Source of the DNA: Macrostomum hystrix
Taxonomy: Eukaryota > Animalia > Platyhelminthes
DNA length: 64,000 nucleotides
Assembly: GCA_950097015.1 (NCBI GenBank)
Contig: CATNEN010000038.1
Coordinates: 28,892,001 to 28,956,000 of the forward strand
Reading direction: 5' to 3'
The translations under genes were made by a program, and so were the position numbers. The stretch's first letter is position 1. Each line of letters starts with the position of its first letter. Positions 1-64,000 of this stretch are shown here, one piece after another. The notes below the pieces were generated by a model that was not told the DNA's origin, searched no databases, and saw only the letters and a program-made list of their open reading frames with translations.

Positions 1-320
1 ATAGGGGAATGGGATAACCGTCTGATAGGGGAATGGGATAACCGTCTGATAGGGGAATGGGATAACCGTCTGATAGAGGAACGGGATAACCGTCTGATAG
101 AGGAACGGGATAACCGTCTGATAGAGGAATGGGACAACCGTCTGATACAGGAAATGGGATAACCGTCTAAAAAGGAATATGAGAGACCCATCTAAAAATG
201 GATATGGGATAACCATCTAAAAGGAGATACGGGATAACCATCTAAAAAGGAGATATGGAATAACCATCTAATACGGGAAATGGGATAACAGAATAAAACG
301 GGAATTGGGATAACCGTCTT
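1..320. repeat. 24-bp minisatellite (ATAGGGGAATGGGATAACCGTCTG), degenerating rightwards, in an SLC25A20 intron
   Basis: Direct tandem copies from base 1; later copies keep the GGGATAACC core. Confidence 0.95.
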
Positions 321-425
321 ATTTGGGAAAAAGGGCAACTGTATGAAGTGTGGAGTGACGCAAGTGTAACCTATTGGACCAAGTCGTGGGCAAATGCGGA
401 GGTCGTATGTAAATCAGACTATCAC

Positions 426-2949
426 CTTGTAGATACTGCGAATGCCGCCCTCCTTATAAAGCTGCTTGGCGCAGTCGACTGGGCCTTTGTACTTCTGCGG
501 GCCGTGACTGTCGGCCTGAATCTGCAGCAGGCATTTGATCCGCTCGCCTGGTACCATAATGCCAGTGGTGAACACACCGGATAGGCCGCCAGCTAGGAAT
601 AGTTGAAATTTAGTCAGTGGAACATTCGGATCTTTGATCTGCAATCGTTTGCCAAGATCGTTGCCAAAGAAGCAGACGGCAAACATTGGTGTCACACCAG
701 CTAGGGGAGCCAGCATGCCTTTGTAGAGGCCCCGAAAGCCTTCCTTGGTGACTGTTTTTTTGGCACAGTCCCATGTGCCTAGGTAGCGAGGCTGCTCACC
801 GGGTGCTGGCTTTGGCTGAGTCTGCAGCCTCACCTAAGCAATCAATGGTCAAATTGGTGGATCACTTTTGGACAATATTTTAAATGATAGATAAAACAGC
901 TGTATCACAAACAAAGAAAAAAATTAGTTTTATCAATATAACTGCTTAAAAATGTCTAAGCAGCTGAAAAACTTGGTATCATGGTAGCATATACTATCAG
1001 TTATGAATAAGATTATTTCATATGAATAACTATCAGCTATTTATAATGAGGCAGTGAATAATTAGGACACTTTTTCATTTTGAATTTCCGCCACTTTTTC
1101 TCACGCGCTAGCTATTTGTCGTAACCTCACGCGGTGCTCATTGTTTGTTGTTTGCGCACTCACGCGGAACATGCACCCACCCCAATTTTGGTATATATAT
1201 ACAGAGAAAAATATAATGCGATCTTCACCTCGATCCCCAACCACACCGTTAACACTGGTTAACTCTGTTTACCTCTGTTTGACCTGCTATACGTTTTCGA
1301 TGTTTTGCTCTACGAAATATAAGCGATTACACTTCCTAACTCTTTCCCTGTTTCACTATTAAATAGACTGAGTTCCTTAGTTATTTTCCTAATAAGAGGA
1401 AAACAGTTAAGATACCTTTGCCTTCCCAATCCTCTCCCATAGATCTCTTGTCGGCCTTCTTTACCAAAAATCCACCCTATTATATGACCCCTTTGAAATC
1501 CCAAAATACCGTCCTAAAATCCCGTCTAAAAATCCATCTGATGTCTATCTGAAGTCCACCTAAGGTTCCCTAAATACCCCCCTGAAGTCCCAAAACTAGC
1601 CTTTATCCCCCTAATGAAACTGTACTAATTCCGGACCCCATAGAGGAAAGTAAGTGAGATTGAAAAGGACGTTCACCAAGCAACTTCGATCCATCCTGAT
1701 ACGCCCCACGGACTGTGTGCCCCAGATCAGTGACCTAAGCCCTCTTGCCAGCAGCAGTCAATTCTTCTCCCAGTGTTAGTAGCTAGTGTCTTGCCACTCG
1801 GGCATTAGCTCTACCTTAGGTATAACACGAACAGCGTGAAAAATACCTATTCTCACCCTCATAACTTACGCTACCATTCCCCCCAAATACTCAGCTCACC
1901 AATCCCAAATCCAACAAATAGAGAGAGAGCTGAGAGGTCTGCTACAATAACTTTATTTTAACATTTTCTTTACAGTATTACTCAGGCTTCTATTGAATTG
2001 AAGTGTATGAGCAACCCACACATACACATAAAAATTATTGAATTACTATTATTTTTGTCATATATAGGTTTATTTACTTGATAAATTCCTATATAGGATT
2101 TAAAACTTAATGGTTTCCTTTAGAATATCTTAATATTTCACTTGGACTCAACCCTTTAAGTTAAAAAATGAAATTTTAATTTTATACTATTTTCTCATAA
2201 ACTTTAGCTTTTTAACAAACTCATTGAGTCAAACTCTATTATTATTTACTTGAACACTTGGCACTTAAGAAAGTTAGTTTTTCCTCTCCTTAGTGCTCCC
2301 ATATGTATATTATATAAAGGTAGCTGTTTGCATGCCTTATATGTAGGGCCTAACAGTTGGTGCATCTAAACAAAATATTATGCTTCATTATTAACTTATG
2401 TTTGTGCAAAGTTATAAGAACAATACAATATTATATTTATATAGCACCTATTTGATTTTTAACCTAATAAAATAATATGTCATAGCTAAAAACAAGCCTT
2501 AAATGATACAATTCAATGCTATAATGCAAAAATACTAATATGGCTGAAATAAATAGCTTCAATACAATTTGCTTTCATGCACTTTGATGTTCATTTACAT
2601 ACATAAAATATAAATATAATTGTTAGTCTTTAGTTAGCTTTAAATTTAAGAAACTTATTTTGTGATTTATTTTGAGATGTAGGCCTATCAATATAAAATC
2701 ACAAAAGTTATATAGGCCTACTTAAATTTAAGCTTTGCCTAAAATACCTCTAGTGACACCGAATTTTATAGGTACTAACAAATAATTAAGGTTGGTTAGC
2801 TTATCTGAGTAGCCATTCATTTCAATTCTTACCTTAATAGTGTCAAGTGGATGACCCGTTGCAACACAACACATTCCACCAGCGCCACCAGCAAAAAAGC
2901 TCTTGATGCCACTAACTTTCTCACCTTTTACTTCAGAATTATCAGTCAT
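426..2949 (-). CDS. SLC25A20: Mitochondrial carnitine/acylcarnitine translocase, partial (coding exons 2949-2833 and 833-426; 3' exons lie left of the window)
   Basis: Exon 1 MTDNSE...[22 protein letters not shown] ends AAG|GTAAGA. Exon 2 starts TTAG|GTG giving VRLQTQP...[23 protein letters not shown]...[12 protein letters not shown] and ends YK|GT. Carrier signatures PLDTIKVR and PGERIKCL match the CACT/colt/dif-1 subfamily. Confidence 0.92.
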
Positions 2950-4866
2950 TTTTTAAGCTAACTTCGGATATTTAACTAGGGCTTATGGTACTGGGTGGCT
3001 ATAATATATTTTAAATGAGATCTATTGTCACTACAAAACAAACAAATCAAAACAGATAAAATACTATTATTATTATTTTATTAATAATGGCAAGGTTTCA
3101 AAATTATAACACACAAATTTGAGGACTAATAAGTAGTTGTGAGTAGCTAAAGATTTGGTTTGATAGCTAAATGTTTGCGTTACACCAACCTATAACTAAC
3201 TCAGTAGGCCTAATAGCTACCTAATAATATAGTAGTAGCTTTGCCTAGACTGTGCTTATAGATAGTGTACTCTATTGTCAATTTCAATTCTATTTATTTG
3301 AAAGTAATAAAAAAATTGAATCTGCTGTATGATATAAAAAGCGAATATATTAATACACTTTTAAACAGATTATGGATCTTGTAAGAGATAACAAAAATAT
3401 AAACAATTTTCCTGAATTGTCAACCAAAGTCAACCTTGTTAGCAAAGCAACGTCAAAAAGTGTCACATAAGTTACTTATATACTACTTATAAGTTACTTA
3501 ATTACCATAAAATTATTTTTAATATCTTACCTTTAATGTTGCTTTAACTGCAGTGGAAAACTACCTTTGTTTTAACTTGTGAATTGTTTTTCGCACATTT
3601 AAGCGGACTATTTTATCTATTATTTTCGTGGAAAACAAAAAGGAAATAAAGCTGTTATAATCTTCATACATCACTACAACCACATTATGCAATAAAGTGT
3701 AAGCTTTTACAGTTATTTATGTGATGCAAAGCTGGCATTCATGTTTTCTACATTTTTTGCGACTCTTTTACTTTAAATAGCTATTAAGTGTAGATCAAAA
3801 ATATTCATTTTTGTATATTAAATAAATTGATATTATTGATATTGATATTACAGTACATTGATTTATAAGTATATTAAATACCTCTTTATGTATATAAAAA
3901 TATTTTTTGTGGAAAATCAAAACTACCCCATATTGCCTTGCTTCCAAACTTAATGTTTATGTTGTGAGGCTCTTTTAGTATAATTTAAATTCTAGTATTT
4001 TCTAACTAAGCCTAGTACAACATTACACTTTTACATATTTTATTTTATGTATATAATTTCACTCTATGGTAGCATATAACATTACTCATTAGTGCCTAAG
4101 TGGTGAGCCACTATTTCTTAGTTATTAATCAGACTAGGGTAAAACATCATCAACCGAACAAGAAATAGATGATTTTACACATTCAACCTTCTTTTAAAAT
4201 TTAACTATGCTGGATAAGCCTATTGCATATTAAATTTTTTAATTATCTTCTGTTTCAAAGTTCTAAATATACTAATTCAGCATAAATTTACTTTCGTTCA
4301 CAAAATTATTTTCTTCTTTTAAAATGTTGAACGTTGAACGATGAAGCAGATAATGTCAGCTGGTAACACAACTGGTAGGAAACATTTTTAAACAGCACTG
4401 AGCATTACTCAGTTCAGTTCAATGCAGTCCTGACTGTCTCAGATCCTAAACTGGGTAATAATGACAAATCCAGTACAGAATGCTGCCAAATGTCTTGAAG
4501 TCTCTAAAATCCAAACTATAGTAAGGGCTCAATAAAACTCAGCCAAATTTCTGTGCCCCAAACAACTCTACACGGCTACTATGGGCCATAGAAAACTGCC
4601 ATTTTTTGTCATTCTGTGTCATTGGCACCATTTTAAAAGAGGAAAAAAATTCGCAAACGAAAGTAAATTTATGCCACTAATTCTCACATGTTGTTTCAAT
4701 TGTTTGTCTGTCTGTCATTTAGATATATTTTCCTAGACTTCTGGCAACTCAACATTAAGCATTTTTTCTGTAAAAGGCTATAGGCTATTTTTATTTTGAA
4801 ATTCTTTATATTAAGATAAAAAAAATTAAGTAAAAAATCTTCATAAAAGCTAGAATCTGATTTGGA

Positions 4867-5338
4867 GGATCCTAGACACTTTGTCATCTTACAACTTTGT
4901 AATCTTACAACTTCGTCATCCACTTGGAAGGTAGGACACTTTGTCATCCAGCCAATTGGCATGCTTTAAATTTTGGTCAGTTTGTCATCTAACTAGGCCT
5001 AATAACAAGCAATCAAGTTTGTCATCAATAAAGTGAGGGTGGGGTGGTGGGGCAGAGGTGTAAACACACCTCTTGTATACAGACTTCTTCTTGTATACAG
5101 ACTAGATAAACACACTTTCACTTCACACTCTAAATTGTCAAAAAGAGGTGTCAAAAGTGATTTCATTATGAGAGTTGAAAGGTGCCAACATGATCATGTG
5201 GGGAGGGGTGGTTCTGTTCTAACTTTGAAAACTTTTGTTTTCTAGATGACAAAGTGTCCACAAGTCTAAGTCTCTTTGTCATCCACCCTCTTAGATATTG
5301 GATAGATCGTCATCTGGATGACAAAGTGTCCAGGTACC
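4867..5338. mobile_element. Non-autonomous DNA transposon (MITE) with imperfect ~22-bp TIRs and internal TTTGTCATC motif repeats
   Basis: Left end GGATCCTAGACACTTTGTCATC versus right-end reverse complement GGTACCTGGACACTTTGTCATC. Flanks GATTTGGA (4859-4866) and GATTTGGT (5339-5346) look like an 8-bp TSD with one mismatch. Confidence 0.65.
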
Positions 5339-5970
5339 GATTTGGTAGCCTCTAGAAGGCCAATATACTTCTTGCTGAGATGAAATTGACTTTGCCTTTG
5401 GTTGAAAGTTTAATGTTATTTTTATCTGTTTAGTTCATTTTCTCTCTAGTTGAGGCTTAGCCTTTAGTCTTCAAAGCAAGGTGAAAAGCAGGCATTCTCA
5501 CATTCTAATTGCCTCCGTGTATTGATTAAGAGAGGGAGTCAACTGCTATTGAGGGGTCTGATTTGTTCAATTAACAACTATGTACAATCAGGCTGGGGCA
5601 GGCAGTTGTGCTTAAAATTAAATTGAACATTATTTTAGGCCTCTTAGTGAAAGCAAGATAATAATGTACTTACTAAAATGTCTGGCTTTTCACTGTGATC
5701 AGTTGATATGCTCAGTTGATATATAACATGTTGAGATTTCTAGGACACCAATCACAATGCTTAGCTTACTGCTGGCTGGGTGACAAGCAAGTGTGGTAGC
5801 TGGGACTGTGGATGTTGTTCCAACTTAGACTTGCAAGTTTACAATCATGGCATGGGTTACACAAACTATCACTGTTCCAAAATAAAGACTGGCACTGTTC
5901 TAGTATAGACTGGGATTCTTCTTGTATACAGACTAGATAAACACACTTTCAACAATTCTGAGCTATTCAA

Positions 5971-6283
5971 TAATAATAATAATAATTGATTACACCTGCC
6001 GCAATTGGGTCAGATGTGCAGCCGACAGCACAGCCGCAGCTAATGCGCGGCGCATCTGAAGGCTGCGTACAGCTGTTCAGTCCATGGACTGGGGGGACGC
6101 CACACCCACCTTTAATTATCCCAGCTGATGCTGGTACCCATTTTAACAGCTGAGTGAACTGAAGCAATGCAGAGTTAAGTGTCTTGCTAAAGGACGCAAA
6201 TTGTTCCAGTGGAGTCGGGAATCGAACCCCCAACCTTCAAGTCGTGAGTCCAACGCCTTAACCACTAGGCTACAACCTCTTGT
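5971..6283 (-). mobile_element. tRNA-derived CORE-like SINE (family A), full length
   Basis: Minus strand has A box TAGCCTAGTGG, B box GGTTCGATTCC, a CORE-like segment GTCCTTTAGCAAGACACTTAACT...CAGTTCACTCAGCTGTTAAAATGGG and an (ATT)n tail. 12-bp TSD TGAGCTATTCAA at 5959-5970 and 6284-6295. Confidence 0.85.
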
Positions 6284-6654
6284 TGAGCTATTCAACAATA
6301 GCTCAAACACATCAAACCCATTTATGACTGGAGTTGGGATACATAAACTCAGGAAAAGACTGTTTAAAAAAGTCAGGAAATGTCATTAAATAAAATACCT
6401 GAACCCTAACACAAGCTATCTTGCTGCAAGCTATCTTCTTGCTTGAAACTTCCACCCATTTTATTGCTTCAGGAACTCCTGGCTGAAACTAGAATTAGCC
6501 TATTACCTGGTGCCAGTAATGCTTCAAGGAGGTAGTTAGTACTCATTTTTTAGACACTTCGACACTTAGCACTTACCTTCTGTCTGTTGTTGACTGATCA
6601 TGATTTGCATTTGTATTAAAATTATGAAAAATAACAAGTTTCCTTTACTCCTAA

Positions 6655-6830
6655 CTCCACTAGAAGGATTTTTGTCCTTTAGCAAGACACTTTATGAATT
6701 ATTCTGCATTGATGTAGTTCACCCAGCTCTTAAATCGATACAAGCATTAGTTGAGTAAATTATGAGTGGATGTGGTATCCTTCCAGTCTATGGACTGAAT
6801 AGACATACTCAGCTTTCAGAAGCACTGTAT
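6655..6830 (+). mobile_element. Degenerate family-A SINE body, inverted relative to the 5971-6283 copy
   Basis: GTCCTTTAGCAAGACACTT...GTTCACCCAGCT...CCAGTCTATGGACTGAATAG aligns with the family-A body. Confidence 0.7.
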
Positions 6831-7040
6831 TATTAATCTGGCCTGATTAGGTCAGGTTTGAGATTCATTAAATCAGTCTTGAGACTTAAACAGTTATATT
6901 TTTCACTTCAATAATTAACATTAGTTCTAAACATCTCATACGTAACTTGCCTTTTCAGTTGTAAAGCATAAATTTTAATTAGAAACGATTTGGTTTCTGT
7001 GAAAAAATATCAATATTGAAAAAGCTGGCCATAGATCATC

Positions 7041-7523
7041 ATGCCGAAACGTCGCAAGCAGCTTGATCAGAAGATCTCAGATCTTTTTCCTTTGAAGAGG
7101 CGAACAGTCGCTTCAACAACTGGCAGCTGCAGCGTCACTGAATCTTCTGAACCTAGCGCGACAACAGATCAGAATAATGATGAGAATATTGTTAATTCGG
7201 TTAAACAACAGGCTAAGAAACGCGCGGATCAGCACACTCTTGCTCCAGAAACCACCACCGTGGCACCTGCTGCATCGTCTTCATCAGCACCATCTGTGTC
7301 TCCAACAAGTCCCTTAACCCAGCAGGATCTAACAGTTCTGCGCGACTTTGATCTCAATTGGGAATTCGGCCCCTGTATTGGTATTAGCCGTCTGCAACGC
7401 TGGGAGAGGGCCGTTAAGCGTGGCTTATCGCCGCCGCAGTTTGTTCGCAGCTTAGTACTTGCTCACGCTGGCAATCCACTGTATACTGAGAGCATTTGGT
7501 TTGCTTATTCTGATTTGATTTAA
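7041..7523 (+). CDS. POLD4: DNA polymerase delta subunit 4 (p12/Cdm1), uninterrupted 160-aa CDS
   Basis: N-terminal PIP/degron-like DQKISDLFPLKRR and the conserved C-terminal LRDFDLNWEFGPCIGISRLQRWERAVKRGLSPP motif of p12. Confidence 0.93.
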   Translation: MPKRRKQLDQKISDLFPLKRRTVASTTGSCSVTESSEPSATTDQNNDENIVNSVKQQAKKRADQHTLAPETTTVAPAASSSSAPSVSPTSPLTQQDLTVLRDFDLNWEFGPCIGISRLQRWERAVKRGLSPPQFVRSLVLAHAGNPLYTESIWFAYSDLI

Positions 7524-7779
7524 TCCGCTGCTGCTGTTTATTTGCAATACGAACGGATGAAACCCATTGGTGATGTTAAACACTGTGAAGGCTTTGACAC
7601 AGCCTCTTAGTTTCTTCAGACGGATGCAGCTCTGAAGAGAGGCATTTGAAATGAACACAAAAATTAATTCGGAATGATGATTGAGTAACGATTATTAGCA
7701 TCCAGCAACTAACCTACTTCTAGTAGTAACACATGACTTTTAACAGTAAAAAGACCATGTGGGTTCATCGTTAAGGGTG

Positions 7780-7880
7780 GAAAAAATTATCCACGTGGTG
7801 GAATTCAAGAAAATCGATCATTCAGTTTGGGAGATATTGTGATGAAGGCAGTGGATATTTCAAATACACTCGTGGTCTCT
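7780..7880 (-). mobile_element. Fragment of interspersed repeat family C (unclassified, probably a DNA-transposon relic)
   Basis: Reverse complement GTATTTGAAATATCCACTGCCTTC...CCCAAACTGAATGATCGATTTTC matches the copies at ~17165, ~20150 and ~37477. Confidence 0.6.
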
Positions 7881-8793
7881 CCTTTAGGCGCGGAAATTGC
7901 GATTTTTTTCTACTGTTAACCAACTGCAGTCTACATGCTTCTGTCAGGAGTAAGTTTGCTTTTATTTGTAAATTTAAATAACACGTCATCTAATTGCTCT
8001 CTAACTAAGTAGTAAAATGTGCTTAATTCCAAATTAAATTACAAGTGGCTTTAATATAGGTTACTATTTGAACAGTGAAATCATTATTCTACTGGGTAAA
8101 TAGCATTAGTAACTAGGGTTGTATTTATGTAGCTAAATATAACCCAGTCAAACACCTAATTACGAGTAAGCTTTTACTAAGTAGAAAAACATTATGTTTT
8201 GTCCCAAACTTTAACTTTTTAACTGAAGTCTCTGTATTTAAATATAGGCTGTAACTGAGTTTTTTTAAACAAATTTTAATGTAGTTGTTACTATTTAAAG
8301 CTATGTGGAATGTGTTAGTTATTATTATTTTCAAACAGGTAATTTTGTTTTTCATTTCTTTTTGTTTTGTTGTACATAGGATGTACACACTAACACAATA
8401 ATTCCTAAATGTTTCTATCAATGCGTTTTAGAGGACGTTAAATTTTTTGCTAACAAAAAGGCTTTGTTGTTATTGATTTGCGTAGATTTTTTTGATGTTT
8501 TTTAAAGATTTTTTAAAACAATGATACATATTTTTTATGCAGACTTAACACTGTCAGTGACTATTGATTGTGTACTTTTAATTAAATTATTGCGTTTTTT
8601 AGATTTTAGTTTGATTTTTTGCTTCGAAATAAAAAAACCGATTTAAAGAGCTATAATATTTCTGTTTGTTAATACGGTAATTCTCATATTTTATTTGCAT
8701 ATTTTAGTAAATGAGAACATTAACTCAGTTGTAAAAAATAGAAAGCAGTTTTTTAAGTGGACTTAGGTATCTTGTCGTTTGTTACTTGCTTTT

Positions 8794-9563
8794 ACTGTCT
8801 GATCATTTAACTGTGGATTTGACTGTCTGATCATTTAACTGTGAATTTGACTGTCTGGTCATTTAACTGTGAATTTGACTGTCTGGTCATTTAACTGTGA
8901 ATTTGACTGTCTGGTCATTTAACTGTGAATTTGACTGTCTGGTCATTTAACTGTGAATTTGACTGTCTGGTCATTTAACTGTGAATTTGACTGTCTGGTC
9001 ATTTAACTGTGGATTTGACTGTCTGGTCATTTAACTGTGGATTTGACTGTCTGGTCATTTAACTGTGGATTTGACTGTCTGGTCATTTAACTGTGGATTT
9101 GACTGTCTGGTCATTTAACTGTGGATTTGACTGTCTGGTCATTTAACTGTGGATTTGACTGTCTGATCATTTAACTGTGGATTTGACTGTCTGGTCATTT
9201 AACTGTTGTGGATTTGACTGTCTGGTCATTTAACTGTGGATTTGACTGTCTGGTCATTTAACTGTGGATTTGACTGTCTGATCATTTAACTGTGGATTCG
9301 ACTGTCTGGTCATTTAACTGTGGATTTGACTGTCTGGTCATTTAACTGTGGATTTGACTGTCTGATCATTTAACTGTGGATTTGACTGTCTGGTCATTTA
9401 ACTGTGGATTTGACTGTCTGGTCATTTAACTGTGGATTTGACTGTCTGATCATTTAACTGTGGATTTGACTGTCTGGTCATTTAACTGTGGATTTGACTG
9501 TCTGGTCATTTAACTGTGGATTTGACTGTCTGGTCATTTAACTGTGGATTTGACTGTCTGGTC
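8794..9563. repeat. 28-bp minisatellite (GACTGTCTGGTCATTTAACTGTGGATTT), about 27 copies
   Basis: Near-perfect tandem copies with G/A variants; ends about 290 bp upstream of the eIF4E3 ATG. Confidence 0.97.
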
Positions 9564-9855
9564 GTTTGGTATTGGATTCGAATATGATTAGGAATATGAT
9601 TGTTTGAATATGAGAATATAATAATTTATTTTAAATATTATTGTAACTGAATGAATCCACGTCAAATCCCATTTCAGTGAGAATTCTACGACAATTAAAA
9701 AATAAATTGTGGTTTTCGTTTCTCTACATCAAGGCTAATAATCATCCTCATATAAAAATTTTATTTACCTGATTAAAATTTAGCAGACTTCCGTTTTCTC
9801 AACCACAGTCATCGCAAATATAGTTTATTGAAAAAGGCATTCGCTTCTGCCTACT

Positions 9856-10254
9856 ATGAGTAGAAACATAAACATTGGTGGCGGCGGCGGCGCCGGCCCT
9901 GGCGGATTCGCTGGTGGCGGCGGTGGTCCCTCGGTGCCTTATCCAATCAGCTCTTCTTTACCTAGCGCTGACTATCTGACTGCTCAGTATACCATGCAGC
10001 AGCAGCAGCAAATGATGAGACCTCAAAGTCCTCCTAGCCATCTTCAGCATCAGCAGCATCATCACATGCAGCAGCAGCAGCAGCATCAGAGAATGCCAAG
10101 CCCGCCCCAGGCGATGCTCTCCTCAAGTTTTCCTTCGAACTCGCTAGCCGCTATGATGCAGCAGAGGCCGTCGCTGCAGCAGGCGCCGCTGCCAACGCCG
10201 CAGCAAATCGGCCTGGCCATTATGAGCTCCATCGAGGACCACCTCATGCATCAT

Positions 10255-10288
<34 letters not shown>

Positions 10289-13200
10289 TTGCTCACTCGC
10301 ACTCAATGCAATTCTCCGGCCAGCAGCTTCACCAGCAATTTCCGCAGCAGCACCAGTTGCCTCATCAACACGCCCAGCATCCGTCACGTCCGCCACAGCA
10401 TGCCTTTCAGCAGCAGCAACGGCAGAGGCCTCCGCTGCCACCTCCATTATCTCAGCCGCAGCAGCAGCAGCAGCAGCAGCAGCAGCACATGCCGCCTAAA
10501 TTTCTGTCTCTGGCTCAGGAAAGTGCAATGCTTGCTACAGCCGTTTTGCAAGCTCCATGGTCCACCGGAGATGACAAGCAGCAGCAAGGCGCTGCCATGG
10601 CAACTCGACCATTTGCGCAGCAGCAGCAGCAGCAGCAGTTCGTTCGACCGGCGCCTCGTAAGCGTCTGAACTCTTTGCACCGCAGCAGCTCGGATCCGGA
10701 ATTTTTCACCGGTCGGCGGCGTCACTTTGTACGCGTTCAGCATCAGCAGCAACAGCAGCAGCAGCAGTCAGGGGCAAGGCAGCCGCCCACTAGGCAGACA
10801 GCAGCAGAGGCTGGCATTGCCAGGTTGCGTTTAAATAGTTGCAGAGCCGATGAGCTGCAGATGGCATCAAAAATGCCTATGTAAGTGTGGCTTAATTGCC
10901 AAAGCTCGTACTTAAGCACTTTCTAAGTAATTTTTCTTCTGTTGAAAGAACAGCTACTGAGTCGTAGCAATGGTCTAAATCGAAGTAACATAATTTCTTG
11001 AATATTAGACTCGTTGAAGGAAACTAAGGAGGAATCGGAATTCAAAAAAACTTTTAGAATCTTTTGGAATCGCATATACATATCTAGAGCAAAACAGAAT
11101 CGTAACAAGAACCGACGCTGGAATCGTACCAAAAGCCAAAGCTGGAATCGTAGCACGAACCGAAGCTGGAATCGTTCCAAAAGCCAAAGCTGGAATCGTA
11201 CCAAAAACCAATGCTATAATTGTAGCAGGAACCAAACTTGGAATCGTAGCAGGTACTAAACTTGGAATCGTAGCAAAAACCAAAGCTGGAATCGTAGCAG
11301 GAACCGAAGCTGGAATCGTAGCAGGAACCAAAGCTGGAATCGTACCAAAAGCCAAAACTAGAATCGTAGCAGCAACTAGAGCTGGTATCGAAGCAGGATC
11401 CGAAGCTAGAATCGTAGCAAGAGAGAAATCAGAGCTCAGAAAGCAATCACAGTAAGAACCGAGACAGGAATCGTAGCAAAATTACGCAAGCTATCTCTAA
11501 TTTTAAAAGCTCAAATCATACAAACCCACAGGCCACAGTCTCCAGGCGTTTCATCAGCCAACCCTGGCAACGGTTCCGCTGATGCTGATGCGCTGATTCT
11601 AGTTGAAGATGACAACGAACAGGCGGAAGATTCTAAGCCGTCAGTTGACCAAGCTGAAAAAGCGGAAGAAGAAGACGAAGATGCTCCTGGGGAGGCCGGC
11701 GTTCACGGCCTGGAAGATCCGGTTCGTTCGCCACCCGACACTGACAGCACCCTCATGCAGGCCTGCACCGTCTTGATCACTTATCGGCGATCCACTGGCG
11801 AAGCCGAACCAGAGGATGCAGCCAATGTGTCTTCTGTCGAACAGAACGACGCCGTCTACAATGATGAGGAGGAAATCGTAGCGGCGGCTACAGAAAAGTC
11901 AGCTGAGGCAGCTGCGGCAGCTGCCGCTGAGGACGCCGCTAAGCACGCCCACCTGGACAGGGTGGTGTCTCAGCAGGTAATTTTTGGGGCTATCGTAAAA
12001 TTAACCATACTCTAGGGCCAACGCTCTCACTGAGGGCACAGTGAGACTGTACACTGCCTGACAATTAAATTGTCGGGGCAGATGTACACCCCTTGTATTC
12101 GTGTGTGCTCAATGATTCGTGGAATGTGCAGAATTGTTCTCGACGGCTGGGACTCAACTGTCATTAAAAATGTACCTGCAACAAGCATGCAATCATTATC
12201 CTATGCGTTCCATCTATCCCCGACTATCTTTCTCTGTTGCAATCCATTTGACTCTCCTCTGACTCTCCCTCTGACTCTCCCTCTGACTCTCCCTCTCTGA
12301 CTCTCCCTCTGACTCTCCCTCTGACTCTCCCTCTGACTCTCCCTCTCTGACTCTCCCTCTGACTCTCCCTCTGACTCTCCCTCTCTGACTCACCCTCTGA
12401 CTCTCCCTCTGACTCTCCCTCTGACTCTCCCTCTGACTCTCCCTCTCTGACTCTCCCTCTGACTCTCCTTCTGACTCTCCCTCTGAATCTCCCTGTGACT
12501 CTCCTTCTGACTCTCCCTCGACTCTCCCTTTGACTCTCCCTCTGACTCTCCCTCTGACTCTCCCTCTGACTCTCCCTCTCTGACTCTCCCTCTGACTCTC
12601 CCTCTCTGACTCTCCCTCTGACTCTCCCTCTGACTCTCCTTCTGACTCTCCCTCTGAATCTCCCTGTGACTCTCCCTTTGACTCTCCCTCTGACTCTCCC
12701 TCTGACTCCCCCTTTGACTCTCCCTCTCTGACTCTCCCTCTCTGACTCACCCTCTGACTCTCCCTGTGACTCTCCCTCTCTGACTCTCCCTCTGACTCTC
12801 CCTCTGACACTCCCTCTGTCACTTCCTCTGATTCTCCCTTTGACTCTCCCTCCGACTCTTCATCTGAGTCTCCCTCTGACATACACTCTAGCTCTCTTAT
12901 TTCTAACCTTCTCAGGCTCTCGATGAAAAGCTAGGCGGCGGCGGCAGTTCAAGCGGCGAGATGCCGGTGCCGCTGCAGACAGCTTGGATTCTTTATCTGA
13001 GTCGCAACAATGAATGGACTAGTAACGAAGATTATTTGTCTAGGCTGCAAAAATTGAACACCATGCGATCTGTGCAGAGCTTCTGGGCTACAATGCGATA
13101 TGTGCCAAAGGTTGACATGCTGCCCACTAGAGCATGCTATCATTTTATGAGAAGCGACCGGTTGCCCGTTTGGTAAGTACCACGGTTCTTTAAATGCCTT

Positions 13201-14993
13201 GTCGTTTCAACCCTCTTGAAGATTAGACCTGAAGGATTGGTTAATTGTCCCTGAATTCTCCTGAAGATTAGACCTGAAGGATTGGTTAATTGTCGCTGAA
13301 TCCTCCTGAAGATTAGACCTGAAGGATTGGTTAATTGTCGCTGAATCCTCCTGAAGATTAGACCTGAAGGATTGGTTGATTGTCGCTGAATCCTCCTGAA
13401 GATTAGACCTGAAGGATTGGTTAATTGTCCCTGAATTCTCCTGAAGATTAGACATGAATGATTGGTTGATTGTCCCTGAATTCTCCTGAAGATTAGACCT
13501 GAAGGATTGGTTAATTGTCCCTGAATTCTCCTGAATGATTGGTTAATTGTCCCTGAATTCTCCTGAAGATTAGACCTGAAGGATTGGTTGATTGTCGCTG
13601 AATCCTCCTGAAGATTAGACCTGAAGGATTGGTTAATTGTCGCTGAATCCTCCTGAAGGATTGGTTGATTGTCGCTGAATCCTCTTGAAGATTAGACCTG
13701 AAGGATTGGTTGATTGTCGCTGAATCCTCTTGAAGATTAGACCTGAAGGATTGGTTGATTGTACCTGAATTCTCCTGAAGGATTGGTTGATTGCCGCTGA
13801 ATCCTCCTGAAGATTAGACCTGAAGGATTGGTTAATTGTCGCTGAATCCTCCTGAAGATTAGACCTGAAGGATTGGTTGATTGTCGCTGAATCCTCTTGA
13901 AGATTAGACCTGAAGGATTGGTTGATTGTCGCTGAATCCTCTTGAAGATTAGACCTGAAGGATTGGTTGATTGTACCTGAATTCTCCTGAAGGATTGGTT
14001 GATTGCCGCTGAATCCTCCTGAAGATTAGACCTGAAGGATTGGTTAATTGTCGCTGAATCCTCCTGAAGATTAGACCTGAAGGATTGGTTGATTGTCCCT
14101 GAATCCTTCTGAAGATTAGACCCAAAGGGTCGGTTAAATTTTTCAGAAAATTGTCCTTTGATTTTCAAATTAACTAATCAATTGATCAACCAATCGATTT
14201 ATATATCAATCAAATTAAAATCAATCAATTAAAGAGTAAAAAACAAACTAAAGTTTTTTATTTACTTTTCATCAGGGAGACAGACTACCACATCGAGGGT
14301 GGGATGTTTCGCTTCAAATGCCCGAAGCTGCACACTGCCGTCATTTGGCACGAGCTCCTGTTGGCGGCCATTGGCGAGCAACTCAGCGATTGGCTGGCTA
14401 AAGGCGATGAAATCTCGGGCGTCAGCTGCTTGGTCCGCGAAAACCAAGACATTCTGGAGATTTGGCACACAAGGGCGGACCTGACTTCTAAGGCTAGCAT
14501 CTTTGATAATGTGCCCCGTCTGCTGCCGAAGAATACGAAATTTCTGGCCGCCTTTCACAAAGGTTAGTTTAAATATATAAATCGCCTGCGCTACTAATGA
14601 CTGGCGCTGATTTCACTAACCCCTACGCCAACTGATGTACACTCACTACTCTAATGTGCACTACATCCATTCATTATTTATTCTTACCCACTAAAATGTA
14701 CAGTCACTCTCTCCATTTCTACTCACTAGAGTTTACAATTTACTAACTAAACCTCACTCGTTTTAAACCTTTTTTCAGCCTTTCGTGACAACTATTGCAC
14801 GTACTCGCAGCAGCCGCAGCAGCAGCAGCAGCAGAGGCACAATGTCAGCTCTGATGGTAAGCAGTCGGGTTCTCCTCCGGGTCTAAGCGGCGGCGGCGGT
14901 GGTCAGCGTGTGAAACGTGGCTCCGTGGCATCAGCAGCGGATGCTGGTCGTGGCGCGGGCTCCAGGACGCATCGGAAGTCGTTTAACAATTAA
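9856..14993 (+). CDS. EIF4E3: Class III eIF4E cap-binding protein with long polyQ/low-complexity N-terminus; exons 9856-10880, 11532-11976, 12916-13172, 14276-14562, 14779-14993 (2229 nt, 742 aa)
   Basis: All junctions GT-AG and in phase (2,0,2,1). The core VPLQTAWILY...VQSFW...CYHFMRSDRLPVWETDYHIEGG...VIWHELLLAAIGEQ...DEISGVSCLVRENQDILEIW...AFHKAF aligns with the eIF4E3 consensus. Linkage of exons 1-2 to the core is inferred from splice phases. Confidence 0.82.
11095..11480. repeat. Degenerate 24-bp minisatellite (AAAGCTGGAATCGTAGCAGGAACC) in eIF4E3 intron 1
   Basis: GGAATCGTA core recurs every 24 bp. Confidence 0.9.
12250..12880. repeat. 12-bp pyrimidine-rich minisatellite (CTCTGACTCTCC) in eIF4E3 intron 2
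   Basis: About 50 tandem copies with CT indel variants. Confidence 0.95.
13212..14125. repeat. 45-bp minisatellite (GAAGATTAGACCTGAAGGATTGGTTAATTGTCGCTGAATCCTCCT) in eIF4E3 intron 3
   Basis: About 20 tandem copies, some lacking the first ~13 bp. Confidence 0.95.
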
Positions 14994-15961
14994 CTAACTG
15001 CGCTGCACAGTTTCCAGAGTAACAGGAACTATCACATCTCTTTGGCTTTGTTGATATTGTTTGTTTGTTTCTGTTCTTCTGCTTCAATTTGTGTGTTCAT
15101 ACAGTAGCTCGGTATGTTCTGGGATCAAGAGACCTACTTCAAACTACTTAGATTTTTAACGTTTAGAATTACTGACTACAAAGCTGTCTGCGCCTGTACA
15201 GCTCGTCTCGATTAACACAGAGTCACGAGAAAAGCACTATAGCCATGATAAAAGTGTTTGAGTTGTTTGTAAGAGTGCTTGAGCAATAAAATTGGGCTCC
15301 TAGATTTCTTTGATCTCATTTGATTTTTTGCTGTTTTTTTATGTTTTCGCTGCTTATTTTAATGCCCCATCTTGGAAATTTGTTTTCATGTGCTATTTTT
15401 TTGTTTATCTTCTTATGATGAGCGACTCGTTGTTGGGCTGTCCTGCCAGTATTTTATCGAATGCCCTGTGTATGCCAATACCCAAAAATGTGTCCACCTG
15501 TCTACCCAACTGTAATTTTTATTGGATCAATTCACTTTATAATTGAATTGAATTGAATTGATGTTTTTATTAAGCATATCTAAATTTTAGACAAGTTCGC
15601 ACCAGCTACAGCACGCACAATTTGCCCTAACAATGCTCAAACAAACATCTGCTTTCAGAACTAAATATACTAGTTCTGTTTACTTATTTGTGACGCCCTT
15701 AAAACTTGAATTTATAGTAGTTACTGCGCTCTCGTGTAGGCTATAATTTGGTGCAAAACTAACTGAGACGCTTCCTATGTTGGACACAAAATGTCTTATT
15801 AACTTTCCTTGACTAAATAAGTGCTAACATCTAAGGTTCTGCTTTGTTGCATCGTTTATCGTCTTCTAAGATTTTTATGAATTCGAAAAAATTTATATAA
15901 ATAAATGATGGTAAATGATAGCTCATTCCTTAGCCTGATAATGCTTATTAGTCGTTAACAT

Positions 15962-16300
15962 AATGTACATTCGGGTAAAGAAATATAGGCATAGCTCTTC
16001 AATGTACATTCGGGTAAGAGAATTCTATTCTTTGCTCTTCAATGTACATTCGGGTAAGAGAATTCTATTCTTTGCTCTTCAATGTACATTCGGGTAAGAG
16101 AATTCTATTCTTTGCTCTTCAATGTACATTCGGGTAAGAGAATTCTATTCTTTGCTCTTCAATGTACATTCGGGTAAGAGAATTCTATTCTTTGCTCTTC
16201 AATGTACATTCGGGTAAGAGAATTCTATTCTTTGCTCTTCAATGTACATTCGGGTAAGAGAATTCTATTCGTGGCTCTTTAATGTACATTTAGGTGAGAG
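15962..16300. repeat. 40-bp minisatellite (AATGTACATTCGGGTAAGAGAATTCTATTCTTTGCTCTTC)
   Basis: Six identical copies at 16001-16240 plus diverged flanking copies; no spacers. Confidence 0.96.
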
Positions 16301-17164
16301 AAATTCGAATTAAATTGTTTATAGATGCAAAACTTATCCAAATGCTTGTTGTAAACCTGAAACTGTTTTACAAACGCGAAATCAATATAGCTCTGGATTA
16401 ATTCTGGATTAGTGCTCTTAAACCGATGATGCCCTAGATTTCAATTACAAATGTAGCTTTTTGTGTTCATTTGAATATTATCTTCAATACGTGATTTTCG
16501 GTGTTATTAAAAATCTTGTTGAATGAAACGGTAGCTTATTATGTCTGCTTGTTTGTTGTAAATTTAAAGATAACTGGTAGAAATTTGTTATTTCACAGAA
16601 ATATAATCATGTTGGATCGTCTTTTTAGTTAAGTTTTTAATCAATTCTGTGAATTTTCTTTGCTAAATCTATAAAATGGCATAGTTAAATAACTGAAAAA
16701 GTAACTGAAACAAAGCGATTCAACAGAAATTCTTTACTATTATTGTCTTTTATGTTGTTCTGCTTTCTGATTGGCAGCCCCGGTAACATGGTCCTACATA
16801 TAATCAATTCGTGTTACTATAATAATATACTTGTAAGCCTCTAGAAACGGTTGCCTCTCTTAACTTCTGCCTGTATACATGACTTACTTCGTTTTTTTGT
16901 TTTGCGTAAAATATAAGCTCTTATTCATCTGGAACAATTGATTTACTAACATTCAAATTGGTTAGACCAATGCTATTCAGTTTCATTCTTACTGATGCAC
17001 TTTTAATGCATACTTTAGAACATTATCTTTCTTCGTTTTTGTATTAAAAAACATGCTGCTGAAAGTTTTGAGTTCTAAGTTTCTTTTAAAACCTACTAAA
17101 ATACTTAGTGTTCTAAGTTAATAAGGTCGCACTCGAATAAAAACTTGGATTCGTACCGAATGCC

Positions 17165-17430
17165 ACGCTTTTTCCACCTGGGAAGAGATCACGTGGGTAT
17201 TTCAAATACCACTGCCTACTTTACAAAAACTCCCAAACTGAACGACCGATTTTCATGAAAGTTACACCAAGTGTATCAAAATTTTCCGCTATTTACGATG
17301 AACTAACTTTCAAAGCCATGCGAGTCAGCATAGTCGATACATTCACCGATTCTTGTTGTCAAGGGCAACTAACATTGCTGTGTATAAGCCTCTATGGTAA
17401 ATCCATATTGGTTCAACAATATAATAATTA
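17165..17430 (+). mobile_element. Interspersed repeat family C copy
   Basis: GTATTTCAAATACCACTGCCTAC...CCAAACTGAACGACCGATTTTCATGAAAG...CGAGTCAGCATAGTCGATACATTCACCGATTCTTG is shared with 20150-20450 and 37477-37735. Confidence 0.7.
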
Positions 17431-17769
17431 ACAATACTATATAATATAGTCAAAAATATGAAATAAGAAAGTTGTTTCATCGGATTGAACGGAGAACTTT
17501 AGCCCGCTGACTGGCGATTGGTTTTATAGTTTGGGAGATGCAAAAGAAAAATGTTGGATTTGAAATCCCTAGTGTGGTCTTCTATTGTTAAATGCCATAT
17601 TTTGCAACTAGAAGTTGATAAGTTGTTTGATGCCAATAAGCTTTACACAATCGTCAATTCGAATCTTATTTCACAGTTTATTCCACCTGCCCTTCTTCAG
17701 AGCCGCATCAGTCGGGAGACTCTAAGAAGCTGTGTCCAAACACTTCATGGTGTTCTATTTCATCAATAG

Positions 17770-20124
17770 GTTTCACCCGTGTTCCTGCGCAGGCTGTGTT
17801 GCACTACTGAAAGGCGTCTGTTATCCAGTTTGTGATTGCTTTTTTGTTGACTGCGTTGTTGAATACCGTCTTGTCGATGTCAGTTTGAGCGGTGTAAGTA
17901 GTGAGGCCTGGCTGCCGTGGTATCAGTGCCGGTCTCGTTTGGTACATGGCGCCTTTAAATTGCTTGTCTCCGTGGCGCCCAATAAGCTTAATCGAATTCG
18001 CATTCACTGTAGTCATTTAAGGCACGAATTTGAATTCTTTGACGCTTGTGGTAGCGAAAGCAGCATCGAAAATGTATACTGCATTAGGCCACTGTACATC
18101 ATTTGTCGAGCGGATAATGGGGAATATCAGAAACCAGTACAGCCGGACAAAGACCCGTCAATTCAGAAGCCAGTAGAGCTGGACAAAGACGCATCGATTC
18201 AGAAGCCAGTAGAGCTGGACAAAGACCCAACAGAGTCTGACTTCACTTTGTCCGCGTTACGTCGAGTATCAGCTGGCTGTCAGTTGCTTCAGTGTCTGCT
18301 CCCGGAACTGTTGTCAGCTGAAGAGCTCGCCTGTAGTGAGGCCTTTGCGTCAAAGACTTCCGGCTGTCGGTTGGGCAGTTTTCGATGCCTTCCGCCCTTG
18401 GCGATCAAGGTGATCATCACTGCCGACGAAGCTCGATCGATGCAGCCATCGGAGCTCTGGGCGCGCCTGGCGAGAGAACTGGCTAATAGATTTCCCGGTG
18501 AGTCCGGCTGCGGCTGCGGCATTCTAGGCTCGGAATGGCCCTCAAGGGTGTCAATTGAACGACAAGCCCGCAAGCCTCTTCGCAGCTGCGCCCCAAATGA
18601 ATGAGCTCAGAGCTCATAAGCTTATTGTGCGAGAAGATTTTTAACGTTTCTCCTAACCTATTTCGAAATCTTTCAGGCGATCTCTCATCGGTGAAGTGGC
18701 TAGCCTTCTTATCCTGCAGTCGCTACACTCCGCCAGCTGCTAGTCGACGTCCCCGCAGCCACTCCGAGCTTTTGTCCTGCTCACCAGGTCACGTGACCCT
18801 GGGTGCCGGCAATTTCGCTCTAAGCGGAACCTGCGGCTTGCACTTCTGGCCCGAGCAGTTGAATTGCTGGCAGGATGTCTTCGAGAATAACGCCGCCCTG
18901 CCAGACGGCATGATGGACTTCAGCATCAATCAGGCTGGCATCCTGGGCGAGTCGGTGAGCGCGGACATCGGCGCGGTGCTGCACGAACTGCTGCACTGCC
19001 TGGGCCTGGGCCACACTCGACAAGGAGTGATGGCTCGCGGCTGCGACCTGCTCCGATTGGCTGTGGCGTTTCGTCGTCCCAATCAATACTGCCAAGATTG
19101 TAGCCGCCTATTAAAGAGGCCGACGCCGAAACCGCTGTACTGGTTTGGCAAGGTGGGGCTTTGAATTTAACGAACTTTCGTCAATTATTACGACGTCGAT
19201 GACATCTTAAAAGCTAAAAAGTCATGCTGTGGCATATTAAAATCGCACATCATTTGGTGACTATATCCGCGAGAGCGAGGAGGCAATTCAGCCCATTTCT
19301 CTTACTCCTTAGCACATGCTCTCAGATACCGTACCCAGGCACACGCTTTCACAGGTGTGTAATCTGCCCTGACTTTCAAATCATCAGGCAGTGTTCACTT
19401 TCACTGTGCCTTGGAGGTTGGCCATTAATGGCGTAAATTGAACGACAAGCCCCAAGCCTTCTCTCCTCGACTCCGCCCCAAATAAATGTGGCCTCGCCGT
19501 GGAATCGAGCTCAGGGTCCGTAGTGTAAAAAGCAAATGCGTTAGACCCCTCTGCCACTTACCTCCATGCTGCGGCATAAACCTATAACCGTTCCTTTCAA
19601 CTAATCATACAACCGTTTAGGTAACATTTCTCGAGTCATGCTCGACTATGGCAAGTTTAAAACTAGACGTGATCGATTCAAAATCAGCAATCTGCTACTC
19701 ACCTGATCACGTCGACGACTTTCGTCTCGGAGTCGCCAGTTGCGCTGCTATACTAAGCAGACAGCCTTGGCTGCAACCTATCTGCTTTCCGCCGCTTAAT
19801 GGCGAGCCCAGTTGCTATGGCAACACCGACGAGCGAGTTTTCATTTCCTCTTCCGGCTGCTTGGAGGTCTCCGGTGGTGGCTCGCTGCTCTGCTGCGAGG
19901 TGCGCAGTCTGGAGCCCGACTGTCTGGTGCTGCACAGCCGTCTGCTGCCCCAGCAGCTGCGCCGCCTTCCCTTGTCCAGCCTGCGGTTGAGAAGCGTGGC
20001 GCCACCGATGGCAACTGGTTGCTACCTGGTTGCTATGACTAGACGCGGTCTGATGGCAAAATTTCGAATTGATTTAACCAGTTTTCCGGTGGACTTTAGA
20101 GCTAATTCAAATGGGTCCAAATAA
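17770..20124 (+). CDS. YIL108W-like putative zinc metallopeptidase (metzincin motif); exons 17770-18497, 18677-19152, 19621-20124; start exon unresolved
   Basis: HELLHCLGLGH (HExxHxxGxxH) followed by the Met-turn GVMARG; family-like segments KWLAFLSCSRY and GHVTLGAGNFALSGTCGLHFWP. Junctions CCCG|GTGAGT..TTTCAG|GC and AAG|GT..TTTAG|GTA keep the frame. Confidence 0.75.
19237..19564 (-). mobile_element. tRNA-derived SINE family B in metallopeptidase intron
   Basis: Reverse complement of the family-B consensus; TSD CATGCTG(T/C)GGCATA at 19223-19236 and 19565-19578. Confidence 0.85.
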
Positions 20125-20149
20125 CTTTTTATCAACAGTGGGGACACCA

Positions 20150-20450
20150 CTTTCTTTTTCTAGCCTGGAGAAACATGTCGGGAGTATTTCAAATACCAAA
20201 TGCCTACTTCATGATGGCTTCCAAACCGTCGAATGACCGATCAAAACTTTTGAAGCTTTTCGAGTCAGCATCGTCGAGATATTCAGCGATTCTTGTCGAA
20301 GACCCTGGTGACATGGACACCTAACAGTGCTCTGTATAAACTTCTATAGCGAAGCTATATTGGTTAAAAAATGAAGAAATCACAATTAATCAATCCAAAA
20401 TAGTTAACAATGATAGCCAACATGGTTACACGATGCTATTTTAAAGCAGA
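20150..20450 (+). mobile_element. Interspersed repeat family C copy
   Basis: Aligns with 17165-17430 and 37477-37735. Confidence 0.65.
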
Positions 20451-20468
20451 AATACTATGCCTATATTT

Positions 20469-20829
20469 GGGGGGTCGGTGGCAGAGCGGTTAACGCGTTT
20501 GCCTCTCGCACCACGATCCCTAAGTTCGATTCCACGGCGAGGCCACATTTATTTGGGGCGCAGCCGCTGACAGAATGCTTTGGGGGCTTGTCGTTCAATT
20601 TACGCCCTTGAGGGCCAACCTTCAAGACACAGTGACAGTGTACACTGCCTGACGATGAGAAAGTCAAAGCAGATGTACTCACCTGTGTGAGCGTATGTCT
20701 GCGTAAAGTATATGTGTGCGTGTGTGCTCAGGAGTCAGCGAAATGGGCAGAATTGCCTCCTCGCTGGCTGCGGGTCTAGTGTCACTAAATGATGTGCCAT
20801 TGCCCGCAGCCGTCCTGCATAATAATAAC
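20469..20829 (+). mobile_element. tRNA-derived SINE family B, full length
   Basis: A box TGGCAGAGCGG, B box AGTTCGATTCC, conserved body, 3' GGCTGCGGG...CCCGCAGCC stem, (AAT)n tail. Confidence 0.9.
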
Positions 20830-21373
20830 CGTTCTAAAACTGTTAGATGTTCCGCTCCATCCGATTAAACAACTTCCAGAATCACAAAACATCGGCAACG
20901 TCGAGACATTCAAAGCTTCTCGTCGGTGTGTCTGATGGCAAGAACCACAAATTTAGGCCACAATTATTATTATTATTGTGGCCTATAAATGATGTACATT
21001 TGTTTTATTTGGTTTGGTTTGTATTTGGTTTGTGTTTGTATTTGGTTTGTTTTATTATGATGTACATTTACCTTAGAGTCGCATTGAGTATCATCTCAGT
21101 GCTCAGCTATCGAGTGGTTCCTAAGTTATGTTTGCTTTTTAAAAAAAATACAAATATTTCTATTCTGTGCTGCAATAATACATCGAAAACGTCAATTATG
21201 TACTGACAGTCACTTTATATGGATCCGTTTGTCGAATCACATTTTTAATACATTTAAATAAATACATTCATAAATAAACATTTTGTACTGGAAAGTTCTA
21301 GGAAAACATTTGCTTATTTTATTATTTTACTTTGCAAAACTAGTTTTAAAATTCAGTGCCTCTCAGAACAGCA

Positions 21374-24300
21374 TTATGAGTTGGTTTGCTTTGAAACTAC
21401 CGCCGTCTGTAGCCGCTCCTTCAGCGCAGCCTGTCGCTTCCTTTGCTGCTCCAGCGCCAACTCCAGCTTCTGGCTCACCCGGCCAGCCAAAGTCTCGGCG
21501 TAGGGCAGCTTCTTCTCCATCGCCTGCACCCGGTGCATCTTGCGCCTGTGACTGCGAATGCTGCCCATCACTTCCGTGATGTCAATCTGTCCGTCCCCGT
21601 CGCGGTCCATGATGAGAACAATCGACTGCAGGCACTGGGGCGACGCCGGCAATCCGAGGTTCTAATTGGCGGTGCGGTCGTTGGTTCGTAGTCAGGGATG
21701 CTGCAGTCCTCAGTTTTAAAAACTATTTAAATTCATGCATGTACTTGTAATGATGTCCTTAGACTCTCGCTTTTTAAGGGCCCAGAAGGTGTATCAAACT
21801 TCAAATTGCCTAATTTGCCTAAGAGGATGGAATTCTGCAACACACGCAGATACCGTACGCAGGCACACTCACACAGGTGTGTACATCTACCGTGAAATTC
21901 TCCTCGTCAGGCAGTGTACAACCTTGGTGCAATAGGCAAACGCGTTAACCGCTCGGCCAGACCCGACATAAAAATTACACTGAAAATATTAAACCTACCA
22001 CCAATCCTTGCTTGAACTTTTTGCAAGGCACGGCCTTAGTGTTGCTCGTGTCCAGACTCATAAAGAAGTCCATCAGACGTAGATTTTTTATTCGCATAAA
22101 CTCCATGAGCAGCTGTGGAAGGCAGGTTTTAGAGTACATGACTTTGGCATAGAATATTGCTAATCGTAAGTTTTGAGGGCTCGGCCACTTTATTATCGTA
22201 TATTGCCAGAATTAGTGTATATTGTCTGTGGCTATCAGGAAGACAGGTCAGATGGACAGCTGTGTTTGTGCTTAGGGGCAGAAGTGCCTCCTCGCTGGCT
22301 GTGGCTGACAGGTGCTAAAGAACATGTAACGGTGCCCACTGCCCTTTTTAGTATTTTTATATCGATACTTTTATTGGGGTGAAAGGCAGAGTGGTTAACG
22401 CCTCTCGCGCCAAGGTCCCTAAGCTCAATTCCGCGGCGAGGCCACACTCATTTGGGGCGCAGCCGCGGAGAGAAGGCTTGGGGGCTTGTCGTGAAATTTA
22501 CGCCATTAATGGCCAACCTCCAAGGCACAGTGAATTGTGCACTGCCTGTAGATTAGAAAGTCAGGACAGATGTACACATCTTGAGAATGTGCCTGCTTAC
22601 AGTACCTGTGTGCGTGTGTGCTCAGGAGTCAGCGAAATGGGCAGAATTGCCTCCTCGCTGGCTGCGGTTCTGGTGTCCCCAAATGATGTGCCATTGCCTG
22701 CAGCCCGCCTGCATTATATCCATACTTTTATGTTGAGCCAAATGTGGATCATTCTATCAAAAATCAAATTGCATCATTTTGTTACTCACCGTCATCGGAT
22801 CGTCATTTAGCTCAGAAATTTCGTCGTCGACTTTATTGCCTTCACTCCTGAGCACTGGTCCGTGCAGTAAGCTGAAGCTGCGCTTCGCCCCGATGCTATT
22901 GGCCAGTCTCAGAGTATCACGGTCCACTGTCAAGCCCTGGGTGGATTTAGTTGATTGATTGATTCATTGTGGTATACGGAGCAAAATATAGTACTTTTTA
23001 ATTCATAGGTAATAAGACGCTTTAAGGCTCCAGATGATCTCTTAGAAGTTTTTTATCTACGTTGTAGACTTCGTTTTACGACAAATAGCAGCATTTTTTG
23101 CTTATTTTAACTAGGTAACAGTAAAAACAGCAACCCTTACGAGAGGCTTCTTTTCGCAGCTCTCACACTTATGTAGATCGTGAACACCATATCCTTAAAA
23201 CTCATACAGTCAGCGAGAAACCCGCAGTATAAAATAACAGACTTATCTATGGCCTAGCTTTCTAGCAATGACCAGTCATACTAACACAGGTATTTGAAAC
23301 TTGAACATTAAAAACTTAGAGCATAACTGTGTCATTTAGCCCGTATTTCCAATAACAATGATATTTGTCTATAGCAGAATCCATTTCACCTGTAGAAGAA
23401 ATCTATTTTTGTTTAATTCTGAGTCAAAGTTTGAACTTTCGGTTGAAAATTCGCTATAAGAACTGAAAAAAACACAAAGGACATTGGCCATAATACCCAC
23501 AGTCAGATCTAGCGACTGCAGCTCCATTTGAGTCTTCTTCTCTAGCTGGCCCATGAACGCGTTGATGACATCAACTGGCAGTGGATTCTGGCTGAGTTTC
23601 AAGCACTTCAGGCTGGCATTGCCTGTTAGGCCTTTTAGTATGTACTCCAGACACCTAGCATCGATTCTGTTACTGGTCAAATCCAGAAACTGTAGGCAGT
23701 CGTTTTTGGTCAGCGATTTAGCCAACGATTTGCAGCCCTGGATGCCCAGGCCATTGTTAGCTAGGAGCAGAGTCTCGAGCTCCTGGTTGACTGCCAAACT
23801 GTCGCATAAGCAGATGGCGCCATCCGCCCTGACCTGATTCCACGACAAGTCCAGCTGAGTCAGACGGCGATTGTGAGCTGAGACGAGGCGAGTGCAAAAG
23901 AACAGAGTGATCATTAAAACATTATTTATGATACCTGCCGCAGCTATTTCGCGGCTGTGTACCTGAAGGCTGCGTATGGCTCAATTACCCCAGCTAATGC
24001 TGGTACCCATTTAACAGCTGGGTGAACTGAAGCAGAATCCATTTACCATTGTATACAATAAAAAACGATTCGATGGATAGAGGTCTAGAGAGTAGTTCCA
24101 GGGTATACAACATTAATAAATAATTTTTCTGACAAACGTCCTAGCGGTCCTTGAGATACACATGGGGTATGTACATCCGCCCAAGTTTTTTCATCGTCAG
24201 ACCGTGTTTTCTCTCAATGTGCCTCCCGGGTTCAGCCCCCAAGGGTGTAAAGTTCACGACAAGCCCCTATATAGTGTGCTGCGTGCCAAAAAAGAAATGA

Positions 24301-27142
24301 TTCCTCATCGCGGAATCGAGCTCAGGGACCTTGGTGCGAGTAGAAATTGCAACCATTATCTCACGATCTCATCACCAGTTTGATGTTAACTGTACGTTCC
24401 ATTCGGATCGTTTGAATGGACTGATTAAAAAAGTGCGTGTTTTTGATTCACATGAAAAGCGTCGAATTTTTTTAACTTTAGACTAGCTTCCTACATCCGA
24501 AAAATTTGACGTTTGAAAGTGACTTTAGCTTCGCTCACTGCACATTTCTAGATCATCAATGAAGAGACTAATTAACTCACCCAGTCCATAAGCGATATCA
24601 ACAGTACCAGCCGAGTCAAACTGATTGTTCGTTAAAATGAGCTCAACCAAGTTTTCGTTTCTCTGCAAAAGTGTCGACGATAATGAAAGAATAAAATGTT
24701 TCTTTATAATTTTGTAAACTCACTGGTCTTACAAACATCTGGTCTCTAAGCTCATTATTATTATAGATTATTACAGAAATCTTAAAATTCCATCACCTCA
24801 AGCAGCCGCCTTATAAACTTTCCGCAGCGATAATCGAGCTGATTACCTGCAAAATTATACAAACAAATTTTCTTCTACTTGGTCGACACAGTTGAGGGTA
24901 AGTGTAAGAGCGGTTAACGCGTTTGCCTCTCGCACCAATATGTTGATCTGAGCTCGATTCCGCGAGTGAGCATGTGTCTGCGTGCGGTATCTGTATACGT
25001 GTGTGCTCAGGAGTCAGCGAAATAGGCAGAATTGCCTCCTCGCTGGCTGCGGGTATAGTGTCACCAAATTATGTGCCATTACCCGCAGCCCTCCTGCAAT
25101 TATTATTATCATTATTTATACGAGTATATAGTCTCTCAGAGAAATAAAATATTGAATTACCAGACAAATCCAAAACACGGATTGTGCTGTTTCTGAGCAA
25201 GGCGTTTGTGATTGACTCCAGACCCTTAGCGCCTATTTCATTATCTTTAATTCGCTGGAAATAAAGTAGTTAAAGATATTTATTTTTTTTCAACATTTAC
25301 CAGTCGTCACAATGTTGTACAACTCTTCAGTCCATAAATTTTATACTCATTTTACAAATGTTACCAATTGAAGTGAAGCTAAACGGTGCCTCTAAACCAC
25401 GGGTCGGCAAACTCCGGCCCGCGGGCCAGATGCGGCCCTCGAAGCTCCCAAATCCGGCCCGTTGCCCCCTTCCGACACCTAGTATCCTGTCTCATCTCTC
25501 CCTGTCTTATCTCTCCCCTGTCTCATTTTTCCCTGTCTTATCTCTCCCCGGTTTCATCTATCCCCTGTCTTATCTCTCCCCTGTCTCGTCTCTCCCCTGT
25601 CGTATCTCTCCCGTTCCTTATCTCTCCCGTTTCTTATCTCTCCCGTTTCTTATCTCTCCCGTTTCTTATCTCTCCCGTTTCTTATCTCTCCCGTTTCTTA
25701 TCTCTCCCGTTCCTTATCTCTCCCGTTTCTTATCTCTCCATTGTCTCATCTCTCCCCTGTCTCATCTATCCCGTCTTATCTCTCCCCTGTCTCATCTCTC
25801 CCCCGTTTCATCTATCCCCTGCCTTATTTCTACCTTGTCTCATCTCTCCCCTGTCTTATCTCTCCCCTGTCTCATCTCTCCCCTCTTTCATCTATCCCCT
25901 GCCTTATTTCTACCTTGTCTCATCTCTCCCCTGTCTTATCTCTCCCCTGTCTCATCTCTCCCCTCTTTCATCTATCCCCTGCCTTATTTCTCCTTTGTCT
26001 CATCTCTCCCCTGTTTTATCTATCCCCTGTCTTATCTCTCCCCTGTCTCGTCTCTCCCCTGTCTTATCTTTCCCTGTCTTATCTCTCCCCTGTCTCGTCT
26101 CTCCCCTGTCTCATCTCTTCCGTGTCTTATCGCTCCCGTTTCTTTTCTCTCCATTGTCTTGTCTCTCCCATGTCTCATCTCTCGCCTGCTTGATCTCTCC
26201 CGTCTCATATTTCCACAGTCAATGCGGCCCACTATGATATTTTAGGCTCTCTCTTTGGCCCGCTAGCTAATAAGTTTGCCGACCCCTGCTCTAAACTATC
26301 CAATTTTTAGAAGTCTTCAAAATAATACGAGCGTATTTGCAAAATATGCTTTTAATTGCCTACTCTATCATCTCAGGTACTTCTCCCAGCACGAAATCCA
26401 GTCGAATTCTTAAGATCATCCCAGTCTCACCAGTTCTGTAAGGCACACGGTCTCATTCAGAAACAGGGCCACTTGACTTGCTCCTGAGTTTCCGAGTGCG
26501 TTCGATTCTAGATGGAGGCTTCTGAGGTTTACGCAACACTGAAATGGATTTCATATTGTAAGTGTAAAATAAAAATATCTGCAGGAGGGCTGCGGGCAAT
26601 GATTTGGTGAAACTAGACCCGCAGTCAGAGGGGAGGCAATTCCGCCCAGTTCGCTAACTACTGAGCACAGATCCCGTACAGAAACCGTACGCAGGCGCAC
26701 ACTAACGCAGGTGTGTACATGTGTCCTGACTTTCTCATCGTCAGGCAGTGTACACTTCACTGTGCCTTGGAGGTTGGCCCTCATGGGCGTCTTGCGAGAA
26801 ATCCTCTTGCGAGGAATCGAGCTAAGGGACCTTCTTGCGAGAGGCATACGCGTTAACAGCTCTGCCACTTACCCCTCTATAGAGTGTAACGAAGTGCATA
26901 GAAGTGCTTTACACTAAGAGGTCAGCACATCGACTCACCTGCAAAGCTGTGAAGCAAGTCACAGCTTCAATGTCGCCAATTCTTTGGCCTTTTAATTCAA
27001 CGCTATCATCGTCGATGGTGTGCAGTAGTCGTTGAAACGGTGTCAGCCCTGCCGCCTTGCACAGATTTGAGTAGCGCATCTGCAGCTGACTCAACGAATT
27101 CGGTTCGCCGGCATTGTCTCTGTCCGTTGAGTTTCTTCTCAT
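21374..27142 (-). CDS. LRRC74-like protein (RI-type LRRs plus C-terminal EF-hand); exons 27142-26939, 26538-26431, 25254-25161, 24846-24797, 24662-24581, 23877-23501, 22936-22790, 22112-21999, 21661-21374 (1464 nt, 487 aa)
   Basis: All eight introns are GT-AG and in phase. N-terminal YSNLCKAAGLTP..., LRRs such as LTQLDLSWNQV and LETLLLANNGLG, DPMTLLMEFMRIKNLRLMDFF, and EF loop DRDGDGQIDITE reproduce the LRRC74A/B layout. Confidence 0.85.
22376..22714 (+). mobile_element. SINE family B in LRRC74-like intron
   Basis: Full consensus match; TSD TATATC(G/C)ATACTTTTAT at 22358-22374 and 22715-22731. Confidence 0.87.
23930..24035 (-). mobile_element. Family-A (CORE-like) SINE fragment
   Basis: CTGAAGGCTGCGTA...CCCAGCTAATGCTGGTACCCATTTAACAGCTGGGTGAACTGAAGCA matches 6050-6170. 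Confidence 0.75.
24895..25110 (+). mobile_element. SINE family B with internal deletion
   Basis: tRNA head joined directly to the 3' third of the element and an (ATT)n tail. Confidence 0.8.
25398..26288. mobile_element. hAT (Charlie-like) MITE containing an expanded CT-rich ~19-bp minisatellite (about 25487-26205)
   Basis: 16-bp TIRs CACGGGTCGGCAAACT / AGTTTGCCGACCCCTG (one mismatch); perfect 8-bp TSD CTCTAAAC at 25390-25397 and 26289-26296; subterminal CGGCCC repeats typical of Charlie-type MITEs. Confidence 0.92.
26578..26875 (-). mobile_element. SINE family B
   Basis: Reverse complement of the consensus with a deletion in the 5' body. Confidence 0.85.
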
Positions 27143-28169
27143 CTTTGAAAAGCTACACGTTGAGTTTTTATCCTAGTTCAGATAACTTGGTTGTTTTACA
27201 CAGTGTTCTGCTCTCTGTCTTGTTAGTTATAATCTGAAAGATATTCTTATGGACAGGTTTAGCCTATCGGAACAAGCCAATCGACCACTCTCCTCTATCA
27301 ACCCCTTCTCCATCCGTTTTCTGCTCAACGCATGCGGATCCTAAACAGCTCTAACCCGTTTGAAAAAAAAATTTACTATAGCATTTATACGACGTAGCTC
27401 ATGCCTTGTGTTAAAACAATTGTCAGTTAAAAAAAGTCTGCAAGCAAACACGCATGCTAATGATGCGTATGATAGGAATATAATATGGCCGGATCATGCG
27501 AGACTCATTCCGCTTTCTGCTCATAACTGGGAGGATTTTTGAGACCACATACTTAAATTGCATCTAATTGCTTGCTTTTTCATAGCATGAATTTGTATGT
27601 AAAAAACCCAGTGCTGTGAGCAAAGCTATGAAGCCAATGGAAGAAATTAATATTCTGACGTTTAATACCAGCGTACATCTCTTTAACTGGAGCTTATGTG
27701 AAGTTTTAGATTTTTCCTGTGAATTGTTACCAATGTTCCTCATTTTTTATGAAACGCTAAACCCATGGAGGCTTATACCTCTAGGAGAAAAATCTTTGAT
27801 GTGAAACTGTAGACTGCGGTACTAGTCAAAGTGAAGCTTTTGTCATAATAAATAGCGTGCACAACTGCCAGTGAATGCAAGCTTTTTTATAGCGCTTGAT
27901 TGTTGCCAGGCACTGTAAAAATCTATAATATCAAATTACAATCTTGAAATCTACTCTACACTGCTCCAGTTTGCCATTGTGATTCTGTCAGATCTTTACA
28001 ACCACCGCTGTATAATGCAATTCTCAGTCTATTTATAACCTATTGGGTAATCTCTGATCACTTCTGCAACAATACAATGACTGCCAACGCTCAACTGGAG
28101 TGCAGAATTATGGCCTTTGCCTGGAGCTGCGTGTACTCAAGCTGAGGCTCATTCCCTCTCAAGCCAAGA

Positions 28170-28988
28170 GCAGCTCTCCCCTCTCTCCAGCTCTCCCCCT
28201 CTCTCTCCAGCTCCCCCCTCTCTCTCCAGCTCTCCCCTCTCTCTCCAGCTCCCCCTCTCTCTCCAGCTCTCCCCTCTCTCTCCAGCTCTCCCCCTCTCTC
28301 TCCAGCTCTCCCTCTCTCTCTCCAGCTCTCCCTCTCTCTCTACAGCTCTCCCCTCTCTCTCCAGCTCCCCCTCTCTCTCCAGCTCTCCCCTCTCTCTCCA
28401 GCTCTCCCTCTCTCTCTACAGCTCTCCCCTCTCTCTCCAGCTCTCCCCTCTCTCTCCAGCTCTCCCCTCTCTCTCCAGCTCTCCCCCTCTCTCTCCAGCT
28501 CTCCCCCTCTCTCTCCAGCTCTCCCCTTCTCTCCCCAGCTCTCCCTCTCTCTCTACAGCTCTCCCTCTCTCTCTCCAGCTCTCCCCCTCTCTCTCCAGCT
28601 CTCCCTCTCTCTCTACAGCTCTCCCCTCTCTCTCCAGCTCCCCCTCTCTCTCCAGCTCTCCCCTCTCTCTCCAGCTCTCCCCCTCTCTCTCCAGCTCTCC
28701 CCCTCTCTCTCCAGCTCTCCCCTTCTCTCTCCAGCTCTCCCTCTCTCTCTACAGCTCTCCCCCTCTCTCTCCAGCTCTCCCTCTCTCTCTACAGCTCTCC
28801 CCCTCTCTCTCCAGCTCCCCCCTCTCTCTCCAGCTCTCCCCTCTCTCTCCAGCTCCCCCTCTCTCTCCAGCTCTCCCCCTCTCTCTCTCTTTAACCCCCC
28901 TCTCTCTCCAGCTCCCCCCGTCCCTCTCCAGCTCTCCCTTTCTCTCTTTTACTCTCCCCCTCTCTCTCCAGCTCTCCCTCTCTCTCTG
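28170..28988. repeat. Pyrimidine-rich 18-21-bp minisatellite (CTCTCTCTCCAGCTCTCCC)
   Basis: About 40 tandem copies anchored on CAGCT. Confidence 0.95.
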
Positions 28989-29323
28989 TATAGAGAGGTT
29001 TATAATCGTTTCTTTTGCAATTGAATTTATAGATCGAAATAATAAATATTCGTTTGAGCTACTTAATGTATTCGCGGTCAGTAGTAAAAAGGCCAATCTA
29101 CATTTTATTGCAAAAAACTTCCTTTGCAATTTTAAATAAAGTTTTTTTGCATTCTAGTGATAGTTCAGTTGAAAAACATTAAAAGTTAGCAATTAATTTT
29201 ATGTACTGAAATAAAAAATAGGAAAACTGTCGGAATGTTTGGAAAGAAAAATACGAAAATATTATTTTTGTGCATTTACATTTTACTACATAAACTTAAG
29301 TTTAAATTTAGTAATTTTTTGTT

Positions 29324-31087
29324 TTAGCAACGGTGACTTTTGCATCCGCAGCACCACCTGCTCATTAACTGGTGGCAGCTGGTCCTCATGACTTCAGAGT
29401 CGTCAATTGTGACTTTCAACAAGGCACGAGACCGCACTATTTCATTAGTCAAGTCGAGGAATGCTTCCTGTACACCAGATCCTGACACAGCCGACACTGA
29501 CCGGTGGCCCATGACGAGGCCCCAGTGTTTGGCGAACTCTGCGGCGCGATTTGATTCCACCTGCAGCTGGGTGTCCGCAATGTCCGACTTGCAACCCAGT
29601 AGGATTGCGACAGGGTGCGATTCTGGCTTCTGCTAAGGATAAACAGTTTCGTGGATTGTTTCCTACTGCATGAGTATTTTGTTCGAAATTCAGAGGTTAA
29701 TTGGCTGGGCGTTTAACGCGTTCGCCTCTCGCACCAGGGTCCCTGAGCTCGATTCCGCAAAGAGGCCGCATTCATTTGGGGCGCAGCCGCAGAAAGAGGC
29801 TTGGGGGCTTGTCGTGCTATTTACGCCCTTTAGGGGCCAACCCTCCAGGCACAGTGAGAGTGTACACTGCCTGACAATGAGGAAGTCAGGGCAGATGTAC
29901 ACACCTGTGTGAGTGTGTGTTCAGGAGTCAGCGGAATAGGCAGAAATTGTATAGAGAAATAAATATTAATAGTCACATTAATTTCTGAATAAATACGTAA
30001 ACGAATTACTTCGGAAATTCTTTGTTTCACACCTGTGCTTGCCCGGTCCTTGCTTCTGAGTAGGCCAGTTGGTTCTGCATCATTCTTTCGAGTTGGACCA
30101 GTGTGTCCCAGCGACTGACATCGTAAGCGTACATCACAGCGTCAACGGCACTAGTGTACTGCACTCTGAGCTGCTCAAATCGGGGTTGACCGGAGCTGTC
30201 CCAGATTTGCTGATGACAGGTTGTCCTGCAGGGATTCGGAAATTTATCAGGTGACATCTAAGCTACAGTCTAACATCTAAGCTACTGTCTAACATTTAAG
30301 CTACTGTCTAACAGCTAAGCTACTTTCTAACAGCTAAGCTACTGTCTAACATTTAAGCTACTGTCTAACATTTAAGCTACTGTCTAACATCTAAGCTACT
30401 GTCTAACATTTAAGCTACTGTCTAACAGCTAAGCTACTTTCTAACAGCTAAGCTACTGTCTAACATTTAAGCTACTGTCTAACATTTAAGCTACTGTCTA
30501 ACATCTAAGCTACTGTCTAACATTTAAGCTACTGTCTAACAGCTAAGCTACTGTCTAACAGCTAAGCTACTTTCTAACAGCTAAGCTACTGTCTAACATC
30601 TAAGCTACTGTCTAACAGCTAAACTACTGTCTAACAGCTAAGCTACTGTCTAATAGCGTAGCTACTGTCTAACAGCTAAGCTACTGTCTAATAGCGTAGC
30701 TACTGTCTAACAGCTAAGCTACTGTCTAATAGCGTAGCTACTGTCTAACAGCTAAGCTACTGTCTAATAGCGTAGCTACTGTCTAACAGCTAAGCTACTG
30801 TCTAATAGCGTAGCTACTGTCTAACAGGTGCTGATGAACGTAGCCTTCACCATGTCGAGAACCTGAACGTACACATGATCACCCTCAGTCTGCAGTCGGA
30901 TATGGGCCAGTTGATATTCCACACCAATAGTTGGCAGATGGTGCTGCAGTTGGAACTGGGCATCCTGCCCATGCAGGTATCGTCTAACTAGATTAGTTTT
31001 GCCAACACCGCAAGGACCAATCAAAGCTATGCGAATGATATGATCAATGCGTGGCTTCTTCTGCTGATCGTTATTGTGCTGAGCCAT
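29324..31087 (-). CDS. Divergent Rab-like small GTPase; exons 31087-30863, 30209-30033, 29632(or 29629)-29324
   Basis: G1 GPCGVGKT, switch I PTIGVEY, G3 IWDSSGQPRF, G4 GCKSD, G5 SAV, Cys-rich C-terminus RWCCGCKSHRC; phase-0 GT-AG introns. Confidence 0.85.
29697..29950 (+). mobile_element. SINE family B, lacking its 3' end, in Rab-like intron 2
   Basis: Head and body match the consensus and stop at GGCAGAAATTG. Confidence 0.85.
30255..30827. repeat. 19-bp minisatellite (CTAAGCTACTGTCTAACAG) filling Rab-like intron 1
   Basis: About 30 tandem copies with variant blocks. Confidence 0.96.
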
Positions 31088-31444
31088 TCGTGATAAATTG
31101 TCCACCTAATTATTAGTCTAATGATGCTAGACCGGATGAATTGTCGAGTTTTTATAGACCTCAACATGTTTTTTATTTGAACAGCGTTCCGCGGACTTTT
31201 CCTACTTTGCTCCAAGTTTAACACACGGAACGATGGCGCGGCACGATTTAGTTTTATATATAGGAACCCAAAATTAATCCGCGCAGTAGCTAAATGTGTT
31301 ATCGCTATGTGTTTTGCAGTGTGCTTTGGCTGCACAATCTGCATGATCTGTAACACACGGATACTCTGCTAATGCGCACTTGGGAAATCTCTAAAAGTCC
31401 ATGTAATTTATCTGTGTTAATGTGCAGTTTTTGTTAATAATTAC

Positions 31445-31595
31445 ACTGACTCCTGAGCATACAGCACAGATACTGTACGCAGCTACACACTCACACAGGT
31501 GTGTACATCTGCCCTGACTTTCTCATGCTCAGGCAGTGTACACTTTCATTGTGCCTTGGAGGTTGGGCCTCAAGGAAGTAAATTGCACAAGCCTT
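31445..31595 (-). mobile_element. SINE family B internal fragment
   Basis: CTGACTCCTGAGCA...CACAGGTGTGTACATCTGCCCTGACTTTCTCAT...GTGCCTTGGAGGTTGG. Confidence 0.8.
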
Positions 31596-31741
31596 CTTCT
31601 ACAATTCGTTCTATTTAGTGTCTAGTAATGTTCTAAAATTAGCTGTTAAAGTGTTCTGAAGTATTTAGGTTTTTGTAAAAATTCATTGATAAGAAAACTT
31701 CCATTCGAAGACTTTAGTTGACCTATATTTAGAAGCAACCA

Positions 31742-32143
31742 TTATTGTACCATAGACGTTTTTGCCCAAGCTATACTTTCAGAGTCAGAGACGGGGGTGT
31801 GGGGCAGAGCCCCCACTTCGGGGTGCCATAGACATTTTGGCCTCAGTAAGCCATTCCTATTGGTCGAGGCCTTTTTGCGGGCAGTTAATGGCTATTTTAC
31901 CATGACCTTTTGCCCGGCGGGCAGAAAGTCTTGCCCGTTAATGGCCATAGATGAATTAATGCTCGGTAATTTTCTTGCGTAATCTTTTCTAGCCATAAAC
32001 CGCCCGCAAAAGGCATCGACCAATAGGAATGGCTTACTGAGGCCAAAATGTCTATGGCACCCCGAAGTGGGGGCTCTGCCCCACACCCCCATCTCTGACT
32101 CTGAAAGTATATAGCTTGGGCAAAAACGTCTATGGTACAATAA
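31742..32143. mobile_element. Long inverted repeat (foldback-type MITE): ~150-bp arms around a ~95-bp spacer
   Basis: 31742-31893 (TTATTGTACCATAGACGTTTTTGCCCAAGC...) is the near-perfect reverse complement of 31990-32143. Confidence 0.9.
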
Positions 32144-32613
32144 AATTGATACCCAAGCTTTGCGGGCGTCATTAAAAAATCCTAACGGCGCCCTCTGATT
32201 TTCCATTAACGCCCTTAAAGCATGGGTATTAATGGTACTCGTATATTATCACCCGCATGTAATTGTGTGCTTTTTTCACTAAAAGCACGTTGATTGTTTA
32301 TTTATATCGAGTTGTGTCAGTAAGTTATTCGTCATTCGCCGCTTTTGGTAGCTAGAAATTATAATCTACAGTCTTATCAGTTGAAAATTTTGGACGAATT
32401 TTAATTCAATTTCCACTGTCGTGAATGTTTTCTAATATGAGTCAGCTCAATATTATTTTATAGTTCGATAGTAAAAGTTTATTTAAGAATCTTTATCGCT
32501 TATCTTGGCTGTTTGTTGATGTCTTAAATTCCGAGGCTGAGTCCAAGGCTTATAAAAGTAATTCACCTTTCCGCCTGTGTTTCAAATTTTATCCCTATTG
32601 ATTTATTCAACCC

Positions 32614-33686
32614 ATGTACTCAAGCATGGAGCAACTCAATAATAGTTTAGTGTCTGTGCTTCTGCTAGGCGAATCTGGAGTTGGCAAGAGTGCGCTAGTT
32701 CAACGATTTCTTGAGAATACATTTTCTGAGCACAGCTTGCCAACAGTTGAATCGGCCGTGCACCGCTTTGAAGCTCCTGGATTGACTGCAACTGCTCAGG
32801 TTGGCTACTCAGTGTTCTCAGCTTTTCCTGTAATTTTTTGCTGTCGTTTCTAACGGCATTTGTGTGTAGGAGACTAGATATTATATGATAAGAGTAGAGT
32901 GTGAGATAATGAGAGTAGAGTGTAAGACAATGAGAGTAGAGTGTGAGATAATGATATTAGAGTGTGAGACAATGAGATTATGGTGCGAGAATTTGAGCAG
33001 GGCGATAAAAGACAAGTTCAGGTGAGTGAAAGAGAGGGAAGGTTGGAGTGTGAAAGAATATTTTAGAGAGGCTAGAGGCCAGGAAGAGAGAATGTAGTTT
33101 CTACTGTGGTATGAAAGGAAAAATAATGGAAATAAATGGAAAAAGCACAAAATGCATTGGCCCCAACCCACCCGGACAGATAGTGGACACATCCGGGCAC
33201 TCCCGTTACTGGCAGGCCATCAGTCGTAAGCACCTGGCAGGTGCCGCGGTAGTTATTTTAGTCTACGATGCCACCAGACGGTCGAGTTTGGACAGCCTAG
33301 ACAAGCAGCTGGCGGCTCTGCAGTTTTGCTGCCAGTCCGACTGTCTGCTCGATGTCAGCGTGCTGGGCAACAAGATCGACTTGCGTCGCCAAGCTGAGGT
33401 CTCGACAGACGAGGGTCGAGTCTGGGCTGAGCAGCGCTGTCTGAGGCACTACTCGGTATCGGCTAAGACAGGCCTGGCCATAGACAGCCAGTTCAGCAGC
33501 TCCGTTGCGGCCGTGTTCTCCAGACTCATTGAACAGCTTCGGCAGCCCGCTTCGGAGGAAAACAGCTCAGAGTATGAAGCACAGACCGGCCATTGTCAGT
33601 GCTTCCCCTGCTTGGAGTTGTTGAGCAGTTTGTCTCGGCGAGTGTGGCTGAGGCTGCGACGCAGGTGTACAGTCGAGCCAGTCTGA
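32614..33686 (+). CDS. Divergent Rab-like small GTPase; exons 32614-32799 and 33180-33686 (230 aa)
   Basis: G1 GESGVGKS, switch I PTV, G3 IVDTSGH, VILVYDAT, G4 GNKID, G5 SAKTG; CAG|GT..ACAG|ATA phase-0 junction. Confidence 0.87.
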
Positions 33687-33874
33687 ACAGTTTATTTATG
33701 ACAAAATCTGTCATTTGTTTTACTGTGCTTAATGTCTTTTCTGTTTAAATGCATACCTTATTCCTTGCATCACCGTTAATCAATACTTGCTTGACTTATT
33801 TTTCATAAAATGTCTTTCGAATATTAAATCATTGATTATTTGTGACTTCTTGCCTATCAATGTAAGAAATGGAT

Positions 33875-35328
33875 AGAGTCAGAGTGAGATATGGAGAGAG
33901 TCAGGGTGAGATATTGAGATAGTCAGGGTGAGATATGGAGGGAGTCAGGGTGAGATATGGAGAGAGTCAGGGTGAGATATGGAGAGAGTCAGGGTGAGAT
34001 ATGGAGAGAGTCAGGGTGAGATATGGAGAGAGTCAGGGTGAGATATGAAGAGTCAGGGTGAGATATGGAGAGAGTCAGAGTGAGATATGGAGAGTCAGGG
34101 TGAGATATGGAGGGAGTCAGGGTGAGATATGGAGGGAGTCAGGGTGAGATATGGAGGGAGTCAGGGTGAGATATGGAGAGAGTCAGGGTGAGATATGGAG
34201 AGAGTCAGAGTGAGATATGGAGGGAGTCAGGGTGAGATATGGAGAGAGTCAGGGTGAGATATGGAGAGAGTCAGGGTGAGATATGGAGAGAGTCAGGGTG
34301 AGATATGGAGGGAGTCAGGGTGAGATATGGAGGGAGTCAGGGTGAGATATGAAGAGACAAATTAAGATATGGAGACAGTCAGGGTGAGATATGGAGAGAG
34401 TCAGGGTGAGATATGGAGGGAGTCAGGGTGAGATATGGAGGGAGTCAGGGTGAGATATGGAGGGAGTCAGGGTGAGATATGGAGAGAGTCAGGGTGAGAT
34501 ATGGAGAGTCAGGGTGAGATATGGAGAGAGTCAGGGTGAGATATGGAGACAGTCAGGGTGAGATATGGAGGGAGTCAGGGTGAGATATGGAGAGAGTCAG
34601 GGTGAGATATGGAGAGAGTCAGGGTGAGATATGGAGGGAGTCAGGGTGAGATATGGAGACAGTCAGGGTGAGATATGGAGAGAGTCAGGGTGAGATATCG
34701 AGGGAGTCAGGGTGAGATATGGAGAGAGTCAGGGTGAGATATGGAGAGAGTCAGGGTGAGATATGGAGGGAGTCAGGGTGAGATATGGAGGGAGTCAGGG
34801 TGAGATATGGAGAGAGTCAGGGTGAGATATGGAGAGAGTCAGGGTGAGATATGGAGGGAGTCAGGGTGAGATATGGAGGGAGTCAGGGTGAGATATGAAG
34901 AGACAAATTAAGATATGGAGACAGTCAGGGTGAGATATGGAGAGAGTCAGGGTGAAATATGGAGGGAGTCAGGGTGAGATATGGAGGGAGTCAGGGTGAG
35001 ATATGGAGGGAGTCAGGGTGAGATATGGAGAGAGTCAGGGTGAGATATGGAGAGTCAGGGTGAGATATGGAGGGAGTCAGGGTGAGATATGGAGACAGTC
35101 AGGGTGAGATATGGAGGGAGTCAGGGTGAGATATGGAGAGAGTCAGGGTGAGATATGGAGAGAGTCAGGGTGAGATATGGAGGGAGTCAGGGTGAGATAT
35201 GGAGACAGTCAGGGTGAGATATGGAGAGAGTCAGGGTGAGATATCGAGGGAGTCAGGGTGAGATATGGAGAGAGTCAGGGTGAGATATGGAGAGAGTCAG
35301 GGTGAGATATGGAGGGAGTCAGGGTGAG
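33875..35328. repeat. 22-bp purine-rich minisatellite (GAGATATGGAGAGAGTCAGGGT), about 65 copies, with a 546-bp higher-order duplication
   Basis: Tandem copies; rare variants ACAAATTAAG at 34357/34903 and ATATCG at 34699/35245 are both 546 bp apart. Confidence 0.97.
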
Positions 35329-36551
35329 GCAATATAAAATTCAATATTAGCAAAAAAGGTGACAGAGGGACAGAAGCGTCTCCCAGTAAAGTTTTTTGCT
35401 CACGTAGGGAAAATATACTCAAACCGATTAGATCCGGAATCCAATGTGTCTGCGAAAATATTTAGGTCCTGCTGAATGTTTGCTTGCTATATTCAACTGA
35501 GCTTTAGTAAAAAGAAACTGCTGACTTAAGCAGCGATGTAGCTTTGCTGGCTGTCTGATTCGGCAATGAATCGATACCAAAGCCAGGGCTATTGTAGCCA
35601 CCAACGCTATAACTCGTGCTAATGCTTTACTCTCCGCTTTCGACTGTCTGTCTATTTTATGATCAACAGAAATGACTAGTCTGATTGGAGACTATTATCT
35701 AGCTCAATACTAACCGCTAGAAGTTGCTGGCTGTTATTCAAAGAGATAAAGCATTAGGGTGTGCGGAATACGCAGCGTCATATTTGTGGCAGTAATCAGA
35801 TCGATTCATGGCACCATGCACGGACCTAAATCGAACCAGTCCACGACTAGGACATGATAGAGTGCCGTCTACTGGAGTCCTGTTTCCTTCAGCTTCAAAA
35901 CTGCCCTGCCATAATAGCTTTTTCTCGCAAGATCTGTTTAAAAAATGCACCTGTCAAGATTTCCGCCAGAATAGGAGACTTTTTGGTTGAGAAAAGGAAG
36001 CAATGCGGTGACTAACAGCGTGGAAACTCCGCTGAGGTGCCGTCTTTTTCCTCGGGTGGGCAGGAAGGTTTGTGGAGTGACGGCAACTCCTGACTAATTG
36101 TTCCGTCTTTTATTTTCTTTTCTGTAAAGTCTTTCCGCTGCTCGCTTTGGGCGATCAGTCGATGCTGGCAAGCAACTAACTGTGCGCCGACCATCGATTT
36201 CTCAACAGTCAGCCAACACACCAGCCAATGTTGCTATTTTGCAGAGCTGCGTCTGCTGAACTGGCATATTCTCAGTGGAGAGGGGTGTGGCTGCTTGTGT
36301 GGTGGTGCTTTAGGACTGCTGCTGCTGCTGCTGCTGCTGGTAGAGTGGCGCGGGCAGTCGAGTTTGTCAAGCCATAGGGGTGAGGAGTTGGGTGGGAGGC
36401 GGGTCTCGCGCAGGTGGTAGCGAAGCCAGCCGAGTCGGCATTTATTTCGCCACTGACAGCCTTCGAGTAGGAGCAACTCTTGCGCCAGCAGGAAGAGCAC
36501 AATTAGTTTTTTTCTTTAACTATCCTCAGCCGGAGCTTATCCTTTGCAGCC

Positions 36552-39500
36552 ATGTGTGGGGTAAGTAACATTGCCAGTCTTCATCAGTCGGATGGTCAAG
36601 CGAAGATATGAGGAAAATATGTCTCTCTCTACTTCAGATCCTAGATTTTCATTTCTTCCTTCATTTCTTCTTTCCGATACAGCTCAAAGGATTGATCCTG
36701 CTGGTGACAGTCGCTCTGGCGCTACTACTCGATGATACGGCGGCCCTATCGCCAGACAAACTATGTCCCCGAAGCTACACTGTCCGGGGAAAGTGTGTGA
36801 AAGAGCGCCGTGTGACAACCACGGTGCACTACGGCTACGACCGCACCAGAGGCACCTGCGTGCGGAGACAGTCGCGGGTCGTTAGACGCTGCGGATTCGG
36901 TAAGCCCCGTTTAATTTGAGCTGAAAATGTGTTTTTACATAGTTACTATCTAGTTATCATCAACTCATCCAGACTCCGAAAGCGCCTGCCGATGCTACAT
37001 CAGCGGAGATCCGCACTACGTCACCTACGACGGCCAGAACATGCACTTCTTTGGCAAGTGCACCTATGTTCTGACTCAGCCGGTGCACGGTGCCAGCAAT
37101 GGCTGCCGGTGGAGCGTGCTCGGTAAGAACCGCATGCGCGGTGGAAGCCCCTACACCTACCTAGAGGAGGTGATCGTTAACATCAACGGGAAGGCCCACC
37201 GGCTGACCCAGAAGCGGCGCCTCTACATTGGCAAGGTGTTCCGCGGGTTGCCTTACCACGCCCACAAGCCTGACGTCATGGTGCAGTACATGGGCAACAA
37301 GATCGTGCTCCATTCTCGCCAGTGCGGCTTCCGAGTCTCCTTTGACGGCGATGCCGAGGCTATTATCAAGGTGAAGCCGAAGTACCGCGGCCGCCTATCT
37401 GGTATCTGCGGCAACTGCGACGGAAAACGCAACGACCTACGGTGAGTTTGACATTTAAAGTAGAAAGACCACACTAGTTTTTCACCTGGCGGGCATTTCG
37501 AATTAACACTGCCTTCTTCACGATACCTTCCAAACTGAATGACCGATTTTCGTGAAAGTCCACCTTTGGATCAAACTTTTTCGTTATTTTCGATTAACTA
37601 ATTTTCAAAGCCGTCTGAAATCATCGTCGAGATATTCAGCCATTCTTGTCAAAGACCCCGCTGACAATGGTAACTACAAAATATTAAAAATGATAGCCGA
37701 CATCTAAACGTACCTATTTAACATGGTTGCATGATAAAGTTTCTAGACTTTCTTGGCGATGGGTAGAATATTTTATGAGATCAAATAAAAAGATTTTTTT
37801 GTATTTTAATAACCCATGGTTTTTCTAGAATTAAGTCATCTAAATTTTTTATGGCTCTCACACCGTATCTGCTTGTCCCCAATAATCTGCAGCACCGCTT
37901 CGGGTCGCAACGTCAGTGGACTAAAGAACAAGTTCACACTGATTGGCAACTCTTACCTGGCACCCGGCACCCTGAAGTCGTGCAGCGGCCCGAACTCGGT
38001 GCGTTGCAGCTCCAGCCAGATCGCCAAGGCCAAGAAGGCCTGTGAGAAGCTGAACGGCTCCGCCTCACCATTCCGTCAGTGCATGAAGAAGGGTGACATC
38101 AACCTAAAGAGATACTACGTGTGAGTCTAACAAATGATCAAATTTAAATACTATTACTATTTGCAATGGGGCTTTGTGTTATGGAAGGTTTATCGAATGT
38201 CAAAGTTAGTGTCAATAGCCTAATTTTTGCTTAATTTCTTACTATTAATTCAATGCAATTGCCGTCATTACCTGAAGGCAATCACTACAAAGTGAAATTT
38301 TAGGCAATGTCCCATCATTTACTAACTGATGGCAATTCTGCCCATTAAGTTGCATCCTTAGCACCAGCGCACACGGATACCGTACTTGGGCACATACTCA
38401 CAAATGTGTGCAAATCTGCCCTGACTTTCTCATCGTCAGACAATTTACACCCTCGCTATACATTTGATGGTGGACCCTCAAAGGGGCAAATTGCACTAAA
38501 ATTAATGAAGCCTTGCCGCAGAATTGAACTCAGGGCCTTGGTGTGGGGTGCAAGCGCATTTGGCACTCTAGTCACCCACTAAGAGCAAGTGATATTTGTA
38601 AAAAATGTTTTGCAAGAATTTTGAGAGAGAGCTTTTTGTGGTTCAGTGATGGTGTTTACTGTTGATTGGCGACTGGCGAAGCGTTGAAGTGTCCAAGGCC
38701 TCATTGATTCGGGGTACAGACACGGAGAGAAGGTTTAGGGGCTTTGAGTGCATTTTAGTCCAATTTGATTGATCCCACAAGCCTTCGAATCTGTACGCCT
38801 GTGTGTAGTCAGGGAGTCAGGGGAATGAGCAGAATTGCCTTCTCGCTGGCTGCGGGTCGAGTGCTGCCGACAGCCGCCTCTGTGGTACTTCCCTCCCTGC
38901 AATAATGATTATACTTTACTGTCGTATCTTTTGTCTTTGTTCAGTGACTGCGTGCAGGACATGTGCGCCGCGTCGCGCTTCTCTCGCAAGGCCCTGATCC
39001 ACGAGGCCCGCTGTCAGAGCTACGCTGCCGCGGCTGAGATCTGCGCCAGTAGGGGCTACGCCAGCCGCAACTGGCGCAGCATCGCCAACTGTCCGCTGCG
39101 CTGTCCGACCGGTATGCGCTACGAGGCCAACAGGAAGACCTGCCAGAAGACCTGCGAGAGCCTGTTCTTCGGCATCAACTCGTGTCCGCGAATGCGCAGC
39201 GAAGGCTGCTTCTGTAAGCCCGGCCTGGTGCTCGACGGCAACCTCTGCGTGAAGAAAGAGGACTGCCGCTGTTTGCGTAAGTTTAAAATTGTTTAATCAT
39301 TTTAATATAATGCTCTGCATCCAAGTCACTCTCACTAATTGAATATTAGGACTAGTAATTGTGAGGGGGGTCGGTGGTATAGCGGTTGACGCGTTTGCCT
39401 CTCGCTCCAATGTCCCTACCTTCGATTCCACGGCGAGGCCACATTCATTTGGGGCGCAGCCGCGGAGAGAATGCTTGGGGGCTTGTGCAATTTACGCCCT

Positions 39501-42500
39501 TGAGGGCCAACCAAGGTACAGTGAGAGTGTGCACTGCCTGACGATGAGAAAGTCAGGGCAGATGTACACACCTGTGTGAGCGTGTGCCTGCGTACAGTAT
39601 TTGTGTGCGTGTGTGCTCATTAGTCAGCGAAATGGGCAGAATTGCCTCCTCGCTGGCTGCGGGTCTTGTGTCACCAAATGATGTGCCTTCGCCCGCAGCT
39701 GTCCAGAAATTATTATTATTGTTTTATTAATTCTTAGAGATTGAATTTAGACTGACGAAAAAGTAAAAATGTAGAAGACTGGACTATTTAAATCCTTCTG
39801 AAACAAATTGTCTCCATATATGAGCTAAATAGCAAAGCATCAAAAAACGCCTGTGCGTTCTAAAAGTGTTTGGAGAGTATGTATGACAAAAACTTATCGC
39901 GTTCTGACAGTGCATGGTTCGAGCCCTAGTTCGGGCTTCAGTTGTGGTTTTAAGCGCTAAGCTGAAATACAAGAGAAATGAGAATTGAGAATAATGAATG
40001 ATTCCCATCTGTTTCCTGTTCCTAATTGCAGAGTGCGCCGATCTTCGCAGCCCATCCGACTGCGCCGCCTGGAAGCTCAAAGGCCGATGCGCCAGCGAAC
40101 CGGAAGTGATGTACAAGTACTGCCGACTTACCTGCAACATGTGCGAGAAGCGTAAGTTTTAGTGGAGCAGTTTCACAGTTTCTGTTGGTGCAATCTTGTT
40201 TTTGATGACTTTTTTTAATAATATTTGAGACGCATTTTCAGGCAAGTGCGTTGATCTGATTGCGACTAACATCTGTCTGGAGAAGAAGCGAGCAGGAAAG
40301 TGTACAGATAGCTTCTACAAAGAGTTCTGCGGACTCACCTGTCACTGGAAGTCGTGCCAATGCCCGGATGAGGGCAGCCACTACGAGAGGGGCCGCTGCG
40401 AGTCGCCGCGAATGGTCCGCAAGGTCACGAAGACCACCGTCTTCAGGTCCGTTGTGACCGGAGTCTGCACCAAGTCCTCCCTATTCTATTATGAGCCTTG
40501 TGGAGGTAAGACGAATACTAAATTTGTTGTGCTGCTCACAAGATTTTAGCTAGTAGGCTTGCAAATGAAGTCTTACTTGGTTATAATCGTTTTTGCTAAG
40601 AGTTAATCAGTTCTTATTTTAAATTCTAGATTGCGAGGTGATCAACAAGGTCATACAAAAGAAGCCGTGTGACTACTGCGCCAACCAGAGAGTGATGGCC
40701 AAGATTGTGCAGCACCGCGAAGGAATCTACTGCACGCGACGGGAGAAAGAGTTCACCAAAAACTGCAAATGTCGATTCCGCAACGGCAAGGTGAAATACT
40801 TGCGCTCAATCAAATGCCGAAATCACGACACCTTGATCTACGTCTACTACGAGAAGCGCATCAGCAAGGACTGCAAGCGCTGTCGAGTTATCAAAATCAA
40901 CAAGGTCAAGAAAGTGGTCTGCAAGTCTCCGCCACCTGTCTACAACCCGCCAGAGAAATGTCCTACAGGTCGGAACCCTGATGCAACATACACTCGGACC
41001 ATCTGTCGCAAAGTGGCTATCAAGTGCCGCTGCGATACGAAGTGCATCAGCAAGAGCTTCAACTGCGGTTGCGATTGCCTGCAGCCAGTCGGTCAGGGCG
41101 ACTGCGAAATATCGCGCAAATGCGACCGAGTTAATAAGCGCCTTTTGATTCGCTATCGTGCAGAGCTACTCATCAAGGACAAGCATGGCGACGGCGTCTG
41201 CACTAAACGGTCTGCCATCGTTCATGTCGAGAAGAGGCGTAAGTTTGTCTACTAAAAATTGAAATGCATTGAAGTTTGATTTCAGCGTTCTTTTGTTGAT
41301 ATAAAAAGCAACGAAATCGGGAAACAGTTTACTAGGCTCAAATAAGAAATTATTCTCGACATTGCGCCACATTTGCAGCCTGCAACTACAAGCGAATCGG
41401 CTACTACACCTGCGACAAGGACAAGGCCGGCAGAATTGTCGGCTGCCCGACTACCAGGCGCAAGAACTGGCCACCCCGCTGGTATAACTACAAGGAGGGC
41501 TACCTAGACGACAGTTGTAACTGCAAGATTAAGAAGGCCAAGAAGGTCTACCAGGATAACTTCTGCTGCTGCCCGAAGCCCTACGTAATTCGAGAGCCAA
41601 ACGAAGAATACGGCACTGGCAAGTGCGAGAAGGCTGACTCACACTACCGCATGTTAGTTGTGGGCATCTCGTACGTACACAACCCTGACACCGGCGAATG
41701 CGTCGAGGAGAAAAAAGAATGGTGGGAGGTCTGTCGCTGCGACTCTCCACTGAAAAGAGAGGTCTGCATCAACCGGCCAACCTACGGCCTGTTGGTGAAG
41801 CACAAGCCCTATTGCAAACTTGTTGACGCTAATAGCAAGAATGCACGCTGCGAATGCGGAGAGACCCTTACATCCCGCAAGATTGTCTGTCGGAAGGCGC
41901 CGCGATTCCTCGATCGCAAGAGCAAGTGTGACATCCAACGGGGACGCGCTGTCTATCGCCGAGTGTACAAGGAGGTTACTTATCGAAGAAAATGTGACTG
42001 CCGAACTCGAGTAGAACCATTGCTGGAGCCCTGCCGAGAGTGCATACCGAAAGTGAAGAAGGAAGTGATTCCCTGCCCCAAGAACTGCGACAACAAGATG
42101 GGACGCTGCTCGGTGAACTGCAAGAAGTACTTTGTCACTTACTGGTACACGTGGAACGAAATTAGCAAGACTTGCGTGCCCAGCGAGGTCAATCGAATCG
42201 CTTCTCGATGCTGCTGCAAGCCATACTTCAGGTATGAATGGTTGGGCGTCAAGGTTTCTCAACAAAGCTTCAATGTTCAATTTTATATTCATTCGTTCTA
42301 AAAAATAGCACGGAGCCATTTTTCTGAACACAATCAGGTCTTAATATCGACTGCAGACCTAGCGTTTACAACAGGCAGTTGAGGCGGAGCTAAAATTTTA
42401 GCACGGGGCATTATATGGAGGTTTCGAATTCTCGAAAAGGGTCCCTACCTTTGAAGGGGTACTAAAGTGCAATCTACGAATATTAAAACCGCCACAATAG

Positions 42501-45500
42501 ATTCGGGGACACCAAGTTTGGAACTTTGTAATAGTCAGCTACGCCACTGAAACAGAATACCTCACAATTGACTGTGATAATTAGGTTTTAATTAGGAGTA
42601 CGCAGAATTTCCTTAGATGTTCCCAAACCTTGTATTCTACGAGTATTTGGTGCTTTAAATTTGATCCTTACTTGTTGAAATTTAATCTTGGTCTAACGCA
42701 AAGCTTTTACGATTCCTCGTAACAGGCCACCAGATGGACCCGGCACGGATGAGAAGCAGGAAAAGGGACCAGTTTGCGATGAATCTGGCACTCGGTTTAA
42801 ATATTATATTAACAGACAGCGGCTGTGCGGTAAGCATCCATACAAGAAGTGCTGTCGAAGAACCGACAAGCGATACGTACCGATTCCTTGCAAGGTTGGC
42901 AAGCGCAAGAGAGCAGTCCGCTGCGCTGATGGCAAAAATATCAAGCAATTCGTGATTACCAAATACGAACTGACGAAGTGCAAGTGCAAAAAGCGCGAGC
43001 GAATCGTGCCGTGCAAGTGCCGCTGCCCGAAATCTAAGTCCATTGTGAAATGCGAGAAAGATACAAACACCTGGGTGCACATGCAGATCCACTATGTTAT
43101 CCGACACTGCCGGTGCCATAGACAGGTAACTAAACAACGACGTCGCATTCCCTGCGAGGAGACGCCTAGGCGAGAGGTGTTCAACAACTACGACGTCTGC
43201 ATGGCGGGCAAGACTTCGGGCTGGATGTTTACCCGCAAATTCAGCAGATTCTATATGAGAGACTGCGTCTGCAAGGAGCAGAAACTAGAGAAGATCAGAT
43301 GCCACTGTAGTAGGTCAAAATATTGCTTACTTTCTTGTTAAACGTGTACTCTATACATTTTTTGCATCCTTGAATACGTTTCAGAGTGCCCTAAGAAGAC
43401 CACAAGAACACCTGAGCGATGCAACGGTATGACTGGCTACCTGCACTGGACCGTGACCAAGCAGAAGAAATCTGGCTGCCTTTGCAAGCCTAAGACTTAC
43501 AAGAGGAAGAGAGAGTTTAGTAAGTGATAAAAACTTTTGTCAAAAAGCATGAACTGCGAGATTTCAGTCTAATGTCATTCTATAGACTGGGGGTGGGCTA
43601 ACACACCCACTTAAGTCATCGTACCTGTTTTACAGCTCGGTGAACTAAAGCAATCAGGAATTAATTTTGTAGCTCAATTGGCCGAATCGCTTCACTTTAG
43701 GCGGGTTTCCAACTCCTCATCTCTCGTTCAAAAGTCCGAAGCTCTCAATCAGACCTTCTTGATCCCAATAGAGTTTGTAAAAAGTGCTCTTATGACGGTG
43801 CTAAGAATAATTGAGGGGCTTCCATGGCGAGCGCCACCGCGGGTGGGTTTTGACTCCTCGTGCGGGGTTTGAAAGTGCCAAATAGGATTTCAATGGAGAG
43901 AGTTGGCCTCCGATTTCGGGACTTTATTGTTGTTCATGCTGGTTTTTTCTTTTATACATAAAAAATACACCTCGTGAAAATATAAAAGCGTAGTCAGTCT
44001 ACATAGTCGTAGATTATAATGACTACTACAAATTTTCTAAATTCTCCACACACTCCAGCTTGCCCAACACAGAAAGACCGCGTTGAAGTGAAGTGCAGCG
44101 AGAAGACAGGCGTGCGAGTCACCACACAGTACAACTTCCGCCGAATCGACGGCTCCTGCCGATGCGGTTGGGTGAAGGTCGATGAGCGCCAGGATCGATG
44201 CAGTGCGTAGTGCTAATTGTCTTTTTTCTTACCATTGTCAGCCATCTCCGTTATCTAACAATATTTTAAAGTACAATTTCCTCAAATAAATTACAGACTG
44301 CGATCTGGAAAACTTGAGGGTCCAAAAAGTCAACAAGCACAATGAGAAGCATCCAGCATGTTTGCGCAATCATTGGCACTACGAAACATTCGAGTATTAC
44401 CTCACTATCCGCGATGGTATCTCCATCTGCATGCAGCGAGCCATCACTGGTCGTCGCGATGTGCCGTGCAACAGGGATGAAAGCACATTGCCTGTTGGCC
44501 GTTGCAACACTCGAACCAGACGTCAGCGCTACCAGAAGATCTGGTTCGAGCTTCGTGCCTGTCGCTGCACCAAGCGGTCCAGCTACTACTTCAAGCCATG
44601 CGGTTGTCCTAAGGACCGGCCGCATAAGCGAAGAAAGGTTGATCACGAGTGCGACAAGCGTGGCAACTGGATTCTCACCTGGGAGTTCTACAGGTGGAAC
44701 GAGCTTTCGCAGGTGTGCGAAAGATTCGAAGAGAAGCAGACGCGCCCTGTGGCCTGCAAGCCGGAAAAGAAGCAGGTGTCTAAGACTGATTGCTACAAGG
44801 GACACTACCAGGTGACCGTGCACACCAGCAAGGTTGTGGAAGAAACTTGTTTCTGCAAGCCGAATAAGAAGATCACTGTGCTACCCTGCGGTAAGTATGC
44901 TTTTCGGAAGAGCCAAGTGGGGCTCTTGATTTGATAAGAAAAGCATAGCTACTGAGCGGGCGGTAGGGCGCCCTGTCTCCCGCTCCAAAGTCTCTGGGCT
45001 TGAATCCTGGGCAAGCTGGCAATAATTTAGGGCGCAGCCGCCTAGAACACGCTTGGAGGCTGGTCGTGCAGGACCAGAGCAAGTATTTTAGGACCAAACC
45101 CCCAAAATGGTACACATTTATGTAAAAGAGTGTTTGTAGTACAAAATCTTGAGCTTTAGTTTTAAATGCAATCGACAGTTTTTTTCTAATTATGAAAACA
45201 ACGCCCGCCCTTTTTAGTGTGCCCGACTATCACTCGAACTGGTAAAGAGTGCCTTGAGGATAGAAAGACTAAGCACTCGTACCGCACTATCACTACCATT
45301 ATTCGAAAGTGGAACGACAGGAAGGAGCGATGTGAAGTTGGCAGCACAATCGTTGAGAAGCGCATATGCAGTAAGTTTTTTATATTATTTTTACGATGTT
45401 GTACTCACGACTCCTAGGACGGGTGCGCCTACGAGGGTCAGAGTACACGGGGCCGTGCTGGCCTGCGTCAGGGCGCGAGTGTCCGCACCGGACCCTAAGT

Positions 45501-48500
45501 CTGGGGCGTCGGGACGTAGCCAAGTGGCCGGCACACGCGTTGGAATGCTGTGATGTCGATCACATTTAGCAGGGCGCACGAGCTGGCGTCTATGTATAGC
45601 GGGTTTACGGTACAGGGTGGCCCCTGGCTGACTACTTGGCCTAGTCCCCCACTAGTCGGCGTCAGGACACACGGACCGTCCCAGCTACAGCCCCGAAATG
45701 AAGGAGACAAGGCAGTGACTTACTTCACCTGTAGCTCGCACTCTCGCGCGCGGTCGAGTAATTGCAGCTGAAGTCTGTTCGCGGCTGGCGGACCCGTCGG
45801 TCAATGTTTATTGTTTGTGTTGGGTAGGGGGACGGTCTAGAGAAACGGTAGCCTAGCGTTCCGGGGCCTGCGTTGTAGAGCGAGACCTGCACGGGCAGCC
45901 ACCCGCCCCAGCCGCGCCTTTAAAGGCCACGGCCCACCCGGGGCCGGAGGCCCCCTCGCCCCACCCCCGCCTCACCATCCCCAGCCCTGCCACCCACTGG
46001 CCAATCACGGCGCAGCTGGGGAGGGGCAGCCAACCTGGCGAGGGCCACACAGGTCGGCTCAGCCAACCAGCGTGCAGCAAAGACAATGGTGGCTAAGCGG
46101 CTTACACCCCTGAGCATCTAACACCAAAACACATACGATATGCCGCGTAGGGGCAGAGTGCACCTTAGCAGTGCAAGTTCACGGGCACAACAACGATTTA
46201 AGTAACAGTAGTTTGGGCGATGCTTTAAAAATACCATTCTTTTTTAACTACTACAGAATGTCGAAAGAAGATTGTCGGCAAGCCGGGTTGCAAGAATGGC
46301 AACTGGATTACCAAGGTGATCGAGTTCCAAATGGAGCTCAACAAGAATGGTGATCGCGTGTGCACACAAATCGAAAAGAATCGATCAAGACCGCAAAGTA
46401 AGTCACTGAAGTCCCGACTCACTCAATGAGTTTTCGAAATCAGTACTAGAATTTTTTTCTGTAACTCAACCTAACTTTATAATATTTATAAAACGTTTCA
46501 CGTTTTTCAGTCTGCAACGATCAAGTCAGATTTGAAACAACAAAAAACAAATGCAAGAACCGTGCAACTGACACCATCTACTATCGGACAAAGAAAGATG
46601 TTCTGCGGCGAAGTAACTGTCGCTGCATTGAGAGGGAGATCAAAAGAACACCGTGCAAATGCTGGTGCTCAAATAGGCGCGTTTTCAAATATTCTCGCTG
46701 CCAAGATGATAAGGTTACAGTTAGCTATTACGCTGTCGAGCGGCTGGAAGGATGCAAGTGTGTGAATCGGAGAGTTCGCGAAATCAGGACGATTTCTTGC
46801 TCGAAGGACGTCGTCAAGAGGACCCGGGGTGCTTGCAATAGGCGCGACAACTGCCGACGACCCATCTTTGGCTGGGTGAATGTTGCCAAAAACTGTCGCT
46901 GTGTGCCTGAAAAGCTGGCCGACCCAGTCGGATACGAGAAATGTGACTGCTGCAAGAAGGAGCGAGAAGTTAAAGAATGGTTCTGCAAGAACAAGATTTT
47001 CTACCGCTACATCATCACGCGAAAGTGGTTGGCAAATAAAAAGAGATGCGTCAAAACTGAAACCAAGGAGGCCAAGGGTGTACTGTGTCCCCGAATCAGA
47101 CCTAAGGATAGATATTTCTATACTAAATGCAAGAATAGCCATCAGGCCAAATATCTTGTCTACATGCACCTGGTCCCCGAAACTTGCCTCTGTAAGAAGA
47201 AGAAGAAGTTTATTGCAATTTTGCGGTGCAAGTGCCCACCAAGCAAAACTAAGCGAATTTGCCATGACAACAAGTACTACATGAACCAGGTGACCGTTTA
47301 TATTCTCCGAGGCGGCAAGTGTGGAACGACCACCACGTTTTCGCCTCCCGAGCCTGTACCGTGCACGAAGCCACCAAGGCGACCCGACGGTCGCGGTGGA
47401 AAGATGAACTGCCTGCGAATAAGATACATCCCGTACGCTAAGGTTGTCGATTGCAAGTGCAAAAGAGGCTACAAGGAGGAGATGGAGGAGTACACGACAG
47501 GAGTCTGGTGCTGCAAACACAGACCGGAATGCCGTCATGTCAGCAAGCCGTACTGCGACCGCAAATCGAACACTTGGTATTCATCAGTTAGTAAATGCAT
47601 CATTGTTAACAAGCAGTGTGTTCAACGAACGGTCGAGAAGAGCGGCTTGACCGTTAGTAAGTAACCTATGGTTATAATAAGGGGGTCGGTGGCAGAGCGG
47701 TTAACGCATTTGTCTTTAGCACAAAGGTCCCAAGTTTGATTCCACGGCGAGGCTACATTTATTTGGGGCGCAGCCGCAGAAGGACGGCTTGAGGACTTGT
47801 CCTGCAATTTACGCCCTTTAGGGCCAACCACCAAGGCACAGTGGCAAGTGTACACTGCCTGACAATCAGAAAGTCAGGGAAGTTGTACATACCTGTGTGA
47901 GCGTGTGTCTGCGTACAGTATTTGTGTGCGTGTGTGCTCAGTAGTCAGCGAAATGGGCAGAATTGCCTCCTCTCTGGCTGCGGGTCTAGTGTCACCAAAT
48001 GATGTGCCATTGCCCACAGCCCACCCCCAATTATTATTATTATTATGGTTATAATAATTTCAATACTCAGAGTTGACTGTATTAAGCCATGTATACTTGC
48101 ATTTCACTTTTTAGTCTGCTCGAGCAAGCCCATTGAGAACCCAACTGTGACGTGTGATCAGAAGACCAAGATCGAAGTTACTAGTACAAAATACGAGAGA
48201 CCGCGCAACTGCCAATGCATCCCGTACACCGTGACAACAACAAGCGTTTGCGGTTGCAATCCACCACTTCAGTACATCCGAGACAAAGGAGGATACTGCT
48301 ACCGCGATGACACCTGGATTGAGGAAGTAGTCGAAAAAACCTGGCGGCCGAAACAAAGGATCTGCCAAGAGACAGTCGTCAACCGTCGACGCCGCAAGAT
48401 CGGTAAGCAGTTAAAATTTTATATAAAATATATTTTCCTCTTTATTTGACGTATAACACGAGTAGACACTTACCGCTTTGCACCTGTTTTCAGTATGCGT

Positions 48501-51500
48501 TAAGAAGCCAGTTCGCACAGTTCTGCCCGGACGAAATGGTCATGGTCCATGCTTTCAACGAGCCGGTCACCGATTCAAGGTCAAGAACGTTGAGCTGACC
48601 TACTATGGCGCTAGAAATTGCCGCTGTGCTGTCATTCGCAAGCGAGTTATTCAAGAAATCTGCGACTGTCCGGAAGATGAGGTCAAGCTGGACAAGTGCG
48701 ATTACAAAAGAACCTGCATGCAACGCCGAGTCACTGTGTCGTTCAAGGCAGTCTCAGACAACAAAGGAAATATGCATTGTGTGCCGAAATCCAGCTCTGA
48801 GAAACTGCGCTGCTGTTGCAATGATAAACCAAATCTTTTCAAATACTGCGATAAGGAATCCGGTCATTTCGTCACCATTAAGGAACTTCACATCTTCAAG
48901 CCAGAGCTGCTCACCTGCAAGCAGTCAAAGCGTTACCTGATCCACCCACTAGCAAAATGTAACAAGAATTTCCCGGCGGAGCGAAGCCCTTGCAAAGTAG
49001 AGGACGACAGTGGAATCGGCTATGAAGTCATCAGGACTCGTCAGAAATACCTCAACAAGGGCACTTGCGACTGCGACATTAAAACTGAGCAGAAAAAGCT
49101 GGTTTGCTGTACGTATCAGTCTTTAAGCGCATGTTTTACATAAATTAGAGTCCTAGACATAACCTAGCCTTTCATTCTCCAATATTTCAGCTTGTCCAAA
49201 GTGCTCCGAGTGGAAGTCGTCATGTGAAAACAACATGAAGGTGATGCGCCGTGTTTGCTACAGACTAATCAAGCTAAAGTCTGGCAACCCATATTGTAAG
49301 GCTCAGGATGTGACTTACAAGGAAACCGTGCCTTGCAACAAAAAGAAGACTGTACACAAGGGCAAGAAGCCCAGGCATTGTAAAAAGCCCGCCTACCAGA
49401 CCATTACTATCCGCTCTCACCGACTTGAGGATTGCGCTTGCAACCCTCATACGGAGACCATTAAAAAGATTAGATGCTGTCCTAAGGACAAGCCGAAAGT
49501 TGTGTGCCACACTTCCGGCAAGTACTGGGTGAAGACGACTAAAGTTTCGACAATCGACGAGGCTAGCAACAATTGCTCGACAAAGATTGTTTCATCGATT
49601 ATCCCCATCCGTAAGTTATGGAAAGCATTTTTTGTCTTAATTTTGTCTCTTTATATTTTCTCCTATCTTCGGAAGATTACTAGCAATCATGGTTCATTAA
49701 TATGAACGCAACAAATTATTTCAGCCTGCAGACGTTTCCGTAAATTCTTCTCACCGTGGAGCTGCTCAGCGAATCGCAAGGACTGCAGCCGCAGGCCCTT
49801 TAATTATATTGTCAAGCAGTGGTACCGCTTGCAAAGATGCAAATGCGTGCTTCACCGAGAGAAGCGGCATAAGAACATGTGCTGCTGTCGTGATAAGCGC
49901 AAGACAAAGAGATGCGACTGTCTAGCAGGAAGAATTGTAACAAAGTTATTCTCCAAGGTTTTGAAGCAGCGTAAGAACCGACCTAGCATTTGTGTAGAGG
50001 CAGTCAACACCAAGTTGGGTCCGAAGGTTCAATGCCAGGAATTGTACAAGGCAATTCCTGTCGGATCCTGCCCGAAGTACAGGCCAGGTATGAAGATTCC
50101 CCAGCAAAGGTTCGTTATTAAGCGAGGCAAACGCGACTGCTGCAAGTGTGTTGTGACCAAGAAGATTGTCAAACGGCCATGTCACTGTGGATACAAGATT
50201 CGGTATTCAGGCAACTGCGAAGAAGGTGACACCTACCGCAGAGTCTACCTTGTAATTGGCACTCTGCAATACGATGATTCAGGACTGCCCAGCTGTACCT
50301 ACACTAGACAGAAGTTCCTTGGTAGGGATTATTGCTCCTGCAAACCGGATGAACAGCACAAAGTTGAAGTAAATAATCCTCAGTGTCGAAACGACAGATG
50401 GGTTCACACTTACGAGTACATGGTGATGCGCACTAAGTGCAAGAAAATCTCCGGACTGCGTATTTGCATCAACTCGTGCGTCGCTAAGCAGGTTACTAAG
50501 AGCGTACCTATCCGTAAGTAATTTACTGATCTAATTGAAACCATATTTAAATATTTTTACGTCTGCTGCACACAAAATTGGATTTTTTGTTTTAGCATGC
50601 GCATCGACTGGCCTAGTTTTCCGAGGAAACTGCGTGAATTACAAGCGTGACGTTTGTAGACAGGTGCCGTACCTGGACAAGTGTACCTGCAAGCACAGGA
50701 AGGAGTGCTTTAAGAAGGAAGCCTGCAGTAAGTAAAAATCTGAGTTATTTATTCGTAGATTTATGACAATACACCCAGTCCTGAAAATGATATAATCACT
50801 ACTTTAATATTTAGACTGCAAAAAGTCTCGAAGCTACTATTGCGATGCCAAGACGAACACCAAGGTAACTAAATATAAGACCTGCAAACCAGTGAAGGAA
50901 GACTGCATCTGTAGCATCAGAGAGGACAGACAAAAAGTTGTTTGCAACAGAAAGAGGACTAAAAGAATCATTGACTGTGGCGTAAGGCGCGGCTATGCCT
51001 TTTACCACCTGGAAGAAACATCCGAACGCCTTCCAAAAAGCTGCACCTGCGTGCCCAAGACAACAAGGAAACTGAAATTCTGCCGTTGCAAAAAAGACCG
51101 CAAATCCCACACCCACTGTATTGATGGTAGAGTCTGGCGCACGAAGATCAAGCAGTACATCCATACTGGTGGCAAGCTAGGGTGTGTACCGCGCGTCAAG
51201 GTCTCTGATCAGGTCGTGTCCTGTCCTGAGAACCCCCAGCTGGTGCCAGGATCGCTAGATCGTAGAACCTGCAACCGAAACAACATCGTGATTTACAACG
51301 AACTGAAGGCCTGCAGATGCAAGAAGAAGTCGGTGAACGTGAAATCTCGAGCCATCAACTGTTGTCTGCAGCGTGGTTTCAGCACGCCACCACGATGCGA
51401 CAAACGCAAAAACGTCTTGGTAACGGAGCATTATCGCTATGTGACTACTTTCAACGGATTCTTGTTCGAGATGGGAAACATTCGCATACCTACTTACAAA

Positions 51501-54500
51501 TGCGTCAGGACTCTCGCGAGACGCACCAGAAAGCTAATTCGATGCCCGAAAACACAAGTAATGGAGAGCTGCAACAACAGGGAGGGTGACGATGGCGTAT
51601 GGACAAAGACAATTACAACATACAGAAAGGTCGACTGTCGCTGCGTCCATAAGGTTAAAGTTATCTCGGGACATTGCCGTTGCCCAATTTCCTACATTGA
51701 GAGGCGCAGCAACTGCGTGAAAAACTTCCGCACTCTCTACTGGAGAATTTACGAAAGCCGACCTGACAAGAATCACAAATGTCCGTTCAAGATCGTTCCT
51801 AAACGAGAGCGATGCTCATGCGACAGAGAAGAGCGCAAGAGCAAGAAGTGTGATAAGAGAGGCAACTGGGTAACCACCGTCTACTACAAAATCTTCAATG
51901 CGAAATTGAAGGAATGCGAGCAGATTGCCAGCGTTATTTCTGTCATTCAGGCTCGTAAGTGACGCAACTTTTAGCTGCTTTTACGAGTATAAGTGCAATA
52001 TAGTTATTGTATGCTCTGACTTCTGTTTTCTAGAATGCCGGGAGAATCGATACGGCGTTCCTTCAAAGAACTGCAGCCGCAAGAAAACGAAGTGCGTGAA
52101 GGAGTACACAAACGAGATTTACACCCTCAACCCTGTAACATGCGGTTGTAAGAAGACTGTTAAGGTTTCTAACAACAGACGATGCTGTAAGTGACAAGGA
52201 TTTAGGTCTTAAAAAATAAACATTACAGTACCAACGAGTAAAAACTACAAGTCATGCTATGAGCAGCAAAAGCAATAAAACGTTTAAAAAACACTTATAG
52301 GCTGCAAGAAGCCTAGCAAGCAGAAGACGTGCGTCAACAACAAGTTCTGGGAGATCAAGGGCTTCAGCAGCTCGCTGGACGAAGACGAGAAGTGTATTGA
52401 TCGCGTCGACAGATCATCCGTTCCGGTTGAGTGCCCGTCGCCATACAAACTCAGGGGCAACTGCATTGGAAATCGCAAGAGCTCCAACTGCGGCTTCCGA
52501 ATCGACAACCTAATCTATTACGTCACGATCAATTGCCAATGCGTGAAGCGCCAGAAGACCCGAAAGACATTGTGCAGCAACTACTGCGAGCTGTGCCGCA
52601 AAACTCTAAAGGATGTCAGACGGTGCAACAAGAAGGACGGTGGCAAGACTTACATCACCGAGTCCTACGAGTATAAACTTACTCGCGCGAAGAACAGCCC
52701 GACTTGTACATCATTCGTCAGTTCAAAGCGGCTTGAGAAAGTTGGTAAGCAACATTTAGGTTTGGTTTGAGCACGCGAACCAGCGCGTTTTTTAGCTACG
52801 AAAATATGAGCTACGAATACGAGCTATATCATGTCTTACATATTCGTACCACTCAAACTACTTTTTTAGAATGCAACCCATCCAGAGTGGAGAAGAGCAC
52901 ATACGAGAAGTGTGGCCGCAAGACCGGGTGCAAGTTCAACATATACTACTTCAAAATGGTGCCGCGCAACTGCAAGTGCGTGCGCAGACTACTGCCAAAG
53001 AAGACAAGGCGCAATCTAAAGTGCAGCTGCAACTGCGAAAAGCCCAGCCATGGCGTCTCTTGCCGAAATAATAAGTACATCACTTTTGTCTCTAGGACAT
53101 ATAACCTTAGCCAGTTCCGATGCAAGTCGAAGATCGTCAAGAAGTCCAAGACAGTAAGCTGCGACGCTCGACCTGATGGCTGGGTTTTCAAGGGCAAGTG
53201 CGTCAGGCATCTGATCCGCTACGTTCCAAAGATTCAGAATTGCAAGTGCTCCTACACGCCGAAGCGGTTGAAGTCATGCAGATTTGTCGACGAGAGCTGC
53301 TGCAATAAGCCGCACCGTTCCTCAACTTGTGTGAGAAATAACATTAGGATTTTCTTCCGCTTCCACTATCTGCCCGGCTGCAAAGCCTGCAAGCGGGTGA
53401 CAGTTATGCACAAGCGAAAGGTAACTTGCGCTGAGCCCAAGGTACACCCAGTGAAGACGCTGTCACTTCCTGATGGATCAGTTTGGCGGCTGTACAAGAA
53501 AACTACATACAGAGTGTCCCGGTGCGTGTGCAAACCTAAGATTTCATATCTTCGACTCCCGAGTAAGTGCCCATCGTCAAAGATTGTTCCTGGCGTACTA
53601 TGCAAACCAACGAAGCTTAAGTGCCACCCGACTCAAAACATTTACGGCAAAAGGTTTAGAATTTTCTTCGGAATTAAACGTGGCACATTGGTTGGAATTT
53701 TGCCAGGAGAAAAAATGGATTGCGTCGAGGTCAGCAGAGTAGACATTAAGCAACCATGCCTCTGCAAATGTCCAAAGATTACCAAGGTATGTTACAGAAA
53801 CAAATACTGGAGAGTTCGTGTTGTTAAGTTCATCAAGAATCAGCACTCATGCGCCAGATCAGAGAGTGTACGAGTTCGCCCCGCTGAGCCAAAGTGCCAG
53901 AAACAAGAGAGAGAGTTCCGCCTTGAGAAAGATTGCCCGAAATCAGGCTTCTACACCATCATGAAGTCATACTATGAGTGGCGCAACTGTAAGTGCGTGA
54001 AGAGGGTCGTCAAAGTCGGTACTGAGATCTGCCGCTGTGAGGAGGGCGACTTCAAGCAGGTGTGCAACAGAGCTGGCAACGCTTTTATTGGAATCACAAC
54101 TACTTATCGACTATGCGGCAACAGTCTCGCCTGCTGCAAGCGAGTCACGAAGAAGGAAATCGCGGTTAAATGCGCCCCGGGAGTGTTTAGAAGTGCTAAT
54201 TGTGACCAAAGGAATCACATTGAGACAGTTACATTCACGCGAAACGTTGTTCGGCGCTGCTACTGCAGAAAGATCACCTGGGTAAAGGTTCAACCGTGTG
54301 TGACTTGCCTGCCGCCGAGATGTCGCGTTGGAAAGAAGGTAAAATGCCTGAACAATAGAACTTTCGAAATCCAAGTCTGGGCTTGTCATCTTTTCCGCAA
54401 GCCAGGAGATTGGCGCAAAAAGTGCATCCAGACTCACCAGGTATTTAAGCGGTCCGTTCGCTGCAAGGAAGGTGTTGTCTCGAAGAAAACAAAGTGCGAT

Positions 54501-57500
54501 CCACTAACTGGTGAGCAGCTACACCTGAAAGAAATTACTCGCCTTGTAAAGTGCAAATGTAAGACGAAAACGAAAACCAAGCGATGCGACTGTACACCTT
54601 GCAAGAAGACACGAACCTTTAATAGATGCATTAAAATGCCCATGCGCTGGCAGAAGACTACAGTGTCCTACACTCACAATGGCTGCAGGTGCATCAGAAA
54701 TATCAGGCGTGAGAACATACCCATTCCATGCAGCAACAGAAAGTACATAAAGAAGAGCGGCAAATGCATCAAGCAGAAGGCCGGTGGTGGAGTTGTCGGA
54801 TTCAGAAAAGTGGTCAAATGCAGAAAGAATATCTTTAACTGCGAGTGCACGGAAGTATGCAAGAAAGAGTCTGAGGTGTGCTATTGCAAAGGCATTAGCA
54901 AGACTACAAAGTGTGTGCAACATAATACCTATGTTACAACAACCATGCGTTGGGCAATTGACAGGACCGCAAACAGTTGCGTTTGGAGGGAAGAAAGCGT
55001 CAAGCGCAGAGTTGTCAAGCCTTGCCGAAAGGATAAGATTGAAAGAACTGGCTGCGTTTACAAATCGAAAACCGGCGGTGAGAACTATCGCATTGTGAAG
55101 ACCACCGCTTATCGACACCACATGTGCAAATGCGTTAACGAGCCTACAGTGGTTGTACGAGAAACTTGCGACTGCGATCACCGTTGGATTGTTATCAAGC
55201 GAAAGAATTACGGACCTAGAGGCGACTGCAAACGTGAGTACACACTTCGCCGTTATGTCAACAAAGTTGAGAATGGCAAGGTCCGCTGCGTTGAAGATAC
55301 TCGAATCGAGTCGGACAAGCATTGCTGCAGAAAGTCTAGCAAGTCAAGGTTCTGCGACAAGCAGCAGTGTGTTTACGTCAACTTGATCACCAGCTACGTT
55401 CTGACTGGAAGCTACAGAAAACGATTCTGTCAGAAGGCCGAAGATAGGACTATTGACGAGCCTCCATGCGTTAGAAACAAAAATATCAAGCGCGTCAGGA
55501 TCGACCGCTCGTCTTGCGCTAAAAACAATCACATGCGAATTTCTTACCAAAAGCAGGTTTGCCGCGACTGCAAATGCGCTTACGTTGAATACAGATTCGA
55601 GAAGCGAGTTTGCAGGTGCAACTACGTATACAAGAAGTGCACGTGCGCTCGAAATGGCAAAAAGCAGAAGTGCGTGCACATTTATGAGCGCATGTCCGCC
55701 GACAGAAAGGAATGCATCCGAGTGAAGAACTCCTACCAAGTTCCGGTGGCTTGCGGAAAGCGACCGAGGGACATTCGCGTGTGCAATTTGGTACGGAAGA
55801 CCAAAAATGGCTATATTGACAAGTACTATACGATTAAAAAATACTTCCGAAAGTGGGTCTTCAACAAGAAGAAAGGAACTTGCAGGTGTATCTGGAAGCC
55901 AGTTGTGGATACAAACAGGCTGTGCAAGTGCCAGCCATACAGGAGCGAAAAACCCTACGACTACTTTGAGTTTAGACGGCGTTGCGACAGGAAAACCAAC
56001 ACATACATCGTGCTCTACAAGAAGCGAGTGCGCCGAGACAACGGCTGCGTGGAGCTAATTAGAGAAAAGAAAATCGCAGTGCAGTGTCACATTAGATCAT
56101 CTTGGAGGCAGGCTCCGGACCCGCCTTGTCCAGCAAACCGAAACTACATCCGGCGAGTTTTCGAGAAAGGAATCAAGCGAAACTGCAAGTGCGAGGTCAA
56201 AAAACGGTACAAGGCCTGCAAATGTAGGTGCCCTAATCCGACTTTAAGACAGGTGTGCTACAAGGATGCTATCTTGGCCATTTCCAAGTCCTACAAGCTT
56301 GTGAACTGTGTCTGTATACCGATTGTTAAGCGTCACCTAAGAAAGCTAAGCTGTCCAAAGGATTCCTTTAGTGTGGAGAAGGCCAACTCACCCAAGTGTA
56401 CAGAAACACGTGTGAGGATTATATTCAAAAAGACTGCATGCACTAGGTGCACCAAGAAGGTGGAGAGAACTGTCGATCACTGGTGCTGCCCCGCGCTGCC
56501 GCCGAATATGAGAGAGAAGGTCGAGTGCGACAGCGAAAATGCTATCAAAATAACGAGAAGATTTAACTACGTTCTGCAGGGTAGAGTTCATCCCAACAGG
56601 GAGTGCAAGATGACAGAGACTAAAGAAACTCAATCTATTTTCTGCGACAACCTCAGCCGACCGGAGAAGGTAGTTAGCTCTTGCCAGAAGAGAGATGGCT
56701 TTTTGGACCGAGTGCGAAAGGTTCGCTACTACACCGTCGAGTTCAATGGCGAAGGATGCAACTGTGTATGGTCACGTCACTACAGATGGGATGTTTGCAA
56801 CTGTCGACCTGATCGAGTTGTTGAATCAGTCTGCAATCACGAAACCTGTCAGCAGGAAATTCTTCATTATTCGTATAGAATGAGGAAGGATTATCGAGGT
56901 AGAAATGTATGCAAGGAGTCAATTAGAAAGACCCAGGTGCGATGCGGATGCTGCAAGAAAGACTATTCCGAAGGTCCGAAATGCGACGGAGTGCGAACAC
57001 TGCGCAAGACTTACTATACGTACAGGTGGAACTTCAAGACCAAAGCGTGTATCAAGCATCGTAGAGACGACGACAAGGTAGTCGAGTGCGGCGAGAAAAA
57101 CGTCATTTTGACGTCTCGACCTGACAGAGCTACTTGTCAGTACACTATAACTCACCTCAGAAATTTTGTGAAGGCTTGCGTTTGCTATAAGAAGCTTGTA
57201 TCTAAGAAGCCATGCTATTTCTGCTGCCGACCAAGAAAGGTAAGAACGGTACGGTGCCTAAAGCACCGCATCATTGAGACCACAGTCTCAACGCGAGTTC
57301 CTGTTGGCTGTAAGTGCCGCAAGGCCAAGACCAGAAAGTCGCTGAAGATTGTGAAATGCCGCCGAAAGTTTGTTACTAAATGCTACAGTCGCAATCCGCT
57401 GACTTGCAAGCAAAAGTGCTGCCAGTTTAAGTGCACCGTCCGAGACTGTAAGACGGTAAGACCACTAATTAGAGTTAAGTGCTGGCATCGGGTGTACAAG

Positions 57501-60500
57501 TGCTGCAGCACAGGCGTCTCTCGTATTAGAAGTTGCGACGACAAGCGCAGAAAGCATGTCTTTGCCACCACCTGGCACGTTTGGCGACCGTGGCGATGCG
57601 ACGTGCACAAAAAGACCAGAGAGGAAGCCGTCGTATGCAACTGGCGCTTGACAATCGACCGTGGCGTCTGCAACATCATGGGCAAAAAGTCTGGACGTCT
57701 TCAGGAGGTGCAGCGAAAGGACATTCTCAGGCGGGAGGTGTACGCTGGCGGATGTAAGTGCAGAGAGATTAAGAAGGTAGAGCTAAGAACCTGCTCCTGC
57801 GAAGGATACCATGACGAGACAGTGTGCACTGAAAATACACTTATCAAATTCCGCTGGTCCTGGGTCCTCAAAGAAAAGAGAAACGGAAAAGCTTACTGCT
57901 CACCAGTGAAGACAGTGATATCTAGCCAAGGAACCAAATGTAAGAAGCCGCACTACAGAAAGATTGGTAAATGCAAGGAGAATGGTATGCAGACGGTGCA
58001 ACTGGTGACTGAGTATGCTGACCGATGTGACTGCCAGAAGGACTATACCCAGTTCGAAATGGTTTGCCGATGCCCCAAGCCAGAGAAGGACAGGCGCTGC
58101 GATTACGAAAGAGGAAAAGTCATTACAACGGTCAAGACTTTCGTTAAAGTGTGTCGCAGCGAACATTCTTGTCATTGCAAGAGCTCGAAGCAGAAAATCG
58201 TCCGAGTCATCAAGTGTCCCAAGAAAAAACGAACCTGCCGTAAAGGCCTGGTTGTTACAATCACACACAAACGCAGAGGATGCAACTGCGTCGTAAGTTG
58301 TACTTTATTACTTTTTTTTCAAAGAAATCAAAAACGTGCGTTGTTACGTGACCAATGGCCTTTAACCTAATCCCTTTTAGACCCGACGAACAGAAAAATC
58401 GGTACCGTCATGCACGGCATGTACCGACATTGTTGACGGTTGCCAGGAACAGAAGCGCAGAGGCTTTTGTGAAACCAATAAGGAGACACAGGAAACCTGC
58501 AAGGAGACTTGCGGTTTTTGCAAGGTGAAGAAGTGTCCCAAACCTAAGATCGTACAGTTCAAACCGAAACGCGGAATCAGCATTAAGTCGGACCGGCGAT
58601 TCAATAAGAAGTTCTACATCAGAACCCTGGAGAACAGAAAGGAGTCTGCCTGCATCAGAGCTTGCAAAGATTCTCCTAACTGCAGATCATTTGACTACGA
58701 CCTACGGTCAAGACGCTGCGTTCTGAATAGGGTTAGAATGGACGACATTGAGACACGTGGCTACACCTGGGACGTCAGAGAGCAGCGATCGCGCTACAAC
58801 GTACACTACAATAGGATCTGTCAGGATGAGTGCGAGTGCAAAGTGAAGCCCATGAACCAAGGAAAGTGCATCTGCCGAGGCACCGGTGTTGAGCGCTGGT
58901 GCGCCAGACGATTCGCCATCATGCAATACCACGAGACCGACGATGGAAGGTGCGTGCTAGGCGAAGACTCCAGATACGTCGTTGCCGACTGCGACGAAAC
59001 CTGCGTTGATGTCGGCAAAGACTGCGCCAAGAACAAGCATATGTGCGGCCGAGACGTTGTATTCAGCAGACGGTGCGATCGCACCTGCCGCAAAGTTTGC
59101 CGCTGCGGTGAGGATCGCAAGCAGCACTTCAAAGGACTCTGCACCCAACGGGAGGACGGAAAGTGGACGTACTATCAAAGAATTGTTCGCTACCATCGCA
59201 CATCATGTGGACTTTGCGAGATGATCGTTGAAGAGTCTTACGAAACATGCACGCCGGGTGAGTTTTCTGCTGATTTTGGTTTGATGTTCTGATTTTTTAA
59301 TTTATTTCACTTAATATGGGAATTTTTCGATTTAAATCTATTTTCTAGAACCATGCGATGAGAAGGAAATCAAGGTTGTTGGTGACTGCATCAAGGGAGT
59401 TAAGCTCATTTCCATCTACTCGAGAAAGCGCCAGAGAGATGGAAGCTGTCCAGTCACATTGGTTCGCGTGGTCAAGGAAGACTGTACGAAGTGCTGCAAA
59501 GAAATCATGAAGGATGTCGGACGATGCCAGCGATACAGAAACAAAGGTGGTTACTACAGACCAGTCACGCACTCTTGGTACGTCAAGCGCAAAGGAATCT
59601 GCGAACTGAAAATGGAAGTCCGCTGGTTCCCTTGTAGCAAAGTTGGTAAGTCGGAAAAATGTTATGAACATGCATTCGTGATGTTTTTTACACACTTTTC
59701 GTTACTATGCTGCAGCCAGAAAAACGCTATTTGACATTCTTAACTTTTTGACTGAGCGGTTGACGCCCAAAATTAATATCAAAATCTAGAAAATTTAGCA
59801 GTCAGGTTATCAGTCAATTCAGTATGTTTCATAGATCGATTAACATTTAAGATTTACTCTCTAATAGTAGTTAAATTAAATAAAAAATACGAAAAACGAA
59901 TTGGTTTTTCAGCTTGCCCGCGCGACTTCACCACAAACGGCAAGTGTGAGTTTGGTCGCCGTCTAACCTACAACATCTTCTACACCGTGGATGCCGAGCG
60001 AAACTGCGTCAGGCACGCCAAGGCGTACAAGACCTACTGCAAGCAGAAGATCCGTCCTGAATGCAGCGACGCCTACATCGACCTTCTGTCTCCGCGCCAG
60101 TGTCTGCATCTTAAAAAGAAGGGCATGTGCATGAGAAACGAGGGCGCCAGTTTGTGTGCCAGAACTTGCAACTTCTGTGTTGTGAAGAAGTTCTGCACAA
60201 AGAAAATGGGCCCAGTCGACCTAGTTCTCATTGTCGACGCGTCTAGCTCAATTGAGCTCGTAACATTTGAGAATTACGTTGTGCCGTTCCTTCGATCTGT
60301 CGTCGGAAAGATGGGTCGAACAGTTAGAGTGTCCGTCATCCAATATGGCTCTACACCAAAGACTGTGTTTAGGCTTGGAGAAGAGGTTTATCCACGCAAC
60401 ATGATGTCCAGAATCAACCATATGGACATGAGTGGCGGCTCCACATCCACTGCAAAGGCCTTGTACGCAGCCTCAGAAGAGTTCAGACTACGAGGCAGGC

Positions 60501-63500
60501 GTGCAGCTCACAAGGTGTCAATCCTGGTCACTGACGGCAGAAACAGCGGCAAGATGCTGATTAAGCCTGCCGTTAAACGATTGAAGCGCTACGCTGATAC
60601 TTCCATTGTTGTCGGCATCGGACGCGATGTTAGCGAAAACGAGATGCGCCTCATCGCTTCAGACTACGCATCAGATGAAGTCAGACTGTCAAACTTCAGA
60701 CAGCTGGTGAGCATTGTAGACAAAGTCGTGAGAAAAATCTGTCCAAAGGGTGGTAAGCCAGTCAGACCTAAGCCTGGCCCAGGACCAAAACCAAAGCCCG
60801 GACCAGGTCCACGACCGGGTCCGAAGCCTGTACCGAAGCCGGGACCAGGACCCAGGCCCGGACCTCAGCCGACTGTTCCAGGCTACGGAACCGATCTGTA
60901 CTTCGTTGTGGACTCGAGTAGCTCTGTGAGTGCAGATGAGTTCAACTTGATCAAGCAGTTCATCAAGTCATACGTTAGCTCTATTGTCATCTCACCTGAG
61001 GATACTCGCGTTAGCATAATCCAGTACTGGGATAAGGTAACAACAACTGTTGATATTGAAGAGTATAAGACAGTGACTGATCTGCTCCCAGCAATCGAAA
61101 ATCTGAAGTATTTCGATGGTCAAAGAACTGTCCTAGGAGATGCTCTGGAAATAACATCTCAGCTAATTGCTAGAAATGAAAGGAATGTTCCCAAGGTCGT
61201 CATCGTTATTTCTGGATCACCGCCCACAAATGGTCAAGCAATCAAGGAGGCCGCACCAAAGCTTATCTACTATGCCGACAAAGTTATTACAATTGGTGTC
61301 AAGGGTCGCATGCCTAAGACAGAGCTGCTTCTCATCTCAAGCACTCCGCAGGACACAATCATCATTGAAGAATTCATTAAGCTTCACGACACAATCCCAG
61401 TCCTCATTGAAAAGACTAAAATCAGAGAAAGAAAGAAGAGACCGGCTCCAAGCGGAACCGGACAGGACATTGTGTTCATTGTTGACAGCAGTGACTCTAT
61501 TGGTGAAGAAAACTGGAATGTTTACATCAAGGGCTTGCTCAAAGTTATCACAGAATACGTGATTGTGTCACCATCGGACACCAGGTTTGCACTAATCCAA
61601 TTTTCAAAGCCAGCTCAGGTTGTTTTTGGCTTCAATGAATACACTGACGGCGAGAGTCTCAGGCGAGCGATCAACAAGCTGAAACCTTACCATAGAAGTA
61701 CTTATCCATCAATAGGAAATGCCTTGAAGGTCGCAGTCGATTATGTGAGAACAAAGAAGCGATCTGGTGTGCCTACATCAGCCATTATCATCACGGCGAG
61801 CACTTCTTCGCCAAGAGTTGGAATTCCAGTAGAAGAAGTAATTACGGAAGTTCACGAGGTGTTCGACTATGTCATCCCAGTGGCTATTAGAAACCGAGTG
61901 GATATGCCTGACCTGGAAAAGTTGGCCAAGCCGGATACTTCCATGATCATTACGACAGAAGAACTGGACGAGTTGATTCCGTTGTCGAAGAGAATTATTT
62001 CGCTAACAACTGTTCGTTTGAGGCGACAGCCAGTTGTCTGCAGAAAGAGAAGTCGCGGAGATTTTGTTTTCGTAATTGGAGTTGGCTCTAGAACAGCTAA
62101 GCACCGCAACTTTGAGAAGATCAAATACTTTATAAAGAAGATTGCATCGGAATACGCGATCGACGAGGGTGCATCCAGAGGTGGTGTTTTCATTTTGGGA
62201 TCAAGCTCACACAAGGCCGTCGGCCTAAACACATTTAGAAGTGACATTGACTTTAAAGCCAGCATAGACAGACTGTCGACGCCCAGGTCGCGCACAGCTC
62301 ACTTCAGATCCGGAATGGAAAAGATTGTTCGCTACGTTAGACGAAGCCGCACTAAGAAGAGACCAACAACGATGATTTATATCTCGGATGGTACTGAGAT
62401 GACACAGAATGTATATTCTGTGGCTCCAAAGATTGCATCGTCGATCCGTAAAACAATCGTCGTCGGTCTAAAACCGTCTATAAAGAATAGAGCATTGCTA
62501 AGAACAATGGTCACTGATGTTCGTCACGATTTCGTGAATGTAAAGCGGTTCCGAGACTTGTCTCGTATTGCTGGAACCATCGCTAGCATGACTTGCACAA
62601 AGACAGGAAAGGTAACAAAAGTTCAGAAGCAAGAACCTGGTGTAGAAAAAATCGTCCTTAGAGAAAGCAAGCGAACCATTACGAGAACTAATTCTGAAAA
62701 GCGAAAGAAGACAAAAACAATTAAGCAAATAATTAAAAGGAGACCCAGAAAGACCAAGCGAACTGTAACAGTCAAGATCGAGGGACAAGGTGGCAAGCGG
62801 TATAAGCGACTTATTGAGAAGGCCAAGATGCAGATCAAGAAGAACAGACGAAAGTTGAAGAAGAAGATTTCTGTTGTCTACAGCACAACAATTATTCGAG
62901 GCACTCGACATAGGTTCATAAAGAAAATAAGATTCGGCACGAGATGGTTCAAGACGCGAGTAATTCGAGTTGTGAGAGGATTCGGAAAAAGGCGACGTGC
63001 GCGAAGGTATCTACAGATCAGATACAAGAAGCAGTGGATTCGATTCAACTTAAAGCGACGAAAGGTACAATTCAGGCGCCGATGGTACAAAATCCGAGTG
63101 CATCGTCGGAAACTACTGCTTAAGTTAAGAAGACGATGGAGAGTGCTTAAAACACGACTAGGAAAGGTGTTTGTGACAATCAAAGGAAAAAGACGTATTC
63201 TCAACCCCAAACGTCACTTAAAACGACGCCGTGTGCAGCGGCAGCGTATTACTGTTCGATACACAACAAAGGTAATCAAAAACAAAAAGATCCTAATTCC
63301 GTCAAAGGTCAAGCTCGGGTATAAAATATTGCCCATAAAGGTTGTTCGCAAAAAGTTTGGAAAGAACAAGGGAAAGAAATTCAACACATTGATTCGCATA
63401 GGTCGCCGTTGGGTGCGCTTTAGCGCTAAACGAAGACGTGTGAAGATTGGAAGAGGATGGTTCCGAGTCACCTATAGAAAGAACGGCGCCGGAGTTGTGC

Positions 63501-64000
63501 ATCGCAGGAGATGGTATAAAATAAGAGTTACCAAAGAAGGATTTAAAGTACGAGTAGCAAGAAGGTGGCGTCGCCTTATTACAACCAAGCGAAAACTGTT
63601 TATTCAGCATCGAGGAAAAATAACAAGGGTAGGAAAGCCACTTGTCGTGAGATCATTGCATGGGAAGTTCAAATATTCACGACGAAAATTTAAAAAGCCA
63701 ATTCACAAAAAGCGTTATAATAGAAAAAGAAAAACTCATCGACGTCAAAGAAACAATACAAAGACAAGCATTGTGAAAGTGAAGGGACCTGCCCCGATCC
63801 GCATTCGATTCACGACTAGAAAGATCCGTGGAAAGACTGTCCGCGTTCCCAAGAGAATCCGACTGGGCAGGAAGGTCGTCCGAGTCAAAGTACAGCCTCG
63901 AGTGCTCGTGAGACGAGGCAAGCGAATCACTCGAGTCCGAGTTTTGGTTCGGGTACAGAAGCGCTGGCGCAGGTTCAGTGTTCGTCGCAGGAAGATCAGG
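36552..64000 (+). CDS. Giant secreted Cys/Lys/Arg-rich multidomain protein (SP, VWD-C8-TIL, ShKT, ~100 Cys-rich modules, PAN, 4x VWA, K/R-rich tail), at least 6,888 aa, 3'-incomplete; candidate adhesive or structural secretion
   Basis: 28 exons with GT-AG ends and one continuous frame: 36552-36560, 36683-36899, 36973-37441, 37893-38120, 38945-39276, 40032-40151, 40242-40505, 40630-41238, 41379-42231, 42726-43309, 43385-43519, 44059-44202, 44297-44890, 45218-45370, 46257-46397, 46511-47656, 48115-48402, 48494-49108, 49191-49610, 49725-50513, 50596-50727, 50815-51954, 52034-52186, 52301-52744, 52870-58292, 58381-59257, 59349-59645, 59913->64000 (sum 20,664 nt). Signal peptide MCGLKGLILLVTVALALLLDDTAA. 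Confidence 0.88.
37477..37735 (+). mobile_element. Interspersed repeat family C copy in giant-gene intron 3
   Basis: CACTGCCTTC...CCAAACTGAATGACCGATTTTCGTGAAAG...CATCGTCGAGATATTCAGCCATTCTTGTCAAAGACCCC is shared with the 17165 and 20150 copies. Confidence 0.7.
38325..38905. mobile_element. Two old, oppositely oriented family-B SINE relics (about 38325-38580 minus, 38660-38905 plus)
   Basis: Degenerate matches such as TCTGCCCTGACTTTCTCATCGTCAG and GAGCAGAATTGCCTTCTCGCTGGCTGCGGGTC. Confidence 0.65.
39365..39720 (+). mobile_element. SINE family B, full length
   Basis: tRNA head, conserved body and (ATT)n tail. Confidence 0.9.
40032..40350 (+). other. Two ShKT domains of the giant protein (exons 6-7)
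   Basis: CADLRSPSDCAAWKLKGRCASEPEVMYKYCRLTCNMC and CVDLIATNICLEKKRAGKCTDSFYKEFCGLTCHWKSC fit the six-Cys ShKT pattern. Confidence 0.85.
45397..46133 (-). mobile_element. Solo LTR of an LTR retrotransposon (737 bp) in giant-gene intron 14
   Basis: TGT...ACA termini; perfect 5-bp TSD TACGA at 45392-45396 and 46134-46138; GC-rich; CCAAT (46001), TTTAAA TATA-like box (45919) and minus-strand AATAAA (45812-45807) in promoter-to-polyA order on the minus strand. Confidence 0.85.
47681..48043 (+). mobile_element. SINE family B, full length, in giant-gene intron 16
   Basis: Perfect 14-bp TSD TATGGTTATAATAA at 47667-47680 and 48044-48057; A/B boxes; (ATT)n tail. Confidence 0.92.
58381..59110 (+). other. 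ShKT, PAN/Apple and ShKT-like domains of the giant protein (exon 26)
   Basis: CTDIVDGCQEQKRRGFC...TCKETCGFC; ACIRACKDSPNCRSFDYDLRSRRCVLNR...HYNRIC; CVDVGKDCAKNKHMC...RCDRTCRKVC. Confidence 0.8.
60218..62596 (+). other. Four tandem VWA domains of the giant protein (starting about 60218, 60893, 61466, 62060), with a PKPGP-rich linker at 60755-60880
   Basis: Manual translation in the frame starting at 59915 gives DLVLIVDASSSI...GGSTSTAKAL...ILVTDG; DLYFVVDSSSSV; DIVFIVDSSDSI; DFVFVIGVGSR...IYISDG. Confidence 0.88.

What the first reader, a model, noticed from the sequence alone, without database searches (positions are those of the whole stretch)
36552..64000. Giant (at least 6,888 aa) secreted polycationic VWD/ShKT/PAN/VWA protein: candidate undescribed bioadhesive or secreted biomaterial
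Seen: dozens of separate ORF-track fragments splice into one 28-exon frame with a signal peptide and no stop inside the window. The order is VWD-C8-TIL, 2 ShKT, ~5,000 aa of Cys/K/R-rich modules, ShKT-PAN-ShKT, ShKT, 4 VWA, then a K/R tail. Established: VWD-C8-TIL assemblies drive disulfide polymerisation in VWF and gel-forming mucins, and flatworm temporary-adhesion proteins (Macrostomum lignano Mlig-ap1/ap2) are giant and combine VWD/C8/TIL, VWA and K/R-rich regions. Inference: this is a polymerising, strongly cationic secretion (glue, rhabdite/mucus, egg-cement or glycocalyx component). Unlike a mucin it has no PTS region, and the domain order does not match those adhesive proteins as I recall them.
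Basis: partly seen in the sequence, partly recalled or inferred. Interest (0 to 1): 0.92.

Follow-up and report, generated by a model that had tools for sequence, protein, structure and literature searches.

The report
Giant secreted polycationic flatworm protein gene
A Macrostomum-type flatworm transcribes one 32-kb gene for a secreted, strongly positively charged protein of about 8,300 residues, built mostly from about 90-100 copies of a small cysteine-rich unit found in no database; it is probably a glue-, slime- or matrix-type material, but where it is made and what it does are untested.

Summary
A 28-exon frame on the + strand runs from ATG 36552 to a TGA 4.3 kb beyond the window end.

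- **Transcript:** one spliced 20,355-nt RNA contig with no mismatches confirms seven introns. Its length fits a single mRNA from exon 2 into the K/R tail.
- **Known domains (Pfam):** VWD (with a GDPH motif), C8, TIL, three ShK (two more by Cys pattern only), PAN and four VWA.
- **Module array:** about 4,800 aa of 47-aa modules (C-x7-14-C-x16-20-C-x-C-x9-13-C, 19% identity). AlphaFold models one as a three-stranded sheet (pLDDT 92). I found no relative in Pfam, PDB, 1.84 billion representative proteins or the ESM Atlas.
- **Tail:** 1,904 aa, 38% K+R, no Asp, net +703, in near-identical 165-aa and 28-aa repeats with a beta-strand-like pattern.

The gene is not Mlig-ap1 or Mlig-ap2, and it lacks the multiple D assemblies, cystine knot and PTS region of mucins and VWF. 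Secretion is well supported. Adhesive, slime or matrix function and polymerisation remain inference.

Other first-reader notes cover this same stretch; the scan has not found it on other DNA.

The parts
36552..36560 (+). Proposed exon 1 (ATG TGT GGG), followed by a GTAAGT donor. Not covered by RNA contigs.
   Evidence: Sequence. Two alternatives exist: an in-frame ATG at 36608, or a trans-spliced leader joined at the 36682|36683 acceptor. All three give the same hydrophobic core.
36683..36899 (+). Exon 2: signal-peptide core (about 36683-36748) and the first Cys module (36764-36892).
   Evidence: RNA contigs start at 36745 and 36785, and the junction 36899|36973 is confirmed.
36973..37441 (+). 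VWD domain, with a GDPH motif at 37005-37016.
   Evidence: Pfam PF00094, 92 bits. Closest solved relatives are FCGBP, MUC5AC, MUC5B, MUC2 and VWF. Both flanking junctions are confirmed.
37893..39276 (+). Two exons (37893-38120 and 38945-39276) encoding C8 and TIL. The 824-nt intron between them is confirmed.
   Evidence: Pfam C8 29.8 bits and TIL 34.1 bits; joints.
40032..40360 (+). ShK domain (40034-40150, Pfam) and a second ShK-like six-Cys unit (40244-40360, by pattern only).
   Evidence: PF01549, 37.7 bits. The second unit gets no Pfam hit. Joints 39277|40032 and 40152|40242 are confirmed.
40361..58292 (+). Array of about 90-100 orphan 47-aa Cys/K/R modules in 19 exons, including one 5,423-nt exon (52870-58292). 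Introns are almost all phase 1 and fall one codon before the first Cys of a module.
   Evidence: AF2 pLDDT 92 with three beta strands. No Pfam, PDB, homologue or Atlas match.
58381..59257 (+). Exon holding ShK (58405-58527), PAN/Apple (58528-58827), a ShK-like unit (58996-59106) and a flanking module.
   Evidence: Pfam ShK 19.3 bits (below the 20.9 cutoff) and PAN_1 33.1 bits; Cys pattern.
59349..59645 (+). Exon with two more Cys modules.
59913..60184 (+). Start of the last exon: one module (59915-60055) and a ShK domain (60056-60184).
   Evidence: Pfam ShK 21.4 bits.
60218..62578 (+). Four VWA domains: about 60218-60724, 60893-61399, 61466-61990 and 62060-62578. A 40-aa Pro/Lys/Gly linker (60749-60880) follows VWA1. 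A complete MIDAS (DxSxS..T..D) is present in VWA1 only.
   Evidence: PF00092, 328 bits in 4 stretches. Motifs read, coordinates. Closest PDB entries are collagen VI alpha3 and mussel PTMP1.
62600..64000 (+). Cys-free K/R tail. It continues beyond the window to the stop at window coordinate 68312-68314 (L004:5312-5314), 1,904 aa in all. It holds 6 x 495-bp repeats (63767-66727), 8 x 84-bp repeats (66710-67385) and 3 x 45-bp repeats (68108-68256).
   Evidence: AF2 on one unit gives an all-beta meander with mean pLDDT 59.

Best explanation
Shown: a single 28-exon gene (about 31.8 kb, about 8,325 aa) is transcribed and spliced into one mRNA.

Strongly inferred: the product enters the secretory pathway. 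It has an N-terminal hydrophobic signal, 548 Cys in extracellular-type domains, no transmembrane run and no anchor.

Inferred mechanism:
1. The roughly 90-100 small three-stranded, disulfide-stapled modules form a long, protease-resistant, cationic rod or thread.
2. The single N-terminal VWD-C8-TIL assembly, probably self-cleaved at GD|PH as in FCGBP, gives head-to-head disulfide or non-covalent oligomers in the acidic granule.
3. PAN and the four VWA domains (MIDAS intact in VWA1) bind partner proteins or glycans.
4. The 1,904-aa tail (+703 net charge) alternates V/I/L/W with R/K in short strand-like runs. It binds and condenses polyanions such as sulfated glycans, glycocalyx, biofilm or mineral surfaces. 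It may assemble into beta-sheet once its charge is screened.

Overall this reads as a cohesive, polyanion-condensing matrix protein of a gland secretion (slime/rhabdite, adhesive or cement). It would work like the cationic cohesive proteins of flatworm glue (Mlig-ap1, ap3) without belonging to those families.
For: Gene, transcript and stop:
-.
- The share of 31-mers held by four runs (0.88) matches the exon-only prediction (0.882).

Domains.

Secretion features:
- N-terminal hydrophobic core.
- No hydrophobic run of 18 or more residues elsewhere.

Module fold: pLDDT 92, three strands.

Charge and composition.

Tail:
- All repeat periods are multiples of three (495, 84 and 45 nt), and the frame stays open for 2,845 codons.
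- Beta-type hydrophobic periodicity is z = +3.4 against shuffles, while alpha-type is z = -3.0.
- AF2 gives an all-beta meander, with pLDDT about 80 for residues 10-80.

Literature analogies:
- K/R-rich regions of Mlig-ap1 act as the heparin-sensitive cohesive part of flatworm glue (PMC6410801).
- Ap3 proteins are secreted K/R polymers (PMC9229212).
- Planarian rhabdites are built on sulfated GAGs (PMC5450325).
- GDPH in VWD domains is autocatalytically cleaved (PMC8267560 and PMC10880436).
- The second-closest solved VWA relative is the mussel byssus matrix protein PTMP1.
Against: - There is no information on cell type, localisation or phenotype.
- Published tail-specific screens in Macrostomum report only ap1 and ap2 as glue proteins, with no VWA/ShK/PAN protein. 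That argues against the adhesive organ as the site of expression.
- There is only one D assembly and no cystine knot, so mucin- or VWF-style polymerisation is not supported.
- The tail model has low confidence: the five models range from pLDDT 34 to 59.
- The many RRRR/KR runs could be convertase sites, so the mature product may be fragments.
- No orthologue was found, so conservation could not be assessed.
- Exon 1 and the junctions between 42.4 and 50 kb are not read-verified.
- The copy number of the 99%-identical repeats depends on the assembly.
Confidence: 0.55

Rival explanations
1. It is a resident extracellular-matrix, basement-membrane or apical glycocalyx scaffold, comparable in role to hemicentin, SCO-spondin or collagen VI-type VWA proteins. 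On this reading it is not a discharged gland secretion, and the cationic tail anchors it to heparan-sulfate proteoglycans.
For: - The VWA domains are closest to collagen VI alpha3.
- Giant modular VWD/VWA/PAN proteins are typical ECM components.
- The transcript is present in every listed run of one study (0.88 share in X6-X9), which fits constitutive expression.
- It was not reported among tail-specific glue genes.
Against: - There is no collagen, EGF, Ig, laminin or TSP module.
- The extreme charge (+1,540) and the recently homogenised tandem repeats are more typical of secreted biomaterials than of conserved ECM.
- No orthologue was detectable outside this taxon, whereas core ECM proteins are conserved.
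Confidence: 0.2
2. It is a polyprotein precursor. Furin-type cleavage at the many RRRR/KR sites would release cationic amphipathic peptides (for example the 8 x 28-aa units) and Cys-rich modules that act in antimicrobial or anti-predator defence in mucus.
For: - There are tandem near-identical 28-aa and 165-aa cationic units.
- ShK domains occur in toxins and in defensive mucus proteins (PMC7333891).
- The composition resembles cationic antimicrobial peptides.
Against: - There are no acidic spacers or regular dibasic-flanked units of the kind typical of peptide polyproteins.
- Basic runs lie inside the predicted strands, not between units.
- Attachment to VWD, VWA and PAN scaffolding domains is unusual for peptide precursors.
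Confidence: 0.1
3. It is the species' orthologue of a published adhesion protein (Mlig-ap1 or Mlig-ap2), and therefore already known.
For: - It shares VWD-C8-TIL, high Cys content and very long K/R-rich regions with Mlig-ap1.
Against: - Ap1 in six Macrostomum species always has a C-type lectin and 7-18 EGF domains. Ap2 has LDLa and TSP1.
- Pfam finds none of these in any exon here, and finds ShK, PAN and 4 VWA instead.
- phmmer with 1,200 aa of modules found nothing in the whole library. I did not check whether that library holds the deposited ap1 and ap2.
- The tail is V/I/W-rich and strand-like, not a G/R/K low-complexity region.
Confidence: 0.03
4. It is an artefact: several adjacent genes or a pseudogene read through by an over-fitted splice model.
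For: - Junctions between 42.4 and 50 kb and exon 1 were predicted, not seen in reads.
- The dynamic programme did invent at least three wrong features.
Against: - A 20,355-nt spliced contig with 0 mismatches matches the model's length to within a few nt.
- The 31-mer share is 0.88 observed against 0.882 predicted.
- All 27 introns are GT..AG, and 22 of 27 are phase 1 at module borders.
- There is no in-frame stop in 8,325 codons.
Confidence: 0.03

Closest known systems
Mlig-ap1, the cohesive protein of Macrostomum lignano temporary glue, and the split-off ap3 proteins of Minona and Theama
   Same: It is giant and secreted, has one VWD-C8-TIL assembly and a Cys-rich core (about 10-11% Cys), and carries thousands of residues of K/R-rich sequence with pI above 11. 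The likely mode of action, electrostatic cohesion with polyanions, is the same.
   Different: It has no C-type lectin and no EGF array. Instead it has ShK, PAN, 4 VWA and about 90-100 orphan modules. The K/R region is C-terminal only, is rich in V/I/L/W/Y and has a strand-like pattern, so it is not G/R/K(H/S) low complexity. No sequence homology was detected. Expression site is unknown.
FCGBP, gel-forming mucins (MUC2/5AC/5B) and VWF D assemblies
   Same: The VWD domain is a clear homologue (E 8e-98 summed on FCGBP, 1e-21 to 1e-26 on mucin D3). It has the GDPH self-cleavage motif and is followed by C8 and TIL.
   Different: There is a single D assembly only. It has no D1-D2 propeptide, no CTCK, no PTS or mucin domain, and only 13 N-glycosylation sequons. 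Polymer formation of the VWF or mucin type cannot be assumed.
Collagen VI alpha3 N-terminal VWA array and mussel proximal thread matrix protein 1 (PTMP1, 4cn8)
   Same: Both carry tandem VWA domains in a secreted structural protein. PTMP1 is a byssus matrix and collagen-binding protein. Identity is 21-28% (E 1e-65 and 1e-21).
   Different: There is no collagen triple helix. MIDAS is complete only in the first of the four VWA domains. The VWA array is fused to a Cys-module rod and a polycationic tail.
SCO-spondin and thrombospondin type-1 repeat arrays
   Same: Both have a VWD-C8-TIL head followed by dozens of small, elongated, three-stranded, disulfide-stapled modules encoded by phase-1 exons, forming a thread-like secreted giant.
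   Different: The modules here lack the W/R layered motif of TSR, get no Pfam TSP_1 hit and give no structural match above Z 3.8. They are strongly basic.
Designed cationic amphipathic beta-hairpin hydrogel peptides (alternating Val/Lys; cited from my own knowledge)
   Same: Both alternate hydrophobic and basic residues in short strands separated by Gly/Pro/Asn turns, which is expected to fold and assemble when the charge is screened.
   Different: This is a natural 1,900-aa tail, Arg-rich, with Trp and Tyr. Assembly behaviour is untested, and the AF2 confidence is low.

Membership tests
Gel-forming mucin / VWF-type disulfide polymer | Several N-terminal D assemblies (D1-D2-D'D3) | tested here: not met
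   Pfam on all 26 long open segments finds one VWD, one C8 and one TIL only.
Gel-forming mucin / VWF-type disulfide polymer | C-terminal cystine-knot (CTCK) dimerisation domain | tested here: not met
   There is no Cys_knot hit. The last 1,904 aa contain no Cys.
Gel-forming mucin / VWF-type disulfide polymer | Long Pro/Thr/Ser (PTS) O-glycosylated domain | tested here: not met
   The highest S+T+P content in any 60-aa window is 45%, and that window is a Pro/Lys/Gly linker. Overall composition is T 6.3%, S 5.1%, P 4.1%.
VWD domain family with GDPH autocleavage (FCGBP-like) | VWD homology with a GDPH motif in the first strand | tested here: met
   PF00094 at 92 bits, FCGBP as top PDB match, and SGDPHYVTYDG at 37002-37034.
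VWD domain family with GDPH autocleavage (FCGBP-like) | Actual Asp-Pro cleavage, with the fragments held together by disulfides | not testable with these tools
   This needs protein chemistry. It is known for FCGBP (PMC8267560 and PMC10880436).
Mlig-ap1 adhesion protein family | C-type lectin, VWD-C8-TIL and an array of calcium-binding EGF domains | tested here: not met
   VWD-C8-TIL is present, but there is no Lectin_C or EGF hit in any exon. Ap1 has 7-18 EGF domains in six species.
Mlig-ap1 adhesion protein family | Flanking G/R/K low-complexity regions at both ends, and expression in adhesive gland cells | tested here: inconclusive
   A K/R-rich region exists only at the C-terminus and has a different composition (V 13%, I 7%, G 7.5%). 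Expression site is not testable here. No direct alignment with MH586844 was possible.
Mlig-ap2 adhesion protein family | Two VWD, LDLa, 46 repeats of 221-255 aa, and C-terminal TSP1 repeats | tested here: not met
   There is one VWD and no LDLa or TSP_1 hit. The repeats are 47-aa modules.
VWA domain superfamily | VWA fold signature, and a MIDAS motif DxSxS..T..D for metal-dependent binding | tested here: met
   PF00092 at 328 bits in four stretches. By eye, VWA1 has DASSS..GGST..TDG. VWA2 and VWA3 keep DxSxS but lose the last Asp. VWA4 lacks the motif.
ShK (ShKT/SXC) domain | Six-Cys pattern matching PF01549 above the curated cutoff | tested here: met
   Two copies pass the 20.9-bit cutoff (37.7 and 21.4 bits). 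One is just below it (19.3 bits). Two more rest on Cys spacing only.
PAN/Apple domain | Match to PF00024 above the cutoff | tested here: met
   PAN_1 at 33.1 bits against a cutoff of 21.4.
Thrombospondin type-1 repeat (as a possible identity of the 47-aa module) | TSP_1 profile match or structural match to a TSR | tested here: not met
   There is no Pfam hit, no PDB profile hit, no Foldseek match at E<=0.001 (best 0.65), and a best VIA Z of 3.8 to unrelated folds.

The most novel reading that the evidence does not exclude
This would be a previously undescribed class of animal biomaterial protein. It would be a megadalton cationic thread made of about 90-100 copies of an orphan three-stranded disulfide module, capped by a self-cleaving VWD head, and ending in a natural amphipathic Arg/Val beta-strand tail that sets by salt- or polyanion-triggered beta-sheet assembly. 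In the worm it would be either the unidentified protein partner of sulfated glycans in rhabdite slime or a third, overlooked component of flatworm adhesion.
Probability: 0.25. Interest if true: 0.85.

Novelty: new variant of a known kind. Interest (0 to 1): 0.62.

Why it matters
Flatworm temporary adhesion is one of the few bioadhesive systems with a molecular model, and in macrostomids that model has only two proteins. A third giant, secreted, polycationic VWD protein, unrelated in architecture, would do one of two things. It could add a component to that system. Or it could identify the protein matrix of another secretion (slime/rhabdites or egg cement), whose protein components I could not find described in the papers searched.

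The gene also offers two sequence elements of general interest. One is an orphan 47-aa disulfide module with a confident predicted fold and no relative in 1.84 billion representative proteins. The other is a natural 1,900-residue Arg/Lys-Val/Ile strand-pattern tail that resembles designed charge-switchable hydrogel peptides.

The case also shows how such genes escape annotation, because both their size and their near-identical repeats break assemblies and gene models. No relative of the module array turned up in public protein sets, and the only relatives of the VWA part were generic VWA proteins.

Tried and rejected
Searches that found nothing useful:
- Pfam on every long open segment. Nothing turned up for the roughly 4,800-aa module array or the tail. 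A Pantoate_ligase hit on the 28-aa repeats is a repeat-summation artefact, because no single stretch passes.
- The search for homologous proteins with the 1,807-aa exon gave 0 hits.
- The same tool with the VWA part, in two length ranges, gave only collagen VI-like proteins at 21-28% identity.
- Exhaustive phmmer with 1,200 aa of modules against 1.84 billion representatives gave 0 hits.
- ESM Atlas on the modules (best 0.76) and on the tail gave no usable hit.
- Fold search of the module model gave no Foldseek match at E<=0.001 (best 0.65) and a best VIA-wide Z of 3.8, all generic beta-meanders.
- A PDB profile search with the module alignment gave 0 hits.
- A metagenome scan with the VWA region found no relative.
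- A paralogue search in the worm's own genome found none for the modules or the tail. The best VWA match was 30% identity.

Analyses that did not work out:
- An iterated module HMM shrank to a 23-residue core and recognised only about 72 units. The Cys-spacing grammar is too variable for a clean segmentation, so the module count is a range.
- The dynamic programme's first intron (36565-36755) is refuted by an RNA contig that starts at 36745.
- Its two introns inside the VWA exon were discarded because they leave the VWA frame.
- Its exon 45656-45757 was discarded because it is not module-like and because of the contig-length fit.
- ARAGORN found no tRNA in the high-depth intronic repeats.

Steps not taken:
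- Exons were searched one at a time by reference, and composition was summed exon by exon.

Full report
**What is there**

The window is G000:C38:28892001-28956000 of a 220-Mb, 42-contig animal genome. Other agents of this scan call it Macrostomum, some M. hystrix; I did not check that name.

From 36.5 kb to the window end the + strand is tiled by stop-free segments. They carry about 10% Cys and 20-27% Lys+Arg. Two are very long: 52749-58367 (1,873 codons) and 59777 to the window end. I fetched the next 30 kb of the contig. The last frame stays open for 2,845 codons and ends at a TGA at window coordinate 68312-68314 (L004:5312-5314), followed by AT-rich sequence.

**Gene model**

I ran a splice-aware dynamic programme, using codon log-odds trained on the two giant exons and GT..AG introns only. 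It finds a continuous path from the ATG at 36552 to that stop. I corrected three of its choices:
- Its first intron is contradicted by an RNA contig that starts at 36745.
- Two introns inside the VWA exon leave the frame in which Pfam sees the VWA domains.
- A 102-nt exon (45656-45757) encodes a peptide that is not module-like.

The resulting model has 28 exons, 24,978 nt and 8,325 aa. All 27 introns are GT..AG and 18 of them are 73-140 nt long. Twenty-two are phase 1, and these fall one codon before the first Cys of a module.

**RNA evidence**

- Run X6 has one contig of 20,355 nt. It lies on eight exon pieces from 36785 to 42232 with no mismatch, skipping seven GT..AG introns at the predicted positions.
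- X8, X1 and a sediment metatranscriptome (X3) show subsets of the same joints.
- On the 28-exon model a contig starting at 36785 would end at about 63802. That is where the 99%-identical 495-bp repeats begin (63767 plus one 31-mer), which is where a de Bruijn contig must break.
- Four runs of study P3 hold 0.88 of the sampled 31-mers of 50001-60000. The model predicts 0.882 for words that lie wholly in exons.

So the VWD head, the module array, the PAN exon, the VWA exon and the first 1.2 kb of the tail sit on one spliced RNA. Three things are not verified:
- Exon 1 and intron 1. An in-frame ATG at 36608, or a leader trans-spliced at 36682|36683, would give the same hydrophobic core.
- The junctions between 42.4 and 50 kb.
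- Transcription of the identical repeats themselves.

X1's exonic contigs are 99-100% identical to the window. They therefore do not show conservation in another species.

**Domains**

Searched exon by exon, Pfam finds the following:
- VWD, 92 bits.
- C8, 30 bits, and TIL, 34 bits.
- ShK at 40034 (37.7 bits), 60056 (21.4 bits) and 58405 (19.3 bits, just below the cutoff).
- PAN_1, 33 bits.
- Four VWA, 328 bits in total.

Two further ShK-like units (40244, 58996) rest on Cys spacing only.

The VWD is closest to FCGBP, MUC5AC, MUC5B, MUC2 and VWF. It carries the GDPH motif that is self-cleaved in FCGBP and other VWD domains (PMC8267560 and PMC10880436).

The VWA array is closest to collagen VI alpha3 and to the mussel byssus protein PTMP1. 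Read by eye, only VWA1 has a complete MIDAS.

There is no cystine knot, EGF, lectin, LDLa, TSP1 or collagen domain. There is also no PTS region and no hydrophobic run of 18 or more residues.

**The module array**

About 4,800 aa (40361-58292, plus a few units further on) consist of units of roughly 47 aa with the pattern C-x7-14-C-x16-20-C-x-C-x9-13-C. Six exons encode exactly one unit each. One more unit precedes the VWD.

Thirty-seven units align with a mean column identity of 19%, and only the Cys columns are conserved (A1). There are 86 long Cys-Cys gaps and about 72-105 HMM cores, so I put the copy number at about 90-100.

With A1 as its alignment, AlphaFold2 gives a three-stranded antiparallel sheet at mean pLDDT 92. 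Nothing known matches it:
- Pfam, no hit.
- A PDB profile search, no hit.
- Foldseek, no match at E<=0.001, best 0.65.
- VIA-wide, best Z of 3.8, on generic meanders.
- Word-indexed homologue search, no hit.
- Exhaustive phmmer of 1,200 aa against 1.84 billion representatives, no hit.
- ESM Atlas, best score 0.76.
- The worm's own genome, where only the gene itself matches.

A fold this small cannot be called new on these data. As a sequence family it is orphan.

**The tail**

The stretch 62600-68311 is 1,904 aa long and contains no Cys and no Asp. Its composition is R 24%, K 14%, V 13%, I 7% and E 1%, and its net charge is +703.

It is built from degenerate and then near-identical repeats: 6 x 165 aa at 99% identity, 8 x 28 aa, and 3 x 15 aa near the end. 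All repeat periods are multiples of three.

Short runs alternate V/I/L/W/Y with R/K between Gly/Pro/Asn turns. Hydrophobic periodicity at the beta angle exceeds shuffles (z = 3.4), and the alpha angle falls below them (z = -3.0).

AF2 on one unit gives an all-beta meander, but with low confidence: mean pLDDT 59, about 80 for residues 10-80, and the other four models at 34-47.

For the whole protein, net charge is about +1,540 and estimated pI is about 11.9. It has 548 Cys and only 13 N-glycosylation sequons.

**Interpretation**

A secreted, disulfide-rich, extremely cationic giant is well supported. The mechanism in the best explanation is inference from domain knowledge and from the flatworm adhesion literature. 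That mechanism has four parts:
- a rod of stapled modules;
- a self-cleaving VWD head giving limited oligomers;
- PAN and VWA domains as binding sites;
- a tail that binds and condenses polyanions and may set as beta-sheet.

In that literature, the K/R regions of Mlig-ap1 are the heparin-sensitive cohesive element (PMC6410801). Ap3 proteins are free K/R polymers (PMC9229212). Planarian rhabdites are built on sulfated GAGs (PMC5450325).

The protein is not ap1 or ap2. Those proteins, in six Macrostomum species, have lectin plus EGF, or LDLa plus TSP1, and no VWA, ShK or PAN.

Published tail-specific screens did not report such a protein. For that reason I rate a body-wide secretion or a matrix at least as likely as the adhesive organ.

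Mucin- or VWF-style polymerisation is not supported, because there is one D assembly and no CTCK.

**Surroundings**

The upstream genes are ordinary: POLD4-like at 7041, a metallopeptidase at 18601, an LRR gene on the minus strand at 23369, and a Ras-family exon at 33111-33683. Two introns of the giant gene carry a high-copy transcribed repeat.

**Limits**

- The read tools and the large protein searches were exhausted, so I could not test orthologues in other flatworms or the tissue of expression.

Noticed in passing
window 39364-39690 (intron 5) and 37530-37563 (intron 3): A high-copy transcribed repeat lies inside two introns. Contig depth there reaches thousands, against about 10-40 on the exons, with many variants and loose ends. 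ARAGORN finds no tRNA in it. It is probably a SINE-like element.
   Followed up: partly
window 37005-37016 and about 37400-37425: The VWD domain carries the GDPH self-cleavage motif. Near its end it has ICGNCDG, a CxxC, where VWD domains usually have GLCGNFNG (the usual form is from memory).
   Followed up: partly
window 28000-36000: There are strong strand-composition swings just upstream of the gene. GC skew is -0.40 at 28-30 kb and +0.57 at 34-36 kb. This probably reflects simple or satellite-like sequence.
   Followed up: no
G000:C38:28738671-28747331 (about 205 kb upstream on the same contig; L009, L010): Three minus-strand VWA-encoding open frames lie close together, 26-27% identical to this gene's VWA domains. 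This looks like a local VWA gene cluster. Other VWA loci sit on C2, C5 and C7.
   Followed up: no
window 36608-36682: An in-frame ATG at 36608 reads through the pyrimidine-rich stretch that the model treats as the 3' end of intron 1. The acceptor at 36682|36683 could alternatively take a trans-spliced leader that supplies the ATG.
   Followed up: no
whole CDS: There are only 13 N-x-S/T sequons in about 8,300 residues. A rough composition-based estimate predicts about three times as many.
   Followed up: no
window 7041-7523, 18601-19164, 23369-23914 (-), 33111-33686: The neighbouring genes are ordinary: a DNA polymerase delta subunit 4-like gene, a putative metallopeptidase, an LRR protein and a Ras-family GTPase exon.
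   Followed up: partly
run X3 (sediment metatranscriptome): Spliced contigs of this gene, mostly 99-100% identical, occur in an environmental sediment RNA library. The animal, or a very close relative, was therefore present and expressing the gene in that sample.
   Followed up: no
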